Origin: Candidatus Poribacteria bacterium
GTDB lineage: Bacteria > Poribacteria > WGA-4E > WGA-3G
Assembly: GCA_965215265.1 (NCBI GenBank)
Contig: OZ244048.1
Coordinates: 544,001 to 608,000 of the forward strand
DNA length: 64,000 bases
Reading direction: 5' to 3'
The notes beneath the pieces are model-generated. The model was not told the origin of the DNA. It saw only the letters and a program-made list of their open reading frames with translations, and did no database searches. Position numbers and translations under genes: made by a program. This document shows, one piece after another, positions 1-64,000 of the stretch. How positions within the stretch are numbered: the stretch's first letter is position 1; the number at the start of each line of letters is the position of its first letter.

Positions 1-2225
1 TTGACCTGTTCTCGAGTCGCACCAGCGTTGAGATGTATCGAAATAACGCCGATGGCACGTTCATTGATGTAACGGAGCAAACCTTTCTGACTGCGAATAG
101 GATTAGCCAAGATGAATATGGGGCAACAGATGCACAATTTGCTGATTTTGATGACGATGGAGACATTGATATATTCATTATCCACAACGAAACTGGATGC
201 ACCTTGTGGGACAACCTCCGCCAAGGCAGACTCCGCGCCCTATCAGATGAAACCGGAATTCCACAGGAACCTCGCTATACTGCACTTGCCACCGCCGATT
301 ATGACAACGATAGAAATGTTGATCTTTTCTTAACCACGCAGTCCGGAAGCCACCTCTACCGCAATAGAGGTGATGGCAGTTTTGTACCTGATACACGCTC
401 ACAGATACTAAATAACATAAGTGGACGCGATGCACATTTTTTCGATTACGATAACGACGGCTTTCTCGATTTGTGGGTTCTCGCAGAAGACAAACTCTAC
501 TTATTTCGGAACGACGGCACTGGACAATTCACCGCGCCTTCCGATTTACTTGCTGGATACGCTGGAGGCGTAACTGGGACCGTCGGTGATGCCGATAATG
601 ATGGAGATATTGAGATTTTTTTTATCAATACCGGAGGACAACTGCGCTCCCTCCAAAACAGGGGCGGCAACCTAAATAATTGGATACAGGTGAAACTGGA
701 AGGTATCACTGCAGGAAACAATAAAATTAATAGAGATGCACTCGGCTCAAAACTAGAGGTTAAGGTCGGCGATCTGTATCAATTGCAGTACGTTTCACAA
801 CCTGTTTCGCACTTTGGAATCGGCACATTTGACAAAGCCGATGTCGTTCGTGTTGTCTGGACAAACGGCGTGCCGCAAAACGTTATCACACCCAAAGCGA
901 AGCAGCGGATTCTAGAGAAGCAGATACTCAAAGGGTCTTGCCCGTTTTTGTACGTTTACGACGGAGAACGATATCAATTTGCCACTGACTTACTCTGGCG
1001 TGCCCCGCTTGGACTAATTACCTCCATGGGGTTTGTTGCACCAGATGAGACAAAAGATTTCGTCAAAATCCCGGGGGCGCGTATACAACCTAAGTCAGGA
1101 AAATACACCCTGCAAATCACGGAGGAACTCTGGGAGACTGCCTATTTCGATATAGTCAAGTTGATAGCCGTTGACCATCCCGTAGGCACCGACATCTTCG
1201 TCAACGAACAGTACACGCCGCCACCGTTTGCAGAATTTACGGTTTACGGTGTCGCCGAGAAACGACACCCTAAAGCTGCCTTTACGCATCAAGGCGAGGA
1301 AGTTTCCGAGGCGTTGCGCACATTTGATTATCGCTATCCCGTTGAACACGCACCGGGCATCCATCAAGGCGTTGTGAAGCCACATGCCATCATTCTGGAC
1401 TTAGGAGATGTCCCAAATGACATGCCGCTCACACTTTTCCTAACAGGCTGGATTTTCCCAACGGATACCAGCATCAACGTCTCACTTTTCCAGAATCCAT
1501 CTATAAGTCCGCGTTTTCCGTCAATTGCGGTGAAGAATGAAGCAGGAGAATGGCAAACCGTGATCGATATGATAGGCTTGCCAGCTGGGAAAAACAAGAC
1601 GATAACCGTGGATCTGACTGGCAAATTTCTATCTAATGATAGGCACGTTCGGATTGAAACAGATCTGCAGATTTATTGGGATGCGGCGTTTTTTACACTT
1701 GGACAACAGAATGTCCCCATGCAAATCACGGAGCTTAATCCAGATAGTGCCAACCTCCATTACCGCGGGTTTTCTGAGATGTACCGCCCAACACCTCATG
1801 CTCCCCATCTCTTTGACTACGATAAAGTGACAACAGCCGCACAGTGGCGAGACCTTGAGGGCTATTATACCCGCTACGGAGATGTCACACCTTTATTGCA
1901 AGAGATTGACGATATGTACGTCATCCTCAACGCAGGAGATGAAATCACCGTTCAATTTGATGAAATGCACTTACCGCGACTAAAAACTGGATGGACGCGA
2001 GACTTTATTCTCTTCAGCGACGGGTGGGATAAAGATGGAGACATCAATACGCTCACATCGCAGACGGTTGAACCATTGCCGTTTCACGGAATGTCTGTCT
2101 ATCCGTATCCAGAGACCGAAAGGTACCCGGACGATGTCGAACATCGACGATATAGGCTTGAATACAATACGCGGCGTGTCATGCATCGGTTACCCTTGTT
2201 GCAGAAAATTCAAAAATCGGAGTAA
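1..2225 (+). CDS. CRTAC1/ASPIC-UnbV family FG-GAP (VCBS) repeat protein, 5'-truncated by the window
   Basis: Repeated D(F/Y)DxDGxxD motifs; HFG..RVVWTNG ASPIC/UnbV segment followed by GSCPFLY; frame is open upstream of the ATG at 33. Confidence 0.85.
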   Translation, partial: DLFSSRTSVEMYRNNADGTFIDVTEQTFLTANRISQDEYGATDAQFADFDDDGDIDIFIIHNETGCTLWDNLRQGRLRALSDETGIPQEPRYTALATADYDNDRNVDLFLTTQSGSHLYRNRGDGSFVPDTRSQILNNISGRDAHFFDYDNDGFLDLWVLAEDKLYLFRNDGTGQFTAPSDLLAGYAGGVTGTVGDADNDGDIEIFFINTGGQLRSLQNRGGNLNNWIQVKLEGITAGNNKINRDALGSKLEVKVGDLYQLQYVSQPVSHFGIGTFDKADVVRVVWTNGVPQNVITPKAKQRILEKQILKGSCPFLYVYDGERYQFATDLLWRAPLGLITSMGFVAPDETKDFVKIPGARIQPKSGKYTLQITEELWETAYFDIVKLIAVDHPVGTDIFVNEQYTPPPFAEFTVYGVAEKRHPKAAFTHQGEEVSEALRTFDYRYPVEHAPGIHQGVVKPHAIILDLGDVPNDMPLTLFLTGWIFPTDTSINVSLFQNPSISPRFPSIAVKNEAGEWQTVIDMIGLPAGKNKTITVDLTGKFLSNDRHVRIETDLQIYWDAAFFTLGQQNVPMQITELNPDSANLHYRGFSEMYRPTPHAPHLFDYDKVTTAAQWRDLEGYYTRYGDVTPLLQEIDDMYVILNAGDEITVQFDEMHLPRLKTGWTRDFILFSDGWDKDGDINTLTSQTVEPLPFHGMSVYPYPETERYPDDVEHRRYRLEYNTRRVMHRLPLLQKIQKSE

Positions 2226-2258
2226 TCCGTATTTGCAAGTTATAATCCGCATTCTCGC

Positions 2259-3431
2259 TTATTCTTGCAGTTCAATCTCCCCAATTTGACGCAACGGGAA
2301 ATATAGAACACAAGTAGCAATAACCAAGATACTAGCCAAAACTACGTACGGAGAAAATTCTTTTTCATAGAGCCAACCGCCGAGTAGTGGTCCCAGGATA
2401 CGTCCAAAACTTAAGAAGGCATCCATAATCCCGATTGCAGTGCCGTGTCCGATTCGAGTCTGCTTAGAAATCCACGACGTATTGGTAGGGCGAATGAGTT
2501 GGTTACCAATGCCTGTTATCGTTAGGTATACCGTAAGAGTCAAAAATGCACGCGCGCGCGGTAGCAGGAGCATCCCTAATGCGTTGAGCAACATCCCCGC
2601 GAGGATGAGCTTGCGTTCACCGAACCAATTAATCAGCCTACCGAGTAAGCCGCCTTGTAACGGTACAACCACTGCACCCATTATCATGAACATCCACCCC
2701 AACTCTCTCTGCCCGTAATCCCAACCCTTTTCAATAAAAAGCGGAAACGTCGCTTCCAGTCCAGCAAAACTGAAGGTTGTGAAGAAAGCAACGAGAAAGA
2801 GTGAATTAAAGGGAGATTTCAACGTTGTCCACCGGAGGATTTCTCGAGGTTCTACCCATTCGTGCACCGGTTCCTTACGGGTGTGCTGCTGGAGGGATTC
2901 CGGCAATAAAATTGACGCAAATAGAAAGGTAAGCAACGACAAACCACCCGCGACAAAGAACGGTAGATCATGCCGTCCCAACACACCCCCAATCGCTGGA
3001 CCGAGGATAAACCCGAGCCCTATCGCGGCTCCCATCAACCCCATGCCCTTGCCACGTTCTTCTTCTTTTGTCACATCGGCGACATAAGCCATCACAGTCG
3101 GCAGCACTGCCGCGGCAGCGATGCCGGCACCGCTGCGTGCAATAAAGAGCAAGAAGTAACTTTTAGCCAGACCGAAACCGGTGAGGGTAACCGCGTTACC
3201 TAGTAAGCCTATAAGAATCAGAGGTTTTCTACCGTATCGATCGGATAATCTACCCAACGCTGGGGCAAACAGCAATTGCATGCCTGAATAGACAGATAGC
3301 AGCACGGCAATTTCGGTCGGTGTCGCGCCAATGTCCTCAGCATAATAGGCAAGATTAGGAATGATGATGCCGAACCCGAGCATCACGAAAAATTGGGTTA
3401 AGAACAGCAGAAGGAGTCGCGGTTTTTCCAT
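2259..3431 (-). CDS. MFS transporter, TetA/DHA1-like
   Basis: About 12 hydrophobic segments; motif A GRLSDRYGRK; motif C GFILGPAIGG. Confidence 0.9.
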   Translation of the reverse strand: MEKPRLLLLFLTQFFVMLGFGIIIPNLAYYAEDIGATPTEIAVLLSVYSGMQLLFAPALGRLSDRYGRKPLILIGLLGNAVTLTGFGLAKSYFLLFIARSGAGIAAAAVLPTVMAYVADVTKEEERGKGMGLMGAAIGLGFILGPAIGGVLGRHDLPFFVAGGLSLLTFLFASILLPESLQQHTRKEPVHEWVEPREILRWTTLKSPFNSLFLVAFFTTFSFAGLEATFPLFIEKGWDYGQRELGWMFMIMGAVVVPLQGGLLGRLINWFGERKLILAGMLLNALGMLLLPRARAFLTLTVYLTITGIGNQLIRPTNTSWISKQTRIGHGTAIGIMDAFLSFGRILGPLLGGWLYEKEFSPYVVLASILVIATCVLYFPLRQIGEIELQE

Positions 3432-3476
3432 AGAAAGAAGATGTCGTCCCAGAACAGTTTTAGAGGATATCTATCT

Positions 3477-3505
3477 ATTATAGCAAGTTTGATGAGGGAT
3501 GTCAA
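3477..3505 (-). promoter_or_regulatory. sigma-70 promoter of the MFS gene
   Basis: TTGACA-17-TATAAT on the minus strand. Confidence 0.75.
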
Positions 3506-3686
3506 CGTTAAAATTGCCTCACTTACCCTCATTTTTTTTTGAGAGTCGTCTGTGTATGATATTGTTAGGTTTGTGTGTGAGAAAAGCAGTGCTATTATGT
3601 GAAGTCAGAATGGATCTCCTCTCTGGTGGCTCTGCGTGAAAAACGAAATAAGAAACGGTTGATTCCATAAATCCGTGAGAAAGGGC

Positions 3687-3715
3687 TTGACAATTCGGCA
3701 AAAATTTTCTATACT
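3687..3715 (+). promoter_or_regulatory. sigma-70 promoter, probably giving a leaderless transcript
   Basis: TTGACA-17-TATACT ending 7 nt before the ATG at 3722. Confidence 0.7.
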
Positions 3716-3721
3716 TGAGAT

Positions 3722-4050
3722 ATGCAAAGTCGCACCAGCGAGATACTCGTCTATACTACGCCAAGCGGACTTAGTCCTTATCGGCAGTGATACACGCGGA
3801 TTAAAGATGAAAAGGCAAAGATAAATATCTCTCATAGAATTGGACTTTACGAGCAGGTAACTTTGGCGATTTCAAGCAACTGAGCGCGGATTTATATGAA
3901 TGGAGAATCTACTACGTCCCTGGATACCGGGTTTATTTCTGCGTGTTTCGAACCACAGTTATTCTGCTTTGTGGCGGAACGAAACGCACACAACAGCAAG
4001 ACATTGCCAGAACACAAAACTATTGGAACGACTTCTTAGAACACAGGAAG
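3722..4050 (+). pseudogene. RelE/ParE-like addiction-module killer toxin (HI1419 type), inactivated
   Basis: Reads MQSRTSEILVYTTPSGLSPYRQ*YTRIKDEKAK.. then, after a frameshift, LRAGNFGDFK..YEWRIYYVPGYRVYF..ILLCGGTKRTQQQDIARTQNYWNDF; one premature TGA and one frameshift; end approximate. Confidence 0.75.
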
Positions 4051-4079
4051 GAACAAGGAGAAGGAATACCGAAACCAGG

Positions 4080-4230
4080 CTTCAGAAGTGCACAGTGCCT
4101 TTCAATCCCACTCTTCTTAAAGAGCTTGCTGAACTGGGGTTTGCAAAAGGTTATCAGAATCTTGCTTATCTTCTTCGTGTCAAACATCTATTGCAATTGG
4201 ATAAAACGTTAGATATTCTCTCAGGGTTAA
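4080..4230 (+). pseudogene. Probable antitoxin remnant
   Basis: Directly follows the toxin remnant; TVPFNPTLLKELAELGFAKGY loosely resembles HI1420-type antitoxin N-termini; boundaries approximate. Confidence 0.35.
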
Positions 4231-4308
4231 AGGAGTGCCGCCGCACACATCCGGCTGAGGAAATGCGTTCTGTGGCACATGAAAAATCTGGACATTCGGA
4301 GGAACACG

Positions 4309-6121
4309 ATGAAAATCAGCCCTGTTAAAGGGAGAGCGATGCTTCATTGGGTGGGCAAACGTCCCCTCGAGACGGTGAGCAACTATCCCGCCCAATTGGT
4401 GGAAACTTGTAACGTTGAAAACCCAGAGAAAGAGCCGCTATATGATAGATTTTTGGAGGGGCCGAACCTTCTCTTTCACGGGGATAACAAGGAAATTCTC
4501 TCCACCTTACTTGTCAACGGCTTCCGTGGCAAGGTAGATCTCATCTACATTGACCCACCATTTGCTAGTGGTGCGGACTATGTCCGAAAGGTGAAACTCC
4601 GCGGCATTAGAGGGACTATCCTGAGTGAAGGTGCTGGGAACCCAGGTGGGAGTAGGGGGGGGTAAACCGGCTTCTTTAACAGGCGAAGGCCCCTCCATTA
4701 TTGAACAGACACAATACACCGACATCTGGGCAAACGATAACTATCTCCAGTTCATGTTTGAGCGGCTTATCTTGATGCGCGAACTGCTGTCGATTGCGGG
4801 TTCTATCTACCTACACTGTGACCCAACGATGAGTCATTATCTGAAACTGATTATGGATGAAATTTTCGGCAAAGATTCATTTCGAAATGAAATCATTTGG
4901 ACTTATAATCGCTTTTCCCGAAAATCAGATAAGCAGTTCGCACGCATGAATGACATCATCCTTTTTTACTCAAAATCGGATGAAAACTTTTTTCATGTTC
5001 AGCATACCCAAAGCAGAGATTCGAGAAGGTATGAGAAAGGTTGGCATACTGTTACCGATAGTGGCGTGACAAAACTACTAGTCTATGACATGGAAAAAGT
5101 TAAACGGGCGGGTATCGATTTAAGTCAATATGATAAGGTGGTTGAAACAGAAGCACGGAAATCTGCTATGGGACAAGTCTGGAGTGACATTTCAATTCTT
5201 AATCCACAGTCAAATGAACGTGTGGATTATCCGACTCAAAAACCTGGAGTCCTAATAGAACGTATCATCAAAGCGTCAAGCAACGAAGACTCCATCGTGC
5301 TTGATTGCTTCGTGGGCAGTGGCACCACCGCAGTCGCCGCTGAAAAACTCCGCAGACGCTGGATTGCCGCAGATCTGAACAGAGGGGCCATACAGACGAC
5401 AATGAAACGCATCCAGACAACTATTGCCGAACACCGCGGAATCGCTCACTATCGCATCAATAACTATCACTTTAGCGAACAACAGGAACTTCGCAGGCTC
5501 CTCATCGAAAAGTATGGTGTCGAAACCGACAAGAAGGACCGCTTCTTTGACGGCACCGTAGAGGGGACGCTTGTCAAAATCGTTGAGCTGACGAAACCGC
5601 TCACCCGATTAGATATTCAGCTTATCAAAGACGAACTGCAGCACCGCCCTGATGAGACGCGCTCGGTGACGGTGCTCTGCAACGGTAGCGAGCTGGGAAT
5701 ACAAGCCGAACTTGACGCAGAAAACAAGCATCACCCGATTAATCAACTCATCGTGCGGGACATCCAACGCGACGGTGTCACCACCTTCGCCCCTGCCGAA
5801 GCAGAAGTTGCCTTCAAAAGAGACGGGCAGCACGTCACCATCACCCTCGTAGATTATATCAGTCCGAGCCTCTTAGGGCGTTTGGAGATAGCCCGCACCC
5901 TCTTTGACGAACAAGTTGATGATTTCCGTGCGCAGATTGATTGCGTGCTCATGGATACGGACTACAACGGCACGCATTTCAGAATCGTTGAGAGTGATGT
6001 GCCGGAGAAGCAGAGCGATTTTATCAAGGGCCAATACACGGTAGTGCTGCCGCGCCGTGATGCCCGCGTTGCCATCAAGATTATTGATATGCTGGGTGAG
6101 GAAACCGTGGTAACAGAATAA
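4309..6121 (+). CDS. Type III Mod-like N6-adenine DNA methyltransferase, frameshifted at a G8 tract (4655-4662)
   Basis: DPPF catalytic motif in ORF 4279-4665; YPTQKP and DCFVGSGTT in ORF 4625-6121; loss of one G fuses them into about 603 aa; GGAGG RBS before ATG 4309. Confidence 0.85.
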
Positions 6122-6148
6122 ACAGTTCTGGGGCTATAAACGTCCTAC

Positions 6149-6309
6149 TTTTCGTATCTCTCCGTACCGTCAACGCTTATGTCATGAATACTCGTGTGTA
6201 AATCTCGTCGGAGGGTTCCGATGTTTAGATTCAAAACAGAGAGACTCCGACGAGATTTGAAAAAGAATTATCACACCATCCGGCGTTAACGTGCTGCAGT
6301 ATACAAAAA
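6149..6309. mobile_element. Family B MITE nested in the family E cassette
   Basis: TIR-like ends TTTTCGTATCTCTCCGTAC / GTGCTGCAGTATACAAAAA; internal inverted repeat AAATCTCGTCGGAG..CTCCGACGAGATTT shared with other B copies. Confidence 0.7.
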
Positions 6310-6501
6310 CCAGTCTTTATATCTCGGCATCCGTGTTCAATCTGCATGCATCTGAGGTATTTTATCATAAACCGACTGCTTTTCTCACGCTTTTCCAAAC
6401 AAAAACCTTTCACCACAAACCTTCAAAAAAAGAGGGGTAAGTGACTAAAATTGCATGCAATGCTGCCGGGGCATGCCGATGAAATCCTTCTGAAATTTTT
6501 A

Positions 6502-6531
6502 TGGACATTTATACACGATTTCTGCTATAAT
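6502..6531 (+). promoter_or_regulatory. Probable sigma-70 promoter of dnaE
   Basis: TGGACA-18-TATAAT with extended -10 TG. Confidence 0.55.
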
Positions 6532-6604
6532 AGCAATTATCAAATTCACTTTCACCCGTCTTCATAAACTCAAGCAATTATAACCGAATTAAAGTGGTGT
6601 CCTC

Positions 6605-9600
6605 ATGTCTTCAGAATTTGTTCATTTACATAATCATAGCGAATATAGTATGCTGGATGGTGCCTGCCGGATTGCAGACATGGTGCAGTGGGCGGTCGAA
6701 AACAGCGCGCCCGCTGTTGCTTTGACTGACCACGGGAATATGTTCGGGGCATTGGAACTGTACACCAAGGCGAAAGAAGCCGGTGTCAACCCTATTGTTG
6801 GATGCGAGGTGTATGTTGCACCCGGCAACAGAAAAACTCGAGGCAAAGCACAAGGGGGACCGTACCATCTCACGCTTCTTGCGGAGGATGCTAGCGGCTA
6901 TCGCAACCTCCTTGAATTGGTATCGCTCGGTTATACCGAAGGATTCTACGGTAAACCGCGCATTGACATGGAAATCCTCCGCGAATACCACGGCGGAATT
7001 ATTGCACTCACCGGATGTATCCAAGGACAAGTCCCCCAACTCCTCTGCTCAAACAGAAAAGACGAGGGTATACGGAATTTCTTGGAATTACTTTCTATTA
7101 TGGGAGACCGGAACCTCTATGTTGAGGTTCAAAATCACTATATTGATAAAGAGATAGAGGCATACCCGGTCATGATGCAGTTGGCTAAGGAATATAACCT
7201 GCCGCTCGTCGGGACTAACGATTGCCACTATCTCCGAAAAACCGACCATCGCATGCACGATGTCCTTTTATGCATCCAGACGAAGAAAACAGTCAATGAC
7301 TCGCAGCGGCTGCGTTTCGACAACCATTTCTATTTTAAGAGTGTTGATGAGATGCGAGAAGTGCTTAAAGATTACCCGCCGGAAGCTATCAGCAATACCG
7401 TTGAAATTGCCAATCGCTGTAATCTTGTGCTTGATTACGGCGAAAGTGTGATGCCCAAATATGAGGTACCCGAAGGGCATACCAACCACAGTTATCTGAA
7501 GGAATTATGCTACGAAGGATTGCAGCGAAAATATGGGAGTGAACTCTCGGAACCGATTCGTGCACGGCTAGAACATGAACTGAATATCATCGAACAAACC
7601 GGCTACTCTGGTTACTTCTTGATTGTGTGGGACTACGTGAAATACGCGCATCGACAAGGGTATCCCCTCACCGCGCGCGGCTCTGCAGCAGGTTGTTTAG
7701 TGTTGTACGCACTTGACGTAATCACCTTCAACCCGATGGATTATGACTGCCTGTTTGAAAGATTCCTAAACCTTGAACGGGTCAGCCCGCCGGACATTGA
7801 TATTGACTTTGCCGACCGTGCACGCGGATATGTTATTGATTATTTGGTGAAAAAGTACGGCGAGGCATCTGTCGGAAAAGTTGCTACTTTTAGTACCTTA
7901 AGTGCAAAAGCGGCGATTGGTGATGTTGGGCGTGCGTTGGAAATGCCGAGGGAAGCTGTGAAAAAGTTGACAAGTCTGATTCCGAGCATTGTAGGGATTA
8001 CTCTTGATGATGTGTCGGAACAGGTGCCGGAGTTTCAAGCACTCGCCCAACGCCCTGAAAATGAAGAATTGATGACACTCAGCAAGGCCGTGGAAGGGAT
8101 GAAACGGCATGTTTCATGTCATGCGTCTGCTATTGTGGTTTCAAATGGACCCCTCGCAGATTATGTGCCACTCTTCAAGGATAAACATGGGCAAGTTGCA
8201 TCGCAGTTTGAACACAAAACCGTTGAAGATGTTGGCATCGTCAAATTTGATTTCCTTGGGGTGCGGAGCCTGACGGAGACATACGACTGTCTTAAGCTGA
8301 TTCGGGAGAATCATGGCAAGGAAATTAAGCTGGAAGAGATTCCGTTTGATGATAAAGCCACGTATTCGCTGATCGGCAAGGGGCTTATTGCTGGCTTATT
8401 TCAATTGGAAACTTCTTCTGGTATGTATAGAGTCGTCACCCAATTGAAACCGGATAATTTTGAAGAGTTTTCAGCGATTCCGGCACTCTTCCGTCCGGGT
8501 CCGCTTGAAAGCGGCACGATGCAGCAGTTCATAGATCGGAAAAACGGGCTTCAAAAGGCTGAGCCTATACATCCTTTGCTTTTTGATGCCCTCAAAAATA
8601 CGTACGGTGTTTGCGTCTATCAGGAACAGGTGATGCAAATTGCTCGTGATATGGCTGGATTCTCTCTGGGTGAGGCTGACATTCTCCGTTCCGCGATGGG
8701 GAAAAAGGATGAGACTTTGCTTGCTGCACAGCGCGATAAATTCGTTCAAGGTGCTACTCAAAAAGGCACGGCAAAGAGCGAGGCTGAAAAAATCTTCGAC
8801 CTGCTTGAGCCTTTTGCGGGCTATGCGTTCAACAAGTCGCATACTGTTGCCTATGCAATGTTAGCTTACCGAATGGCATATCTGAAAGTGCACTATCCGC
8901 ATGAATTCATGGCGGCTTTGATGACTGGTGAAGCCGGGGCATCGTCAAAAATTACGCGCTACCGCAACGAATGCGGCAAACTTGCTGACTTCTTGGACAT
9001 AGAAATCAACGTCCTTCCACCTGATGTTAATAGCAGTGATAAGGAATTTACCGTAAACGGGAACGATATCTGTTTTGGGTTAGTGGCTGTGAAAAGTGTG
9101 GGAGATGCAGCGATCGACGCGATTGTTAAAGAGAGGAAACAGAGCGGCTCATTTACATCACTACAAGATTTCTGTGAACGTGTGGATACGAAAGTAGTGA
9201 ATAAGCGCGCGATTGAGAGCCTCATTATGAGTGGGGCGTTTGATTCGCTTGATGGACACCGTGCACAACTCTGTGAGAATTTAGAGCGCGTCCTGAAAGC
9301 ATCACAAAGCACACAGGCTGAGCGCGCCCGTGGACAGATGAATTTGTTCGGCGACGTTGAGGAGCTCTCACCGAAGATGACTTTCGCAGACACGCAGGAA
9401 TGGGACATGTCTGAACGACTCAAGCATGAGAAAGAGCAACTCGGTTTCTACGTCTCCGGCCACCCTATTGAGGAATACGATGACATTATTGAGCACTTCA
9501 CTACAGTGAGTACACAAACCCTTTTTGAACCCACCTTGGGGACTGAGGTTTGCATGGCCGGTATGATTACAGAAGTGAAAGTTCATGTTACGAAAAAAGG

Positions 9601-10135
9601 CGATACCATGGCAATCGTAGGACTTGAGGATTTGGAAGGTAGCGTTGAAGTCGTAGTTTTTCCTGATGCCTATAAACGGTCAGCAGAAATGTTAACGGAG
9701 AGCAAAGTAGTATGGCTGCGTGGAACTGTCAACCAAGACAACCGAGATAACCGAAACAGCCGCAGCAGCGACGAGACCCAACAGGAAGTCCGTAAAATCC
9801 ATGCAGATTTGGTTACAGATATTAACGCTGTTATCGAAGATCAGACTTCCGCCATTGAAGTGACAATTCCTGAAAGGGATGTCGACAACGTCCCAAAATT
9901 GGAAGCACTTCAGAACATCGCACGTAACAACAAAGGCGATAACGACCTCATTCTTCACCTCATCAGTTCCCGCTATGGGGAAGTTGTCGCACAGTGTAGC
10001 TCTGACTATAGCATCGATTATGCACCACAGGTCATTAAACAGATTGAAGACTTATTCGGGCAAGATTGCATCAAACCGAGCAACCGGACTATTCGCCATC
10101 ATAAAGGGCGCGCATCACAAATGGATTACGTCTAG
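6605..10135 (+). CDS. dnaE: DNA polymerase III alpha subunit
   Basis: PHP motif HLHNHSEYSMLDG; PPDIDIDF; YAFNKSH; C-terminal OB fold. Confidence 0.98.
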   Translation: MSSEFVHLHNHSEYSMLDGACRIADMVQWAVENSAPAVALTDHGNMFGALELYTKAKEAGVNPIVGCEVYVAPGNRKTRGKAQGGPYHLTLLAEDASGYRNLLELVSLGYTEGFYGKPRIDMEILREYHGGIIALTGCIQGQVPQLLCSNRKDEGIRNFLELLSIMGDRNLYVEVQNHYIDKEIEAYPVMMQLAKEYNLPLVGTNDCHYLRKTDHRMHDVLLCIQTKKTVNDSQRLRFDNHFYFKSVDEMREVLKDYPPEAISNTVEIANRCNLVLDYGESVMPKYEVPEGHTNHSYLKELCYEGLQRKYGSELSEPIRARLEHELNIIEQTGYSGYFLIVWDYVKYAHRQGYPLTARGSAAGCLVLYALDVITFNPMDYDCLFERFLNLERVSPPDIDIDFADRARGYVIDYLVKKYGEASVGKVATFSTLSAKAAIGDVGRALEMPREAVKKLTSLIPSIVGITLDDVSEQVPEFQALAQRPENEELMTLSKAVEGMKRHVSCHASAIVVSNGPLADYVPLFKDKHGQVASQFEHKTVEDVGIVKFDFLGVRSLTETYDCLKLIRENHGKEIKLEEIPFDDKATYSLIGKGLIAGLFQLETSSGMYRVVTQLKPDNFEEFSAIPALFRPGPLESGTMQQFIDRKNGLQKAEPIHPLLFDALKNTYGVCVYQEQVMQIARDMAGFSLGEADILRSAMGKKDETLLAAQRDKFVQGATQKGTAKSEAEKIFDLLEPFAGYAFNKSHTVAYAMLAYRMAYLKVHYPHEFMAALMTGEAGASSKITRYRNECGKLADFLDIEINVLPPDVNSSDKEFTVNGNDICFGLVAVKSVGDAAIDAIVKERKQSGSFTSLQDFCERVDTKVVNKRAIESLIMSGAFDSLDGHRAQLCENLERVLKASQSTQAERARGQMNLFGDVEELSPKMTFADTQEWDMSERLKHEKEQLGFYVSGHPIEEYDDIIEHFTTVSTQTLFEPTLGTEVCMAGMITEVKVHVTKKGDTMAIVGLEDLEGSVEVVVFPDAYKRSAEMLTESKVVWLRGTVNQDNRDNRNSRSSDETQQEVRKIHADLVTDINAVIEDQTSAIEVTIPERDVDNVPKLEALQNIARNNKGDNDLILHLISSRYGEVVAQCSSDYSIDYAPQVIKQIEDLFGQDCIKPSNRTIRHHKGRASQMDYV

Positions 10136-10194
10136 GAAAGTCTGTGGCATTCGTTCCGCACGCTACGGAGCCATCATAGAATGTCAGCTATAGA

Positions 10195-10373
10195 TTGGCA
10201 AGATAAGGTTATCTTTGTCTCTCCTTGTAGGAGAGACAAGTGGCGAGATAGGTATTCTTTCTCTGTCCTTCAGGACAGAGAAGAAAGGGAATTCCTCCCC
10301 GCTTGCGGGGAGAACTTCCCTTCCCTTTTACTCGCCACCCACTGGGAATACCGAACTTGCCAACCCACTAGGG
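10195..10373 (+). repeat. Triple-nested palindromic repeat stack (A within A, C innermost)
   Basis: Outer TTGGCAAG..CTTGCCAA-CCCACTAGGG; inner GTGGCGAG..CTCGCCAC-CCACTGGG (10240-10346); innermost GGAATTCCTCCCCGCTTGCGGGGAGAACTTCC. Confidence 0.8.
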
Positions 10374-10382
10374 AGTTTTTTT

Positions 10383-11204
10383 ATGCAGTATCGCACACTC
10401 GGCAAAACAGGGTTCACAGTCTCAGAAATCGGATACGGTGGTGGAAGAGTTCGCCCGGAACACGATGAAACTGAACTGGTTAAGATGCTCCATCACGCGT
10501 TAGGGAACGGCTTGAACTTCCTTGATACCGCGCCCACCTATGGCGGCGGCTACAGTGAAACGATTATAGGGAAGGCGATTGCCGGACAACGTGATGATTG
10601 TATCGTTGCTACCAAAACGGAGGCATTCGAGCCGGAAGGCATCGTTGCAGATGTAGAAGGCAGCTTAAAACGGCTTAATACGGATTACATTGATGTGTTG
10701 CAATTCCACGGCGGTTGGTTCTATGCAAAGGAGACGCAACAGATTCTGGATGGCGGTGGGTTAGAAACCTATCTGAAACTGAAAGAACAAGGAAAAGTAC
10801 TCTGCATAGGGTTTTCAGCGGACGGTCCCTCCGGCGGTGTAGAACAACTTATTGCCACGGGTGAATTTGACATGATGCAGATACATTACAATCTGATGTA
10901 CCAGAGCACTTGTGACGCATTTGGCAACCGTGGCGTTATCCCCGATGCTGCTGCACAAGAGATGGGCATCGTGCTGATGCGCTCCACAACCAGCAACGCC
11001 TTCCAAAACCTCATACAGCACTGCTTTCCAACCGAGATGGCGGATGCCGACATAGATCGGTTTCTGCTCAACTATTCACTCTCTAACCCGCTGGTGGACG
11101 TTGCACTGATGAGTCTACAAAGCGTTGCCGACGTGGAATGGACAACAGCTGTTTCTAACGATGTCGCTGCGAGACTGGATCTGCGCGCAATTCATGGACG
11201 CTAA
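10383..11204 (+). CDS. Aldo/keto reductase
   Basis: MQYRTLGKTG..GLNFLDTAPTYG..SLKRLNTDYID; the upstream extension from 10215 is repeat-derived. Confidence 0.9.
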   Translation: MQYRTLGKTGFTVSEIGYGGGRVRPEHDETELVKMLHHALGNGLNFLDTAPTYGGGYSETIIGKAIAGQRDDCIVATKTEAFEPEGIVADVEGSLKRLNTDYIDVLQFHGGWFYAKETQQILDGGGLETYLKLKEQGKVLCIGFSADGPSGGVEQLIATGEFDMMQIHYNLMYQSTCDAFGNRGVIPDAAAQEMGIVLMRSTTSNAFQNLIQHCFPTEMADADIDRFLLNYSLSNPLVDVALMSLQSVADVEWTTAVSNDVAARLDLRAIHGR

Positions 11205-11221
11205 ATTTTTGTATTTTTGTA

Positions 11222-11459
11222 TTTTTGTATTTTTCAGCCCCGTCAAGGGTTATGTATTGTTAAATCCGATGTACATCTCGTCGGAGACACCTTCGGTTTT
11301 GACTTTAAAGACGATACCTAAGCAGGCTCTGGCGAGATTTGTAAGGGTTTTAATATAGCAGCAATTGGCATTGGGCTTCTGAGGCGGTACCCAGACCGGA
11401 CTTTAACCGTAGAGTTTTAATATAGCAGCAATTGGCATTGGGCTCCTATATACAAAAAG
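11222..11459. mobile_element. Family B MITE containing a 31-bp direct duplication
   Basis: Left end TTTTTGTATTTTTCAGCCC and right end GGGCTCCTATATACAAAAAG; internal ATCTCGTCGGAG..CTCTGGCGAGAT; TTTTTGTA tandem x3 at 11206-11229. Confidence 0.7.
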
Positions 11460-11489
11460 CCTTTTCCTGCCGCTCTGTGTGTGTCGCCC

Positions 11490-14186
11490 TTACGAAGCTG
11501 CCAAAAAATTCCGGATGACGTAATCCAAAATCCCTCCATGTTTGTAGTACTCCACTTCTACAGGAGAGTCAATTCTGACACGTAATTCGGTCTTGTGCGT
11601 GTCACCGTTAGCTCTGACGATGTTCAGGTTTGCTGTTTGCCCTGGCTGAAGGTTTTCAGCGAATCCGGTAATACTGATAATTTCGCTGCCGTCTAGGTTG
11701 AGGGTTTGCGCGTTTTCATCCGGTTTAAACTGCAAGGGTAAAATGCCCATTCCAATGAGGTTCGTTCGGTGAATGCGTTCGTAACTCTCCACGACGACGG
11801 CTTTAATTCCAAGGAGTTTGGGTCCTTTGGCTGCCCAATCCCGGGAGCTCCCCATCCCGTAATCCTTGCCAGCAAAGATTACGGTTGGCACGCCATTTTC
11901 ACGGTAGTTAAGCGCTGCTTCATAGATAGTGGTTTCGGTCTCTTCGGGATATTGCACGGTGAATCCACCTTCCACATCCGGTCTCATGAGGTTTCGGACA
12001 CGCCTGTTGGCAAAAGTGCCCCGGCTCATCACCCTGTCGTTTCCACGTCTGGCACCGTAGGTATTGAAATCAAGAGGTTCAACGCCGCGTTCTTGGAGAT
12101 AGTGTCCTGCCGGGCTCGCTGCAGCGATTGCCCCTGCTGGTGAAATATGGTCTGTCGTGACAGAGTCTCCAAAGATGCCAAGGATACGGGCATTAACAAC
12201 ATCCGAAATAAGTTCAGGTTCACGTGTAAACCCTTCAAAAAATGGCGGATGCTGCACGTAGGTGCTTTTTTCGTTCCATGGGTAGAGAACGCCGCTGGCA
12301 CCTGAAAGTTCTTCCCACTCTGGTGCCTGCTTTCCAATCTGCTCATACATCTCTCGGAATGTCTTCCTATTGACAGATGCACGAATCATGTCCGCGATGT
12401 CGTGGCGAGACGGCCAGATATCCCGTAGATAGACAGCCTCACCCGCGTCATTGTGTCCGAGTGGTTCCTGCGTGAGATCTATATCAATTCTGCCTGCGAG
12501 TCCATACGCCACAACGAGAGGTGGTGACATCAGAAAATTCGCTTTTACCTCAGGATGCACGCGTGCCTCAAAATTCCTGTTGCCGCTCAGTACACTCGCA
12601 GTCACGAGGTTCCGGGCATCAATCGCCTCCTGAACGATTTCGTTGAGCGGTCCGCTGTTTCCAATGCAGGTTGTACACCCGTAGCCGACAACGTTGTATC
12701 CCAGTTTTTCCATGTAGGGTAACAATCCTGTGTTCTGCAGATACTCCGTTACAACACGAGAGCCTGGTGCCAAACTGGTTTTAACATAATCAGGAACGCG
12801 TAATCCTTTCTCCACTGCTTTCTTAGCGAGTAGTCCCGCACCAATCATGACGGAGGGATTGCTGGTGTTAGTACAGCTAGTAATAGCGGAAATAGCAACC
12901 GTGCCGTGCCGGAGTCCATCAAGCTGCGCTGATGCAGTCATCCCAAACCCGTCTTCAGCGGTTGGGCGTGTCAGGAGTTCTGTGAACTTTGCTTTAACGG
13001 CAGAGAGTGCTATCCGGTCTTGGGGACGTTTTGGGCCAGCGACACTCGGTTCAATGTCACTGAGTTCAATTTCCAAAATGTCGGAGTAGTTGATTTCTCC
13101 AAGTCGTGGAATGCCAAAGAGTCCTTGTGTTTTGAGATATGCCTCTACGAGTTCAACCTGTATGTCGTCGCGTCCGGTGAGACGTAGATATCTGATTGTT
13201 TCGGCATCTGTAGGGAAGAATCCAATTGTTGCGCCGTATTCAGGACACATATTGGAGAGTGTTGCCCGGTCGGGCAGTGAAAGTGCATCTACACCGGGAC
13301 CGAAGAACTCAACGAACTTATCTACGACTCCAGTTGCTCTGAGACGTTCCGTTACTGTCAATACCAAATCGGTTGCCGTTACGCCTTCTTGCAGTGCCCC
13401 TTTCATGTGAACACCCAGGACTTCCGGAGTCAGAATGTAAACCGGCTGTCCTAACATTGCAGCTTCCGCTTCGATGCCGCCAACACCCCAGCCGACGATG
13501 CCGAGTCCATTAATCATGGTTGTGTGTGAATCTGTCCCGACGACGGTATCCGGATAGGCTAGGCCCTCTTCTGACATGACGACTTGGGCAAGGTATTCCA
13601 AATTTACCTGATGAACTATACCGATAGAAGGTGGAATGATATTGAATTTTTCAAACGCCTGCTGCCCCCATTTTAAAAATTCGTACCGTTCTTTGTTGCG
13701 TGCAAATTCGCGGCGAGTGTTGAACTGAAAAGCGTTCTCTGTCCCGTATGAATCTACTTGTATTGAATGATCTATAACTAGATCTACAGGAACAAGCGGT
13801 TCTATCAGACTCGCATCGCCACCGAGCGCAGCAACAGCAGAACGCATCGCGGCGATATCAACCACGAGCGGCACCCCTGTAAAATCTTGTGCAACGACTC
13901 GGGCAGGTTTAAACGGTATCTCGGCAGCCTTCGGCGAACGTGCATCCCAATTTGCCAAATTTACGATGTCTTGTTCGGTGATATGGTGTCTGTCACAATT
14001 CCGCAATAAGGACTCAAGCAGGATGCGGATGCTGACAGGCAAGGTATTTATTGAACCGATACCGGCCGCTGCAAGCGCCGGAATGGAATAGTAGTTGTAA
14101 TTGAGTCCTCTGTTTTCAAGAACTCGACATGTATTGAATGCATCGATGGCACACTGCGCGTCATTTTGAGATGATTGAGGCATCAT
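11490..14186 (-). CDS. acnA: Aconitate hydratase A
   Basis: QDFTGVP, GTDSHT, TSCTNTSNP, GCTTCIGNSG and GSSRDWAAKG motifs. Confidence 0.97.
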   Translation of the reverse strand: MMPQSSQNDAQCAIDAFNTCRVLENRGLNYNYYSIPALAAAGIGSINTLPVSIRILLESLLRNCDRHHITEQDIVNLANWDARSPKAAEIPFKPARVVAQDFTGVPLVVDIAAMRSAVAALGGDASLIEPLVPVDLVIDHSIQVDSYGTENAFQFNTRREFARNKERYEFLKWGQQAFEKFNIIPPSIGIVHQVNLEYLAQVVMSEEGLAYPDTVVGTDSHTTMINGLGIVGWGVGGIEAEAAMLGQPVYILTPEVLGVHMKGALQEGVTATDLVLTVTERLRATGVVDKFVEFFGPGVDALSLPDRATLSNMCPEYGATIGFFPTDAETIRYLRLTGRDDIQVELVEAYLKTQGLFGIPRLGEINYSDILEIELSDIEPSVAGPKRPQDRIALSAVKAKFTELLTRPTAEDGFGMTASAQLDGLRHGTVAISAITSCTNTSNPSVMIGAGLLAKKAVEKGLRVPDYVKTSLAPGSRVVTEYLQNTGLLPYMEKLGYNVVGYGCTTCIGNSGPLNEIVQEAIDARNLVTASVLSGNRNFEARVHPEVKANFLMSPPLVVAYGLAGRIDIDLTQEPLGHNDAGEAVYLRDIWPSRHDIADMIRASVNRKTFREMYEQIGKQAPEWEELSGASGVLYPWNEKSTYVQHPPFFEGFTREPELISDVVNARILGIFGDSVTTDHISPAGAIAAASPAGHYLQERGVEPLDFNTYGARRGNDRVMSRGTFANRRVRNLMRPDVEGGFTVQYPEETETTIYEAALNYRENGVPTVIFAGKDYGMGSSRDWAAKGPKLLGIKAVVVESYERIHRTNLIGMGILPLQFKPDENAQTLNLDGSEIISITGFAENLQPGQTANLNIVRANGDTHKTELRVRIDSPVEVEYYKHGGILDYVIRNFLAAS

Positions 14187-14213
14187 TCTCTCCTTCCTAT
14201 GGTCGGCAGTAGT

Positions 14214-16892
14214 TCATTCGGAACTATTTTTTCGTTGTAGGCTCGCGATGTCATCAAGCTGCTGGCGAGCATAGACAGTGATAACGTTTTCCGGGTAATT
14301 TGTAATCAACGTGGTATAAGCGGAAATCGCCTTCTCGAAATCGGCGAGCCGCTGGTAAATTTCGGCGAGAGTTATCAAGGCTTTCGCCGCATGTGGGCTC
14401 TCCATTGCGGTAACCTGTTCGTAAGCACCTATCGCCTCAGTATCTTTGTGATTTTCACGATAGATATCACCAAGGAGGAGCCATATATCGTCGCGGATTA
14501 GGGCTTGTGGGTGCGCTTCAAGAATCTGTTGGCACTGCTGTACGGCGGCATCCTTTTGTCCACTCAAATGGAGCTGCACCGCAGTTGCATAGTTTGTGAG
14601 TGGAATTTTGAGATAATCAGGATGATCTTGGATGAGGACAATCTGTTCGAGGGCATCATTCGTTATCTTGTCGGATTTTGAGACGAGGATAACCTTTTTG
14701 TATTCTTCCAATGCTTTTTCAAAGTTGGCAGCAAAGAAATAAGAATCGCCCAGCTGTTTACGGGCGATTGCCCGAAATGCGTTAGGACTGGCGGCGATGC
14801 GAACAAGGATTTCTTGAGCGAGGTTGTATCGTTTCAATAGGAGGTGGCATTCGGCTAGGCCCACCTCCACTTCTTGGCGTTGGCTGGCGGATAAACGGCG
14901 AGTGAGTAACCTTTGGAATGTCATGTGGGCAGCTTTCGGTGCTCGCAAGCCTTGCAATTGCATTTGGCCGAGTTGCATTTGGGTTTCAATAGCATCACTA
15001 CTCGGCAGGATTGCATTCTCTTCGCCGGTTAAGAGTTCAACGGCTTCGCCCCATTTCTCCTTTTTCTGATAAAACGTTGTTAAATTGCGCTTCGCATTCC
15101 GGGCACGTGTTTCGTGCGTGGCAATTTGCATCAGAGTTTTATAGAAGTCTATCGATGCCGGGTGTTCGCTTCGCGCCAAGACTGTCGCGTACCTGTCAAG
15201 AGTTATCTCAGTGTACGACGGATAATTCTCATAGAGTTGTAGAAACCTTTCAAGGGCTTTCTGAGGCTGTCCATCATGAAACAAGAGTTCTGCTAAGGTT
15301 AAGGTGAGGTTTGCATTCCGGGGTTGAAACAAGAGTGCTTTTTCAATGTCGCCAATAAGTTTTGCCATCACTGGATTTTGCGATGCGTTATCGGCAGGTA
15401 AGGTATTCTTGTCTCTCCTTTCAGTCCTTACCTGATTACCTTTTCCTGCCGACCTCTGGTTGGATGTTTTCTCTCTATTGCTTACGGGTGGTAAAACAGG
15501 GGGCTCATAGATGTCCTGCATAGCAAACAAAATCGCGTCCCGTTGGTTATGGACCATGCCGACATTTTGTAGCCCTTCTACGTACACCCTTGCTGCGTCT
15601 GAAAGAAGCCCTTGGATTTTGTACGCGGCTGCTAATTGTATGTAGAGATAGCCGTTTTGAGGTTCTAGGCGGATGGCTTGTCGATACGCCGCTATCGCTT
15701 CTGGGTACATTTTGTGCGAAAGGTAGATGCCACCCAGTTGCTCCTGCCGGTCTGCGTGTGCTGGTTCACTGTTTACCAATTTTTCCCATTCGGCGGCGGC
15801 TTTTTGCATTTTGCCAAGTTTTGCGTAAAGTTCGCCCAATTTTCTGCGAAGGTTTGTATTCGCACTATTTTGTTTGAGCGCGTTCTGATAAAGTGCCAAT
15901 GCCTTAGAATGCGCGCCTTGACGTTGATAGAGTTCCGCTAATTTCTCCAAAAACGTGCTATCGTTCGGATTCGCTTCCATGCGCGCTCTAATCAATTTTT
16001 CTGCTGCTGTATAGTGTTTGTTTTCTGTATAGAGACTAATGAGACTCTTAATCGCACTAGAACGATAAGGCGAATTTGGAAAAGTTTCAAGGAAATAGCG
16101 ATATGACTCCACGGCTTCCGCGTATTTGTTCTGTGCTTCCTCGTATTGTGCGATAAGATAGGCAGCAGTGGAGGCGACACTCGTGCCGGAGTGCTGTTTC
16201 AGAATCTCCTTGCATTGTGAAACAGCCTCATTGAATTGATAACGCTGCCAATATAGGTTGGCAAGCCTATGCACTGCCTGTGTCGCGTAAGAACCATTGG
16301 GGTTTTCGTCAATTATCTCTTTAAAGACACGTCGGGCATCAGCATCTTCCCCACGTTTCACATAACTCTGTCCTAACCTGAGTCGAATGTTATCCTTTTC
16401 GCTCTGTTCAAGGGGTGTTTCTAACAACGCTTGATATGCTTGAATGGCTTCTGCATATCTCCGCTCATAATAATGATCGTGCGCGTTTTCAATTGTATTT
16501 AAGACTTGATGTCTTTCGCCAACGTTGACTTGAGCAACGGCTGAGGATAGAGTGCTCTGCCCACTAACAAAGAGGGTGATAGTAGAGAGGGCAATGAGTG
16601 GCAGGATAGGCAATGGGAGCCACCTACATGCCTTTCGACATCTCGGCAGGTAAGGGATGGTGCCCACCCACCCAATTCCTTTCTTTCTCTGTCCTGAAGG
16701 ACAGACAAGATTACCTTTTACTCGCCACCCACTGGGATTACCTTTTACCTGCCACCTATAGGTTCTTGTCTCTGGCACTGCCGACTCTGGCAGTGCCAGT
16801 GAATAGATTACCTGACCCCGCACCTTTTCCTGCCGACCTTTGGTGCATGTCACGGTGGTTGTGCGTGACAAAAAAGCGAGTAGTTTTTGCAT
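14214..16892 (-). CDS. Exported TPR repeat protein with two repeat-derived in-frame insertions
   Basis: Many TPR/BamD-like repeats; likely start MQKLL at 16892 with GGAG RBS. Confidence 0.85.
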   Translation of the reverse strand: MQKLLAFLSRTTTVTCTKGRQEKVRGQVIYSLALPESAVPETRTYRWQVKGNPSGWRVKGNLVCPSGQRKKGIGWVGTIPYLPRCRKACRWLPLPILPLIALSTITLFVSGQSTLSSAVAQVNVGERHQVLNTIENAHDHYYERRYAEAIQAYQALLETPLEQSEKDNIRLRLGQSYVKRGEDADARRVFKEIIDENPNGSYATQAVHRLANLYWQRYQFNEAVSQCKEILKQHSGTSVASTAAYLIAQYEEAQNKYAEAVESYRYFLETFPNSPYRSSAIKSLISLYTENKHYTAAEKLIRARMEANPNDSTFLEKLAELYQRQGAHSKALALYQNALKQNSANTNLRRKLGELYAKLGKMQKAAAEWEKLVNSEPAHADRQEQLGGIYLSHKMYPEAIAAYRQAIRLEPQNGYLYIQLAAAYKIQGLLSDAARVYVEGLQNVGMVHNQRDAILFAMQDIYEPPVLPPVSNREKTSNQRSAGKGNQVRTERRDKNTLPADNASQNPVMAKLIGDIEKALLFQPRNANLTLTLAELLFHDGQPQKALERFLQLYENYPSYTEITLDRYATVLARSEHPASIDFYKTLMQIATHETRARNAKRNLTTFYQKKEKWGEAVELLTGEENAILPSSDAIETQMQLGQMQLQGLRAPKAAHMTFQRLLTRRLSASQRQEVEVGLAECHLLLKRYNLAQEILVRIAASPNAFRAIARKQLGDSYFFAANFEKALEEYKKVILVSKSDKITNDALEQIVLIQDHPDYLKIPLTNYATAVQLHLSGQKDAAVQQCQQILEAHPQALIRDDIWLLLGDIYRENHKDTEAIGAYEQVTAMESPHAAKALITLAEIYQRLADFEKAISAYTTLITNYPENVITVYARQQLDDIASLQRKNSSE
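15391..15459 (+). repeat. Family A palindromic element, in-frame inside the TPR gene
   Basis: TCGGCAGGTAAGGTATTCTT..ATTACCTTTTCCTGCCGA-CCTCTGG. Confidence 0.75.
16599..16844 (+). repeat. Nested A/D repeat stack, in-frame inside the signal peptide of the TPR gene
   Basis: Two A left ends, three A right ends and one D unit; 246 bp with no stop codon on the coding strand. Confidence 0.75.
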
Positions 16893-17000
16893 TTCGTTCT
16901 CCAGAATAATTTGAGAGAAGTACCCGACAAAATTACCGGAACTATCTCCCAATGGGTCAAGTGTCTGAGTTTTTGATGTTGTTCCCTATTGACGGATAAG

Positions 17001-17066
17001 GTGGCAGAATAGGTATTCTTTCTCTGTCCATGAGAGAAGATTACCTTTTACCTGCCACCCATTGGG
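17001..17066 (+). repeat. Intergenic family A palindromic element
   Basis: GTGGCAGAATAGGTATTCTTTCTCT..AGAGAAGATTACCTTTTACCTGCCAC-CCATTGGG. Confidence 0.8.
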
Positions 17067-17098
17067 TATTGACAGGCTCAGGTCAATACGAAGTTTTT

Positions 17099-20000
17099 TT
17101 ATGTTTGAGTTTCGAGCTGTTGGTTGAGCGCTTCAATGGCGCGTTGTACCGCCTGTGCGTTTAACGTGTCTGTTGTCGATGTTTCGGTATAGATATGTGC
17201 AGCAGTAGAAAAGAGCAGCAAGCTCTCGGAAAATTTTTGTTCGGCACGGTACAACCGTCCGAATTGATAGAGCGAATCTGCAATCTCGCGTAGTTGTCCG
17301 GTGTTGTAGCGTATCTGCAGGCTTTCGGTATAGTATTGTCGTGCTTCAGCAAGTTTTCCTTGCCGCAGTGCGATTTTCCCAAGGCTATCCAGCAAATACG
17401 CGATGCCGTTTATGGCAGGACTCGCCACCCACTGGGTTGCATCTGACAATTCACGAGCAAGGTTCAGGCTCTCTGTATAATAGCCGGCTGCTGTTGTATC
17501 ATCGCCTTGCCGGTACGCAATTAAGCCCAGGTGGCTTAATGAATAAGAGACCCCCTGATTGTCCCCGAGCTCTCTCTGAAGATTGAGGCTTTCCTTGTGA
17601 TAGCTAGCCGCTTCAGTGTATCTCTCTTGACGATATGCAAGCAGTCCGAGGTGGTTCAGTGAGGTAGCAATGCCGCGTTTATCTGCCAGTTCTCTCCGAA
17701 TTTCTAAGCTTTCCTCATGGTAGCGTTTTGCTTCGTCTCGTAATCCTTGCTGGTTTGCAGTTTTCCCCAAATTGTTGAGAGAATAAGCGATACCGCGTTT
17801 ATCCCGGAGCTCGCGAGCCAGGTGTAAACTTTCCGCGTACAGTCCCTTCGCTTCTTCAAAACGACGATGGTGATATGCTGTGAGGCCCAAGTTGTCTAGG
17901 GCATAAGCGATTAACCATTTATCTTCCAATGCTTTTGCAAGCTGGAGGCTCTCCGTAAAATAGGCATCCGCTTTTTCATGCTGCTCTTGATAACGGGCGA
18001 TAATTCCGAGTTGGTTTAATGCCTTGACGATGCCTTGTTGATGGCCTGTGATTCTGAAAATCTGGAGTCCTTCCTCACACACTTGCCGTGCAGTTTCGCA
18101 ATTCTGTTGGGTATTATAGAATTTCGCCAACGATATGAGGACATTCGCTAGTAGTTCGCGTCTGATTCCGTCTTTCAATTCGCATTTCCGCAAGGCAGTT
18201 TCTGCAGCTCGAAGCCATTTAATGCCTTCGCCCCACAAACCACGGATATAGAAAAACTGTGTGAGTGCAGCTGCAAGTTGGCTGAAGACGTACCACTCGC
18301 CTTGTTCCATGCTAAATGTTAAAGCGGCGCGAAAATTATCTAGTTCAATTGCCATTTCGGCAAGCGCTGTACTCTGTTCTGCCCCTTTTAGTTTCTTGTC
18401 TTCTTCCTGTGCTAAGTTGAGATAATAATTGGCGTGCATTCGTCTAAAGTCTGTGGTGTCTTTCTGTTTTTCACGCATGTATATTTGTAAAGGGACAGAG
18501 AGACGGTAGCGCGTTCGAGTTAAATGCTTTTCCTGAATGAGCAGCGATTTATCGTGTAAACTGAAAATCAGATCAAGTGTCTTATCGGTATTTTCACTAC
18601 AGATAACTTCGGCGGCTTCTAAGAAAAAACCACCTGAAAAGAGAGCTAGCTGCCCTAGCATGTCCTGTTCTTCAACATTTAAAAGTTGGTACGACCAGGA
18701 TATCACAGCACTGAGTGTTTGATGCCGTGCAGGCACATCACGGTGCGGTGTGCAAAGGAATCCGAGTTGTGTTGACAATCGTTTGAGGATGTGTTGCGGT
18801 GTCATGCTGCGGACCCGTGCTGCAGCAAGTTCGATTGCGAGGGAGAGTCCATCAAGTGAACGGCAGACCTCTGCAACAGCCTCAGCATTCTCGAGGGTTA
18901 ATTTAAAATTCGGTGAGACAGCCTTCGCTCGCGCTAAAAAGAGTTGAACACTCTCAGATTTTTCATACATTGGCAGAGTGTCTCTGGACAACGCAAATTC
19001 CGCTGGCGGGACAGATAACGGCGGTACAACGAACGTTTGTTCCCCGGAAATTTGCAGCCACTCCCGTGAAGTTGCCAAGCAGTGCAATTTAGGACACCTG
19101 CGCAGAAGGGTGTTCACATATACGGCACCTCCAATCAGATGTTCAAAGTTATCTAGGACCAGCAGCAGTTCTTTTTCTGCAAGGTATGTGACAACCTGCT
19201 CCATTATATTCGTCACGGTGTCCAACGTTTTTATATCATCTGGCTCCGATCCGATGGTTATTTTGCTATCAGATTTTTGAGGCAATCTCAATGAAATAGA
19301 GAGGGCAGTTGCTAACTCTGTGACGAGATGCTCAGGCTGAACCAGATCTGCTAAGGGAATGAACCACACACCGTCTGGATATTTATCTAGTAATTCTGAT
19401 GCAACGTAGAGCGCGAGGCGGGTTTTGCCGATGCCGCCGGGGCCAGTCAAGGTGACAAGGCGACTCTCTGCTCTCGTAAACAAGTGTGTGATGCTTTGAA
19501 CCTCGGTTTCTCTTCCGATAAAACTGTTCACCGATACCGGCAAATTGTTCGGGAATCTATCAACGGTTCGCAGCGGTGGAAATTCGTTCTTGTAAGGAAC
19601 GTGCAATTGGAAAATTCGTTCCCGACGCTGGAGATTTTTTAGGCGATGCTCCCCGACATCCTGGAAACTTCCATTTGGAAATTGTGATTTGACGAGTTCG
19701 TGCGTTGCTGCAGATAGCAAAATCTGTCCGCCGTGTCCAGCATCCGTAATCCGTTTTGTGAGGTTCGCAGGCATTCCTTGATATTCATTATCAAGTAACA
19801 GCAAATCACCGGTATGAATTCCGATCCGAATCTTCACTTTGTCTACGGGTTCGGGCCAGTCGTATGCCTCGAAGGCTAACTGTGCTTCAAGGGCGCACGC
19901 GACAGCATTTCTTGCTGTAGAAAACAAAAAAGCAAATGCATCCCCTTCACTGCTAAGTTCTTGCCCACTCCATTTGGTGCTTGCTTCCCGTAATATCGCG

Positions 20001-20179
20001 TTGTGCGAGGCTATGACAGCTGCCATAATTGTGTCTTGATGTTGCTCCCACAGCAATGTAGAACCTTCAATATCCGTAAACATCAAGGTAACAGTACCTC
20101 TTGAAATATGTGCGGTTGCATTGCTTTCTGATTTGGGATCTGGAACTTGCACGGCTGCTAACTGACTCTGTTGTGCCAT
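17099..20179 (-). CDS. Class III adenylate/guanylate cyclase + STAND (NB-ARC-like) ATPase + TPR protein
   Basis: FTDIEGST, EGDAF and RIGIHTG cyclase motifs; Walker A GPGGIGKT; Walker B LLVLDNFE; C-terminal ~40-aa TPR repeats. Confidence 0.92.
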   Translation of the reverse strand: MAQQSQLAAVQVPDPKSESNATAHISRGTVTLMFTDIEGSTLLWEQHQDTIMAAVIASHNAILREASTKWSGQELSSEGDAFAFLFSTARNAVACALEAQLAFEAYDWPEPVDKVKIRIGIHTGDLLLLDNEYQGMPANLTKRITDAGHGGQILLSAATHELVKSQFPNGSFQDVGEHRLKNLQRRERIFQLHVPYKNEFPPLRTVDRFPNNLPVSVNSFIGRETEVQSITHLFTRAESRLVTLTGPGGIGKTRLALYVASELLDKYPDGVWFIPLADLVQPEHLVTELATALSISLRLPQKSDSKITIGSEPDDIKTLDTVTNIMEQVVTYLAEKELLLVLDNFEHLIGGAVYVNTLLRRCPKLHCLATSREWLQISGEQTFVVPPLSVPPAEFALSRDTLPMYEKSESVQLFLARAKAVSPNFKLTLENAEAVAEVCRSLDGLSLAIELAAARVRSMTPQHILKRLSTQLGFLCTPHRDVPARHQTLSAVISWSYQLLNVEEQDMLGQLALFSGGFFLEAAEVICSENTDKTLDLIFSLHDKSLLIQEKHLTRTRYRLSVPLQIYMREKQKDTTDFRRMHANYYLNLAQEEDKKLKGAEQSTALAEMAIELDNFRAALTFSMEQGEWYVFSQLAAALTQFFYIRGLWGEGIKWLRAAETALRKCELKDGIRRELLANVLISLAKFYNTQQNCETARQVCEEGLQIFRITGHQQGIVKALNQLGIIARYQEQHEKADAYFTESLQLAKALEDKWLIAYALDNLGLTAYHHRRFEEAKGLYAESLHLARELRDKRGIAYSLNNLGKTANQQGLRDEAKRYHEESLEIRRELADKRGIATSLNHLGLLAYRQERYTEAASYHKESLNLQRELGDNQGVSYSLSHLGLIAYRQGDDTTAAGYYTESLNLARELSDATQWVASPAINGIAYLLDSLGKIALRQGKLAEARQYYTESLQIRYNTGQLREIADSLYQFGRLYRAEQKFSESLLLFSTAAHIYTETSTTDTLNAQAVQRAIEALNQQLETQT
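17413..17436 (+). repeat. Minimal internally deleted family A element, in-frame in a TPR repeat
   Basis: TGGCAGGA-CTCGCCA-CCCACTGGG; encodes TQWVASPA, which is absent from neighbouring TPR repeats. Confidence 0.7.
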
Positions 20180-20212
20180 GGTTTCAATTTGTTGTCGTAG
20201 ATATTAGATTTG

Positions 20213-20467
20213 CTATTGACACTGCTTTGGAGACACACGGTTCCTGATTGTACGTGACACCCGCCCACCCAAATCCTTCGCGAGAGTCATAAGTGTAAGT
20301 TGACTGATGTGCAGCAGCGAAGCTCGCAAGAAGGGACTCGTTCCAAGAGGGTGTCCGGATTGCGTATGCCACACCGATTTTTGTAAAGTCCGAACAGTGC
20401 TGCCAAGTTGGACGGATGCCTTCATAATGTTTTTCGCATGGCACTGTTCAAAAATGAGTTCTTTCAT
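20213..20467 (-). CDS. Small hypothetical protein, contains a family D unit at 20255-20278
   Basis: AAAGGA RBS; fills the gap between co-oriented genes; no recognisable domain. Confidence 0.35.
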   Translation of the reverse strand: MKELIFEQCHAKNIMKASVQLGSTVRTLQKSVWHTQSGHPLGTSPFLRASLLHISQLTLMTLAKDLGGRVSRTIRNRVSPKQCQ

Positions 20468-20476
20468 TTATTCCTT

Positions 20477-22189
20477 TCAATCCTTTTCCTGCCCGAAGGG
20501 AAGTTCTCCTCGCTCGCGGGAGGAATCCCCATCGCTCTGGTTAGTAAAATTAAGGTGCCGTCTCAGAATGCTCTGATGTCCCTGCTCGTTTTCGAGCCGG
20601 TAAATCACCGTATAAATGCCAGGAACCGTTTGGAACGCTGAAGAGTCAAGCCTGGGTGTGAATTCAAACTGGGTTGAGTCATTTTGTGGAATGGCCCGAT
20701 GTTCTGTGAATGGCCCGTAGCACCTTTCACCGAGAGGGTTAAGGACTTTCCAAGTTAGTGTCAACCGTTTCGGGTGCGGCGGGTTGTTAAAATACACCGT
20801 GATGTTATCGCCGACGCTGCCACTCCCGACACGCAGCGTGCCTAATTGAGAAAACATCTTTTCTGTCAAGGGTAACGGTGGAATGTATTCAAGGTAACCT
20901 TTGCCAGGGATAACGCGCCAAGTGCCGCCTGTTGCCATCGCAATTTGTTTAATAGGTAGATAATCGAGCCCAATAACGTCAACCCGAATCTCCTGGCGTT
21001 GTAGGGTTTCAATCACGGTGTCTAAGCTATATGGCGATCTGCCGTTGTAGTCTGCATCGTGAAACGCTGCATCGCTGGCAAGCACAAACAACCGTTGTGC
21101 ACCCTGCCGGAACTTGCTATGTGTCATCGCTGCCATTAACGCGTCCAATCCGGCTTCTGACAGATCTCCGCCGCCATCCGTTCCTATTTCAAACAGCCAG
21201 TTTCTAAAGGTCCCCGAGTCATCGGTGCGTTTATATGTTCTTATTTCATCGCTAAACACAACCAACCCAAAGGTTGCATCGTGCCCATCCAATCTTAGGG
21301 CATCAAAAAGAAAATGCACATAAGCCCGGATGCCACGGATATTGTCTACCATGCTCGCTGTCTCATCAAGAATAAAGACAACGTCGATTTTTTCAGCCGT
21401 TGCAGCACGGGCGAGTTCGTGCGCGAGCGCCTTCATCATAGAAACGTATCTTCCTCCAACATTCGCAGCCCCCGACGTGCTACCACCGCCCCGGGTGTTG
21501 CCCATACCCGTTGCTCCGAGCGCGTCCCCCCGTCTCCCGCCATAATAAACATTCGGTGTATCCACCGTTGGCGAAACTACGCTGAGTCCTTCCGCTCTGC
21601 CTAAAGTTATTTGGAAGTCCGCCCCTTGTGGCTCCCACCCGCCCAACTCCTCTGTCCTCGAGGACAGAGAAAGAAAGGGGATTCCTCCCCGCTTGCGGGG
21701 GAAGGGAAGTTCTCCCCGCTTGCGGGTTGGTAAGTTTGGATTCCGATTCTTGCTAACCGACGGAACCTGAGAAACCTTTCCCACAGAAACTTTGCGAACC
21801 CGACCTGTTGGCCCCATATTCTCATCGTGATTTTCTGTGAACCAACTTGTGTTGGAGCTGGGTTGCGGTTTTGACAGTTCGGGTACCGCCTCCGTAACAG
21901 AAGTTACAGCGGGTTCAACCGATTTCGGCGGTTCAACAATAATCGGTTCTGGCTCCCGCCCACCCGAATCCTTAGTCGGCTTAATGGAGTCTATCCATAT
22001 TTCTTGTCCATTAAAAAACGGTGCTTGTAATTCAGACTTTGGTGCGAACTGCCAAAGCACTGACATCAGGATGAGGTGAATGAGCAATGAGTATATCAGA
22101 TATGGGGTTTTTCGAGTTTTCATGAGAATTTTCCAGGATATTTCGTTTTCTGGCTCCCACCCGCCCAAATCCTTCTTTCGAGTTTTCAT
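20477..22189 (-). CDS. Membrane-anchored vWA domain protein with several repeat-derived insertions
   Basis: N-terminal TM segment (SLLIHLIL); MIDAS-like DETASM; GGGDLSE; start at 22189 or 22123 because the start region is duplicated. Confidence 0.85.
   Translation of the reverse strand: MKTRKKDLGGWEPENEISWKILMKTRKTPYLIYSLLIHLILMSVLWQFAPKSELQAPFFNGQEIWIDSIKPTKDSGGREPEPIIVEPPKSVEPAVTSVTEAVPELSKPQPSSNTSWFTENHDENMGPTGRVRKVSVGKVSQVPSVSKNRNPNLPTRKRGELPFPRKRGGIPFLSLSSRTEELGGWEPQGADFQITLGRAEGLSVVSPTVDTPNVYYGGRRGDALGATGMGNTRGGGSTSGAANVGGRYVSMMKALAHELARAATAEKIDVVFILDETASMVDNIRGIRAYVHFLFDALRLDGHDATFGLVVFSDEIRTYKRTDDSGTFRNWLFEIGTDGGGDLSEAGLDALMAAMTHSKFRQGAQRLFVLASDAAFHDADYNGRSPYSLDTVIETLQRQEIRVDVIGLDYLPIKQIAMATGGTWRVIPGKGYLEYIPPLPLTEKMFSQLGTLRVGSGSVGDNITVYFNNPPHPKRLTLTWKVLNPLGERCYGPFTEHRAIPQNDSTQFEFTPRLDSSAFQTVPGIYTVIYRLENEQGHQSILRRHLNFTNQSDGDSSRERGELPFGQEKD
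21629..21726 (+). repeat. Composite D + A-core + C repeat, in-frame in the vWA gene
   Basis: GGCTCCCACCCGCCCAACTCC, TCTGTCCTCGAGGACAGA and two CTCCCCGCTTGCGGG hairpins, matching units at 10240-10346. Confidence 0.75.
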
Positions 22190-22216
22190 GAGAATTTTCC
22201 AGGATATTTCGTTTTC
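22110..22216. repeat. 41-bp direct duplication flanking a family D unit
   Basis: TTTCGAGTTTTCATGAGAATTTTCCAGGATATTTCGTTTTC at 22110-22150 and 22176-22216. Confidence 0.9.
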
Positions 22217-22236
22217 CGGCACATCTATAATACGTT

Positions 22237-23190
22237 CTACAGATGAAATTCCACCACATCACCATCATAAACTACATCGTCGCGGCTGACAGATTGCCCG
22301 GCGTGCCATTGCGGTCCCCATATCCTTGCGAATTTGAATCCAGCAAAATCTTTATGTAAGCCGATGGCAGCATCTTGCACTGTTGCACCAATTGGGAGAA
22401 CGATCGGATGCTCATGCTCTAGCGGTTTTCCGGGGGCTTTTGGATAGATTCGGATAATGTTCAAGGCGTTATACATTGCTTGAAAGAGAGAATCGCTGCC
22501 GGCACCTGTTAGAGTAGAAATCGGGAGGAGTTGCTCCCCATAAAATTCCGTAAGAATTTCCAATCTATCTGCTGCACCGTCAGCATCCTGCTGGTTTGCT
22601 ACAACGAGGTGCGTCCTGTCCGTATCGGTTATAATGATGTCAGCCTCATGCAGTACTGTGAGTACCATGTCCAAATCATCCAACAGATTATCGGATGCAA
22701 GACTAAGCACAATAACCCGCAAATCCGCATGTCGAGCAAGCGTTAACACTGTTGGAGAAACAAAGTCAGGCATGATAGAAGGCGTATCGATGAGTTGAAA
22801 TTGAACATTTTGATAACGGAGCATCCCAACCGTCGGTGTTGTTGTGATATAAGGTGTCGGACCCACTTCCGGTTTTGCTTTGGTAAAAGTGGCAAGCATC
22901 TCTGATTTACCGCCATTCGGCGGACCGAGGAGTACAATTTGACCAGCGCCTTGTTTCGGAATATGCTCGCTATACCCTTTTCTGCCTCCTTTTTTGCTGC
23001 TGGATGCCGAAACGTCTCTTTTGAGTCTAGCGATGCGCTTCCGTAAATCGGATACTACTTTCTCTGAGCCTTTATGCTGGGGAACGATACGCAACATCTC
23101 CTCTAACAGCTCAAGCTGCTCAGAGTCCGTTTTTGCTGCTTCATGTTGATGCTTCAATTTATAGTAAGTTGGGGGTAGATTCGCTGGCAT
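22237..23190 (-). CDS. DRG/Obg-family GTP-binding protein with C-terminal TGS domain
   Basis: MPANLPP N-terminus; P-loop GPPNGGKS; TGS end DGDVVEFHL. Confidence 0.88.
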   Translation of the reverse strand: MPANLPPTYYKLKHQHEAAKTDSEQLELLEEMLRIVPQHKGSEKVVSDLRKRIARLKRDVSASSSKKGGRKGYSEHIPKQGAGQIVLLGPPNGGKSEMLATFTKAKPEVGPTPYITTTPTVGMLRYQNVQFQLIDTPSIMPDFVSPTVLTLARHADLRVIVLSLASDNLLDDLDMVLTVLHEADIIITDTDRTHLVVANQQDADGAADRLEILTEFYGEQLLPISTLTGAGSDSLFQAMYNALNIIRIYPKAPGKPLEHEHPIVLPIGATVQDAAIGLHKDFAGFKFARIWGPQWHAGQSVSRDDVVYDGDVVEFHL

Positions 23191-23294
23191 TGTAGGGCTC
23201 CAAATCTTGGCTTGCAATATCTCCGAAGATCGATTAGAATCAAAACAACAATTAATCATTGACTCTTATATAGAATATCAGAAATTCCGTTCTC

Positions 23295-24899
23295 ATGTCA
23301 AGGCCAATTTACGCTTTTTTTTTAGTGGTATGTCTATTGCTTTTTCCAGAGGATGCGCGATTACAAAGCCCACCTCGGGGACGTGCTGACGAACTACTCA
23401 TCAGAGTGCAGACTGAGGCACTTCAAGCGCATGTCACAGCGTTACAAGAAAACGCAACAGTCTTTCCATATCAGTTCGCGTACCGCACACGTAACGCGCA
23501 TCATCGTGAGGCGACAGATAATGCTGTGCGTTACATTATGAGCCAGTTTCGCCGCGCCCCACGTTTACAAGTAACCGAGCAGGTTGTCGGCGGAGTCAGG
23601 AACGTTCTTGCTGTTTTGCCGCCGAAACGCAATGAAAACTCCGATTCAGGCAGCACACGTGTGTTTATTATCTGTGCGTATTATGACACGCAAGCCGTGC
23701 GGGAACCAGGGTGGAATCCATTAATTACCAGTGCACCGGGCGCGAATAAGAACGGCACGGGGGTAGCAGCGATGTTAGAAATCGCTAACCTCTTAAGTCA
23801 ATATGAATATGAACATGAACTGAGGTTTATCGCCCTAGGTGGTGAAGAAATTGGAGCACTCGGCAGTCGTTACTATGTGCATCAAGCACAGCGACAAAGC
23901 GGAACTATCGATATTCTGGAATCAGATATACATATAAAACCAGAAAACATCGTGGCGGTTTTCAACCTTGATATGCTCGGTTATAATTGGAAACGCGACC
24001 TCGTTGAAGTTGTAACCAACAAAGATTCAGCGTGGATAAGCCGGGCACTCACAATTGCCAACAAATGGTACAATATTGACTTAAAAATTCGGCGAACGCA
24101 AGATGAATTTATTAATATATCTTCGCATAAATCCTTTTGGGATGCAGGCTATAATGCTGTAACTTTGATTGAAAACTCTACACCGTGGCGAGATTCCCAA
24201 AATTACGATGCCAATCCGTTCTATCATACCTCTCGGGATACTGTCGATAAAGTTAATTTTGGTTTGGTAAGAAAAGTGACGCAGCTTGTACTGGTTACAG
24301 TGGATAGTCTTCTCACCGACATGTTCCAATCCACACGACCTGTTCCGAGAGTGACGTTAAACCTACCAGTGACCGGTACCGAGAGCCCATTCCACATTAG
24401 TGGGACCTTTCGCACTAAATTTCCAATTGATATTATCGTGCATCCCAGCAAAACGGAGGCACTCGTGGATAGAGAAACGCAAACTTACACAGCGATAGTC
24501 CCCTTATCTCCGGGAGAGAACAGTCTACGTGTCACAGCACGGTACGCGCTAGGAGCTACGTCAATCAAAAAATCCATCCTTTTGGAGCAAGCATTTGCAT
24601 GGGAAGAGGTCGTCATATTTCCGAACCCGGCGCGCTCCGATAGTTTAACCGAATTCCGCACCGAGGCAAATATTGAGATAACAGACATGGCTGTATCTGT
24701 ATATGATGCTGGGGGGAACCTGATCAAACGGATCGAAGGTGTCCGGGACCGGCGGGATTCGCGCATCTGGCGTACATGGTGGAATCAGCAGACTTCGTAC
24801 GGGTTGGCAGTGTCACCGGGGGTATACGTCTGCCATATTTCGGTGGAGGCGAAAGGTCAGACTCATACCTATATTGAGAAATTAGCGATTTTACGGTGA
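23295..24899 (+). CDS. Secreted M28-family peptidase-like protein with C-terminal T9SS-A/FlgD-Ig-like domain
   Basis: Signal peptide; GEEIG, NLDM and YHT motifs; C-terminal FPNP..VYDAGG..PGVY pattern. Confidence 0.8.
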   Translation: MSRPIYAFFLVVCLLLFPEDARLQSPPRGRADELLIRVQTEALQAHVTALQENATVFPYQFAYRTRNAHHREATDNAVRYIMSQFRRAPRLQVTEQVVGGVRNVLAVLPPKRNENSDSGSTRVFIICAYYDTQAVREPGWNPLITSAPGANKNGTGVAAMLEIANLLSQYEYEHELRFIALGGEEIGALGSRYYVHQAQRQSGTIDILESDIHIKPENIVAVFNLDMLGYNWKRDLVEVVTNKDSAWISRALTIANKWYNIDLKIRRTQDEFINISSHKSFWDAGYNAVTLIENSTPWRDSQNYDANPFYHTSRDTVDKVNFGLVRKVTQLVLVTVDSLLTDMFQSTRPVPRVTLNLPVTGTESPFHISGTFRTKFPIDIIVHPSKTEALVDRETQTYTAIVPLSPGENSLRVTARYALGATSIKKSILLEQAFAWEEVVIFPNPARSDSLTEFRTEANIEITDMAVSVYDAGGNLIKRIEGVRDRRDSRIWRTWWNQQTSYGLAVSPGVYVCHISVEAKGQTHTYIEKLAILR

Positions 24900-24993
24900 G
24901 GCTGGTTTTGCAGACATGTTTTAACCTCGTGAGTCGCAGTGTCCTTAATCCCAGAAATTCCTCTTAGCGGCGGGCTTGCGATTTCGCGCTGGT

Positions 24994-25383
24994 TTAGAAC
25001 CATGCAATATACAGGATTTCTGGGTCTCGGGAATACGGAACCATGCAATCCGCGTAGACGTAGCGTCTTTCTGACGGGTTTTCTGGATCCGGTCCCGCGT
25101 ATAAGCGTGCATTGATTTTACCGATGCTCCCGTAGTCGTAAGAGTTGATGCGGAGCTTGAACTGCGTCGGCACGATATTGCCCCAGGAGACCGTGATCGC
25201 ATTTCCATTGTCGCCGTGGAGCTCCCAAGTGAACGAGACATCGCTTGGGTTCGTCGCAGTTCGTGCCTGGTTATCGACGGCGGCGAAGACAAGGTGCGGA
25301 TCCTCTCCATACTCGTCATAGCCTGCATTCATGCAGTAGCCGGGCCAGTTGGTAGAGATGAACTGTTTTCTGTCGTATAACAC
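24994..25383 (-). CDS. Hypothetical protein
   Basis: Isolated ORF with protein-like composition; start uncertain. Confidence 0.45.
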   Translation of the reverse strand: MLYDRKQFISTNWPGYCMNAGYDEYGEDPHLVFAAVDNQARTATNPSDVSFTWELHGDNGNAITVSWGNIVPTQFKLRINSYDYGSIGKINARLYAGPDPENPSERRYVYADCMVPYSRDPEILYIAWF

Positions 25384-25768
25384 GCTAAATAGAGTTGTTG
25401 ATGCGAAAATATTTGTAAGTTACATACCAAACATTGATATCTAACACGGCTGGGGAGAGTTTGGTCTGAACGTTCCCGTCCCTATCTGCTCAGAGACGCG
25501 TTCGCGGAGACGTTGAAGTTTGTACATATCCATGCTCCAACAAGGTTGAACGGTACGAAAAGGTGCAGCTTATTTTTCAAGCTGCACAAAATTGGGCAAT
25601 TTTAGCAAGTTACATGCTTCCTGCATCGCGCCATTAGCCAACGATGCCAATGCTCGCGCCATAACGAATAGGATGAGTCCGCGCTACCTGAACCTCACTT
25701 GCATTTTCTAAATTCTACTTTTGGGCTTTCCAATATAAATAGCCCTCGTGCCAGTACGTGAAAAAAAA

Positions 25769-25797
25769 TTGACATTTTCTCAATTTTTTGTTAAGAT
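25769..25797 (+). promoter_or_regulatory. sigma-70 promoter of the TPR/UGSC operon
   Basis: TTGACA-17-TAAGAT. Confidence 0.6.
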
Positions 25798-25898
25798 ATT
25801 AATGAGGTGAGTCAACCTTCATAATAATTCTATCTGTACCCATCTCGGCACAGACTTTTTGGTCAATGATCTTGTTAATACTAGAGAGGAAACAAAAA

Positions 25899-26222
25899 AT
25901 GCCGACTCAAGAAGAACTGTACGATGCCGCGCTCACCCTTTTTGCTGAAAATGAACTTGAGGCGGCAGTTGACGTTTTCAAAAAAATGATTGAAACCTAC
26001 CCTGACTATATCGAAGGATACGTCGGGCTTGGCCATGCTTATGAACGACTCGGGATGTACGATGAAGCGATTGAAGCTGTTCAAAAAGCGATTGAACTCA
26101 ACCCGAATGACCCGCTTGTCTATACCAGTTTATCTATCTGTTACCAGCGAAAAGGGATGATTCAGGAGGCAGAAGATGCGATGGCAAAATCGCAGCGTGT
26201 GCAGATTGAAACGTCCCGATAA
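25899..26222 (+). CDS. Small TPR protein
   Basis: About three TPR repeats (GLGHAYERLG..AIELNPND); GAGGA RBS. Confidence 0.85.
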   Translation: MPTQEELYDAALTLFAENELEAAVDVFKKMIETYPDYIEGYVGLGHAYERLGMYDEAIEAVQKAIELNPNDPLVYTSLSICYQRKGMIQEAEDAMAKSQRVQIETSR

Positions 26223-26244
26223 TTCAGACTAAAGGAGGCTTTCC

Positions 26245-26772
26245 ATGGCAAACGTTACTTTACTCGATCCGACTTCTCAGGGCGATGCACCGACAAAATT
26301 TCTCGCACCGCGCCTAGATAGCCTTGATGGGAAAGTGATGGGCTTGCTCGATATCACGAAAAATGGCAGCGATATTTTTCTGACACGTGTTGAGGAGTTA
26401 ATGCAACACCGGTTTCAACTTGCCGGTGTTATTCACGTCAAAAAACCGACTTTTTCGAGGCCCGCGCCGATAGACTTACTTAATGACCTTGCGGAACAAG
26501 TTGACTTTGTCATTGAAGGACTCGCCGACTGAGGCTCTTGTATATCGTGCAGTATGCACGATGGAAGTGCTTTAGAAGAGCGCGGCGTGCCGAGTGTCGC
26601 CATCTGTACAGAAGTGTTTTTCGCTGCCGGTAAGGTGCAAGCTCGCGTATTGGGGCATGGTGAATTGGAACCGCTCACCGTGGCACACCCGATTCAAAGT
26701 CTTACACCAGAGCAGATTCGTGAAAGGGCAGATACCGTTGTTGATACAATTGCTGAACGGTTAATAAAATAG
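26245..26772 (+). CDS. UGSC-family thioredoxin-like selenoprotein (UGA at 26530-26532 read as Sec)
   Basis: ORFs 26245-26532 and 26554-26772 are in the same frame and joined by GLAD-UGA-GSCISC; a hairpin follows the UGA. Confidence 0.85.
26544..26562 (+). promoter_or_regulatory. Candidate bacterial SECIS stem-loop
   Basis: ATCGTGCA-GTA-TGCACGAT, starting 12 nt after the UGA, with G in the loop. Confidence 0.55.
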
Positions 26773-26778
26773 TAACAA

Positions 26779-26808
26779 TAGGGCGGTACAGAAAGTACCG
26801 CCTTGTTT
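26779..26808. terminator. Hairpin terminator between the convergent UGSC gene and clpB
   Basis: GGCGGTAC-AGAAA-GTACCGCC followed by TTGTTT. Confidence 0.65.
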
Positions 26809-26820
26809 GTATTATAAGCC

Positions 26821-29406
26821 TTAGTCTGCTGTTTGGAACACGAAATTGCCATCCGTAAAATCAGTAGTGATGGCATCGCCATCGCTGAATCGACCTTCCA
26901 ACATCTGAATCGCTAACGGATTGAGAATATGCCGCTCAATTGTTCTTCGAAGCGGACGTGCCCCGTAGACCTCGTCAAAACCGCGTTCTACGAGTTCTGT
27001 CTCTGCGGTGTCTGTCAGCGTCAACGTCATCTGCTTCTCCACGAATCGGGTGCTGAGTTGCGCCAGTTCCAGCCTCACAATCTTTTTCAATTCATCTATA
27101 CCCAGCCGCTCAAAGATAATCAGATCATCGATTCTGTTCAAGAATTCTGGTGGGAAGTGGGCTTGTAACGCCTCCATCACCTTCTGGCGAAGTGCTTTCG
27201 TCTCTAAGCCTGCGTCGCTAATCCATTGACTCCCGATGTTAGATGTCATAATGACTACCGCATTCTTGAAATCCACCGTGCGTCCATGACCGTCTGTCAT
27301 TCTGCCATCATCCAGCATTTGCAGCAGGACATTGAATACCTCTGGATGTGCTTTCTCAACCTCGTCAAGTAGGATAACGCAATACGGGTGTCTCCTGACA
27401 GCCTCGGTAAGTTGCCCGCCTTCATCGTAGCCTACGTACCCGGGGGGTGCACCGATGAGCCGGGAGACGGTGTGCTTTTCCATATACTCGCTCATGTCGA
27501 TACGTACGATTGCGTTAGCGTCGTCAAATAGGAATTCTGCCAGCGACTTGGCGAGATGTGTCTTTCCAACCCCAGTCGGCCCCATGAAAAGGAACGAACC
27601 GAGGGGTTTGCTCGGGTCTCCGAGTCCAACGCGGGCACGTCGAATCGCATGAGAGACTGCAGCGACTGCCTCCTCCTGTCCGATAACCTGTTCGCAAAGC
27701 CTGACTTCCATGTTCAGCAGTTTCTCTGTTTCGCCTTCTATGAGTCGAGAGACAGGAATGCCAGTCCATTTTGCCACAATTTCAGCGATGTCTTCCTCGT
27801 TCACGTGCTCTTTTAACATCTGCTTGCCGCTTGCCGAGGTCTCAACAGCATTTCGCACAGTTTCCAATTGCGCTTCCAATTGCGGAATCCTTCCGTATTC
27901 CAATTCTGAGGCTGTCGCGAGGTCACCTCTCCGTTTCGCTTGTTCTGATTCAAGGCGAAGTTCCTCTACCTGTTCCATCAGTTCTCGGATTTTAGTCAAG
28001 TTTGCCTTTTCATGTTGCCAGACTGCCTTGAGAACACTCGTTTTTTCTTTCAATTCAGCAAGTTCCGCATTCAATTTGTCTAGACGTTGTTTTGCGGTAT
28101 CGTCCTCTTCTTTTGTGAGTGCCTGTTTTTCAATTTCAAGTTGGATGATACGACGTTCGACTTCGTCAATTTCCTCGGGTACACTGTCAATTTCAATGCG
28201 GCGCCGTGATGCTGCCTCGTCTACTAGATCTACTGCTTTGTCCGGTAGAAAACGTTCTGTCAAGTAACGTTTTGAAAGTGTAGCGGCGGCAACAATGGCA
28301 TTGTCCTGAATCTGAACCCCGTGATGTGTTTCATACCGTTCCTTCAACCCGCGTAGAATGGCAACGGTATCTTCAACAGAGGGTTCTTGCACCAAAACAG
28401 GTTGGAATCGGCGTTCCAGGGCTGCATCCTTCTCAATGTGTTTTCGATATTCATCAACCGTGGTCGCGCCGATGCATCGCAACTCGCCCCGTGCCAGGGC
28501 AGGTTTTAGCATGTTAGAGGCATCGACTGCGCCTTCTGCTGCACCCGCGCCAACGATAGTATGGAGTTCGTCTATGAAAAGGATAACCTCACCCGCGGCT
28601 TGTTCTACCTCAGCAAGTACGGCTTTCAGCCGGTCCTCAAATTCCCCACGGTACTTACTCCCGGCGATGAGCGCACCTAAGTCCAAGGCAATAAGCCGCT
28701 TGTGACGTAGACTTTCTGGCACATCACCATCTGTAATGCGCTGTGCTAATCCTTCCACAATAGCTGTTTTACCCACACCCGGTTCACCAATAAGCACCGG
28801 ATTATTTTTTCGTCTGCGGGAAAGCACCTGCATCACGCGCCGGATTTCATCGTCTCTTCCGATAACCGGATCCAGTTTACCGGATATGGCTTCTTGTGTC
28901 AACTCGCGCCCAAATCGAGTGAGCGCTTGATATTTGTCTTCAGGATTCTCATCTGTTATCCTTTGGTTACCACGGATGTCTACCAATGCCTTCAGGATTT
29001 TTTCCTTCGTGACATCAGCATTCCGCAGAATCTTGCCGGATTCGCTTTGTTTCGCCTCCGTGCAGGCAATAAGGAGATGTTCGGTACTTACGTACTCATC
29101 TTTAAGCGTTGCCGCCTCTTTGAAGGCATTCTCCAAAACCGATTGAAGTGCGGATGACATGTAAAGTTCCAAGTTTGTCTGTTGTACCTTGGGTGCTTTC
29201 TGAATGGCAGCTTCAATCTCCTCGCTGATGCTAATGGGATCAGCATCGAGTTTATGAAAAATCGGCGTAACAATCCCATCAGGTTGCCGGATGAGGGCTA
29301 ACATTAGATGTTCAACGCTCAGTTCTGGGCTTTGGCTTTCTCTGGTTAAATTTTGGGCTGTCTGAAGTGCTTCACGGGCTTTGATGGTAAATTTATCGGA
29401 TCTCAT
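26821..29406 (-). CDS. clpB: Chaperone ClpB
   Basis: Two AAA+ modules ([16 protein letters not shown]) and a coiled-coil middle domain; start MRSDKFT with GAGG RBS. Confidence 0.97.
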
Positions 29407-29446
29407 GGGATACCTCCTCAATGTTTTTATTTTTTCATGAATAATA

Positions 29447-29463
29447 AGCAAAATTCGTGCCAA
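29447..29463 (-). promoter_or_regulatory. sigma-54 promoter of clpB
   Basis: TTGGCACGAATTTTGCT matches TGGCAC-N5-TTGC. Confidence 0.7.
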
Positions 29464-29903
29464 TTTAAGTTAGCTGTGGAGAGTATTTGAAGCCGAAGAA
29501 ACCGAAAAAAATGGCACACGGCGTGCCATTTTGACAACTACAGAGCTAGTTTAACAGGTGTAATCACTGCCTGTGGTCCGTGTTTAGATAAAATCTTCTT
29601 GCATGTGCCACGGCAAAAGGTGAATTTTTACTGTCTCGGCAAACTCTCAAAGTTCAATATCCTCGCGAGTTGAATAAGGTTTCGATGATTCCGGAAGCGT
29701 CGCTCGCCAACCATAGGAGATGCTAGATTTTTGTTTCACATTTTTGAATGTGAGGTTGCATCTCTTCATTCGGACGCGCACAAGACTGATATCAAGTTTA
29801 TAGAGGGCACGGTATTCTTGGGTAGGTCTTGTGTGGTGGTTATCTGAAACCGAAGTCATCCAGCACAAGGACATATCAAAAGCCTTATAACTGTTTCATC
29901 GGG

Positions 29904-31658
29904 TTACTCGTTTTCCGGTTCCGTTATGACCAGTTGTTGGTTCGCCGTGACGTTCTTCAGCCCCTGCACAGTGCCACTTTGCCAATGAATTTCAAGATAT
30001 GGGATGGCAGTGTGGGAACCCAGTCCAAACAGCAAACGACTGTCATTGCTACTCAGGTAACTTGCATTTCGGCGGACTTCACGTGTTGCTGAGGAATCCG
30101 GGAATTTCAACGTGACACGCGTCCCGATACCGTCCCGGTTGCTTATTGTACCAACTGTTTTGAGCCGCAGCCAATTGTGGATGCCCTGACTCTCATTGCG
30201 CAGTAGTGTTACCTTGCCATTTAGCTGCGTGACAACCACATCGGTGTCACCGTCGTTGTCGTAGTCCCCAAAGCATGCCCCACGGCTAACCTTGTGACTG
30301 GCGGCTTTCGTTTCTATGGACTCATGTCTCTCAAATGGCATTTCGACAAACGTCCCATCGCGGCGGTTTCGGAAAAGTTGATTGGGTTGGGCATAAGATA
30401 GAACATCTGTCAGTTTTGCGATGTTTGGAAAGATGTGCCCATTCGCGACAAAAATATCAAGGGCTCCATCATTATCGGCATCAAGAAAACCTGCCCCGAA
30501 CCCTAAATAGAGATAACTTTCCTCACCTAAGCACGCTTGGTAACTTACATCGGTGAACGTGGCATCGCCATTATTCCGATAAAGAGTATTTGTTTCATAA
30601 GAGAAATTTGTGACGAAAATATCAAGGAATCCATCGGCATTGTAGTCAGCAACGTCTACGCCCATGCCGGCTTGTGCTACTCCATCTGCACTGTAAGCAC
30701 ATCCGGTGAGAATGGCGAGTTCACCGAAGGTGCCGTCGCCTTTGTTATAAAAAAGGTAGTTAGGTGTATCATCATTTGCTATGTAAATATCGGGATATCC
30801 ATCGGTATCAAAATCTGCGGCTACAACGCCTAACCCTTTGCCATGGAACATGCCTCCCGGATCTCGAATGTTTGCTGCTTCGGTTACATCTGTAAAGGTG
30901 CTATCTCCGTTATTTCGGTAGAGCCTATCCGGTTCGCCTTTAAAGTTTTTCGGATGGCAATAACCGCGAACCCGCTTTGTGTTAAAACCGTTGTCCAAGG
31001 TGAGGTTTTCATGGCACGGCGGATGAGGTGTATCTAAGGCATAGTGCAGGTAGTTAACAACGTAGAGGTCCAGGTCGCCATCCTTATCGTAATCTAAGAA
31101 GGTTGCGCTGCTACTCCAGCGCGTATCCCCTGTTCCAGATTGGGCGGTGGCATCAGTGAAACCGCCAACACCATTGTTGTGATAGAGCCGGTTTTTTCCA
31201 AAATTGGTTAGGTAGAGATCTACGTAACCATCATTATCATAATCACCGCATGCTACCCCATGCCCATAGTTGCCACGATTGCTTGCACCGCCAGCTTCAG
31301 GAACATCGGTAAAGGAACCGTCCCCGTTATTTCGGTAGAGTGCACTCGGTGCCGCACCATTAACGAAGTAAAGATCGAGATATCCATCGTTGTCATAATC
31401 AAAAAATGCCGCCCCGGCACCCAATGTCTCAGGCAGATGATAGTCGCCTGTTGCACCGTTTGTGTGCGTAAAGTGGAGCCCTGCAATCTGGGTAACATCT
31501 TTAAAGTAGATAGAGGGTTCAATAGGGAGGGCGGAGAAAGGGTATAGGATCAAGACTATCAGAAGACTGACTATAAGGCAAATATATTTTTTCCATGGGA
31601 CAGTGGCTGGGACGGGTTCATCAAAGTGAAGCGCCGGCTCTAAAAGTATGGGTGTCAT
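29904..31658 (-). CDS. CRTAC1/ASPIC-UnbV family protein
   Basis: FG-GAP DYDNDG repeats; SNRDGIG..LLFGLG ASPIC/UnbV domain. Confidence 0.9.
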   Translation of the reverse strand: MTPILLEPALHFDEPVPATVPWKKYICLIVSLLIVLILYPFSALPIEPSIYFKDVTQIAGLHFTHTNGATGDYHLPETLGAGAAFFDYDNDGYLDLYFVNGAAPSALYRNNGDGSFTDVPEAGGASNRGNYGHGVACGDYDNDGYVDLYLTNFGKNRLYHNNGVGGFTDATAQSGTGDTRWSSSATFLDYDKDGDLDLYVVNYLHYALDTPHPPCHENLTLDNGFNTKRVRGYCHPKNFKGEPDRLYRNNGDSTFTDVTEAANIRDPGGMFHGKGLGVVAADFDTDGYPDIYIANDDTPNYLFYNKGDGTFGELAILTGCAYSADGVAQAGMGVDVADYNADGFLDIFVTNFSYETNTLYRNNGDATFTDVSYQACLGEESYLYLGFGAGFLDADNDGALDIFVANGHIFPNIAKLTDVLSYAQPNQLFRNRRDGTFVEMPFERHESIETKAASHKVSRGACFGDYDNDGDTDVVVTQLNGKVTLLRNESQGIHNWLRLKTVGTISNRDGIGTRVTLKFPDSSATREVRRNASYLSSNDSRLLFGLGSHTAIPYLEIHWQSGTVQGLKNVTANQQLVITEPENE

Positions 31659-31676
31659 GTGTGCGTCCCAGCAGAT

Positions 31677-32450
31677 TTAACCGTACATCTCCCGCAGAAT
31701 TTGACGGATGTCTGGTGCGTCGGCGAGGTAACGGCTTTCCGCTTCTTCTTTGACATTTTCGGGTATACTGTGAAGTGCCTCCGCCATCGCCCCGGCGATG
31801 GCGGCAAGGGTATCAGAGTCACCTCCAAGGGAGATGGCATTACAAACCGCGTCTTCAAAATTCGCTGATTCTAAGGCACACGTGACAGCCTGCGGCACCG
31901 TGCCTTGGCACGTCATGTCAAACTCGTATGTGGGACGAATATCCACCACTGTCCGGGTTAAGTCGTAGTCGTACGTCGTAGCGATAACGTTGCGGATGTC
32001 TGCTGCGCGTTCGCCTTGATATGCAAGCCATATCGCGTGTGTTGTTGCCCGCGCCCCCTTTATGCCTTCCGGATGGTTGTGACTAATAACGGTTACTTGG
32101 TCGGCAGCATTGAGGGCTGCATCCAGGTCTTCGCGATTCAAAAACGCCGCAGGTGAGACGCGCATAGCTGCACCGTTGCGGAAAGTGCAGTTCGGTGCAG
32201 CTTTTTCAAAACGGATCCACTTCGTAAATATCTGGCTGAAACCACAGCCGAGATACCGGTGGCCCCATGCACGCATCGTTTCTGCCGGTGGTAAACCGTG
32301 CAGCAGAATATCCGCTACAGCCGCAGTGCAAACCGAATCGTCTGTAAAACGGCAACTTTCGCTGAAGAATGGAAAATCTTTAGTTTTAATCCGCTTATCC
32401 TTCGGTTCGTAGATAGAGCCGGCAATGTCGCCAATAATTGCACCTAACAT
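31677..32450 (-). CDS. ADP-ribosylglycohydrolase family protein
   Basis: MLGAIIGDIAGS, FTDDS, NGAAMRVSP and GGDSDT motifs. Confidence 0.92.
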   Translation of the reverse strand: MLGAIIGDIAGSIYEPKDKRIKTKDFPFFSESCRFTDDSVCTAAVADILLHGLPPAETMRAWGHRYLGCGFSQIFTKWIRFEKAAPNCTFRNGAAMRVSPAAFLNREDLDAALNAADQVTVISHNHPEGIKGARATTHAIWLAYQGERAADIRNVIATTYDYDLTRTVVDIRPTYEFDMTCQGTVPQAVTCALESANFEDAVCNAISLGGDSDTLAAIAGAMAEALHSIPENVKEEAESRYLADAPDIRQILREMYG

Positions 32451-32561
32451 AGTTTTTTGAAAAAAAGAGGAGAAGGGTAGGTTAAACCTGCCTTCTGTTT
32501 CAAGGTTAAGAGAAATGGCGAGGGACATAGACCTCGCCATATAATACAAGCGTCTGCAGTG

Positions 32562-33398
32562 CTATTTCAAAGTCCGTTGTGCTTTGATGTCTGCCCAGGT
32601 GGTTGTGAATTTATCTTGTGGTTCAACGCTCGTCACGACTGCGGCATACTCTGTGAAATCGGATTGGTCAAAAGCGGAACCGTAGACAACGACTTCATCT
32701 ATCATACCACCGAAGTAGTGAATATCTGTGCCTTCACCATCTTCATCGTGGAAGACTGCGTTGGCATTGACGTGCGCGATACCGATATCGTCTCCGTGGC
32801 CATAGAGTCCCCCACCTTCTTCACTAGCAATCAGTTCACCATCTAACCACATCTCAAATTTTCCGGGCTCGACAGCTGCACCGCCTTCACGGATAACCAG
32901 GCCGACGTGATACCACCGATTTGACTCTATTGGAGCAGAGGGCCACGCCCCATTCCAATTGTATTCGGCGCGGTTCCATCCGGCGACGTAGACTTCACCA
33001 TCAAATACATTGATGACGAGCCCACGTGTACGTCCACCTTCTTCATAAATTGTCTGCTTCTGCTCGGTGATGTTTACATCGGTGCAGTTAAAGTAAAGAG
33101 CGACTGTCCGATTGCTGTAGTATTCAGGTTGTGGAATTGTATTAATGCCGATGGAATCGGGGAGTTTTATCCCATCATCGTCTCCGTCAAACAGTAACGC
33201 TGTGCCGACCACACCGTCAACGATTTCTGGGTCGCCGACGATAGTTCCGTCCAAACTCTTTCCGGAGGTATCTGCGGCATCTCCATTATCAAAATTCCAA
33301 ACGCCTTCTACTGTCGTTTCATCTTTTGCTGCAAAGGTTGCGACGGCGGTTAGCATTAGGAATACACTTAATATCGAAAAGGAACTCAATTTTACCAT
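32562..33398 (-). CDS. Secreted LamG/concanavalin-like domain protein
   Basis: Signal peptide; WYHVG..MWLDG..GMIDEVVVY; C-terminal VEPQDKFTTTWADIK. Confidence 0.88.
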   Translation of the reverse strand: MVKLSSFSILSVFLMLTAVATFAAKDETTVEGVWNFDNGDAADTSGKSLDGTIVGDPEIVDGVVGTALLFDGDDDGIKLPDSIGINTIPQPEYYSNRTVALYFNCTDVNITEQKQTIYEEGGRTRGLVINVFDGEVYVAGWNRAEYNWNGAWPSAPIESNRWYHVGLVIREGGAAVEPGKFEMWLDGELIASEEGGGLYGHGDDIGIAHVNANAVFHDEDGEGTDIHYFGGMIDEVVVYGSAFDQSDFTEYAAVVTSVEPQDKFTTTWADIKAQRTLK

Positions 33399-33559
33399 TT
33401 GGCATATCTCCTTTATATGTTTTTTTTCTCTCTGCCCGCGGCGCTTCCTTTTTGACAAAGATGCTTGTCGAAACGGTACAGGCAGAGACTACATTATAAA
33501 TTTGCGATTAACGCAGCGGGTCAACGCGTGCTAAAACGGTTTTCAATGCACGGTTAAGG

Positions 33560-34381
33560 CTATCTTTCAATCCGTCGGTCTTTCAGGTTTGCCCACGTTG
33601 TCGTGAATTTGCCTTGAGGTTCTACGCTGAGCGGCTGCGCGAGTTTTGCAAAGTCAGCCTCGTCGAAAGCCGAACCGTAGACGATGACTTCGTCAATTAA
33701 ACCACCAAACCAATCAATGTCAGTTCCAGAGCCACCCTCATCGTGATAGACAGCGTTCTGGTTGGTGTGTCCGATACCAATATCATCGGAGTGTGCATGG
33801 AGTTGACCCCCTTTTTCTTGGGCGATCCGCTTTCCATCCAACCACATCTCAAATTTTTTGTTTTCTACCTTAGCGGCTGCATTGCGAATCACTAAACCGA
33901 CGTGATACCACCTCTTCGATTTAACATCTGCAGAAGGCCATTCACCGTTCCAGTTGTATTCGGCACGATTCCAGCCGCCGACGTAAACTTTCTTGTCGTG
34001 CACATAGATGACTAAACCACGTGTGCGTCCGCCTTCTTCATAGATCACCTGTTTCCGGTCCTTCACACCGACATCGTCGCAATAGAAGAGTGCTGCGACT
34101 GTTCGATCGGTGTAGGGACCGCTTGTATTGATATCGGCGGAGTCAGGGAGTTTTATACCGTCGTTGTCTCCGTTAAACTGCAACGCTTTCCCGGCGATAC
34201 CGTCAACCCCTTTCGGATTCCCAACAAAGTTCCCGTTGACTCCTTTTTTGGAATTGTCTTTCGCACTGCCGTCATTGAACGTCCAGTTTGCTGCAACTGT
34301 AGCTTCATCTCGCTGCGCTTCTGTTGAACTAATCGAGAATAACAGCGTAGCACAACACGTAAAAATTAACACTCGAACCAC
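33560..34381 (-). CDS. Secreted LamG domain protein, tandem paralogue
   Basis: Shares YEEGGRTRGLVI and GWNRAEYNWNG with its neighbour; C-terminal VEPQGKFTTTWANLK. Confidence 0.88.
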   Translation of the reverse strand: MVRVLIFTCCATLLFSISSTEAQRDEATVAANWTFNDGSAKDNSKKGVNGNFVGNPKGVDGIAGKALQFNGDNDGIKLPDSADINTSGPYTDRTVAALFYCDDVGVKDRKQVIYEEGGRTRGLVIYVHDKKVYVGGWNRAEYNWNGEWPSADVKSKRWYHVGLVIRNAAAKVENKKFEMWLDGKRIAQEKGGQLHAHSDDIGIGHTNQNAVYHDEGGSGTDIDWFGGLIDEVIVYGSAFDEADFAKLAQPLSVEPQGKFTTTWANLKDRRIER

Positions 34382-34622
34382 TTTTATCCCTCCTTATCAA
34401 TCTCCTTTTTCAGATATAGGGGTTAAATTTTTTTCGACACGAGCGTATGTCGACTCTCAAAATTCTGAGTGATAATTTTTATTATTGCAAAATATGAAGA
34501 TTTTTTCAATAGAAAAATGTTTTTCTTCCACCACGGAAGGTTTTAAAACTGTTGGCGCGGACAGAAAACCGTATGTTAGGACAGATTTCGGTTTTCCGCT
34601 TCATGAGCCGACAAGTACTATT

Positions 34623-35036
34623 TTAGAGTGACAATTCATTGCCTTGCTGCGAAGAATCGGCTCGAAAACTGTAATAGCCGAGGAATGCGATGTCCCGCAG
34701 CCCACGGAACAGGAGGCGGCACACCCGGAAGCGGCTCCCCGCCCAGGTTTCGATGTAGTGCACGGCATCACGCGCGGAAAGCTGTGTAAAACGGCGCGGT
34801 TTTCCAATAAACAGAAGTGGACACCATTCAAAAACTTGTAGCCCGGAACGGAGTTGCGTTTGCAACGGTTTGGGCAGCCGCGACACGAAGGTGTCAATTG
34901 CAAGAAGCGGTTCATCTAATGCGGTGTCAGTAGGAATGCCAACCATATAGATAAACACAGATTTGAGGATGCAGCGTTCCGCTTGCGTGAAGAACGTTTT
35001 ATCATTTAACGCTGTTTTGAGCATCGTCTTGTTCAC
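34623..35036 (-). CDS. Hypothetical protein, gluconate-2-dehydrogenase subunit 3-like
   Basis: RRFTQLS..W..S..R..FRGLR..LGYY pattern. Confidence 0.55.
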   Translation of the reverse strand: MNKTMLKTALNDKTFFTQAERCILKSVFIYMVGIPTDTALDEPLLAIDTFVSRLPKPLQTQLRSGLQVFEWCPLLFIGKPRRFTQLSARDAVHYIETWAGSRFRVCRLLFRGLRDIAFLGYYSFRADSSQQGNELSL

Positions 35037-35970
35037 GTTGTTGCGAGAGAGATTCGCACAGTTCTCTTGCTTCTACAACCTGTTCTGCTTCACCGTGTTG
35101 AATTTCCAAAACTTTTAGAACATCAGAGGGGAACTGCATGAACACCTCATCCCAATCCATGTCGCCGGTCCCTGGCGGATGGTACGCCTCAAGTCCTTGC
35201 ATATCGTGGAGGTTTACACCGATGAGATGTTCTGTGTAAGCCATTAACCACTTTTCTGCCTGGCACAACCCGAGTCGTTCCTGAAGTGCTGCGTGTGCAA
35301 CATCGTGCCAATAGCGCATAGGGCTGCCGTAGAATTCCTCAAAGAGCAAGCCGACTTCGTCAAAATTCGGAATCTGATAATAGTGTGGGCGGTTCTCAAT
35401 CGCGAGATGGAGCTCCATCCGCAAGGCGCGTTCATTCAATTCATCAAGGCTTCGGAGGACAGCATCATGGTGTTTTGCCTCTTTGCGCTTGCGCCACTCA
35501 GTGGCTTCTGTGACTTTCTGGCTGAAAGCTTCAAACTCGCGTTCGCCATACGTGTAAAGGGCTACCATTAGGTGTGACCTATCGTAGGTATCTACTTCAC
35601 CGAGGTGCAGCACCACCGTTGAGATTTCCAATTCACTCGCGAGTTCCATCGTTCGCACGGTTCTGCGTACCGCTTCCTTTCGTTCGTCAGTGTCAAGACT
35701 GGCAAGTTGAACGGCATCAGTTCCCGTCTTTATGAACCGGGCTTTGCTCTGGAATCCCCTTGTCGGATCGTACTGTGGACAGAAATTATGGATGGAACAA
35801 GGCAACCCCACAGTATTGTCGCGTAATAACGGCTTGAGCTGCTCAATCTGATCTGCGGTAAGGTGTCTACTGAGTTCAATGCTCGCAAAACCGAGGGCTT
35901 TTAGTTCATCAAACAGCACGGCACCATCAGGCTGTTTCAACGCATTCCACATTGTTGAAATTGCTAACAT
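35002..35970 (-). CDS. Sugar phosphate isomerase/epimerase (AP endonuclease 2 TIM barrel)
   Basis: VVLHLG, LAIEN, WHDVAHA and NLHD..HPPGTG motifs. Confidence 0.85.
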   Translation of the reverse strand: MLAISTMWNALKQPDGAVLFDELKALGFASIELSRHLTADQIEQLKPLLRDNTVGLPCSIHNFCPQYDPTRGFQSKARFIKTGTDAVQLASLDTDERKEAVRRTVRTMELASELEISTVVLHLGEVDTYDRSHLMVALYTYGEREFEAFSQKVTEATEWRKRKEAKHHDAVLRSLDELNERALRMELHLAIENRPHYYQIPNFDEVGLLFEEFYGSPMRYWHDVAHAALQERLGLCQAEKWLMAYTEHLIGVNLHDMQGLEAYHPPGTGDMDWDEVFMQFPSDVLKVLEIQHGEAEQVVEARELCESLSQQREQDDAQNSVK

Positions 35971-36587
35971 TTTTCTGCTTCACTGTCCTGAATGATAACT
36001 TTTCTACCTTCGACCTTTAGTTGGCCTTGCGCGTACCACCTAATAACTTGTGGATAGAGTTTATGTTCTTCAATCTGAATCCGGGCGTGCAAACTTTCTT
36101 CATCGTCTGTGTCCAAAACTGGGACAACCGCTTGTGCAATAATAGGACCTGAGTCAACTTCTTCATCAACGAAGTGGACGGTAACACCGGTCACTTTAAC
36201 CCCATACGCCAACGTATCGGCGACTGGCTGTGCGCCCGGAAACGCTGGCAGGAGCGTCGGATGCACGTTAATAATTCGGTTCTGGTACCTCCGGACAAAC
36301 GGAGGTTGAAACAGTTTCATAAAACCTGCAAGTACTATCAGTTCCGCAGCATAACGCTCAATCTGCTTTGAAATCTCCGCGTCAAAATCGGTTCGATTGT
36401 CAAAATCTCGGGTTCTGACAACTTGTGTTGGAATGCCGGCGGCTTTCGCCCGCGTGAGTGCATACGCCTTTTCCCGGTCGCTAATCACAACAGCGATTTT
36501 GATGCTACAAGTTTCGTCTCCATGTAATTTTTCTATCAGTGTCTGCAGATTGGTACCGCTTCCTGAAACAAGAACTGCTATTTTCAT
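35964..36587 (-). CDS. purN: Phosphoribosylglycinamide formyltransferase
   Basis: SGSGTNLQ, NVHPTLLPAFPG and VDSGPII motifs. Confidence 0.96.
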   Translation of the reverse strand: MKIAVLVSGSGTNLQTLIEKLHGDETCSIKIAVVISDREKAYALTRAKAAGIPTQVVRTRDFDNRTDFDAEISKQIERYAAELIVLAGFMKLFQPPFVRRYQNRIINVHPTLLPAFPGAQPVADTLAYGVKVTGVTVHFVDEEVDSGPIIAQAVVPVLDTDDEESLHARIQIEEHKLYPQVIRWYAQGQLKVEGRKVIIQDSEAEKC

Positions 36588-36643
36588 ATCTCATCGGATT
36601 AAAACACGGTTTATCGCTTAGATCGACAAAAAACTCTATTTCT

Positions 36644-38524
36644 TTACCAATATGAATTATTTGAGGTGTGGCCCCCTGGGATGGGTATCCATACGCCGCC
36701 GGTTCTCACAGCTACCTCATGTTGGAAATCGTCGTAAGTGCCAATAACGCTGACTATAGCGTGTTTGCCTTGCAAAAGTTGGATAGTGGCTAACGCTGAG
36801 TACTTGCCCTTAGCAGGTTCATCCGTAACCAAAATCAGATAAAGTTGTGCGTTTGTCCGTAATTTGACCCGCCGCAGTCCTTCCTCAATGGCATCTAACA
36901 GCGTTTCATCCTCTTGGTACGGCAGAGCTGCGATTTTCTGAATCTGCACCAGCGTTTGCGGTGGACTGAAAACGTTTACCATATTTACGGAGGCACGCGT
37001 ACGGAAACGCACCACGCCGATTTCGTAATCAATGAATGCGTTATCCCAATTTCGAAGCATCAACTCGAATTGCTTCAGAAGGTTAGGCAATTTATCCTCC
37101 ATGCTTTTGCTACTATCAATGAACAAGATAATATCAACCGGAGTGTGGCTGTGTTTTTGAAGCAGATGATCTCCAATCTTTTCGACGTTTGTCCATTCTG
37201 CAAGGCGTAATGTCTGTGCCATAGCCCGCGGTGTCGTAGCGGTGTTGAGATGCATAAGAGGCGGGGCATCTTCAGGAATAACGTGCCATTTACCTCCGGT
37301 TTGTGTTGCCAGTGCCTGATGCTCAGCTGTAGGAAGCCCGAGGACGTTGACATAGATACCGAATTCACGGCAGTAGGCGATAGCATCACTCACCGTCAGT
37401 CCCTCAAGGCTTGTGAACGGTTCATCTGTCACGAGAATAAAATGTCTTTTGGAGGTAGGACGAAATTGGAGCTCCTTCACCGTCTGGACAATTGCATCGA
37501 GCGCGTTTTCGTCTTGATGCGGCATGATTGTTCGGATGGCCCGTTTATAGACTGAAAGATTTTTTGTCAACTGCAGCACGTTAATTGTGTTTTTCTTCTC
37601 CTTCGGATCTCCCCAGAATTCTGTCAAACCGAGCGCGTAATCAATTTTAGAGGAACGGTATACGTCAATCATCTCTGTCAAATGTTCTGCAACTGCTTTG
37701 ATATTATTCCTCATACTCCCACTCGCATCAATTACAAACACGACATCAATTGGACCGCCCTCACTCGTGTCAACAATCTGCTGAGCAAGCCCTTTCATCA
37801 GTTTGTTAAATCGATTCTGGGAAATAACGGCCGGCTTTTTTCTGTCAAATGCAAAATCGCTATCACCCTCTACCTCTGTGATATCGAGGAGCCTAGTGGT
37901 CCCTTCTTGTCCATGGTCTCGCAGTGGCGCGCGTTGAATACCTAACTTCCCACTTCGTTTTGAACCAAATGAACCTGTTCCTGAAACACCAGCTACTTCC
38001 GTTGTAGAGAGCTCTTGGGCCAAGTTCCGAAGAGCACGAGACGTTGTACTTACCTCGGATGGAACCTCCGGTTCAAGAGGGGCTTGCTTAAGACGTGGTT
38101 CAGTGCGATTTACTAGAGGGACTGACCTGATACTCGGTTGAATGCCTATTTCCGGCGTGATACTTTCAACCTTTGCGATAGGTACGTTTGCAGAAACATC
38201 ACGCGGTGTCTCATGAAAACGAAGTATGCTCTTTTTCGGACGCGATTTTGGTTCCTTCAAGACCTTCCCTACTGCAATCAGTTCTGCCTCTATGCTCACT
38301 GTGTTTGATGATATTGGCTTCTTCTGCACTACGACGTAAAATGTCAGGACGAAAAATACGAGGTGTAATATTAACGATATAAATAAAGCACTACTAGTTA
38401 TAGATTTTAGTCTCGCTTCCGTAAAAACCTGATTGTTTCGTTTTCGCGGTAGGCGCGACTTCAGGTTGTGAGCTCTAACATTTTTTCTATTCAAACTTCT
38501 TAAACGAACGTTTGGGTTCTTCAT
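36644..38524 (-). CDS. Membrane-anchored protein with two vWA domains
   Basis: TM segment ISLILHLVF; MIDAS motifs DASGSM and DSSKSM; two LVTDEP motifs. Confidence 0.85.
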   Translation of the reverse strand: MKNPNVRLRSLNRKNVRAHNLKSRLPRKRNNQVFTEARLKSITSSALFISLILHLVFFVLTFYVVVQKKPISSNTVSIEAELIAVGKVLKEPKSRPKKSILRFHETPRDVSANVPIAKVESITPEIGIQPSIRSVPLVNRTEPRLKQAPLEPEVPSEVSTTSRALRNLAQELSTTEVAGVSGTGSFGSKRSGKLGIQRAPLRDHGQEGTTRLLDITEVEGDSDFAFDRKKPAVISQNRFNKLMKGLAQQIVDTSEGGPIDVVFVIDASGSMRNNIKAVAEHLTEMIDVYRSSKIDYALGLTEFWGDPKEKKNTINVLQLTKNLSVYKRAIRTIMPHQDENALDAIVQTVKELQFRPTSKRHFILVTDEPFTSLEGLTVSDAIAYCREFGIYVNVLGLPTAEHQALATQTGGKWHVIPEDAPPLMHLNTATTPRAMAQTLRLAEWTNVEKIGDHLLQKHSHTPVDIILFIDSSKSMEDKLPNLLKQFELMLRNWDNAFIDYEIGVVRFRTRASVNMVNVFSPPQTLVQIQKIAALPYQEDETLLDAIEEGLRRVKLRTNAQLYLILVTDEPAKGKYSALATIQLLQGKHAIVSVIGTYDDFQHEVAVRTGGVWIPIPGGHTSNNSYW

Positions 38525-39212
38525 GCCGAATTACCTCAAATGAGATTAACTTTTCGCTGGACAGCGGATACGTTTTTTTCAACGTGTGCTGAGAAAAATC
38601 TGCGCTCTGGTTTCCGCGCGGTGCGTAAAGCGTTACACCGACCATGCTAAAAACAGCGAAGGTCAGCACAAACGTGTAAATCGGACTGTGTGTTTGAATA
38701 TTCTGTCTTATCCATCCGAACAGTGGTTCTAAAAGCCGCGGATTCTTGTGTTTTTTATACCTCTCAGTATCGGAATGTGTATGCAAGTCGAAATCTTGTC
38801 TTTCAGGAGACTTGCGAAGAGGCCACCAAGACAGACAGGACTGCTGCTGTACATTCATTGCTTGTGCTTTTGCGATTACTCCTGCTACGAAGCCATTGGA
38901 TGCTTTAACCGGCTCCACGTGGCGAAGAAACAGGTCTGTCTCTTCCAGCCTTAATACGTGAGACGCGCAGCTCGGACATCGTTTCAGGTGTTGCCGGATG
39001 AGAATCCCTTTCCATGTTGGCAATTCCTTGTCGATATAGGCGGACAGTTCAATAGAGATTCTTTCTGGGAGTGTCAACTTCTCCGAACAATTCCCGACAA
39101 GCACTTGTAGTTTCTTACAAGAAAACGTGGGTGGATGGTTTCTCACTTGCCGCTGTGCATGTTTTGGTAGAAGCGATCGGCTCGCCTGGTCCTTGTCTTT
39201 ATAGTTTTTCAT
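38487..39212 (-). CDS. zf-HC2 anti-sigma factor
   Basis: LSAYIDKEL..HLKRCPSC; one TM helix; overlaps the ECF sigma gene. Confidence 0.85.
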   Translation of the reverse strand: MKNYKDKDQASRSLLPKHAQRQVRNHPPTFSCKKLQVLVGNCSEKLTLPERISIELSAYIDKELPTWKGILIRQHLKRCPSCASHVLRLEETDLFLRHVEPVKASNGFVAGVIAKAQAMNVQQQSCLSWWPLRKSPERQDFDLHTHSDTERYKKHKNPRLLEPLFGWIRQNIQTHSPIYTFVLTFAVFSMVGVTLYAPRGNQSADFSQHTLKKTYPLSSEKLISFEVIRHEEPKRSFKKFE

Positions 39213-39807
39213 CGGTTTTTTCCCCAAATCCGGCTTTAATAAGCAATTTTTTCATTCTTTGGCGTGCTCGGTGAATCAGTGCTTTCACTGCACCAACGGA
39301 GCAATTCAAAATTTCAGCAACCTCTTCATAACGTAAGTCTTGATATGTGACGAGCGTTAGCGCGAGACGTTGATTTTCCGGGAGCTGCTCGAGTGCTTTT
39401 CGGACAATTTCGCGCTGCTCCTTTTTCTCGCACATCACATCCGGCAAGTAGCGTGTATCGTGCATGATGTCCGAGTGATACACATCCGTCTGTTCTTCTA
39501 CCATATCTTCAAAGAAATAGGTATTCCGGCGAGAGCGATTGCGAACCTCATTTTTACATAAATTGGTGGCGATCGTGTAAAGCCAACTTTTAAATGAGGC
39601 TGAAGGCCGGTACCGGTTCGCATTTTTGAAGACCCGGAGGAATGTCTCTTGGGAAAGGTCCTCGGCGCGATGATAATCGTTTATGGAGCGGTGAATGTAG
39701 TTGATTAGTGGATCTTGATACCGGTGAACCAGTAACTCAAATGCACTCATGTCGCCTTTCGCGCATTTTGCAATCAAATCTTCGTCTGAAACAAACATGA
39801 ATTCCAC
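39199..39807 (-). CDS. ECF RNA polymerase sigma-70 factor
   Basis: AEDLSQETF..FKSWLYTIATN; region 4 YEEVAEIL..HRAR. Confidence 0.93.
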   Translation of the reverse strand: MEFMFVSDEDLIAKCAKGDMSAFELLVHRYQDPLINYIHRSINDYHRAEDLSQETFLRVFKNANRYRPSASFKSWLYTIATNLCKNEVRNRSRRNTYFFEDMVEEQTDVYHSDIMHDTRYLPDVMCEKKEQREIVRKALEQLPENQRLALTLVTYQDLRYEEVAEILNCSVGAVKALIHRARQRMKKLLIKAGFGEKTDEKL

Positions 39808-39894
39808 TCCTTTTGTGCGGAATCATCAAGTAACTCAGATAAAGGTATAGGCCCAAAAATCTCTGCCGGGTTACGCCACGGGGCGTTTCTGCCA

Positions 39895-40464
39895 CTATTT
39901 CTTTCCGGCTGTTAGTTTGAGTCGCATCGCTGCTTTGTAAGCGTCTACTGCCTCCCGTCGCTTCCCTTGAAACGTGTAAACCGCTGCTAGTTCAGAGTGC
40001 AACTCGGCGTTCTGAGGCATAAACTGGATCGCGCGCGTATAAACATCAACAGCTTCATCGTAGCGTTTCAGTAGTCGATACGTAGCAGCGAGGTTGAGAT
40101 GTACCATTACTTCACTCGGTTCACACGCAATCGCCATTTTGTAAGCATCTATGGCACTTTCATAGGCACCCAGCATAAAACGTGCTAATCCGAGATGAAA
40201 GTGTGCCTCTGCTGATTCATAGTTGTGTTGAAGGGCGGCTTTAAATTCTTCGATCGCCTTTGTATACTCCCTTGCGTTTAATGCATCCGCGCCCTGTTTC
40301 AAGTGCTTTGATACTGTCTGATGAATGTGAAGAGCTACGTATCCACGATGGATGTGTGCTTCTTGCTTCCGTTTTTCGGATACTGTCGGTTCGCCTTGCG
40401 TTCTTGCAACAGTAGTCGTCTGTGAACTGTGCCCTGAGTTTTGATTCTGATTTTCTTTTGACAT
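39895..40464 (-). CDS. TPR protein
   Basis: About four TPR repeats. Confidence 0.85.
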   Translation of the reverse strand: MSKENQNQNSGHSSQTTTVARTQGEPTVSEKRKQEAHIHRGYVALHIHQTVSKHLKQGADALNAREYTKAIEEFKAALQHNYESAEAHFHLGLARFMLGAYESAIDAYKMAIACEPSEVMVHLNLAATYRLLKRYDEAVDVYTRAIQFMPQNAELHSELAAVYTFQGKRREAVDAYKAAMRLKLTAGKK

Positions 40465-40488
40465 TTTTCACAAAGGTTTTAAAAATTG

Positions 40489-41391
40489 CTACGGGTATGC
40501 AACACGGAATCCGATGACGAATTCAGCGTATCCCGTGCTAAAAAAATCGTAACTGGTGCAGGTACTATAGTCGTGGTTGTAGTACCAGGCACCGCCGCAA
40601 GCCACCCGAAATTGCTCCTTATCATCATAAGGGGTGCCTGTCCATTCCCAGACATTGCCGAGCATGTCGTAGCAGCCGAAGGGACTGATACCGTCAGGAA
40701 ACGCGCCAACAGGAGTCGTCCCCCCGGCTCCAAGTTCTGCCGTGTTGCACCGCGGTTTGTCAATTTCATTGCCCCATGGAAACAGTCTATCATCATTCCC
40801 ACGTGCGGCGTACTGCCACTCTGGAAACGTGGGTAATCTACCACCGGCATAACGGGAATACATTTCCGCATTTTCGCATGTCACCCAAACAACCGGATGG
40901 TCACCCTTATTCTCCGGGTAGCTCCCATTAATCCAATCTGGAGGTGGTTCACTGCCAGTGTCCTGAACGAACTGATAGTAGTGCGCGTTCGTCACCGGAT
41001 AGACACTCATCTCAAATTTGTCAATCTCCAAAGGTGCACATTCTTCACCAATGCGTGCTGTTCCGCTAGGAATACGAACGGTTGCAGTTAGCACCTTCAG
41101 TGCTGCATTGCGAACCTGTTTATCCGGATGCCCAAGTGCGTAACCGAGCGGTGAGATAATTTCCCCAACCGGTGGCGTTGTCAAAATTGGCCTCTTCTCC
41201 CAACCGAGTTCCATGCTTAACAGTAGAAGCACCGCATCAGATAGCGATTCCTCAAAGTGCCACAACCAATAATCAGAGAGTAGTTGCTGCAACGCTTCTG
41301 TATCACCACGTTCAGTACGCGCAAGGCGGGATGCCTTTGCCTTTGAGATATTGAGAATATTTTGGCTTGGAATGTTATTCAAAACTGCCAT
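40489..41391 (-). CDS. FGE-sulfatase (SUMF1/EgtB/PvdO) domain protein
   Basis: PVTNAHY, RLPTFPEWQYAARG, DMLGNVWEW and GFRV motifs. Confidence 0.9.
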   Translation of the reverse strand: MAVLNNIPSQNILNISKAKASRLARTERGDTEALQQLLSDYWLWHFEESLSDAVLLLLSMELGWEKRPILTTPPVGEIISPLGYALGHPDKQVRNAALKVLTATVRIPSGTARIGEECAPLEIDKFEMSVYPVTNAHYYQFVQDTGSEPPPDWINGSYPENKGDHPVVWVTCENAEMYSRYAGGRLPTFPEWQYAARGNDDRLFPWGNEIDKPRCNTAELGAGGTTPVGAFPDGISPFGCYDMLGNVWEWTGTPYDDKEQFRVACGGAWYYNHDYSTCTSYDFFSTGYAEFVIGFRVAYP

Positions 41392-41443
41392 TTTATTATA
41401 TTATATCATAAAAAAAGAATTTTGTGCAAGGTATTTTTCTATT

Positions 41444-41774
41444 GTCACTTACCCCTTTTTTTTGAGAGTAGTCTGTGTGTGATATTGTTAGGTTTATCTG
41501 TGAGAAAAGTGGCAGGATAAGTATTCTTTATTTCTCCTTTCAGGAGAGATAAGATTACCTTTTAACTGCCACCCACTAGGCAGTGCTGTTGTGCCAACTC
41601 AGAATGGTTTTTTCAAAACGAGATTTCTAAATCCGAAGCCACTCTTTATATCTCGGAAGCCTTGTTCAATCTGCATGCGTCTGAGGTATTTTATCATAAA
41701 CCCACTGCTTTCCTCACGCTTTTCCAAACAAAAACCTTTCACCACAAACCTTCAAAAAAAATGGGGTTAGTGAC
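41444..41774. mobile_element. Family E MITE with a nested family A element
   Basis: TIRs GTCACTTACCCCTTTTTTTTGA / TCAAAAAAAATGGGGTTAGTGAC; halves are similar to 3518-3615 and 6313-6445. Confidence 0.82.
41509..41579 (+). repeat. Family A palindromic element (71 bp) inserted into MITE E
   Basis: GTGGCAG..CTGCCAC-CCACTAG; absent from the homologous site at 3579-3591. Confidence 0.85.
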
Positions 41775-41849
41775 AATGTGGTGACAATGGGCTTGCGATG
41801 GATGAAAATGACATTCAGGCATCACTCGATAATTGAACGCAATTCGCTA

Positions 41850-44800
41850 TCATGCTAGCGGCGGCAGCTGCCCCACAAGCTTCACTGTCTCTAGACTCAC
41901 CGACACAACCCGTCCGATTAATTCCACAATATATTTCGGGGCATCCGCACGGTTCGGATCGTTCACAATACCGCTCCGTTTGTCTACCTTCACACGATAC
42001 CCATCCACTACCCACTCCAACGCACTACGCGCACCTAAACGATACGCAAAAACCTCATCCGGAATACCGGCTATCGTCAGGAAGTCGTTGTAGTCCAACT
42101 GCGTCTTCTCTTTCGAGAATCTCATCTTCTCTACGCGCCAATCCCGCTGGACATTAGGTGTCTCAATAAACTGCAAGCCTGCAGATTCGGGCTGCGTTTC
42201 ATAGTTGACGTGAAGTTCTGCTAACCGCGCACCAATGTTCACGAACGCCCAGAAATCTGGTGCAAATGGGATGTGAGGTAAATCGCGCTTGAGATTCATC
42301 TGATAAGTTTCGCGATAGTCCGGCTGATGCAATAGCGCATAGATGTAATGAAAGATGTCCCACTTGCTGATAGTGTCCTCGCCGTAGTGAGTTCTGAACG
42401 CTGCCAATGCCCACTCCGTGATGTTTTCACGGCGGTTGCTGCCGTCCTCGGCGTAGATATAGAAAGGGAAACATTGCGTTTTTTCAAATCCCACATCTAA
42501 ATTGGGAATCATATTTGTTGCGAGACAACCAAAGCCTTTCCAATTTCCAACACCCGCTACACAAATTACCTGGTTTTCCTTTTCTGTCTCAGGAGTCGGA
42601 AAGATGAAACGAAAGAGTCCGGGCCGGTCTACTAGCATCCGATCAAAGTAGAGCGCCCGCTTCGTGAAAGGGCGGTAGAGGCATCGCCGCAGTTTTGAGT
42701 CATTAAATTCAGCGAAATGTCCGCTATTCAGATGCCGTTTTAACGTGGAACTCCATTTAATTTTCGTGGCATCAGCATCCACAAAATCATCAACGTTGGC
42801 ACCTCGAGCGCTCTGATGCTGCCACTTGAAAACTTGCATGTTGTAGTTCTCAATCATCCGCTGCATATTTTGAGAGAGCGCTTGGGCGTTGAAGTTGAGG
42901 CTCCACGCATCGCGGTTCGTGCTAATACCGAGGCTGTAAGTTTTGAAAATAACATCCACAGCCTCCCCTTTTGCTTTCTTTGCTTGCTGCGTTCCGAGAG
43001 GAATAAAGGTATCAAACGCTGCGTTGAGTCCTTCCGTGAGCCACGTGTATCGGGCATCCGGGGCGATGGTTTGCCACTCAATATTCCCAGCATGTTGGCG
43101 TTCATTCAGAAAATCAAACTTCCGTTGTCTGTTCCACAGTTCATCGAGGCGATGGTAACAGATACGGCAGGGCTCCGGTGATTTTTGATGTTTCTTCACA
43201 AACAGGTTGATACTGACACCGACCTGGATTCCGAATACATTTGTGTCAGAGACCTTTAAGCCTCGCCTCGCATTGCCCCCCAAGTCCAGAACATAGAGCG
43301 CATCGCAGTCGGCCGCGAGGTGTTTCCGCATCCCGTCGAAAGCCAATCCGTCAAGGAAGCTATTGTTCGTTATCAAGGCGACAATACCTTCATCGCCTAT
43401 CCTATCCAACCCCCATCGAATTGCCTTCACATACGGGTCATACAGCTTATTTTTTAGGGCCGCCTTAGAATCCTTGGCGTATGTCTCTGCGATGCGTTTA
43501 TCCATCGCCGGATACTGCCGATTTTTGTTGTTATCGTTCTCATTCACCTGGCCAGCGTTGTAGGGCGGATTCCCGAGAACTACAAACATCTCCGACGCTT
43601 TCTGACGCTCCACCCGGGCCGTGTTTTCACGCGTGAAGAGTTGCGCCTGCTCTGATTCAAGCAACTCAAACGTATCAACAAGGCAGATGCCTTCAAACGG
43701 CAGGTATTCACCCGTCCGGCGGAAATATTCATGCTCTATGTTCAAACTGGAGATGTAATACGGCAACAGCATCAGTTCGTTGCAGTGGAGTTCCGCCCGG
43801 TATTTCTCCTCCAACATTGTGCCTTCAATGTCTTGCATCAGACGCACGATGAAGTTACCGGTACCAACGAACGGGTCGATGATGTGAACACCCGGCTCGG
43901 AAAGCGAACGGTTAAACTCGGTTTCTAAGAGGTATTCCACACTTTTCACCATGAAATCGACTATCGGTTGCGGCGTATAGACAATCCCATGCGTATCCGC
44001 AACCTCTATAGAGAATCCTTGGAAAAACTGCTCGTAAACCGTGTTCAAAAAATGTTGTTTTTGCGAGAAATCCGTGCAGAGCGTAGCCGCTTGCTCAATC
44101 GCACGATAGAACGGCTCAAGACGCCGCATGAAGCCGTCTCGACTGAAAGCGTGGTGCGTGAGTGCATCAATAACGGTTTCAATGTCGCGGGCGATGATAT
44201 TTCTGCGTGTAAAATCCGGATTATCAAAGACGGTGCGGAAAATGCGTTCTGTGAGCAGGTGTTGGATGAGCATCTCTTCCACTGCGGCTTTAGACAGATT
44301 CGGATTGATTGATGCGCGGCACTGCCGGTAAAAATCAGCAAAAGCGCTGGTGAAGCGTGTATTGGTTTGGTGCTGTTGCCGGATGAGTTGAGCGAGTTCT
44401 CGCCCGAGCGCAGGGACCCTCTCTTTGAATGCAGAAACAGCGGCATGCCACTTCTCAATCGCGGCAAACGGCTCTGAAAACAGACGATGCACTGCCTCAA
44501 GGAGCCTGTCAGGCTGCGTCATGTCTACGTCAAGCACTCTCTTGTCGTTCTGATAGAGGACACCGCGCTGCGGCGTGTAGAAGAAGATATTGGATGTCGG
44601 GTAACCCGCGTCAATCTTTCGTATGATTTCGCGCTCCAGATCATCTGCCATATCTTTCGCTTCACAATAAGCGAAAGGGAGTTCGTATTCGTCAAGAATC
44701 GCACCGTCAAGCACGATACGGTTTCCGCGTTCCGTACGCATAGCATATTGCGGCACAAATACCGCCTCTACCTGTCGCGCACACGTTTGCAGCAGCGTCC

Positions 44801-44915
44801 CCAGCGGAATACTCACCGCACCTTCGTGAACGATGTGGCTCTGTTCGTAGCGTTCCAGCGTCGTGTAGTAGTCACGGACAGATTTACTGTTGGAGTTCAG
44901 CCTCAAGTTTTGCAT
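41850..44915 (-). CDS. Fused restriction-modification enzyme with Type ISP-like MTase and specificity domain, no helicase
   Basis: D..EAK nuclease-like motif near the N-terminus; DPFVGTGNF; GNPPY; YRPF and C-terminal SALEWV..SGIVNDPN. Confidence 0.88.
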   Translation of the reverse strand: MQNLRLNSNSKSVRDYYTTLERYEQSHIVHEGAVSIPLGTLLQTCARQVEAVFVPQYAMRTERGNRIVLDGAILDEYELPFAYCEAKDMADDLEREIIRKIDAGYPTSNIFFYTPQRGVLYQNDKRVLDVDMTQPDRLLEAVHRLFSEPFAAIEKWHAAVSAFKERVPALGRELAQLIRQQHQTNTRFTSAFADFYRQCRASINPNLSKAAVEEMLIQHLLTERIFRTVFDNPDFTRRNIIARDIETVIDALTHHAFSRDGFMRRLEPFYRAIEQAATLCTDFSQKQHFLNTVYEQFFQGFSIEVADTHGIVYTPQPIVDFMVKSVEYLLETEFNRSLSEPGVHIIDPFVGTGNFIVRLMQDIEGTMLEEKYRAELHCNELMLLPYYISSLNIEHEYFRRTGEYLPFEGICLVDTFELLESEQAQLFTRENTARVERQKASEMFVVLGNPPYNAGQVNENDNNKNRQYPAMDKRIAETYAKDSKAALKNKLYDPYVKAIRWGLDRIGDEGIVALITNNSFLDGLAFDGMRKHLAADCDALYVLDLGGNARRGLKVSDTNVFGIQVGVSINLFVKKHQKSPEPCRICYHRLDELWNRQRKFDFLNERQHAGNIEWQTIAPDARYTWLTEGLNAAFDTFIPLGTQQAKKAKGEAVDVIFKTYSLGISTNRDAWSLNFNAQALSQNMQRMIENYNMQVFKWQHQSARGANVDDFVDADATKIKWSSTLKRHLNSGHFAEFNDSKLRRCLYRPFTKRALYFDRMLVDRPGLFRFIFPTPETEKENQVICVAGVGNWKGFGCLATNMIPNLDVGFEKTQCFPFYIYAEDGSNRRENITEWALAAFRTHYGEDTISKWDIFHYIYALLHQPDYRETYQMNLKRDLPHIPFAPDFWAFVNIGARLAELHVNYETQPESAGLQFIETPNVQRDWRVEKMRFSKEKTQLDYNDFLTIAGIPDEVFAYRLGARSALEWVVDGYRVKVDKRSGIVNDPNRADAPKYIVELIGRVVSVSLETVKLVGQLPPLA

Positions 44916-45345
44916 GCCTTTATCATAGCAGAATTCAAAACAAATAGCAAGCCGATTTTCCTCTGTGAATGTGAAAATCAAACTTTTCTAAACCAAATTT
45001 ATTTAGGAAATCCGTCTAAACACTTAATGTGACGATGAACACGAATTTTTATGTAATTTACGTCATATAAAGCACGTTTAAGTACTGACATATCAAAAAA
45101 GGTGGGGTCCTACCAAGGTTAGCTAAGCGAAAGCGCTTATTCTGATTATTTTTCCTTCTGCCACCACTATGCTATGAGGAACTACGCCTCAGCTGTGCCC
45201 TCGCGTCACCTGACTTGGCTACTTTCTTAATGCAAGTGTCTCATTTCCGTGCACAGATGCCCAGGGCATCTTTGTGGAACGAAATAATTAACCCATTCAT
45301 TCCCGGTAACCCTTGCAAGTAGTTATAGGCTTGTTTCACTTTAGG

Positions 45346-45375
45346 TTGACAACAACGTATTTTGGGTGTTATACT
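45346..45375 (+). promoter_or_regulatory. sigma-70 promoter upstream of PEPCK
   Basis: TTGACA-18-TATACT with extended -10 TG. Confidence 0.6.
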
Positions 45376-45566
45376 ATACATGCTGCATTCAGTTTTGTCT
45401 GATGCTTAATTCGGTTTTTAACTTGCTATGTGATAAAAATTCATCTAAGATATTTTGAAAAAATGTAGAACCTATTTCATACTTTGGAAGTGCGCGTTCC
45501 TTACGATGAGATGACTTTAGGGTACCGGCTTCAGGAAAATATGGTGCCCTGATACAGGAGGATTGA

Positions 45567-47360
45567 ATGACAAACAACAAGAAGCTGCTCAGTTGGGTTG
45601 AAGAAACCGCGAAATTATGCCAACCGGATAACATCTATTGGTGCGACGGCTCTCAAGAAGAGAACGACCGGTTGTGTGAAGAATTGGTTCAGAAAGGGAC
45701 TTTTGTCCGCTTGGATCCGGAGAAGCGGCCGGGGAGTTACCTCGCGCGTTCTAACCCGGAAGATGTCGCCCGTGTTGAAGGGCGTACCTTTATCTGTGCA
45801 AAAAACCCAACTGAGGCAGGACCGACGAACAATTGGCACGATGCCGATGAGATGAAAGCGACGTTAAACGGACTTTTCAACGGATGTATGCGAGGGCGTA
45901 CAATGTACGTTGTACCGTTTAGCATGGGGCCCCTCGGTTCACCTATTTCGCAGATCGGGGTAGAAATCAGCGATTCGCCCTACGTCGTTGTGAATATGCG
46001 GATTATGACACGCATGGGCAGCGCAGTATTAGAGATTCTCGGTGAAGACGGCGATTTTGTGCCGTGCTTGCACTCCGTCGGCATGCCACTCGAACCCGGG
46101 CAGGATGATGTCGTCTGGCCGTGCGATCCGGATAACAAATACATTGTTCACTTCCCAGAAGAACGTTCGATCTGGTCGTATGGAAGTGGCTACGGTGGCA
46201 ACGCACTCTTGGGGAAAAAATGCTACGCGCTTCGTATTGCCTCTACTATGGCAAAAAATGATGGCTGGATGGCAGAACATATGCTAATTGTGGGCTTAAC
46301 GAGCCCGGAAGGTGGAAAAACATATATCGCGGCCGCATTTCCGAGCGCTTGTGGTAAGACGAACCTCGCTATGCTGACCCCAACTATCCCCGGGTGGAAA
46401 GCGGAATGCGTGGGCGATGATATTGCCTGGATGAAATTTGGCGAAGATGGGCGACTCTACGCGATTAATCCGGAATCAGGTTTTTTCGGTGTTGCTCCTG
46501 GTACGTCAATGGACACGAATCCGAACGCAATGCACACCTTAGCATCCAACTCTATCTTCACGAATGCTGCACTCACGCCCGATGGCGACGTGTGGTGGGA
46601 AGAGATGCGTGATGAAGCCCCGGAAACAGTAACGAGTTGGCTAAACGAAGCATGGCACCGTGGCGATGAAAAGACAGCGGCACACCCTAACTCCCGTTAC
46701 ACAACCCCGGCATCGCAATGCCCGATTATCGACCCAAATTGGGAGAACCCAGCAGGCGTGCCGATCTCCGCAATTCTCTTCGGAGGTAGGCGTGCAACGA
46801 CGGTCCCGTTGGTTTATGAAGCATTTGATTGGCAACACGGCACGTTTATTGGGTCCGCGATGTCTTCTGAGCGTACGGCTGCAGCTGCAGGAACAGTCGG
46901 CGAACTGCGCCGCGACCCGATGGCCATGCTACCGTTCTGCGGATACAATATGGGTGACTACTTCGCGCACTGGCTGCAGCTTGGGAAACAGACGGCTGAA
47001 AGCAAACTCCCCAAAATTTTCTATGTCAATTGGTTCCGGAAAGATGCAGACGGCGGCTGGCTGTGGCCCGGTTTTGGCGAAAACAGTCGTGTGCTTAAAT
47101 GGATTGTGGAGCGCGTCACCGGAAAAGGCGAGGCAGTAGAAACGCCGATCGGATACCTTCCTGCACCTGGTGCAATTGATACCAGCGGCTTAGACGTAAC
47201 CCAAGAACAGATGGAAGAACTCCTGAAAGTTGATGTGGAAGAATGGCTTGGCGAAATTCAATCCATTAAGGAGCATTACGAACGTTTTGGCGATAGGCTG
47301 CCGACAGCGTTATCGGATGAGTTAGCAGCACTGGAAGCCCGTTTGCGCACAGCAGAGTAA
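45567..47360 (+). CDS. pckG: Phosphoenolpyruvate carboxykinase (GTP)
   Basis: [24 protein letters not shown] and NWFRK motifs. Confidence 0.97.
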
Positions 47361-47387
47361 ATTAATTGATGTCTTGTTTAGCGTTGA

Positions 47388-47423
47388 ATGGCAAGCGTGG
47401 TTAGCCTTCCTTGCCATTTTTCT
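47388..47423 (+). terminator. Probable intrinsic terminator
   Basis: AATGGCAAG..CTTGCCATT stem followed by a T run. Confidence 0.5.
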
Positions 47424-47525
47424 TCTCATGGCACGCTTCTGGAAATCGTTCCCATAAGGATTCAGAGACGTGTCTGGATGGGGATATCAAGATGAATCGG
47501 ATTCACATAATAAAAGGAGTTGGCA

Positions 47526-48510
47526 ATGGAGGAACAGACCTACCGTGTTGCACCGCCGGGATTTACACCGGCACAGTGGAAAACGTTCAACGAAGATGGT
47601 ATTATCTTTATTGAAGATGCCATCTCCGACGAAGACATCCAACGTTACATTGATGGGATAGACCGGGCTGCGGAGGCTCACCCGAAATATACACCAGGTG
47701 GGTATTTCGGGGTGGAAAACATCGTTGAACGTGACCCGGTTTTCACAGAGCTCATAGATCATCGTCGACACGTCGGTTTTGCCTACGATTTGTTCGGCGA
47801 ATTGCTCAAGTTGCATCAGAGCCAGTTTTTTCTCCGCCCTCCCGGAGGCAAGCAGTATAACCAATGGCACCCCGACGGTGCACGGGCACTCCCTTACGGT
47901 GTCTTTTCCCCGCAATTGCCCCTTACAAATCAGAATTGGGTACTGGCTAACCGACCTGCCGACAGAGAAAATGGGCAACCTGGTTGTTTTACCGGGTAGC
48001 CATCGGCATCAGTATATGGATGGCTATGATACGCACAAAAGCATCCATGGCGAAAAACTCATCTGCCTGCGGAAAGGCACCATGACAGTTTTGATTCAAA
48101 ACAACGAAGGGCTCCGACGAGATGTACATCGGATTTAACAATACATAACCCTTGATGGGGCTGAAATATACAAAAAGATGCATTCCTGCATCTGGCATCG
48201 TGTGGAACAGAACGAGAGTGATGTGGTGCGTTATAAAATCTTTGTTGCGTACTGTCCATCTTGGCTGACTCCGGCAGATCGGTTTCATTCGTCGCCAGAG
48301 TGGTTGAAAACGCTCAACCGCGAACAACGCATCATTATGCGGAGTTACAGCCATGCATACCACAATGCGAAACCACCTGCGTCAGAATTCCCGCTGTTCT
48401 TGGAACGAGATACCACTACTGAGGCAGATACTGGGGCGTATAGTGAACATGTGCAGCTGCACCGACGGAAACGCCTGACGATGCATGAGCGACTTGCTTC
48501 ACAATTGTAG
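47526..48510 (+). pseudogene. Phytanoyl-CoA dioxygenase (PhyH) gene disrupted by a frameshift and a MITE B fragment
   Basis: WHPD, PGSH and IWH motifs spread over three ORFs; extra C at 47919-47922; 87-bp insert with a stop at 48091-48177. Confidence 0.8.
48091..48177 (-). mobile_element. Half family B MITE inserted in the PhyH gene
   Basis: Reverse complement closely matches 11222-11302. Confidence 0.85.
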
Positions 48511-48550
48511 CCGGGTATTTCGTCTCTTTCAGCCCATCAGCGCCTGATAT

Positions 48551-48715
48551 TTTTTCGTATAGTGCAGCACAACACCAATCTATGCTATGATAACCCTTGT
48601 ACAAATCTCGTCGGAGATTTTCTATGCTATGAATCTAAACATCTAAAGGCTCTGGCGAGATTTGTGCTAAGGTGTTCATAAAATCAATCAGTGTTGTGCT
48701 GAAATATACTAAAAA
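48551..48715. mobile_element. Family B MITE
   Basis: TIRs TTTTTCGTATAGTGCAGCACAACAC / GTGTTGTGCTGAAATATACTAAAAA; internal AAATCTCGTCGGAG..CTCTGGCGAGATTT. Confidence 0.8.
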
Positions 48716-48724
48716 GCGAAAATT

Positions 48725-49855
48725 ATGAAAACATTTTTTCTTAAAGACATGCAGTACCGCCGGGCCCGTGCGATGCTAACCGCACTCGGCATCACTGTGC
48801 TCATCTCCCTAATTCTGTTGCTAGGCGGTATTATGAACGGCATGCAGATTCAGGCTCGGCAGTACGTTGAGTCTACCGGCGCGGACATTTGGGTCTCTTA
48901 CGAGGGCTCCGGTGGTGCTTTCATCGGATTTTCGCTGCTCGCTGAAGAACACATGGTATTCCTTAACTCAGAGCCAGGCTTAGTAGCGAATTCTGCATCA
49001 CCCTTGATTTTCGCACAAGCGAGACCTACAGTGCATGGAAAATCTACGAAGGCAATTGTTGTCGGCTATAAAGCAGGGCAGCTGGGCGGTCCCAAGCAAG
49101 CAATTGAAGGCAGAATGTTCACAGGAAGCCAATTCAAGGATTATAGGCCCGAAGACCCAATTCCTTATGAGGTCGTTGTCGATGAAAAGATGGGACTTGA
49201 GATCGGCGAGCAGATTACGCTTGGTAATGAAAAGGCCCGGGTTGTCGGGAAAACGAAGAGCTTAATGTTTGTTTTGGATACACCATTACTGTTTATGGAT
49301 GTTCGTATTGCTCAGAAGTTACTCTTCGATAACTACCCGCATGTTAATATGATGATTGCCAAAAGCAATGAAAATGCAGCGCCTGCACAGCTGGCTGCAA
49401 CTTTAGACAGTTACGAAACTATTGACGCGCACACTGTCCAGCAGACACTTGGAAATATCATTGAGTACTATGTTGACGAACCGATGAAAGCGGTGCAATT
49501 CCTGCGGGTCATGCTCTGGTTAGCGGCGGGCCTCCTCGTCGGAATGATTACTTATGTGACGATGCTCGAAAAGACACAGGAAATCGGAGTGCTGAAGGCC
49601 ATTGGTGCCTCAAACAGATATGTTATGGGGATGCTCTTGAAGCAGGTAGCACTGATTTCTGTGAGTGGTGTTGTGTGTGGCTTAATTCTCGCCTATCTGT
49701 TTGCGGCCGTGGCTCCAATTTTTGTTGCAGTCCACTTTGCTGAATCGCTCATCGTAGCAGGCATCAGTCTGATTGTGTGTGGTGTAAGCGGCTATTTAGC
49801 AGCCCGTAAGGCAATTCGCGTAGATCCGATGATAGCGTTCCGAGGGGAAATTTAA
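48725..49855 (+). CDS. ABC transporter permease (FtsX/MacB type)
   Basis: EIGVLKAIGA and IRVDPMIAFR motifs; four TM segments. Confidence 0.9.
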   Translation: MKTFFLKDMQYRRARAMLTALGITVLISLILLLGGIMNGMQIQARQYVESTGADIWVSYEGSGGAFIGFSLLAEEHMVFLNSEPGLVANSASPLIFAQARPTVHGKSTKAIVVGYKAGQLGGPKQAIEGRMFTGSQFKDYRPEDPIPYEVVVDEKMGLEIGEQITLGNEKARVVGKTKSLMFVLDTPLLFMDVRIAQKLLFDNYPHVNMMIAKSNENAAPAQLAATLDSYETIDAHTVQQTLGNIIEYYVDEPMKAVQFLRVMLWLAAGLLVGMITYVTMLEKTQEIGVLKAIGASNRYVMGMLLKQVALISVSGVVCGLILAYLFAAVAPIFVAVHFAESLIVAGISLIVCGVSGYLAARKAIRVDPMIAFRGEI

Positions 49856-49871
49856 AGGCGCATCCACACGA

Positions 49872-49962
49872 TTTTTTCGTATACTGTAGCACAACAACTA
49901 CTGCTGTTTTGATATCACTGTTTTTACATAACAACTGCCTTTATTGTGCTGAAATATACAAA
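49872..49962. mobile_element. Short family B MITE between the ABC permease and ATPase genes
   Basis: TTTTTTCGTATACTGTAGCACAA / TTGTGCTGAAATATACAAA ends; lacks the internal hairpin. Confidence 0.7.
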
Positions 49963-49976
49963 TAAAAGGGGGCATT

Positions 49977-50651
49977 ATGGCAGCGATTGTAGAAGGAACC
50001 GGATTAACCAAACGTTTTGGAGCAGGAGATGCAGCCGTCATCGCAGTCAATTCTGTAGATATCCGAATCGAAGCCGGGGAATTGGTGATGATTATGGGCG
50101 ATAGCGGATGCGGAAAAACAACCTTGATTAGCCTCCTCGGCTGTATTTTGACACCAGATGAGGGTGAACTCCAAATTGATGGTGGCTCTATTGACGGGCA
50201 GGTGCAAGACATGAGCGTGGTACGCCGAGAGAAAATTGGGTTTGTCTTTCAACTGTTTCATCTCCTTCCCTACCTGACTGCGCTCGAAAACGTGATGATT
50301 GCTATGGACATAGCCCGAACGGATACAAATGATGCAGCGTCACGTGCTGAAGCACTGCTCGCCCAGGTCGGGTTAGCCGAACGCCTCCATCACCGTCCTG
50401 CTCAGCTGTCAGGCGGTGAAAAACAGCGTGTCTCTTTTGCGCGTGCCCTCGCCAACCGGCCGAAAATTATCTTCGCCGACGAACCAACTGCGAACTTAGA
50501 CAGCCGCCAAAGCGATAACTTAATGGGCCTCATTCAGGAACTCCGCCAAGAACACCAAACCACTATCGCCATAGTCACTCATCACGAAGGTTTGAAATCA
50601 GATGCAGACCGGGTTATCCACATGAAAGATGGAAGGATTGTTACTGCATGA
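49977..50651 (+). CDS. ABC transporter ATP-binding protein (LolD-like)
   Basis: GDSGCGKT, LSGGEKQR and DEPTANLD motifs. Confidence 0.93.
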   Translation: MAAIVEGTGLTKRFGAGDAAVIAVNSVDIRIEAGELVMIMGDSGCGKTTLISLLGCILTPDEGELQIDGGSIDGQVQDMSVVRREKIGFVFQLFHLLPYLTALENVMIAMDIARTDTNDAASRAEALLAQVGLAERLHHRPAQLSGGEKQRVSFARALANRPKIIFADEPTANLDSRQSDNLMGLIQELRQEHQTTIAIVTHHEGLKSDADRVIHMKDGRIVTA

Positions 50652-51979
50652 ACAGAAAGGCGCTTGCTGCCCTGACTGCTGGAATGCTCGTTTTCGTTTT
50701 TAATCTAAATTTTTCGGTTTACTCTGAGGCGGAAAAATCGCCTGCTCCCTCTTTAAACACCGGATTACATGCCCTGGGGTTATCCTTTATTGACGGCAAT
50801 ACTTACACCCGCTTTCAACTTCAGCCGGATATTCCGCTTGGCAAAATCGGCATCGGATTGGGTTTAGTTGTCCTTTACAACCCGCTTGCTGAAGCGGCTG
50901 AACCGCAATTTCTCGCTGAAGACGCAGAATCTTGGGACAGTCCAAGCACCTGGTTGCGGTTAATTCGTTACATCCGCTACGGGCAGCCTTACGATGCGTT
51001 TCACTTCCGTTTTGGGGAATTAGATTACCTAACAATCGGGCACGGGTTAATTATGTCCGGTTATTCTAACCACGATAGGCGCGGGATACGTCTGAATTTC
51101 CGCGGTTCAAGCAATAAATTTGGGGTGGAGACGGCGCTGAATGATTTCGGAAATCCGACTATTTTTGGCGGGCGCACGTTCATTCGGCCCTTCCAAGGCC
51201 CCGAAGAGAGTAACCTCTATACCAGATTCGAACTCGGAGCTACTTACATTACTGACATAGATCCAATCCTGGTGGAGATAGGCGAAGAGCCGCTAATAGG
51301 CGTTGGTGTTGATGCAGGGCTCCCTATTTTTGAAACGAGCACGTTTCGCTTCGACCTGTATGATGACATCGCTTTCCTTAATACCTTAGCCAATACTGAC
51401 GAAGAAAACGCTTCCACGACAGAACTTGCCTGGGGCAACGCCATTGGTGTTGGGTTTTCTTGGACAAAATCACTCTTTAAACTTGAGTACCGGATTCTGG
51501 GAAACGGTTTTTACCCTTCCGTGTTTGATTACACCTATGAACCGGCGAAAACAGTGGATGCAATTCCGAATCGAGAACACGCTACAGCAGTACAAAGACG
51601 CGGATTCTTTTCAGAACTCAATTGGAATCCGAGCCCCCAAATTCATTTCTTCGGTACCTTTGAAGATTACACGGACAGTGAACCGAAACTCTATCTTGGG
51701 ATAAGCGAGTCCGAGTTAATCCCGCGCATCGCGTTTCGGGCATACTACACAAAACGCGATATTGGTGAGTCTGGTGAGACCGGTTTCTTCTCGGACCTGT
51801 TCGATCTTGACGAAAAGTCTGCGTTTGCGGTTGAAGTGCGCTACGAGCTCTTACCGGCTATTGAGACGATTATTACGCACGAATACCGGTTCCGGCGCGT
51901 TACAACAGCGGACGGAATTTCGCAGTTTGAACCGATTCATAAAACGTCGTTTATGGTAGGCAGTACAGCGAATTTTTAA
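50648..51979 (+). CDS. Exported, probable outer-membrane beta-barrel protein
   Basis: Signal peptide; alternating beta-strand pattern; terminal Phe; ATGA overlap with the ATPase gene. Confidence 0.65.
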   Translation: MNRKALAALTAGMLVFVFNLNFSVYSEAEKSPAPSLNTGLHALGLSFIDGNTYTRFQLQPDIPLGKIGIGLGLVVLYNPLAEAAEPQFLAEDAESWDSPSTWLRLIRYIRYGQPYDAFHFRFGELDYLTIGHGLIMSGYSNHDRRGIRLNFRGSSNKFGVETALNDFGNPTIFGGRTFIRPFQGPEESNLYTRFELGATYITDIDPILVEIGEEPLIGVGVDAGLPIFETSTFRFDLYDDIAFLNTLANTDEENASTTELAWGNAIGVGFSWTKSLFKLEYRILGNGFYPSVFDYTYEPAKTVDAIPNREHATAVQRRGFFSELNWNPSPQIHFFGTFEDYTDSEPKLYLGISESELIPRIAFRAYYTKRDIGESGETGFFSDLFDLDEKSAFAVEVRYELLPAIETIITHEYRFRRVTTADGISQFEPIHKTSFMVGSTANF

Positions 51980-52084
51980 CGTCTGGAAACTGAGCTCAGC
52001 AAATCTCTCCCACAAGCAGATAGGTGACAGAAACATCCGGATTGGCAGATTGTTCTTAAGGACGGGCAATGAACCTTGATAGGA

Positions 52085-52445
52085 CTGAAATATACAAATA
52101 TGCGGCACCTAAGGGTCTCCGGCGAGATTTGTAAAGATTTTAGAAAAACATCAGATGGTAACGTGCTGAGATATACAAAAAGACGAGATTTTTCACAGGT
52201 TTTAACATTGCAGCAGCCTTGTTACGGGCTCCTGTAGACGAAAGAACGATATAACCCTTCACCACTGCCGAGGCCAAATTCAACGTTATCGTCGCTTTTA
52301 CCGGACTTGTCGCAAAAAATGTTTCCGTAGACGTGTCCATCACCGAATGCTGCGTTTGATATTTCAAACGGATATATCCAAACAGCTTTTTCGTATATCT
52401 CCGTACCATCAACGCTTATAATTTTGACGGTACGGAGATATACAA
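52085..52445. repeat. Cluster of family B ends and fragments
   Basis: CTGAAATATACAAA, CTCCGGCGAGATTTG, GTGCTGAGATATACAAAAAG, and a mini-element TTTTCGTATATCTCCGTACC..GGTACGGAGATATACAA (52388-52445). Confidence 0.7.
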
Positions 52446-52487
52446 CTCAGACATGTTGGATATTCAGGCTCGATTGAATTTTGCTGT

Positions 52488-53462
52488 CTACCCGAAGGAA
52501 ACCCCCAATTTGACACTCCGTTCCGGATGTTTATCCATTTCCTCGTAGGCTCGTGCGGAATCAGCAAAAGGCACCACTGGAGCTACGATATCCTCACACT
52601 GGAATTTTCCATCAGCGAGCCATTTCCAGCAAGTGTCAATGATCCGTCCGAAATTCCAACGTGGATGGTCGCGGTTAGGGTCGCTGTTCGCGCGTGCGAA
52701 GATGAGGTTCGGGATATTGAAATGCGCCACGGCACCGAGGTCAAGCCCGCCAGTACACTCCTTTGCCCAACCGGCGACAACAACGGTGCCTTCAAATGCG
52801 ACGCTGCGGATGGCATCGTCAAGCGCGTGGTAGTTCGCACTCGTTTCAATGGCAACATCCACACCGAGGCCGCCGGTGGCCTCCTTTAGCACTTCTCCAA
52901 CGTCGCAGGCGGTTGGATCTAAAACGAGGTCTGCGCCGGTTTTCTCAGCGACGGTGCGTCGCCTCTCAATCGGGTCTACGGCGACGACGAAATCAGCGCC
53001 TGCGACATGTGCAAATTGCTGCGTCACTAATCCTATTGCGCCAAGTCCGAAGACAGCCACCCGGTCACCGACGCGCACCTGACCGTCGCGAATTGCCGAA
53101 AGCGCAAAATGCGCAGGATCGTAGCAGACAGCCTCTTTCCAGCTCATCCGTTCAGTCATTCTCAGCAGTCGTTCCGCTTTCCACGTGTGCGTCTCCTTCA
53201 GGTGACCGTGTCCTGCGACACGTTCACCGAGCTTAACGTTTTCAACTTCAGCCCCGAGCTCAACAACTTTACCGACACACATATTTCCAAGTCCTTGCGG
53301 GAATCCTGCACCGCGGAGTCCGTAATACATTGTCATCTCGGTGCCGCGTTTCGGGGCACCGAATTCAACTTGGACTCGGACGCTATCAGCCGGTAGAGGT
53401 TCGTCTCGATATTCCCTCAAGACCGGTTGTCGAGGGGCAAGGGCAACTAATTCTTTTGGCAT
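52488..53462 (-). CDS. MDR-family (zinc-binding alcohol dehydrogenase-like) oxidoreductase
   Basis: Rossmann motif GLGAIG; GroES-like N-terminal domain. Confidence 0.85.
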   Translation of the reverse strand: MPKELVALAPRQPVLREYRDEPLPADSVRVQVEFGAPKRGTEMTMYYGLRGAGFPQGLGNMCVGKVVELGAEVENVKLGERVAGHGHLKETHTWKAERLLRMTERMSWKEAVCYDPAHFALSAIRDGQVRVGDRVAVFGLGAIGLVTQQFAHVAGADFVVAVDPIERRRTVAEKTGADLVLDPTACDVGEVLKEATGGLGVDVAIETSANYHALDDAIRSVAFEGTVVVAGWAKECTGGLDLGAVAHFNIPNLIFARANSDPNRDHPRWNFGRIIDTCWKWLADGKFQCEDIVAPVVPFADSARAYEEMDKHPERSVKLGVSFG

Positions 53463-53521
53463 GGCTTTCTCCTTATGTGAATTTGTTTAAGAAGTTCTCC
53501 CTGCAAAGCAGGACGAATTCC

Positions 53522-56020
53522 TTAATGCGGAATCCCCAATTGGTGCATTCGACGATGAATCGCTTCACGTGCTTGCTGGAACGGACGAGAGAGAAATTCT
53601 AAGTGATCTTCCTCGCCGTGGTGATGTGTTACAGTGCCGGGGGCGTGGTGACGTGCGGTGCTTTGGATATACGACAATCCGCCTTCAATCAATGTGAGCA
53701 TATAGTTGGCAGTTTCAGAGTCAAACATCCACCATTCTCCGCCGACGGCGATATAGACAGGGGAGGTATGGGCGATGATGCCGCGTCCCCATCCGTCATG
53801 GTGTGGAACGGCTTGGGCATAGCCGGGACCGCCACATCGCGCTGCAAGCCATGAATGTTTGTTAACTTTTACGTTCGCTTTCAGGCGCAATTGCCGAGTG
53901 CCATTTTTGTCTTCTGTAGACGCAACAACGCGGCCTGCTTGAACGATTTCTAAGGTATGAATCGGGAAAATCGAATCGGCGGCTGCCTCCACTTCAACCG
54001 TACCGCCGTTACCGGGTAGGTTAATCGTGCTACCGACCGGTTCGCCGTTAACAGTCAGCCGAATCATCGGTCCGCCGCTGAGGAACGTGTTGCCTGCCCG
54101 CATGTATTTGCACCAATTGTCGTAGTTGAATTCCTCATCAGCCGGAATGTGAACGTAGGTACGATACACGCCAACCGGTACATCACTGCTCATCTTATCG
54201 GTTCCACCAACGAGAGGCAACTTGTACCCACAATTAAGGTAGCGATAGTATTCAATGTGGCCATACATCGCGTTGGTTAGATATTCAACGGCATCGACTC
54301 TGCCGGTTGCGATGAGCGTGGCGGGTTCGCAGTTCGGGTTCGGAATGTGCGGCAAAACGACGGTGCCGCCTTGTTCGTGACATGCATCCGCCCAATGTGA
54401 TAGCGTAACTTCCAGATTCCCCCCGAGCTCCGCTTCGCCGGGACCATCGGAGCACCACGGAGAAATGTGTTCCTTCAAACCGAGCAGTGTGAGATGTCCG
54501 AGGAGATGTTGGCGATTTTCTTGGGTGGCATAGACTATGCTACGCCCGTCATCCGATACGGTGGGCCTGCCGATGAATTCCTCGGTATTTGTGAAGAGAT
54601 GCCCCCATTGAGAGAGGAGGAGGTTGACGACACCAAGGTCCTCCCCTTGTGCTTCGGTATGCGCGCCTTGTGTCGAGAGAAAATGGACATGGGTATCGCC
54701 GCTAAAATAGCGTTCATCGTTCATATTACACCAACGCTTGAGCCGCAGCTTCAATTCGCGTTGTCCCGGTTTTATCTCAACGGTGGTGCGCAACGGCGTA
54801 TATTCATAGCCGCGAGCGACATCTACGATGACATCGCCGCGAGGCAGCCATCCCTGACAGGTGCCGTCAATGTAGGCGTAACTGATTTGCCCGAGCCGGA
54901 CATCTCCTCCGACATCTATATGCCAAGTCCCCATGTTGGAATTAACATGCGCATGGTGGCCATGTGGTGCGTACGGCACTCCATGAGGAGAACGGAAATG
55001 GATGCGGCACGGCACCGGTTTGCCGGTGTCCTCATCAACAACGGTGGTATGCACCCAGTTTCTGCCAGTGTCAATGATTTCTACCTTGACGCGCTCATTC
55101 GGCTGCACACTGCATTTCTCTTGCACCTCGCCCCAGTTAACGGTTCCGAGGGTTTCGCCGTGGTTTTTAATGTCGAGACTGGCAGACGGAGCCGCAGAGA
55201 CTTCAACGTATGCGGGACTGCTCTTGTTGTTTTGAGCCTCTCCCCAGCCTTTGAAATCATCGTCGAGGAACTGTTCTGCGGAATCTTCAGGTAACGGATA
55301 GGGATACGTAGCAGTGCCGCGGTCGACATCGACTTCAATATCAAACGGTTTTTCGACATCGTCAGGATTCTGGAGAGTAATTTTGACTTCGCGTCTCGCA
55401 CGGCGTGGAATCGGGTCTTCATCTCGGTGCCCAAGCGTTACACCGGCAATCAGGAATTTCTGGGTCTCCGGCTGAATTTCAAGAAGCTCTATTGTTAGAT
55501 GCGGTTTCGGGTTTTTCCACACCCATAAGTAGTAGTCGCGCGGTCCTCCTTGTGTAGCTTCCGTTTGCCGGTTCCCGGCGGAGCCCCAATTGCCTTCGTG
55601 TCGAGGCATCACTCCATCTTTCTCGTCTGGCCAGGCCAGGAAAGGATGTTGCCCCCATCCGGGCGGCACAACCGCAATCTCAAATCGTTCACGAATTGGA
55701 ACAGTGTAGGTTTCACCACCCGCGTATTGGAAGACATAGTGAGCAATCAGTTTCCCGACCGGCTCGCCCGCAAAAATGTCGGATTGCAAGAGCCGATGGG
55801 CGACAATTATGTTCTTTGCGGTGGTGTTAATAGGAATCTTTAAAGGTTCAGTGCTAATACCATCGCCGAAGCCCAAAAAACAGTTGTCCCCTTCTCCAAT
55901 CAGGAAAGGAAGCCCATGGAACGTTTGTGAACCGACGTTCGGCGTTGCCTGCGAGTTAATGATTCCAACACCGGCATTGCACAAAGTCGAAAGTGAAATA
56001 GGTTGGTAGTCTGGCATCAT
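53522..56020 (-). CDS. CehA/McbA-family PHP metallohydrolase
   Basis: SGDTHVH, QENRQHLLGH, GGTD and AHTSPVY motifs. Confidence 0.82.
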   Translation of the reverse strand: MMPDYQPISLSTLCNAGVGIINSQATPNVGSQTFHGLPFLIGEGDNCFLGFGDGISTEPLKIPINTTAKNIIVAHRLLQSDIFAGEPVGKLIAHYVFQYAGGETYTVPIRERFEIAVVPPGWGQHPFLAWPDEKDGVMPRHEGNWGSAGNRQTEATQGGPRDYYLWVWKNPKPHLTIELLEIQPETQKFLIAGVTLGHRDEDPIPRRARREVKITLQNPDDVEKPFDIEVDVDRGTATYPYPLPEDSAEQFLDDDFKGWGEAQNNKSSPAYVEVSAAPSASLDIKNHGETLGTVNWGEVQEKCSVQPNERVKVEIIDTGRNWVHTTVVDEDTGKPVPCRIHFRSPHGVPYAPHGHHAHVNSNMGTWHIDVGGDVRLGQISYAYIDGTCQGWLPRGDVIVDVARGYEYTPLRTTVEIKPGQRELKLRLKRWCNMNDERYFSGDTHVHFLSTQGAHTEAQGEDLGVVNLLLSQWGHLFTNTEEFIGRPTVSDDGRSIVYATQENRQHLLGHLTLLGLKEHISPWCSDGPGEAELGGNLEVTLSHWADACHEQGGTVVLPHIPNPNCEPATLIATGRVDAVEYLTNAMYGHIEYYRYLNCGYKLPLVGGTDKMSSDVPVGVYRTYVHIPADEEFNYDNWCKYMRAGNTFLSGGPMIRLTVNGEPVGSTINLPGNGGTVEVEAAADSIFPIHTLEIVQAGRVVASTEDKNGTRQLRLKANVKVNKHSWLAARCGGPGYAQAVPHHDGWGRGIIAHTSPVYIAVGGEWWMFDSETANYMLTLIEGGLSYIQSTARHHAPGTVTHHHGEEDHLEFLSRPFQQAREAIHRRMHQLGIPH

Positions 56021-56236
56021 AAGCCCCCTCTGTTCGTGCGTTGTATTGTCGATTTCTCTGTGTGAAGTTATAGTGCTTGCTTGGGATTATAGCAGAAGTG
56101 CTAAATTTTTGCAAGGGACGATCAAGAATATCGTTATTTCCCAAAGATGGCAAGGAACTGGCGTGTTAAGTAATTCGCATCCTTTTCTCTACTGCTTGTG
56201 CTTCTTATTTTCCAGAAGTTGTGGGAGACAAAAAAG

Positions 56237-57070
56237 TCAGTAATTTTTAATAAACACCTCGTTTCCTTTGGCGGCACGCTTTTGGCGGTAATTGTTCATA
56301 CCGTATTGGAGCGACCATTGGCGAATTTCGGCAAAATTGAAGAGTTCTCGAATAATCGGGGAGTCGTCATAGGTAATCAGCCATTTGTGGGGGCACCTTT
56401 TCATATTTTCGGCGAACTGTTCATGGTCAAACGAAGTATGCAATGTCCCTTTCACACCGTAGAGTTTAGAGGCTGTCGCCTTCCAATACGGCGGATCTAA
56501 AAAGATAAAGACATCCTCGCCTTTTTGGAAAAGTAATTCGGCATAATCGCCGCACGTAATTTTGACATCGGCGAGATATGGTGCGACTTGCTCAATTCGT
56601 GTAATTGATGAGGCTGTCCACCGTTTTTCATAAGCCGCGGGCGAATACCCCCCGGAGTCCACTACGCCTGAAAAGGTAATGCGATTTAGCACGAAGAATC
56701 TGACCGCACGCTCAAATTCGGAGAGCAGTGTCCGGTTTTGGCTCAGCAGTTCTTTTGTCTTCGTTAATTCTTTAAACAAGGCACGTCCATCTGCAGTGTT
56801 TGCACGCGTATCTGTCAACGTTGAGACTAGGTCCGGGACGTTGTCGCGTACCTGCTTCCAGAAACAGTACAGCTCGTAGTTGAGTTCATTAATCCAATAC
56901 GTATGAATTCGGTTTTGGAAAATACTTCGGATTGCCAAAAAAACGGAGCCGCCGCCCACGAAAGGTTCTCGAAATTCTGAAATGTTCACGGGTATAAGAG
57001 GCAGGATGTGTTTTAGTGCACGAGATTTGCCGCCAGGATATCGTAATGGGCTTTTAGCTAGTTTAGGCAT
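56237..57070 (-). CDS. Dam-like (D12 class) DNA adenine methyltransferase
   Basis: SPLRYPGGKS, EPFVGGGSV and DPPY motifs. Confidence 0.92.
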   Translation of the reverse strand: MPKLAKSPLRYPGGKSRALKHILPLIPVNISEFREPFVGGGSVFLAIRSIFQNRIHTYWINELNYELYCFWKQVRDNVPDLVSTLTDTRANTADGRALFKELTKTKELLSQNRTLLSEFERAVRFFVLNRITFSGVVDSGGYSPAAYEKRWTASSITRIEQVAPYLADVKITCGDYAELLFQKGEDVFIFLDPPYWKATASKLYGVKGTLHTSFDHEQFAENMKRCPHKWLITYDDSPIIRELFNFAEIRQWSLQYGMNNYRQKRAAKGNEVFIKNY

Positions 57071-57396
57071 AGCGTGGTGTTATCCATATCTGTAATTTGT
57101 CATTTTCGGCTGCTTCTTGGTTTAGCAAGGTGAGTTTTTTCCGTTTGCTTTGCCTTAAGCGATTTTCAGGGAGTGTATATTACATCTTTCACGAATCCTT
57201 TTAAGTTCAGTGTGCTCATTTCGTCCTCTATACGAGACAAATTTGCGGGTACTTGCATTAAAGTGTGTCGGTTAAATGAACGTCTAAGTTTTTATTTGTT
57301 GTTCCGTGTGAAAGTTTGAAGGTTCACAATCAGAAGATGGCTCCCGAATCCGAACAGCACACGGTGCGGGAGCTCACTTCTATAGCAGAAGGACAG

Positions 57397-58392
57397 TTAA
57401 AGCGGTAAGTCAATCGAGCGTCCCTGTTCAGATGACATATAGAATGCCTGCATCAGTTCTGTCAGGTTGCGTCCGTCTTGGATGTTAATAGTCATGGGTT
57501 CATCGCGGAGGATGGCGTTAATCCACTGCTGCATCGGTTCAGGTGGTGCTGCGGGGGCGTTGGCGATGTACTCTGCTTTCTCTTCATCGGAGAGTTTGCG
57601 GGTTTGAAAGTGCATCTCTCCATGCCCAGCGACGAAAGAGCCTTCCGTGCCGTAAAGTTCCAATAAATTAGGACCAGAACGGTGTATCCAGGCGACATCA
57701 ATGATGCCGAGTGCCTTGTTCGCGAATTCAACGACGGAGACGCTGTTGTCGTCGATTGGGAAATTCCCGGTAAAGTTGTTAATCTTTGCGATGGCACTTT
57801 GGGGTTCCCCCATCAACCACCGGATGACATCCACTCGGTGGCATCCTAGGTCAAACAAAGCTCCGCCCCCGGCCCGTTCTGCGTCTGCGAACCAGGCGCT
57901 TGTCCCGCTGAACCATTTGTCAAGTGCGGCGGAGTGCGCGATTCGTCCGCGCCCGAAGGTAAGGGCACCGAGCAGCCCGTCCTCAATCACTTTTTTTGCC
58001 AACAGGATTTCGGGATGGCATCGGGACGGTAAGGAAATCATAAACTTTACGTTGGCTTTCTCAACGGCGGTAATAATGGCATCACACCCGGCAACATCAA
58101 TGGCAAGGGCTTTCTCCGTGAAGATATGTTTTCCGGCTTCGGCGGCAGCAAGCATGATGCGCGGATGGTCGGACGTGATGGCATCGACGGCGACTGCGTC
58201 TACGTCTTCACGGCTAAATAACTCATCCAGTTCAGTATAGAAGGGCACCCCGTACTGTTCCGCCGCACTTCTACCCCCGTATTCCTCTTCGTCCCAGACA
58301 GCGGCGAGCTCAGTTTCTGGGTTTTCGTGAATTTTCCGGGCGTATCCGCCGGCATGGACATGTGCCATACTCAATTTTGCAACTTTAATCAT
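57397..58392 (-). CDS. Gfo/Idh/MocA oxidoreductase
   Basis: GKHIFTEK and GGGALFDLGCH motifs. Confidence 0.9.
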   Translation of the reverse strand: MIKVAKLSMAHVHAGGYARKIHENPETELAAVWDEEEYGGRSAAEQYGVPFYTELDELFSREDVDAVAVDAITSDHPRIMLAAAEAGKHIFTEKALAIDVAGCDAIITAVEKANVKFMISLPSRCHPEILLAKKVIEDGLLGALTFGRGRIAHSAALDKWFSGTSAWFADAERAGGGALFDLGCHRVDVIRWLMGEPQSAIAKINNFTGNFPIDDNSVSVVEFANKALGIIDVAWIHRSGPNLLELYGTEGSFVAGHGEMHFQTRKLSDEEKAEYIANAPAAPPEPMQQWINAILRDEPMTINIQDGRNLTELMQAFYMSSEQGRSIDLPL

Positions 58393-58403
58393 TAGGTTTC
58401 TCC

Positions 58404-59180
58404 TTATCGGATGCGAGCTACCGAAGAACGGGTAGCGAGGTGATTCCAGCCACGTAGCACCAATTGTACGTTCGTGTGGCGATTTTGGGCTTCAATTTCA
58501 TCGTCGCCGGCATGCATTTGGACGAGGACGCTTTTTCGCGTCTGTTTAGAACGATTGGGCATGGAGCCGTGCAGCGTAAAATAACTGAAGAAGAGCACAT
58601 CGCCTGGCTCAGCCTCCAAGATAGTCGCATTCTTAATAGGGTATTGCTCGCTCATCTCAGCGTTCTGTCCACTGCCCATCATGCCGTCGGTTCTGCCGAG
58701 GCACTTGTGTGAACCGGGATAGACGCGGACGCATCCCATCTCATCTGTGGCGTGTGAGACATAAATGATTGCAGCTATCATAGTATCCTTGACAGATGGG
58801 AAGTACTGCCAATCCTGATGCATCGGGAAGGGCGCCCCTTTTTCTGGCGGTTTGCAGAAAAGTTTCGAATGGTGCAGCATAATATCCGGGCCGAGGATGG
58901 CCTCTGTGATGTCAAGAAACTGTTCCTGCAAGAACGCCTGCATCCATACTGCAGAAAAACTCTGTATATTATGGGTATGAATGATAACCGATTCTCCGCC
59001 ATCCAGGGCATCCATCAGTCTGCCACCCCAGCGAGCATTGACGTTTTCATCACTCTTCAGGAGCTGATCGACGACACGGTCAAAGTCATGTTCCATCGTG
59101 TGAATCTCTTCTAGCGAGTACACGCCTTTAGCGAAGTAATATCCGTTTTCGTGAAAAAATGTTCCGATATTTTTTGACAT
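58404..59180 (-). CDS. Phytanoyl-CoA dioxygenase family protein
   Basis: HQD, PGSH and LHGSMPN motifs. Confidence 0.9.
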   Translation of the reverse strand: MSKNIGTFFHENGYYFAKGVYSLEEIHTMEHDFDRVVDQLLKSDENVNARWGGRLMDALDGGESVIIHTHNIQSFSAVWMQAFLQEQFLDITEAILGPDIMLHHSKLFCKPPEKGAPFPMHQDWQYFPSVKDTMIAAIIYVSHATDEMGCVRVYPGSHKCLGRTDGMMGSGQNAEMSEQYPIKNATILEAEPGDVLFFSYFTLHGSMPNRSKQTRKSVLVQMHAGDDEIEAQNRHTNVQLVLRGWNHLATRSSVARIR

Positions 59181-59911
59181 TATGGGTTTGTTACCTCCAA
59201 AAATAGTTCCACAAGCCAATTTGATCTGTTCTCAGTTTCCATGAACTCTTGCTGCAGCTGGGTGAGGGTATTAAAAACAACGAGTTGTCCGTTGTTCAAA
59301 ATGCCGACTTTATTGCACATCTTCGGTACATCCTCAAGACGATTGGTCGCAATGACGATGCTTTTTCCCATCGCCCGGAGCTCGCCCAAAAGCTGTATCA
59401 TCTCAATTTGGCCTCGTGCATCCAAGGGCGCAAGAGGTTCGTCAAGCAGCCAGAGTTGTGGTTCGTGCAGAAAGGTTTTCGCAAACAGGAGCCGTTGTCG
59501 TTCACCTATTGATAACGTGCCGGTTTTTCTATCACGCAGATGCCCGATGTCCATAAGTTCCAGTACAGCGTCAATTGAAGCGGTGCGTTCATCGCGTGCT
59601 AAGCGGTATGCAGATGCGAAAAAATTCAGGTAGTTTTCTCCAGATAATTCTGGGTATCCCTCAAAAGCTGCCGGTACATATCCGATGAGTGGTCGCACTT
59701 TCTTCAGGTTCCGAAACGCGTCGCAGTCATCAATAGAGAGTGTGCCGGATGTGGGTTCCACCAGCGTTGCCAAAAGGTTAAGCAGGAGTGTTTTGCCCGA
59801 GCCGTTTCTGCCGAGTAGCGCGAGGCACTCACCAGCCGCCACGTCAAACGTAAGACCCGTCAGGGACGGCTGCTTACCAAAGGATTTACACAAGTTTTGT
59901 ACATCAAGCAT
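59180..59911 (-). CDS. ABC transporter ATP-binding protein
   Basis: GRNGSGKT, LSIGERQR and LLDEP motifs. Confidence 0.88.
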   Translation of the reverse strand: MLDVQNLCKSFGKQPSLTGLTFDVAAGECLALLGRNGSGKTLLLNLLATLVEPTSGTLSIDDCDAFRNLKKVRPLIGYVPAAFEGYPELSGENYLNFFASAYRLARDERTASIDAVLELMDIGHLRDRKTGTLSIGERQRLLFAKTFLHEPQLWLLDEPLAPLDARGQIEMIQLLGELRAMGKSIVIATNRLEDVPKMCNKVGILNNGQLVVFNTLTQLQQEFMETENRSNWLVELFLEVTNP

Positions 59912-59925
59912 GGATAGCGGTTCAA

Positions 59926-60927
59926 TTAACCGAGGTCTACTTTAACAGGCCTACCGAGCCTCGCGGATTGCCAGGCGGCTTCCGTTAACTGAATCACGCG
60001 CAATCCGTTCTCAACGCCGATAGGGTTCTCTGTCCGTTCGCCACGGATCAATTCAATGAAAACAGCATCTTTCTTGGCACCTGTTGGCATCTCAGATTCT
60101 GGGACCTGAATGGGTCCACCGTCTTTTTCTTGACGGTAGAGTTTCCCCGCACGCAGGTAGAGCGTGCCTTCTTCCATCCAGATCGAAAAGTCTTCTTGTA
60201 CGCCGCCGTATGCGTGTCCGACAATGCTGATATTGCAAAGTGCACCGGTATCAAATTTAATGGACATTGCGCTCAGCACATCGACCTCAATATCTAAGTT
60301 GTCGATCATCGCAAAAACGGTGTCAGGACTGACTTCCATTACCCACAAAAGGATATCGATGAGGTGGCTCCCAGAATCGTTCAGCTGCCCGCCCCCGCCG
60401 AGGAACGCATCTTGGCGCCATTTGCCCCGCTGATTCCGGTACCAATTCTGTGATTGATGCGCCTCAACGAAATGGACGGGGCCCAGCTCGCCGCTCTGGA
60501 CAACCCGGCGGCAGTATTGATATGTCGGACTCAGATGCCGCTGGTAGCCGATGAGTAGATGCAACCCAGTTTCTTCAACCTTTGCCATAACCTGTTTCGC
60601 GTGCTCAACCGTGCAAACCATCGGTTTTTCGGTATGCACGTGACAGCCGGCATCAAGTGAAGCCATGATATGCTCAAAATGGAGGCCGTGCGGGGAACTG
60701 ATGACGACAGCATCCGGTTTGATGTCGTCTAACATCTCGCGATGTTCAGCATACGTGGGGAGAGACGGGTCCAAGCCAACGTTCTCCTTGAAAGCCGCAA
60801 GGGAGTTTTCACTCGGGTCTGCAAGGGCGACAATCTCTACATCTTCTATATTGGAGACGCTGCGCCCGTGCCCACGTGCATTGCCCCCACACCCGATAAA
60901 TGCAACGTTTATTTTTTGTTTCGACAT
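59926..60927 (-). CDS. Gfo/Idh/MocA oxidoreductase
   Basis: GCGG, EKPM and GGGQLNDSGSH motifs. Confidence 0.9.
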   Translation of the reverse strand: MSKQKINVAFIGCGGNARGHGRSVSNIEDVEIVALADPSENSLAAFKENVGLDPSLPTYAEHREMLDDIKPDAVVISSPHGLHFEHIMASLDAGCHVHTEKPMVCTVEHAKQVMAKVEETGLHLLIGYQRHLSPTYQYCRRVVQSGELGPVHFVEAHQSQNWYRNQRGKWRQDAFLGGGGQLNDSGSHLIDILLWVMEVSPDTVFAMIDNLDIEVDVLSAMSIKFDTGALCNISIVGHAYGGVQEDFSIWMEEGTLYLRAGKLYRQEKDGGPIQVPESEMPTGAKKDAVFIELIRGERTENPIGVENGLRVIQLTEAAWQSARLGRPVKVDLG

Positions 60928-61130
60928 AATTCATCCTCGTTCAATAATGGGTCTCGGTTTTTTACCACAGTCTTCTCTATTCGCTTTAGGATATCATAAT
61001 TAGCATCACAAATCAAGGAATTAATGCGAATGAATTCGAATCTTTCGTTAAAAGTGTTCAAAAAATGAACAGCATTCCACAAATTATGTGCTAAAAATAG
61101 CAAAATAGCACGATTAACTGACAATTCAGA

Positions 61131-61147
61131 TTGGCATACAATTTGCA
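61131..61147 (+). promoter_or_regulatory. sigma-54 promoter
   Basis: TTGGCATACAATTTGCA matches TGGCAY-N5-TTGC, 40 nt upstream of the ATG at 61187. Confidence 0.7.
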
Positions 61148-61186
61148 CAATATATTACAAATTACAGTTAGCACGAGGCAAAAATT

Positions 61187-61843
<657 letters not shown>

Positions 61844-61922
61844 AATGGCGTGAAAAAGATTTATGACTTACTTTTCAACTTCGTATGAATTCACTCAGAA
61901 TAAACTTAGGAGTAGTGCTATT

Positions 61923-64000
61923 ATGAAAAAATTATTTTATGTTTTCTTCTACCTCTGCATTGGACTGCAAGCCAGTTTGCTTTCAGATGTCTACTCGAAA
62001 TCAGATAAAAACGTGGAAAGCGTAAAGGAATTGGAAGAAGTCGCTGTGACGGCGACGCGCGTTGCGAAAGAACCTTTCAAAACCCCAAACGCCATCTCGG
62101 TACTGACTTTAAAAGAATTGGAACGAACCAACGCCGATATTACGTCGAATTTGCTTCGCGATGTCGTCGGTGTGATTGCACAGCAGACAACAGTTGGGCA
62201 AGGCTCACCGATGCTCCGGAGCCTGACCGGCTACCAGACGTTGATACAAGTGGACTGGGTGCGTCTCAATAATTCGACGTTCCGTTCAGGACCAAACCAA
62301 TATACGGCAACGCTTGCACCGGAAACGTTAGAACGGGCAGAGGTGCTACTCGGCTCAAGTTCCATGTTATATGGAAGTGGGGCGATGGGTGGTGTTATCA
62401 GCGTCTTTACGAAATCGGTCCCGCTGAACCCAGAACAGCAGACGTGGGAGATACATCCACGCCTCCTCGCCCGCTACACGACTGCGACACAAGAACGACT
62501 CGGTAAATTAGAGTTAACGGGGAGCAAAGGACGATTCGGTTTTATTGCTGGCGGGGGCGTTCGGTTCTATGGCGATGTCAACCCGGGCAGCGGATACGAT
62601 CTCCACTACAAAAATCGGAAGTTTGAAATCGTGGACGAAAAACCGAGCGGCGTGAAACTTTTTGATAGTTTGCCGGAAACACCGCCTGAGAGATGGCTCA
62701 TTGACAATGAAGGTCCTTTGGGTTGGAAAGCCTATGATGCCGATGCAAAAATTGCCTACCAACTCAACGATACGAGTCGTATCAACGTTGCATACCAAAT
62801 GTGGCGACAACCGCAAACCCCACGCTATGATAAAATCGCCCCACGTGAGTTTGACGAATTCTATTTTGAACCGCAAAATCGGGACCTTGTCTACGCGAAC
62901 TATACGGTAAATCCGGTCAATAGCCGTATAGATTTATTCCGTCTCACCACCTCTTACCACCGCCAAAAAGAGGGACGCAACGAGGTAAAACTCGACGCGA
63001 CATCGCGGAGACATCGGTTTGATACGGTTAATACAGTCGGCTTAAGCGCACAAGCCGTGAGTAGCGTGCTCCCCCGACAACGTTTGGTAGCAGGTGGCGA
63101 ATTCTACCTTGACATGCTGCAGAGCCGCACTGTGAAAACAGATCTGGAAACCGGACAGGAGGATGTTGACGAAAATCTCGCACGATTTATCAACGGTTCG
63201 CAGTTCTGGGATACAAGTCTATTCCTTCAAGATGAAATTAGAGTTCACGAACGGGTCGAGTTGACACTCGGTGGCCGTGCGACTTTTTACCAGACAAACG
63301 CCGACCTTAGCTTGCGAGCACCGGATTTCGACGAATTCAATGAATTTGACAGCAGCTTGACAGGTAGTGGCGGGATTGTCGTCGGCTTAACAGATTCGTT
63401 GAACTTTGTGAGCAGTTTCGGAACCGCGTTCCGTGCACCATCTCTAAATGATACAACAGCAGTAGAGGTTACGAATGAGGGAGTTACGGCTCCTAGCCCG
63501 GATTTGGATGCCGAAACGTCCTGGACAATTGAGGGTGGCCTCAAGGCAAAACATTCCTATTTCAGTGGCACCTTAACGGTATTCCATAGCCGCGTCAACG
63601 GTCTAGTTACGCGTAAACCTGTTCAAGAAGCATACGCAGGGGAAGCACTGCCGCAACTCCATCAAGACTTAATCAAAGAATACGAAGGTATTGATGTCCT
63701 GGTGTTTGATAACGTCGATGAAGCACAGTTTCAAGGCGTTGAGTTAGCAGGGCTTATCACGCTTCTTCCGGGTTGGTCGGTTTACGGCAATGCGGCGTTG
63801 CTGCGCGGGACGGTCCTCAAACTGAACGGTAAAGCCCCAGATGCGAAAAAGCCGTGGGAGGCACGTACTCGTAGGGAACCACCATTGAATGGGGTTGTAG
63901 GCATCGAGTGGGAACCGTTGAATACGCAGTTCTGGGCAACTCTGTTTGTGCGAGGCGCAGCAGAGCAGAGACGACTGAATCGGAGCGACATCAGAGACCC
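61923..64000 (+). CDS. TonB-dependent receptor, 3'-truncated and missing from the ORF track
   Basis: AGGAG RBS; MKKLFYV signal peptide; EEVAVTATR TonB-box region; plug motifs GQGSP..R and SSMLYGSGAMGGVI; AFRAPSL. Confidence 0.9.
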   Translation, partial: MKKLFYVFFYLCIGLQASLLSDVYSKSDKNVESVKELEEVAVTATRVAKEPFKTPNAISVLTLKELERTNADITSNLLRDVVGVIAQQTTVGQGSPMLRSLTGYQTLIQVDWVRLNNSTFRSGPNQYTATLAPETLERAEVLLGSSSMLYGSGAMGGVISVFTKSVPLNPEQQTWEIHPRLLARYTTATQERLGKLELTGSKGRFGFIAGGGVRFYGDVNPGSGYDLHYKNRKFEIVDEKPSGVKLFDSLPETPPERWLIDNEGPLGWKAYDADAKIAYQLNDTSRINVAYQMWRQPQTPRYDKIAPREFDEFYFEPQNRDLVYANYTVNPVNSRIDLFRLTTSYHRQKEGRNEVKLDATSRRHRFDTVNTVGLSAQAVSSVLPRQRLVAGGEFYLDMLQSRTVKTDLETGQEDVDENLARFINGSQFWDTSLFLQDEIRVHERVELTLGGRATFYQTNADLSLRAPDFDEFNEFDSSLTGSGGIVVGLTDSLNFVSSFGTAFRAPSLNDTTAVEVTNEGVTAPSPDLDAETSWTIEGGLKAKHSYFSGTLTVFHSRVNGLVTRKPVQEAYAGEALPQLHQDLIKEYEGIDVLVFDNVDEAQFQGVELAGLITLLPGWSVYGNAALLRGTVLKLNGKAPDAKKPWEARTRREPPLNGVVGIEWEPLNTQFWATLFVRGAAEQRRLNRSDIRD

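Follow-up and report, generated by a model that had tools for sequence, protein, structure and literature searches.

Genes and Palindromic Elements in the Window

The window, that is, the whole stretch of DNA analysed, comprises 64,000 nt (positions 544,001–608,000 of the forward strand) of contig OZ244048.1 from assembly GCA_965215265.1. The source is a Candidatus Poribacteria bacterium, a sponge symbiont, whose genome is a single contig of 4.83 Mb and is 95% complete. Three minus-strand genes act as hosts of the elements described below: host gene 1 (14214–16952), encoding a conserved secreted TPR protein of 892 aa from an ATG at 16892; host gene 2 (17099–20179), encoding an adenylate/guanylate cyclase with an NB-ARC-type ATPase and TPR; and host gene 3 (20477–22222), encoding a membrane-anchored vWA-domain protein. 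All element coordinates refer to the plus strand.

A first-pass annotation of this DNA had proposed three families of short palindromic elements, A, C and D, and every copy that it placed was recovered by means of profile search, motif census and alignments. The family A profile matched at 10190–10239, 10238–10350, 15392–15469, 16591–16764, 16996–17071 and 41503–41592, and the copy at 17413–17439, skipped by the profile, was revealed by repeated 13-mers and ortholog alignments. Family C was found at 10282–10325, 20495–20534 and 21672–21726, and its census added a family C-type hairpin at 53488–53525 that was absent from the first list. The family D motif was located at 16658, 20255, 21629, 21950 and 22151. 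It is not the independent 24-nt unit previously supposed, and corresponds to one arm of another palindromic element type.

Copies located between long ORFs are those at 10195–10380, 17001, 20255 and 41509. The first is a three-layer nest between two genes (10190–10380; sequence, profile matches and family C census), in which the outer family A unit, with stems TTGGCAAG/CTTGCCAA, is split by an inner unit (10240–10350; stems GTGGCGAG/CTCGCCAC, tail CCCACTGGG) that in turn carries the family C hairpin at 10282–10325. The single-strand DNA fold of 10240–10350 has an energy of −29.6 kcal/mol (z −6.3). Canonical family A units lie between two genes at 17001–17066 (profile match, fold z −4.8) and 41509–41579 (profile match, fold), and a D-type arm fragment occupies the spacer between two genes at 20255–20279 (motif match). 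A short transposase remnant adjoining yet another repeat family was seen near 41509; no full copy of it was found.

Within host gene 1, a family A unit with stems TCGGCAGG/CCTGCCGA was identified at 15391–15464 (profile match, orthologs); its minus-strand reading corresponds to about 24 extra residues, and the segment is missing from 11/11 orthologs. A scrambled composite at 16599–16844 (sequence, translation, ortholog comparison), combines at least two left ends and three right ends, the latter carrying tails, with a single D arm. Read in the TPR frame it contains no stop, and it separates the start-codon region from the core of the signal peptide. The orthologs lack this composite, which forms part of the 892-aa protein in the public gene call; the 119 other homologs among the 120 matches listed have 728–817 aa.

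In host gene 2, the collapsed family A unit at 17413–17439 (ortholog alignment) consists of a left stem fused to a right stem and tail, with a net gain of 24 nt or about eight residues (...TQWVASPA...) missing from four orthologs. A structure model placed this insert in an inter-helix loop (fragment residues 136–141), with pLDDT <50 at 138–141.

In host gene 3, a family C hairpin at 20495–20534 (family C census) replaces the stop region and yields a 21-residue C-terminal extension, five orthologs ending before the hairpin. An in-frame composite at 21629–21726 in the vWA linker joins a D arm with a small hairpin, a family C hairpin and part of a second C; since the linker is about as long as that of vWA orthologs, native sequence seems to have been replaced by this composite. 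Another D arm fragment lies in frame in the same linker at 21950–21973 (...KDSGGRE...; motif, orthologs). At 22110–22220 (sequence, ortholog comparison), a D arm (22151–22174) is accompanied by a 45-nt direct duplication, whose copies at 22110–22154 and 22176–22220 repeat the start-codon region of the vWA gene, and by a GGC microhomology. The claim that copies within ORFs leave the frame open holds at 15391, 16599–16844, 17413, 20495, 21629–21726 and 21950; the copy at 22151 lies 5′ of the conserved start of the vWA gene (22123, minus strand).

Anatomy and Genome-Wide Census

The family A unit (about 65–73 nt) is a long imperfect hairpin followed by a 9-nt palindromic tail. It extends from the T of TGGCAGG through the hairpin to the end of the tail (CCCAYTGGG or TCTATAGAT); the 5′ end is paired within the terminal stem and the tail is the unpaired end motif. 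Most copies are complete units with identical exact ends, tail included. Single-strand DNA folds of four window copies, one of them folded on both strands, gave z values of −3.7 to −6.3 against shuffles (five folds). Compensatory changes in the stems, already noted in the first pass, proved real: among 107 distinct copies 90.3% of the terminal stem cells are paired, whereas shuffling gives 84.7% on average and 86.1% at most. For one column pair of the stem, A-T is seen in 70 copies and G-C in 21; for one pair of the inner hairpin, G-C is seen in 47, C-G in 15, T-A in 13 and A-T in 11. Chimeric mismatched stems also occur, such as GTGGCAGG with CTCGCCAC in two copies.

A scan of the genome, suggested together with the original description, showed that the units are not confined to the window. 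Profile search detected 198 merged family A loci (18,128 bp in total), the census gave 60 family C loci, and the family D motif had 54 matches at ≤5 mismatches (none in the reversed-genome control), one of which, at genome position 4056001, is no copy but a conserved coding motif of native origin. In 400 kb of this genome 277 short-repeat loci were counted, versus 52 in 400 kb of a genome of the same genus. Orientation is balanced (about 89 plus and 85 minus). The strand bias expected of single-strand transposition is not visible in this genome, whose skew in GC is too slight to delimit replication arms.

Insertion and Nesting

The nesting of units in each other was borne out and occurs at defined sites: excision of 19/98 anchored copies re-joins another family A unit, and the clean nest sites read ...hairpin-ACAAG^ATTACC or the mirror site on the other strand. 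Mobility, in the sense of precise insertion, was likewise supported by alignment of six filled loci with paralogous sites that are empty. Three of the six (genome positions 1251779, 1084559 and 258675) have clean junctions with one or two ambiguous bases each and zero duplication, and two of them lie in another repeat family, both at its site CGACG^AGATTT. A fourth (genome position 4548991) is interpretable and consistent with these three. Target duplication is absent among 94 anchored copies, in which flanking 4-mers or 5-mers match in ≤3.2% (3) at any offset (shuffled maxima 2.1% and 1.1%, respectively). The target preference is moderate and varies between subfamilies; AAAG is the 5′ flank of 38/552 loose anchors (6.9%, background 0.5%), and 62/94 copies have A at position −2 relative to TGGC.

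Host repair or replication might have spread the copies without any transposase, by template switching at stalled forks or breaks into other hairpin repeats, leaving patches that are whole units or fragments, at times with flanking DNA lost or duplicated. The lack of a recognisable transposase agrees with such a route, as do the occurrence of D arms and of the collapsed 24-nt unit as fragments on their own, the chimeric stems, the apparent replacement of the native vWA linker with no net lengthening, the 45-nt flanking duplication with its GGC microhomology, and the ambiguity of 1–2 nt at the clean sites. Against it stand the completeness of most copies, whose exact ends, tail included, are identical, the recurrent insertion at the same positions of other repeats under one orientation rule, and the 5′ AAAG preference. 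The 45-nt flanking duplication is unique among the 312 units examined, and fragments can also arise through later deletion within hairpins. Template switching is considered an unlikely origin of the copies as a whole. The isolated arms, the chimeric stems, the apparent linker replacement and the 45-nt duplication would each be explained by repair or template switching no less than by transposition.

Copies Inside Genes

Comparison of five host genes with their orthologs confirmed that peptide-coding sequence has been added to conserved, otherwise intact genes: the element-coded peptides are present in this genome alone and the frames are open. Among the coding copies, both orientations and several frames are represented.

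Family A lies at least 80 codons deep in ORFs at 10/198 loci, as compared with 48.2% of 5000 random positions; the corresponding figures are 6/60 loci for family C and 6/54 for family D. A random genic insertion keeps the frame open with a chance of 0.12, and the number of coding copies is about half of that expected under random insertion with loss of frame-breaking copies. Coding copies are therefore depleted, and no more numerous than random insertion and purifying selection predict. The idea that the elements serve as a source of new protein sequence gains nothing from these figures, which do not suggest adaptation, and lengths divisible by three, put forward as a check on coding copies, are not enriched in the full unit set (26/98).

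The genic copies could also go untranslated, either removed from the mRNA like small introns or carried in dead host genes. A 246-nt composite in the signal-peptide region should harm export if translated, a consideration in favour of this reading that is not direct support. The frames are open through every checked copy, and the host ORFs, the longest reaching 2300 codons, are still intact and conserved. Removal at the RNA level would moreover lift the need for open frames, yet frame-breaking copies have been purged (10/198 versus 48%), and no intron-type RNA family was matched in the window. That the genic copies escape translation is very improbable. Among the sequencing runs listed for window positions 14200–22300, none was of RNA; four DNA runs of one study contain 96–99% of the sampled words.

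Distribution and Search for a Mobilising Enzyme

Family A was not found as units in 30 relatives, of which three gave short weak matches, and the same-genus genome gave 0 matches. A 19-mer of the element had one chance-like match in public genome contigs and three in metagenome contigs, none of them a full unit, and no closer strains were found in metagenome contigs with the vWA protein as query. Among the titles and abstract openings listed for the Poribacteria literature, none concerned such repeats; related families may be contained in the repeat tables of PMC3733652.

These data bear on the possibility that the repeats are kept as structured RNA or DNA signals (3′-end stabilisers, terminators or protein-binding sites), as proposed for REPs, with genic copies as by-products. 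Stable hairpins, covarying stems and the location of most copies between genes are what such a role would lead one to expect. Since family A was not found in 30 relatives, the same genus included, no conserved function depends on it; the outer hairpins are broken up by nesting, Rfam has 0 matches in the window, and gene starts are not enriched 3′ of the tail (7/98 versus 10/98 on the other side). A signalling role would also leave the spread of copies unexplained, and it is held to be quite improbable. The same counts of gene starts led to rejection of the tail and a downstream GGAGG as a supplied ribosome-binding site.

The RAYT/TnpA-Y1 or reverse transcriptase partner envisaged in the first-pass annotation was not recovered. 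Y1_Tnp (PF01797) has 0 matches in the genome, in a search whose control was positive in 6/14 genomes; Y1 genes occur in 25/30 relatives, and the same-genus genome has 34 matches. The sole reverse transcriptase belongs to a DGR-like locus away from the repeats and was discarded as a partner. The genome likewise has 0 matches to OrfB_IS605 (TnpB) and DEDD_Tnp_IS110. Y2_Tnp (IS91-type) also gave 0 matches, a result that says little, the control genomes being silent too. DDE_Tnp_1 (PF01609) is represented by weak fragments only, and the single tyrosine-recombinase match contains a stop codon. An autonomous element with family A ends was sought among 14 long-range end pairs and rejected: the six compared enclose unrelated ordinary genes, four being spaced about 3.15–3.2 kb with housekeeping genes inside and two about 2.7–2.8 kb. 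Derivation from the IS200/IS605-type element of the same-genus genome was also rejected, its ends being unlike family A (nhmmer E = 2.9).

Proposed Explanation

We favour, with a probability of about 0.7, the explanation that families A, C and D are related families of small non-autonomous selfish hairpin elements that multiplied in one Poribacteria lineage. A family A unit inserted whole, in one orientation and without target duplication. The preferred sites lie just 3′ of an AAG-type sequence or at fixed points at the base of the hairpins of other repeats, and insertion at such hairpin feet gives rise to the nests. The process may be a single-strand, hairpin-guided cut-and-paste or copy-and-paste of the HUH/Y1 kind. 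Its enzyme is presumably no longer encoded in the genome, and the present copies are therefore probably immobile. Insertion into genes would be undirected, frame-breaking copies being removed by selection, and the survivors would be copies that keep the frame, contain no stop and in many cases have collapsed internally. They sit in loops, linkers, leaders and termini and are presumably translated into neutral or mildly harmful passenger peptides.

It is unlikely that the units instead form an unrecognised class of hairpin elements without target duplication, moved by an enzyme family new to transposition or solely by the host's processing of single-strand DNA. If they did, modules following the hairpin-foot insertion rule could assemble into mosaics of growing size and, now and then, into new segments of protein, all this within a genome that lacks Y1, TnpB and IS110 and has weak DDE (PF01609) fragments only.

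Comparison with Known Systems

IS200/IS605 elements insert without target duplication, 3′ of a short specific sequence and in one orientation, and have hairpin ends. The units described here, taken as selfish hairpin elements, agree with them in all these points and likewise follow no classical double-strand inverted-end logic; Y1 transposases are common in the clade (25/30 relatives). They differ in that no Y1 or TnpB is resident, the family A ends are unlike those of the IS of the relative, and one long hairpin spans the whole unit instead of separate left-end and right-end hairpins.

The bacterial interspersed mosaic elements (BIMEs) of enterobacteria are intergenic mosaics of a few hairpin modules in varying combinations. 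The present elements are also mosaics of a few hairpin modules, but units insert into units at defined sites and modules lie inside genes as well. DDE MITEs such as Correia/NEMIS resemble them in small size, terminal inverted stems, high copy number and in-frame fusions with host ORFs, as far as the accessible part of PMC10969869 describes these; family A in contrast lacks a target-site duplication and a parent IS with the same ends, and its long-range end pairs enclose ordinary unrelated genes.

REPs, according to the accessible part of PMC3733652 (Di Nocera et al. 2013), are short imperfect palindromes of high copy number, often species-specific and mostly intergenic, defined by a stem-loop of 20–40 nt, one end of which bears GTAG or CGTC as an unpaired tag; CGTC-type REPs have no dedicated transposase, and some intragenic REP units encode 20–30 residues. 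Family A shares with REPs and REPINs the short imperfect palindromes, high copy number, mostly intergenic location and unpaired end motif beside the stem. It differs in having no GTAG or CGTC unpaired tag and a length (65–73 nt) outside the 20–40 nt range. Its hairpin has roughly double the length and contains an asymmetric internal region that is conserved, and a palindrome of 9 nt takes the place of the 3-nt CCA. No RAYT gene is present in this genome. REPIN units are mostly inverted (head-to-head) dimers; in family A, nests were counted for 19/98 anchored copies.

The Rickettsia palindromic elements (RPEs), in the part of PMC10969869 available, measure about 150 bp, lie in ORFs in nearly half of the cases, and have many copies in frame in unrelated genes at fold-compatible positions; RPE-4 and RPE-6 fall into the CGTC repeat class, for which no dedicated transposase was found by the authors of PMC3733652. 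As with RPEs, several palindromic families are present in one lineage, and palindromic inserts lie in frame in unrelated conserved genes, to which they add peptide-coding sequence. This likeness is one of description, and the phylum is another. The units here are also shorter (about 65–73 nt), genic copies are a depleted minority (10/198), and fixed-site nesting and the 9-nt palindromic tail are prominent.

The claim of an undescribed repeat system thus stands in part: no description was found in Rfam or in the Poribacteria literature as covered above, but the kind is already known (REP, RPE or MITE-like). The families are undescribed members of this known kind of selfish DNA, and their novelty had been overstated, in-frame palindromic repeats being known from Rickettsia RPEs and intragenic REPs (PMC10969869, PMC3733652, as far as accessible). 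No new principle is established, and the case is unusual mainly in that no candidate moving enzyme was found. It offers a clean natural experiment in a single-contig genome that has no Y1, hundreds of hairpin units and exact filled and empty sites, in contrast to a same-genus genome with 34 Y1-transposase matches and few small repeats. It is thereby a good setting in which to study how REP- or RPE-like elements without known transposase spread, a question open for CGTC-type REPs in the accessible part of PMC3733652, and it provides, on the scale of a fifth of a percent, a sponge-symbiont example of selfish DNA giving loop, linker and terminal segments to conserved proteins.

Distribution and Structure of the Repeat Families

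The genome carrying the window, which spans its bases 544001–608000, is a single contig of 4,833,177 bases. A search of it with an iterated nucleotide profile gave 418 strand-wise matches to family A, a hairpin unit of about 65–73 nt, which merged into 198 loci covering 18,128 bp over the whole chromosome. Family C, a 44-nt hairpin, was found at 60 loci, and the family D motif had 54 matches at five mismatches or fewer compared with none in the reversed genome; one of the 54 is a native conserved coding motif. A copy was present at every position where the first-pass annotation had placed a member of these families, and all three (198, 60 and 54) proved to be genome-wide, whereas confinement to the window would have counted against that annotation's reading. 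Family D had been listed as a free 24-nt unit, but the contexts of its copies identify it as an arm belonging to another type of palindromic element. All repeated words (k = 13, at least six copies) took in 2,990 loci and 284,672 bp, a total that includes multi-copy genes; an acidic low-complexity stretch, the GAT/GAC/GAG codon run at window 61710–61839, also surfaces among them.

The anatomy of family A was read from 109 aligned copies that were simple and of full length, 107 of them distinct, and comprises, from 5′ to 3′, a terminal stem, an arm, an inner hairpin, the 3′ stem and a tail. The terminal stem (7–8 bp) occurs in the subfamilies GTGGCAGG/CCTGCCAC, GTGGCGAG/CTCGCCAC, GTTGCGAG/CTCGCAAC, TTGGCAGG/CCTGCCAA, TCGGCAGG/CCTGCCGA and TGGCGGGG/CCCCGCCA. 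The arm, ATAGGTATTCTT … AAGATTACCTTTTA with variants, is conserved and incompletely complementary, and the inner hairpin is one of several alternatives. An unpaired tail of 9 nt follows the 3′ stem and, as CCCAYTGGG, TCTATAGAT or CCTATAGG, forms a small palindrome of its own. Single-strand DNA folds of the copies in the window gave z-scores of −3.7 to −6.3. In the terminal stem 90.3% of the cells were paired, compared with 84.7% on average and 86.1% at most after shuffling, and two-sided changes were seen, so that the compensatory changes noticed earlier are real. One pair of the inner hairpin was G-C in 47 copies, C-G in 15, T-A in 13 and A-T in 11. Chimeric stems were also found.

When a 76-nt family A copy was used as the query, it matched 40 places in its own genome but had no match in the same-genus genome, one of the 30 relatives compared; only short weak matches were obtained, in three of the 30. 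A family A 19-mer gave one chance-like match among species genomes and three among metagenome contigs, with no full unit in either of these collections, which may omit the window's own genome. Short-repeat loci numbered 277 in 400 kb of the window's genome versus 52 in 400 kb of the same-genus genome, the latter being mostly an IS. This burst limited to one lineage is a notable feature of the elements.

Insertion Sites and Nesting

At 94 anchored family A copies no flanking direct repeats were found above the shuffled control. Since many copies lie inside members of other repeat families, empty paralogous sites exist, and six filled loci were aligned to such sites. Three of the six alignments had clean junctions, with only 1–2 ambiguous bases and without duplication, and a fourth was interpretable and consistent with them. 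Two of the three clean insertions shared the landing position CGACG^AGATTT of another repeat. According to these junctions, family A extends from the T (or G) of (G)TGGCAGG to the tail end.

Excision of the family A copy restored another family A unit in 19 of 98 anchored copies. Clean nests were located at ACAAG^ATTACC, directly after the inner hairpin, or at the mirrored position of the opposite strand, and family C within family A lay near the same place. AAAG was the 5′ flank of 6.9% of 552 loose anchors, compared with 0.5% in the background. The re-joined units, clean junctions, recurrent site and AAAG preference together show that in a nest one unit has genuinely inserted into another, following a rule of site and orientation, and it is the exactness of this duplication-free process that deserves attention.

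A longer repeat of about 170–240 nt, with arms of AAATCTCGTCGGAG/CTCCGACGAGATTT type, has dozens of genomic copies (for instance genome 4548900–4549160 against 4231994–4232238) and is a frequent family A landing site; TGGCGAGAT is common to its arm and one family A stem type.

Search for a Mobilising Enzyme

A RAYT/TnpA-Y1 or reverse transcriptase gene flanked by the units had been proposed as a partner. Searches of the genome gave no match to Y1_Tnp/RAYT, OrfB_IS605 or DEDD_Tnp_IS110; Y2_Tnp also gave none, but its control was likewise silent. DDE_Tnp_1 was represented by weak fragments only. A single Phage_integrase-family match (genome 4117565–4118038) was interrupted by a TGA stop codon, and no XerC/XerD-type recombinase was found in the genome at the threshold of that search, which is unusual for a bacterium. 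The sole reverse transcriptase (354 aa, locus 1418596–1422237) is preceded by a gene with a sulfatase-modifying-factor-like C-terminus and a 118-aa helical protein, and by eye this locus has the layout of a diversity-generating retroelement. Neither proposed partner was thus recovered. An autonomous element bounded by family A ends was rejected as well, since long-range end pairs enclose ordinary, unrelated genes.

Y1 genes were present in 25 of the 30 relatives, and the same-genus genome had 34 Y1_Tnp matches; that a genome with such a sister should itself hold no recognisable mobilising enzyme is noteworthy. The same-genus genome contains (for example at its locus L074) several copies of a 1.7–1.9 kb IS200/IS605-type element, encoding a TnpA of 143 aa and a second ORF of 401 aa, with none in the window's genome. 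Derivation of family A from this element was discarded, its ends being unlike family A. Family A orientation was balanced and GC skew was uninformative.

Taken with this absence of a recognisable enzyme, the insertion features suggest that family A spread by a single-strand, hairpin-guided mechanism, the enzyme of which would have been lost or would not be recognisable. Origin of the units through repair or template switching is considered unlikely, and would fit the fragments of units, the chimeric stems and a unique 45-nt direct duplication on both sides of a D arm (window 22110–22220). The two copies of this duplication, 98% identical at a spacing of 66, repeat the part of the vWA gene around its start codon, the sole such case among 312 units.

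Another repeat of about 80 nt (window 41684–41766 and 6355–6431; roughly 20 genomic copies) adjoins, in the window, a short remnant resembling, by eye, the C-terminal end of a transposase, of which the searches made found no full copy. A 1043-aa protein (window 41850–44981, minus strand) carries Type ISP coupler, N6 methylase and Type ISP C-terminal specificity domains; it has five genomic copies with DNA identity of 78–100%, the others being at genome 660959–664073, 2053162–2056318, 2500524–2503687 and 3764300–3767415.

Copies within Genes

In the TPR gene (window 14214–16952, minus strand) the match to the query was broken around residues 487–520 in all 30 relatives, and the 11 aligned orthologs lacked both this segment and roughly 80–90 extra N-terminal residues; the public call is 892 aa, and of 120 homologs listed all others (119) have 728–817 aa. 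Where a source is given for these homologs, it is Candidatus Poribacteria bacterium. In the cyclase/NB-ARC/TPR gene (17099–20179, minus strand) left stem, right stem and tail make up a net 24-nt insert, missing in four orthologs, which in the predicted model (mean pLDDT 91.4) lengthens an inter-helix loop. Family C would encode a 21-residue C-terminal extension of the vWA gene product (20477–22222, minus strand). The variable linker of this gene, no longer than in orthologs, holds a D arm as well as a D-hairpin-C composite, and another D arm lies immediately upstream of the conserved start. The same pattern was seen in two genes that lie elsewhere in the genome, beyond the window.

Copies at least 80 codons inside an ORF (deep copies) were rare: 10 of 198 family A loci, compared with 48.2% of random positions. 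Family C had 6 such copies among its 60 loci, and family D 6 among 54. Enrichment for lengths divisible by three, suggested as a check on coding copies, did not appear among family A units overall (26 of 98). A unit has on average 2.5 of six frames open, and the chance of keeping the frame after random genic insertion is 0.12; if every frame-breaker were then lost, about 0.11 deep genic copies would be expected for each other copy, against an observed 10 to 188, or 0.05. Coding copies used differing frames and orientations. On these grounds the predicted element-coded peptides are survivors of selection, not designed output. The proposal that the units supply protein sequence holds as far as predicted coding inserts absent from orthologs are concerned, and nothing points to adaptation to that role.

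Comparison with Known Repeats

The original observation was thus confirmed, and its interpretation stands for mobile, structured, undescribed repeat families, though not for a RAYT or reverse transcriptase partner or for peptides as anything other than survivors of selection. Rfam gave no matches within the window, and none of the titles and abstract openings listed in literature searches on Poribacteria concerned repeats of this sort. MITEs make in-frame fusions, and such fusions are highly frequent for Rickettsia RPEs (PMC10969869); REPs are sorted by unpaired GTAG or CGTC tags, some intragenic ones encoding 20–30 residues; two RPE families are equated there with CGTC REPs, a class for which no dedicated transposase was found (PMC3733652). 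As far as these accounts describe them, GTAG/CGTC REPs behave much like family A, but family A carries neither tag, has about double the length and differs in its tail, and therefore falls outside both. The elements make up families that are undescribed, though of a kind already known.
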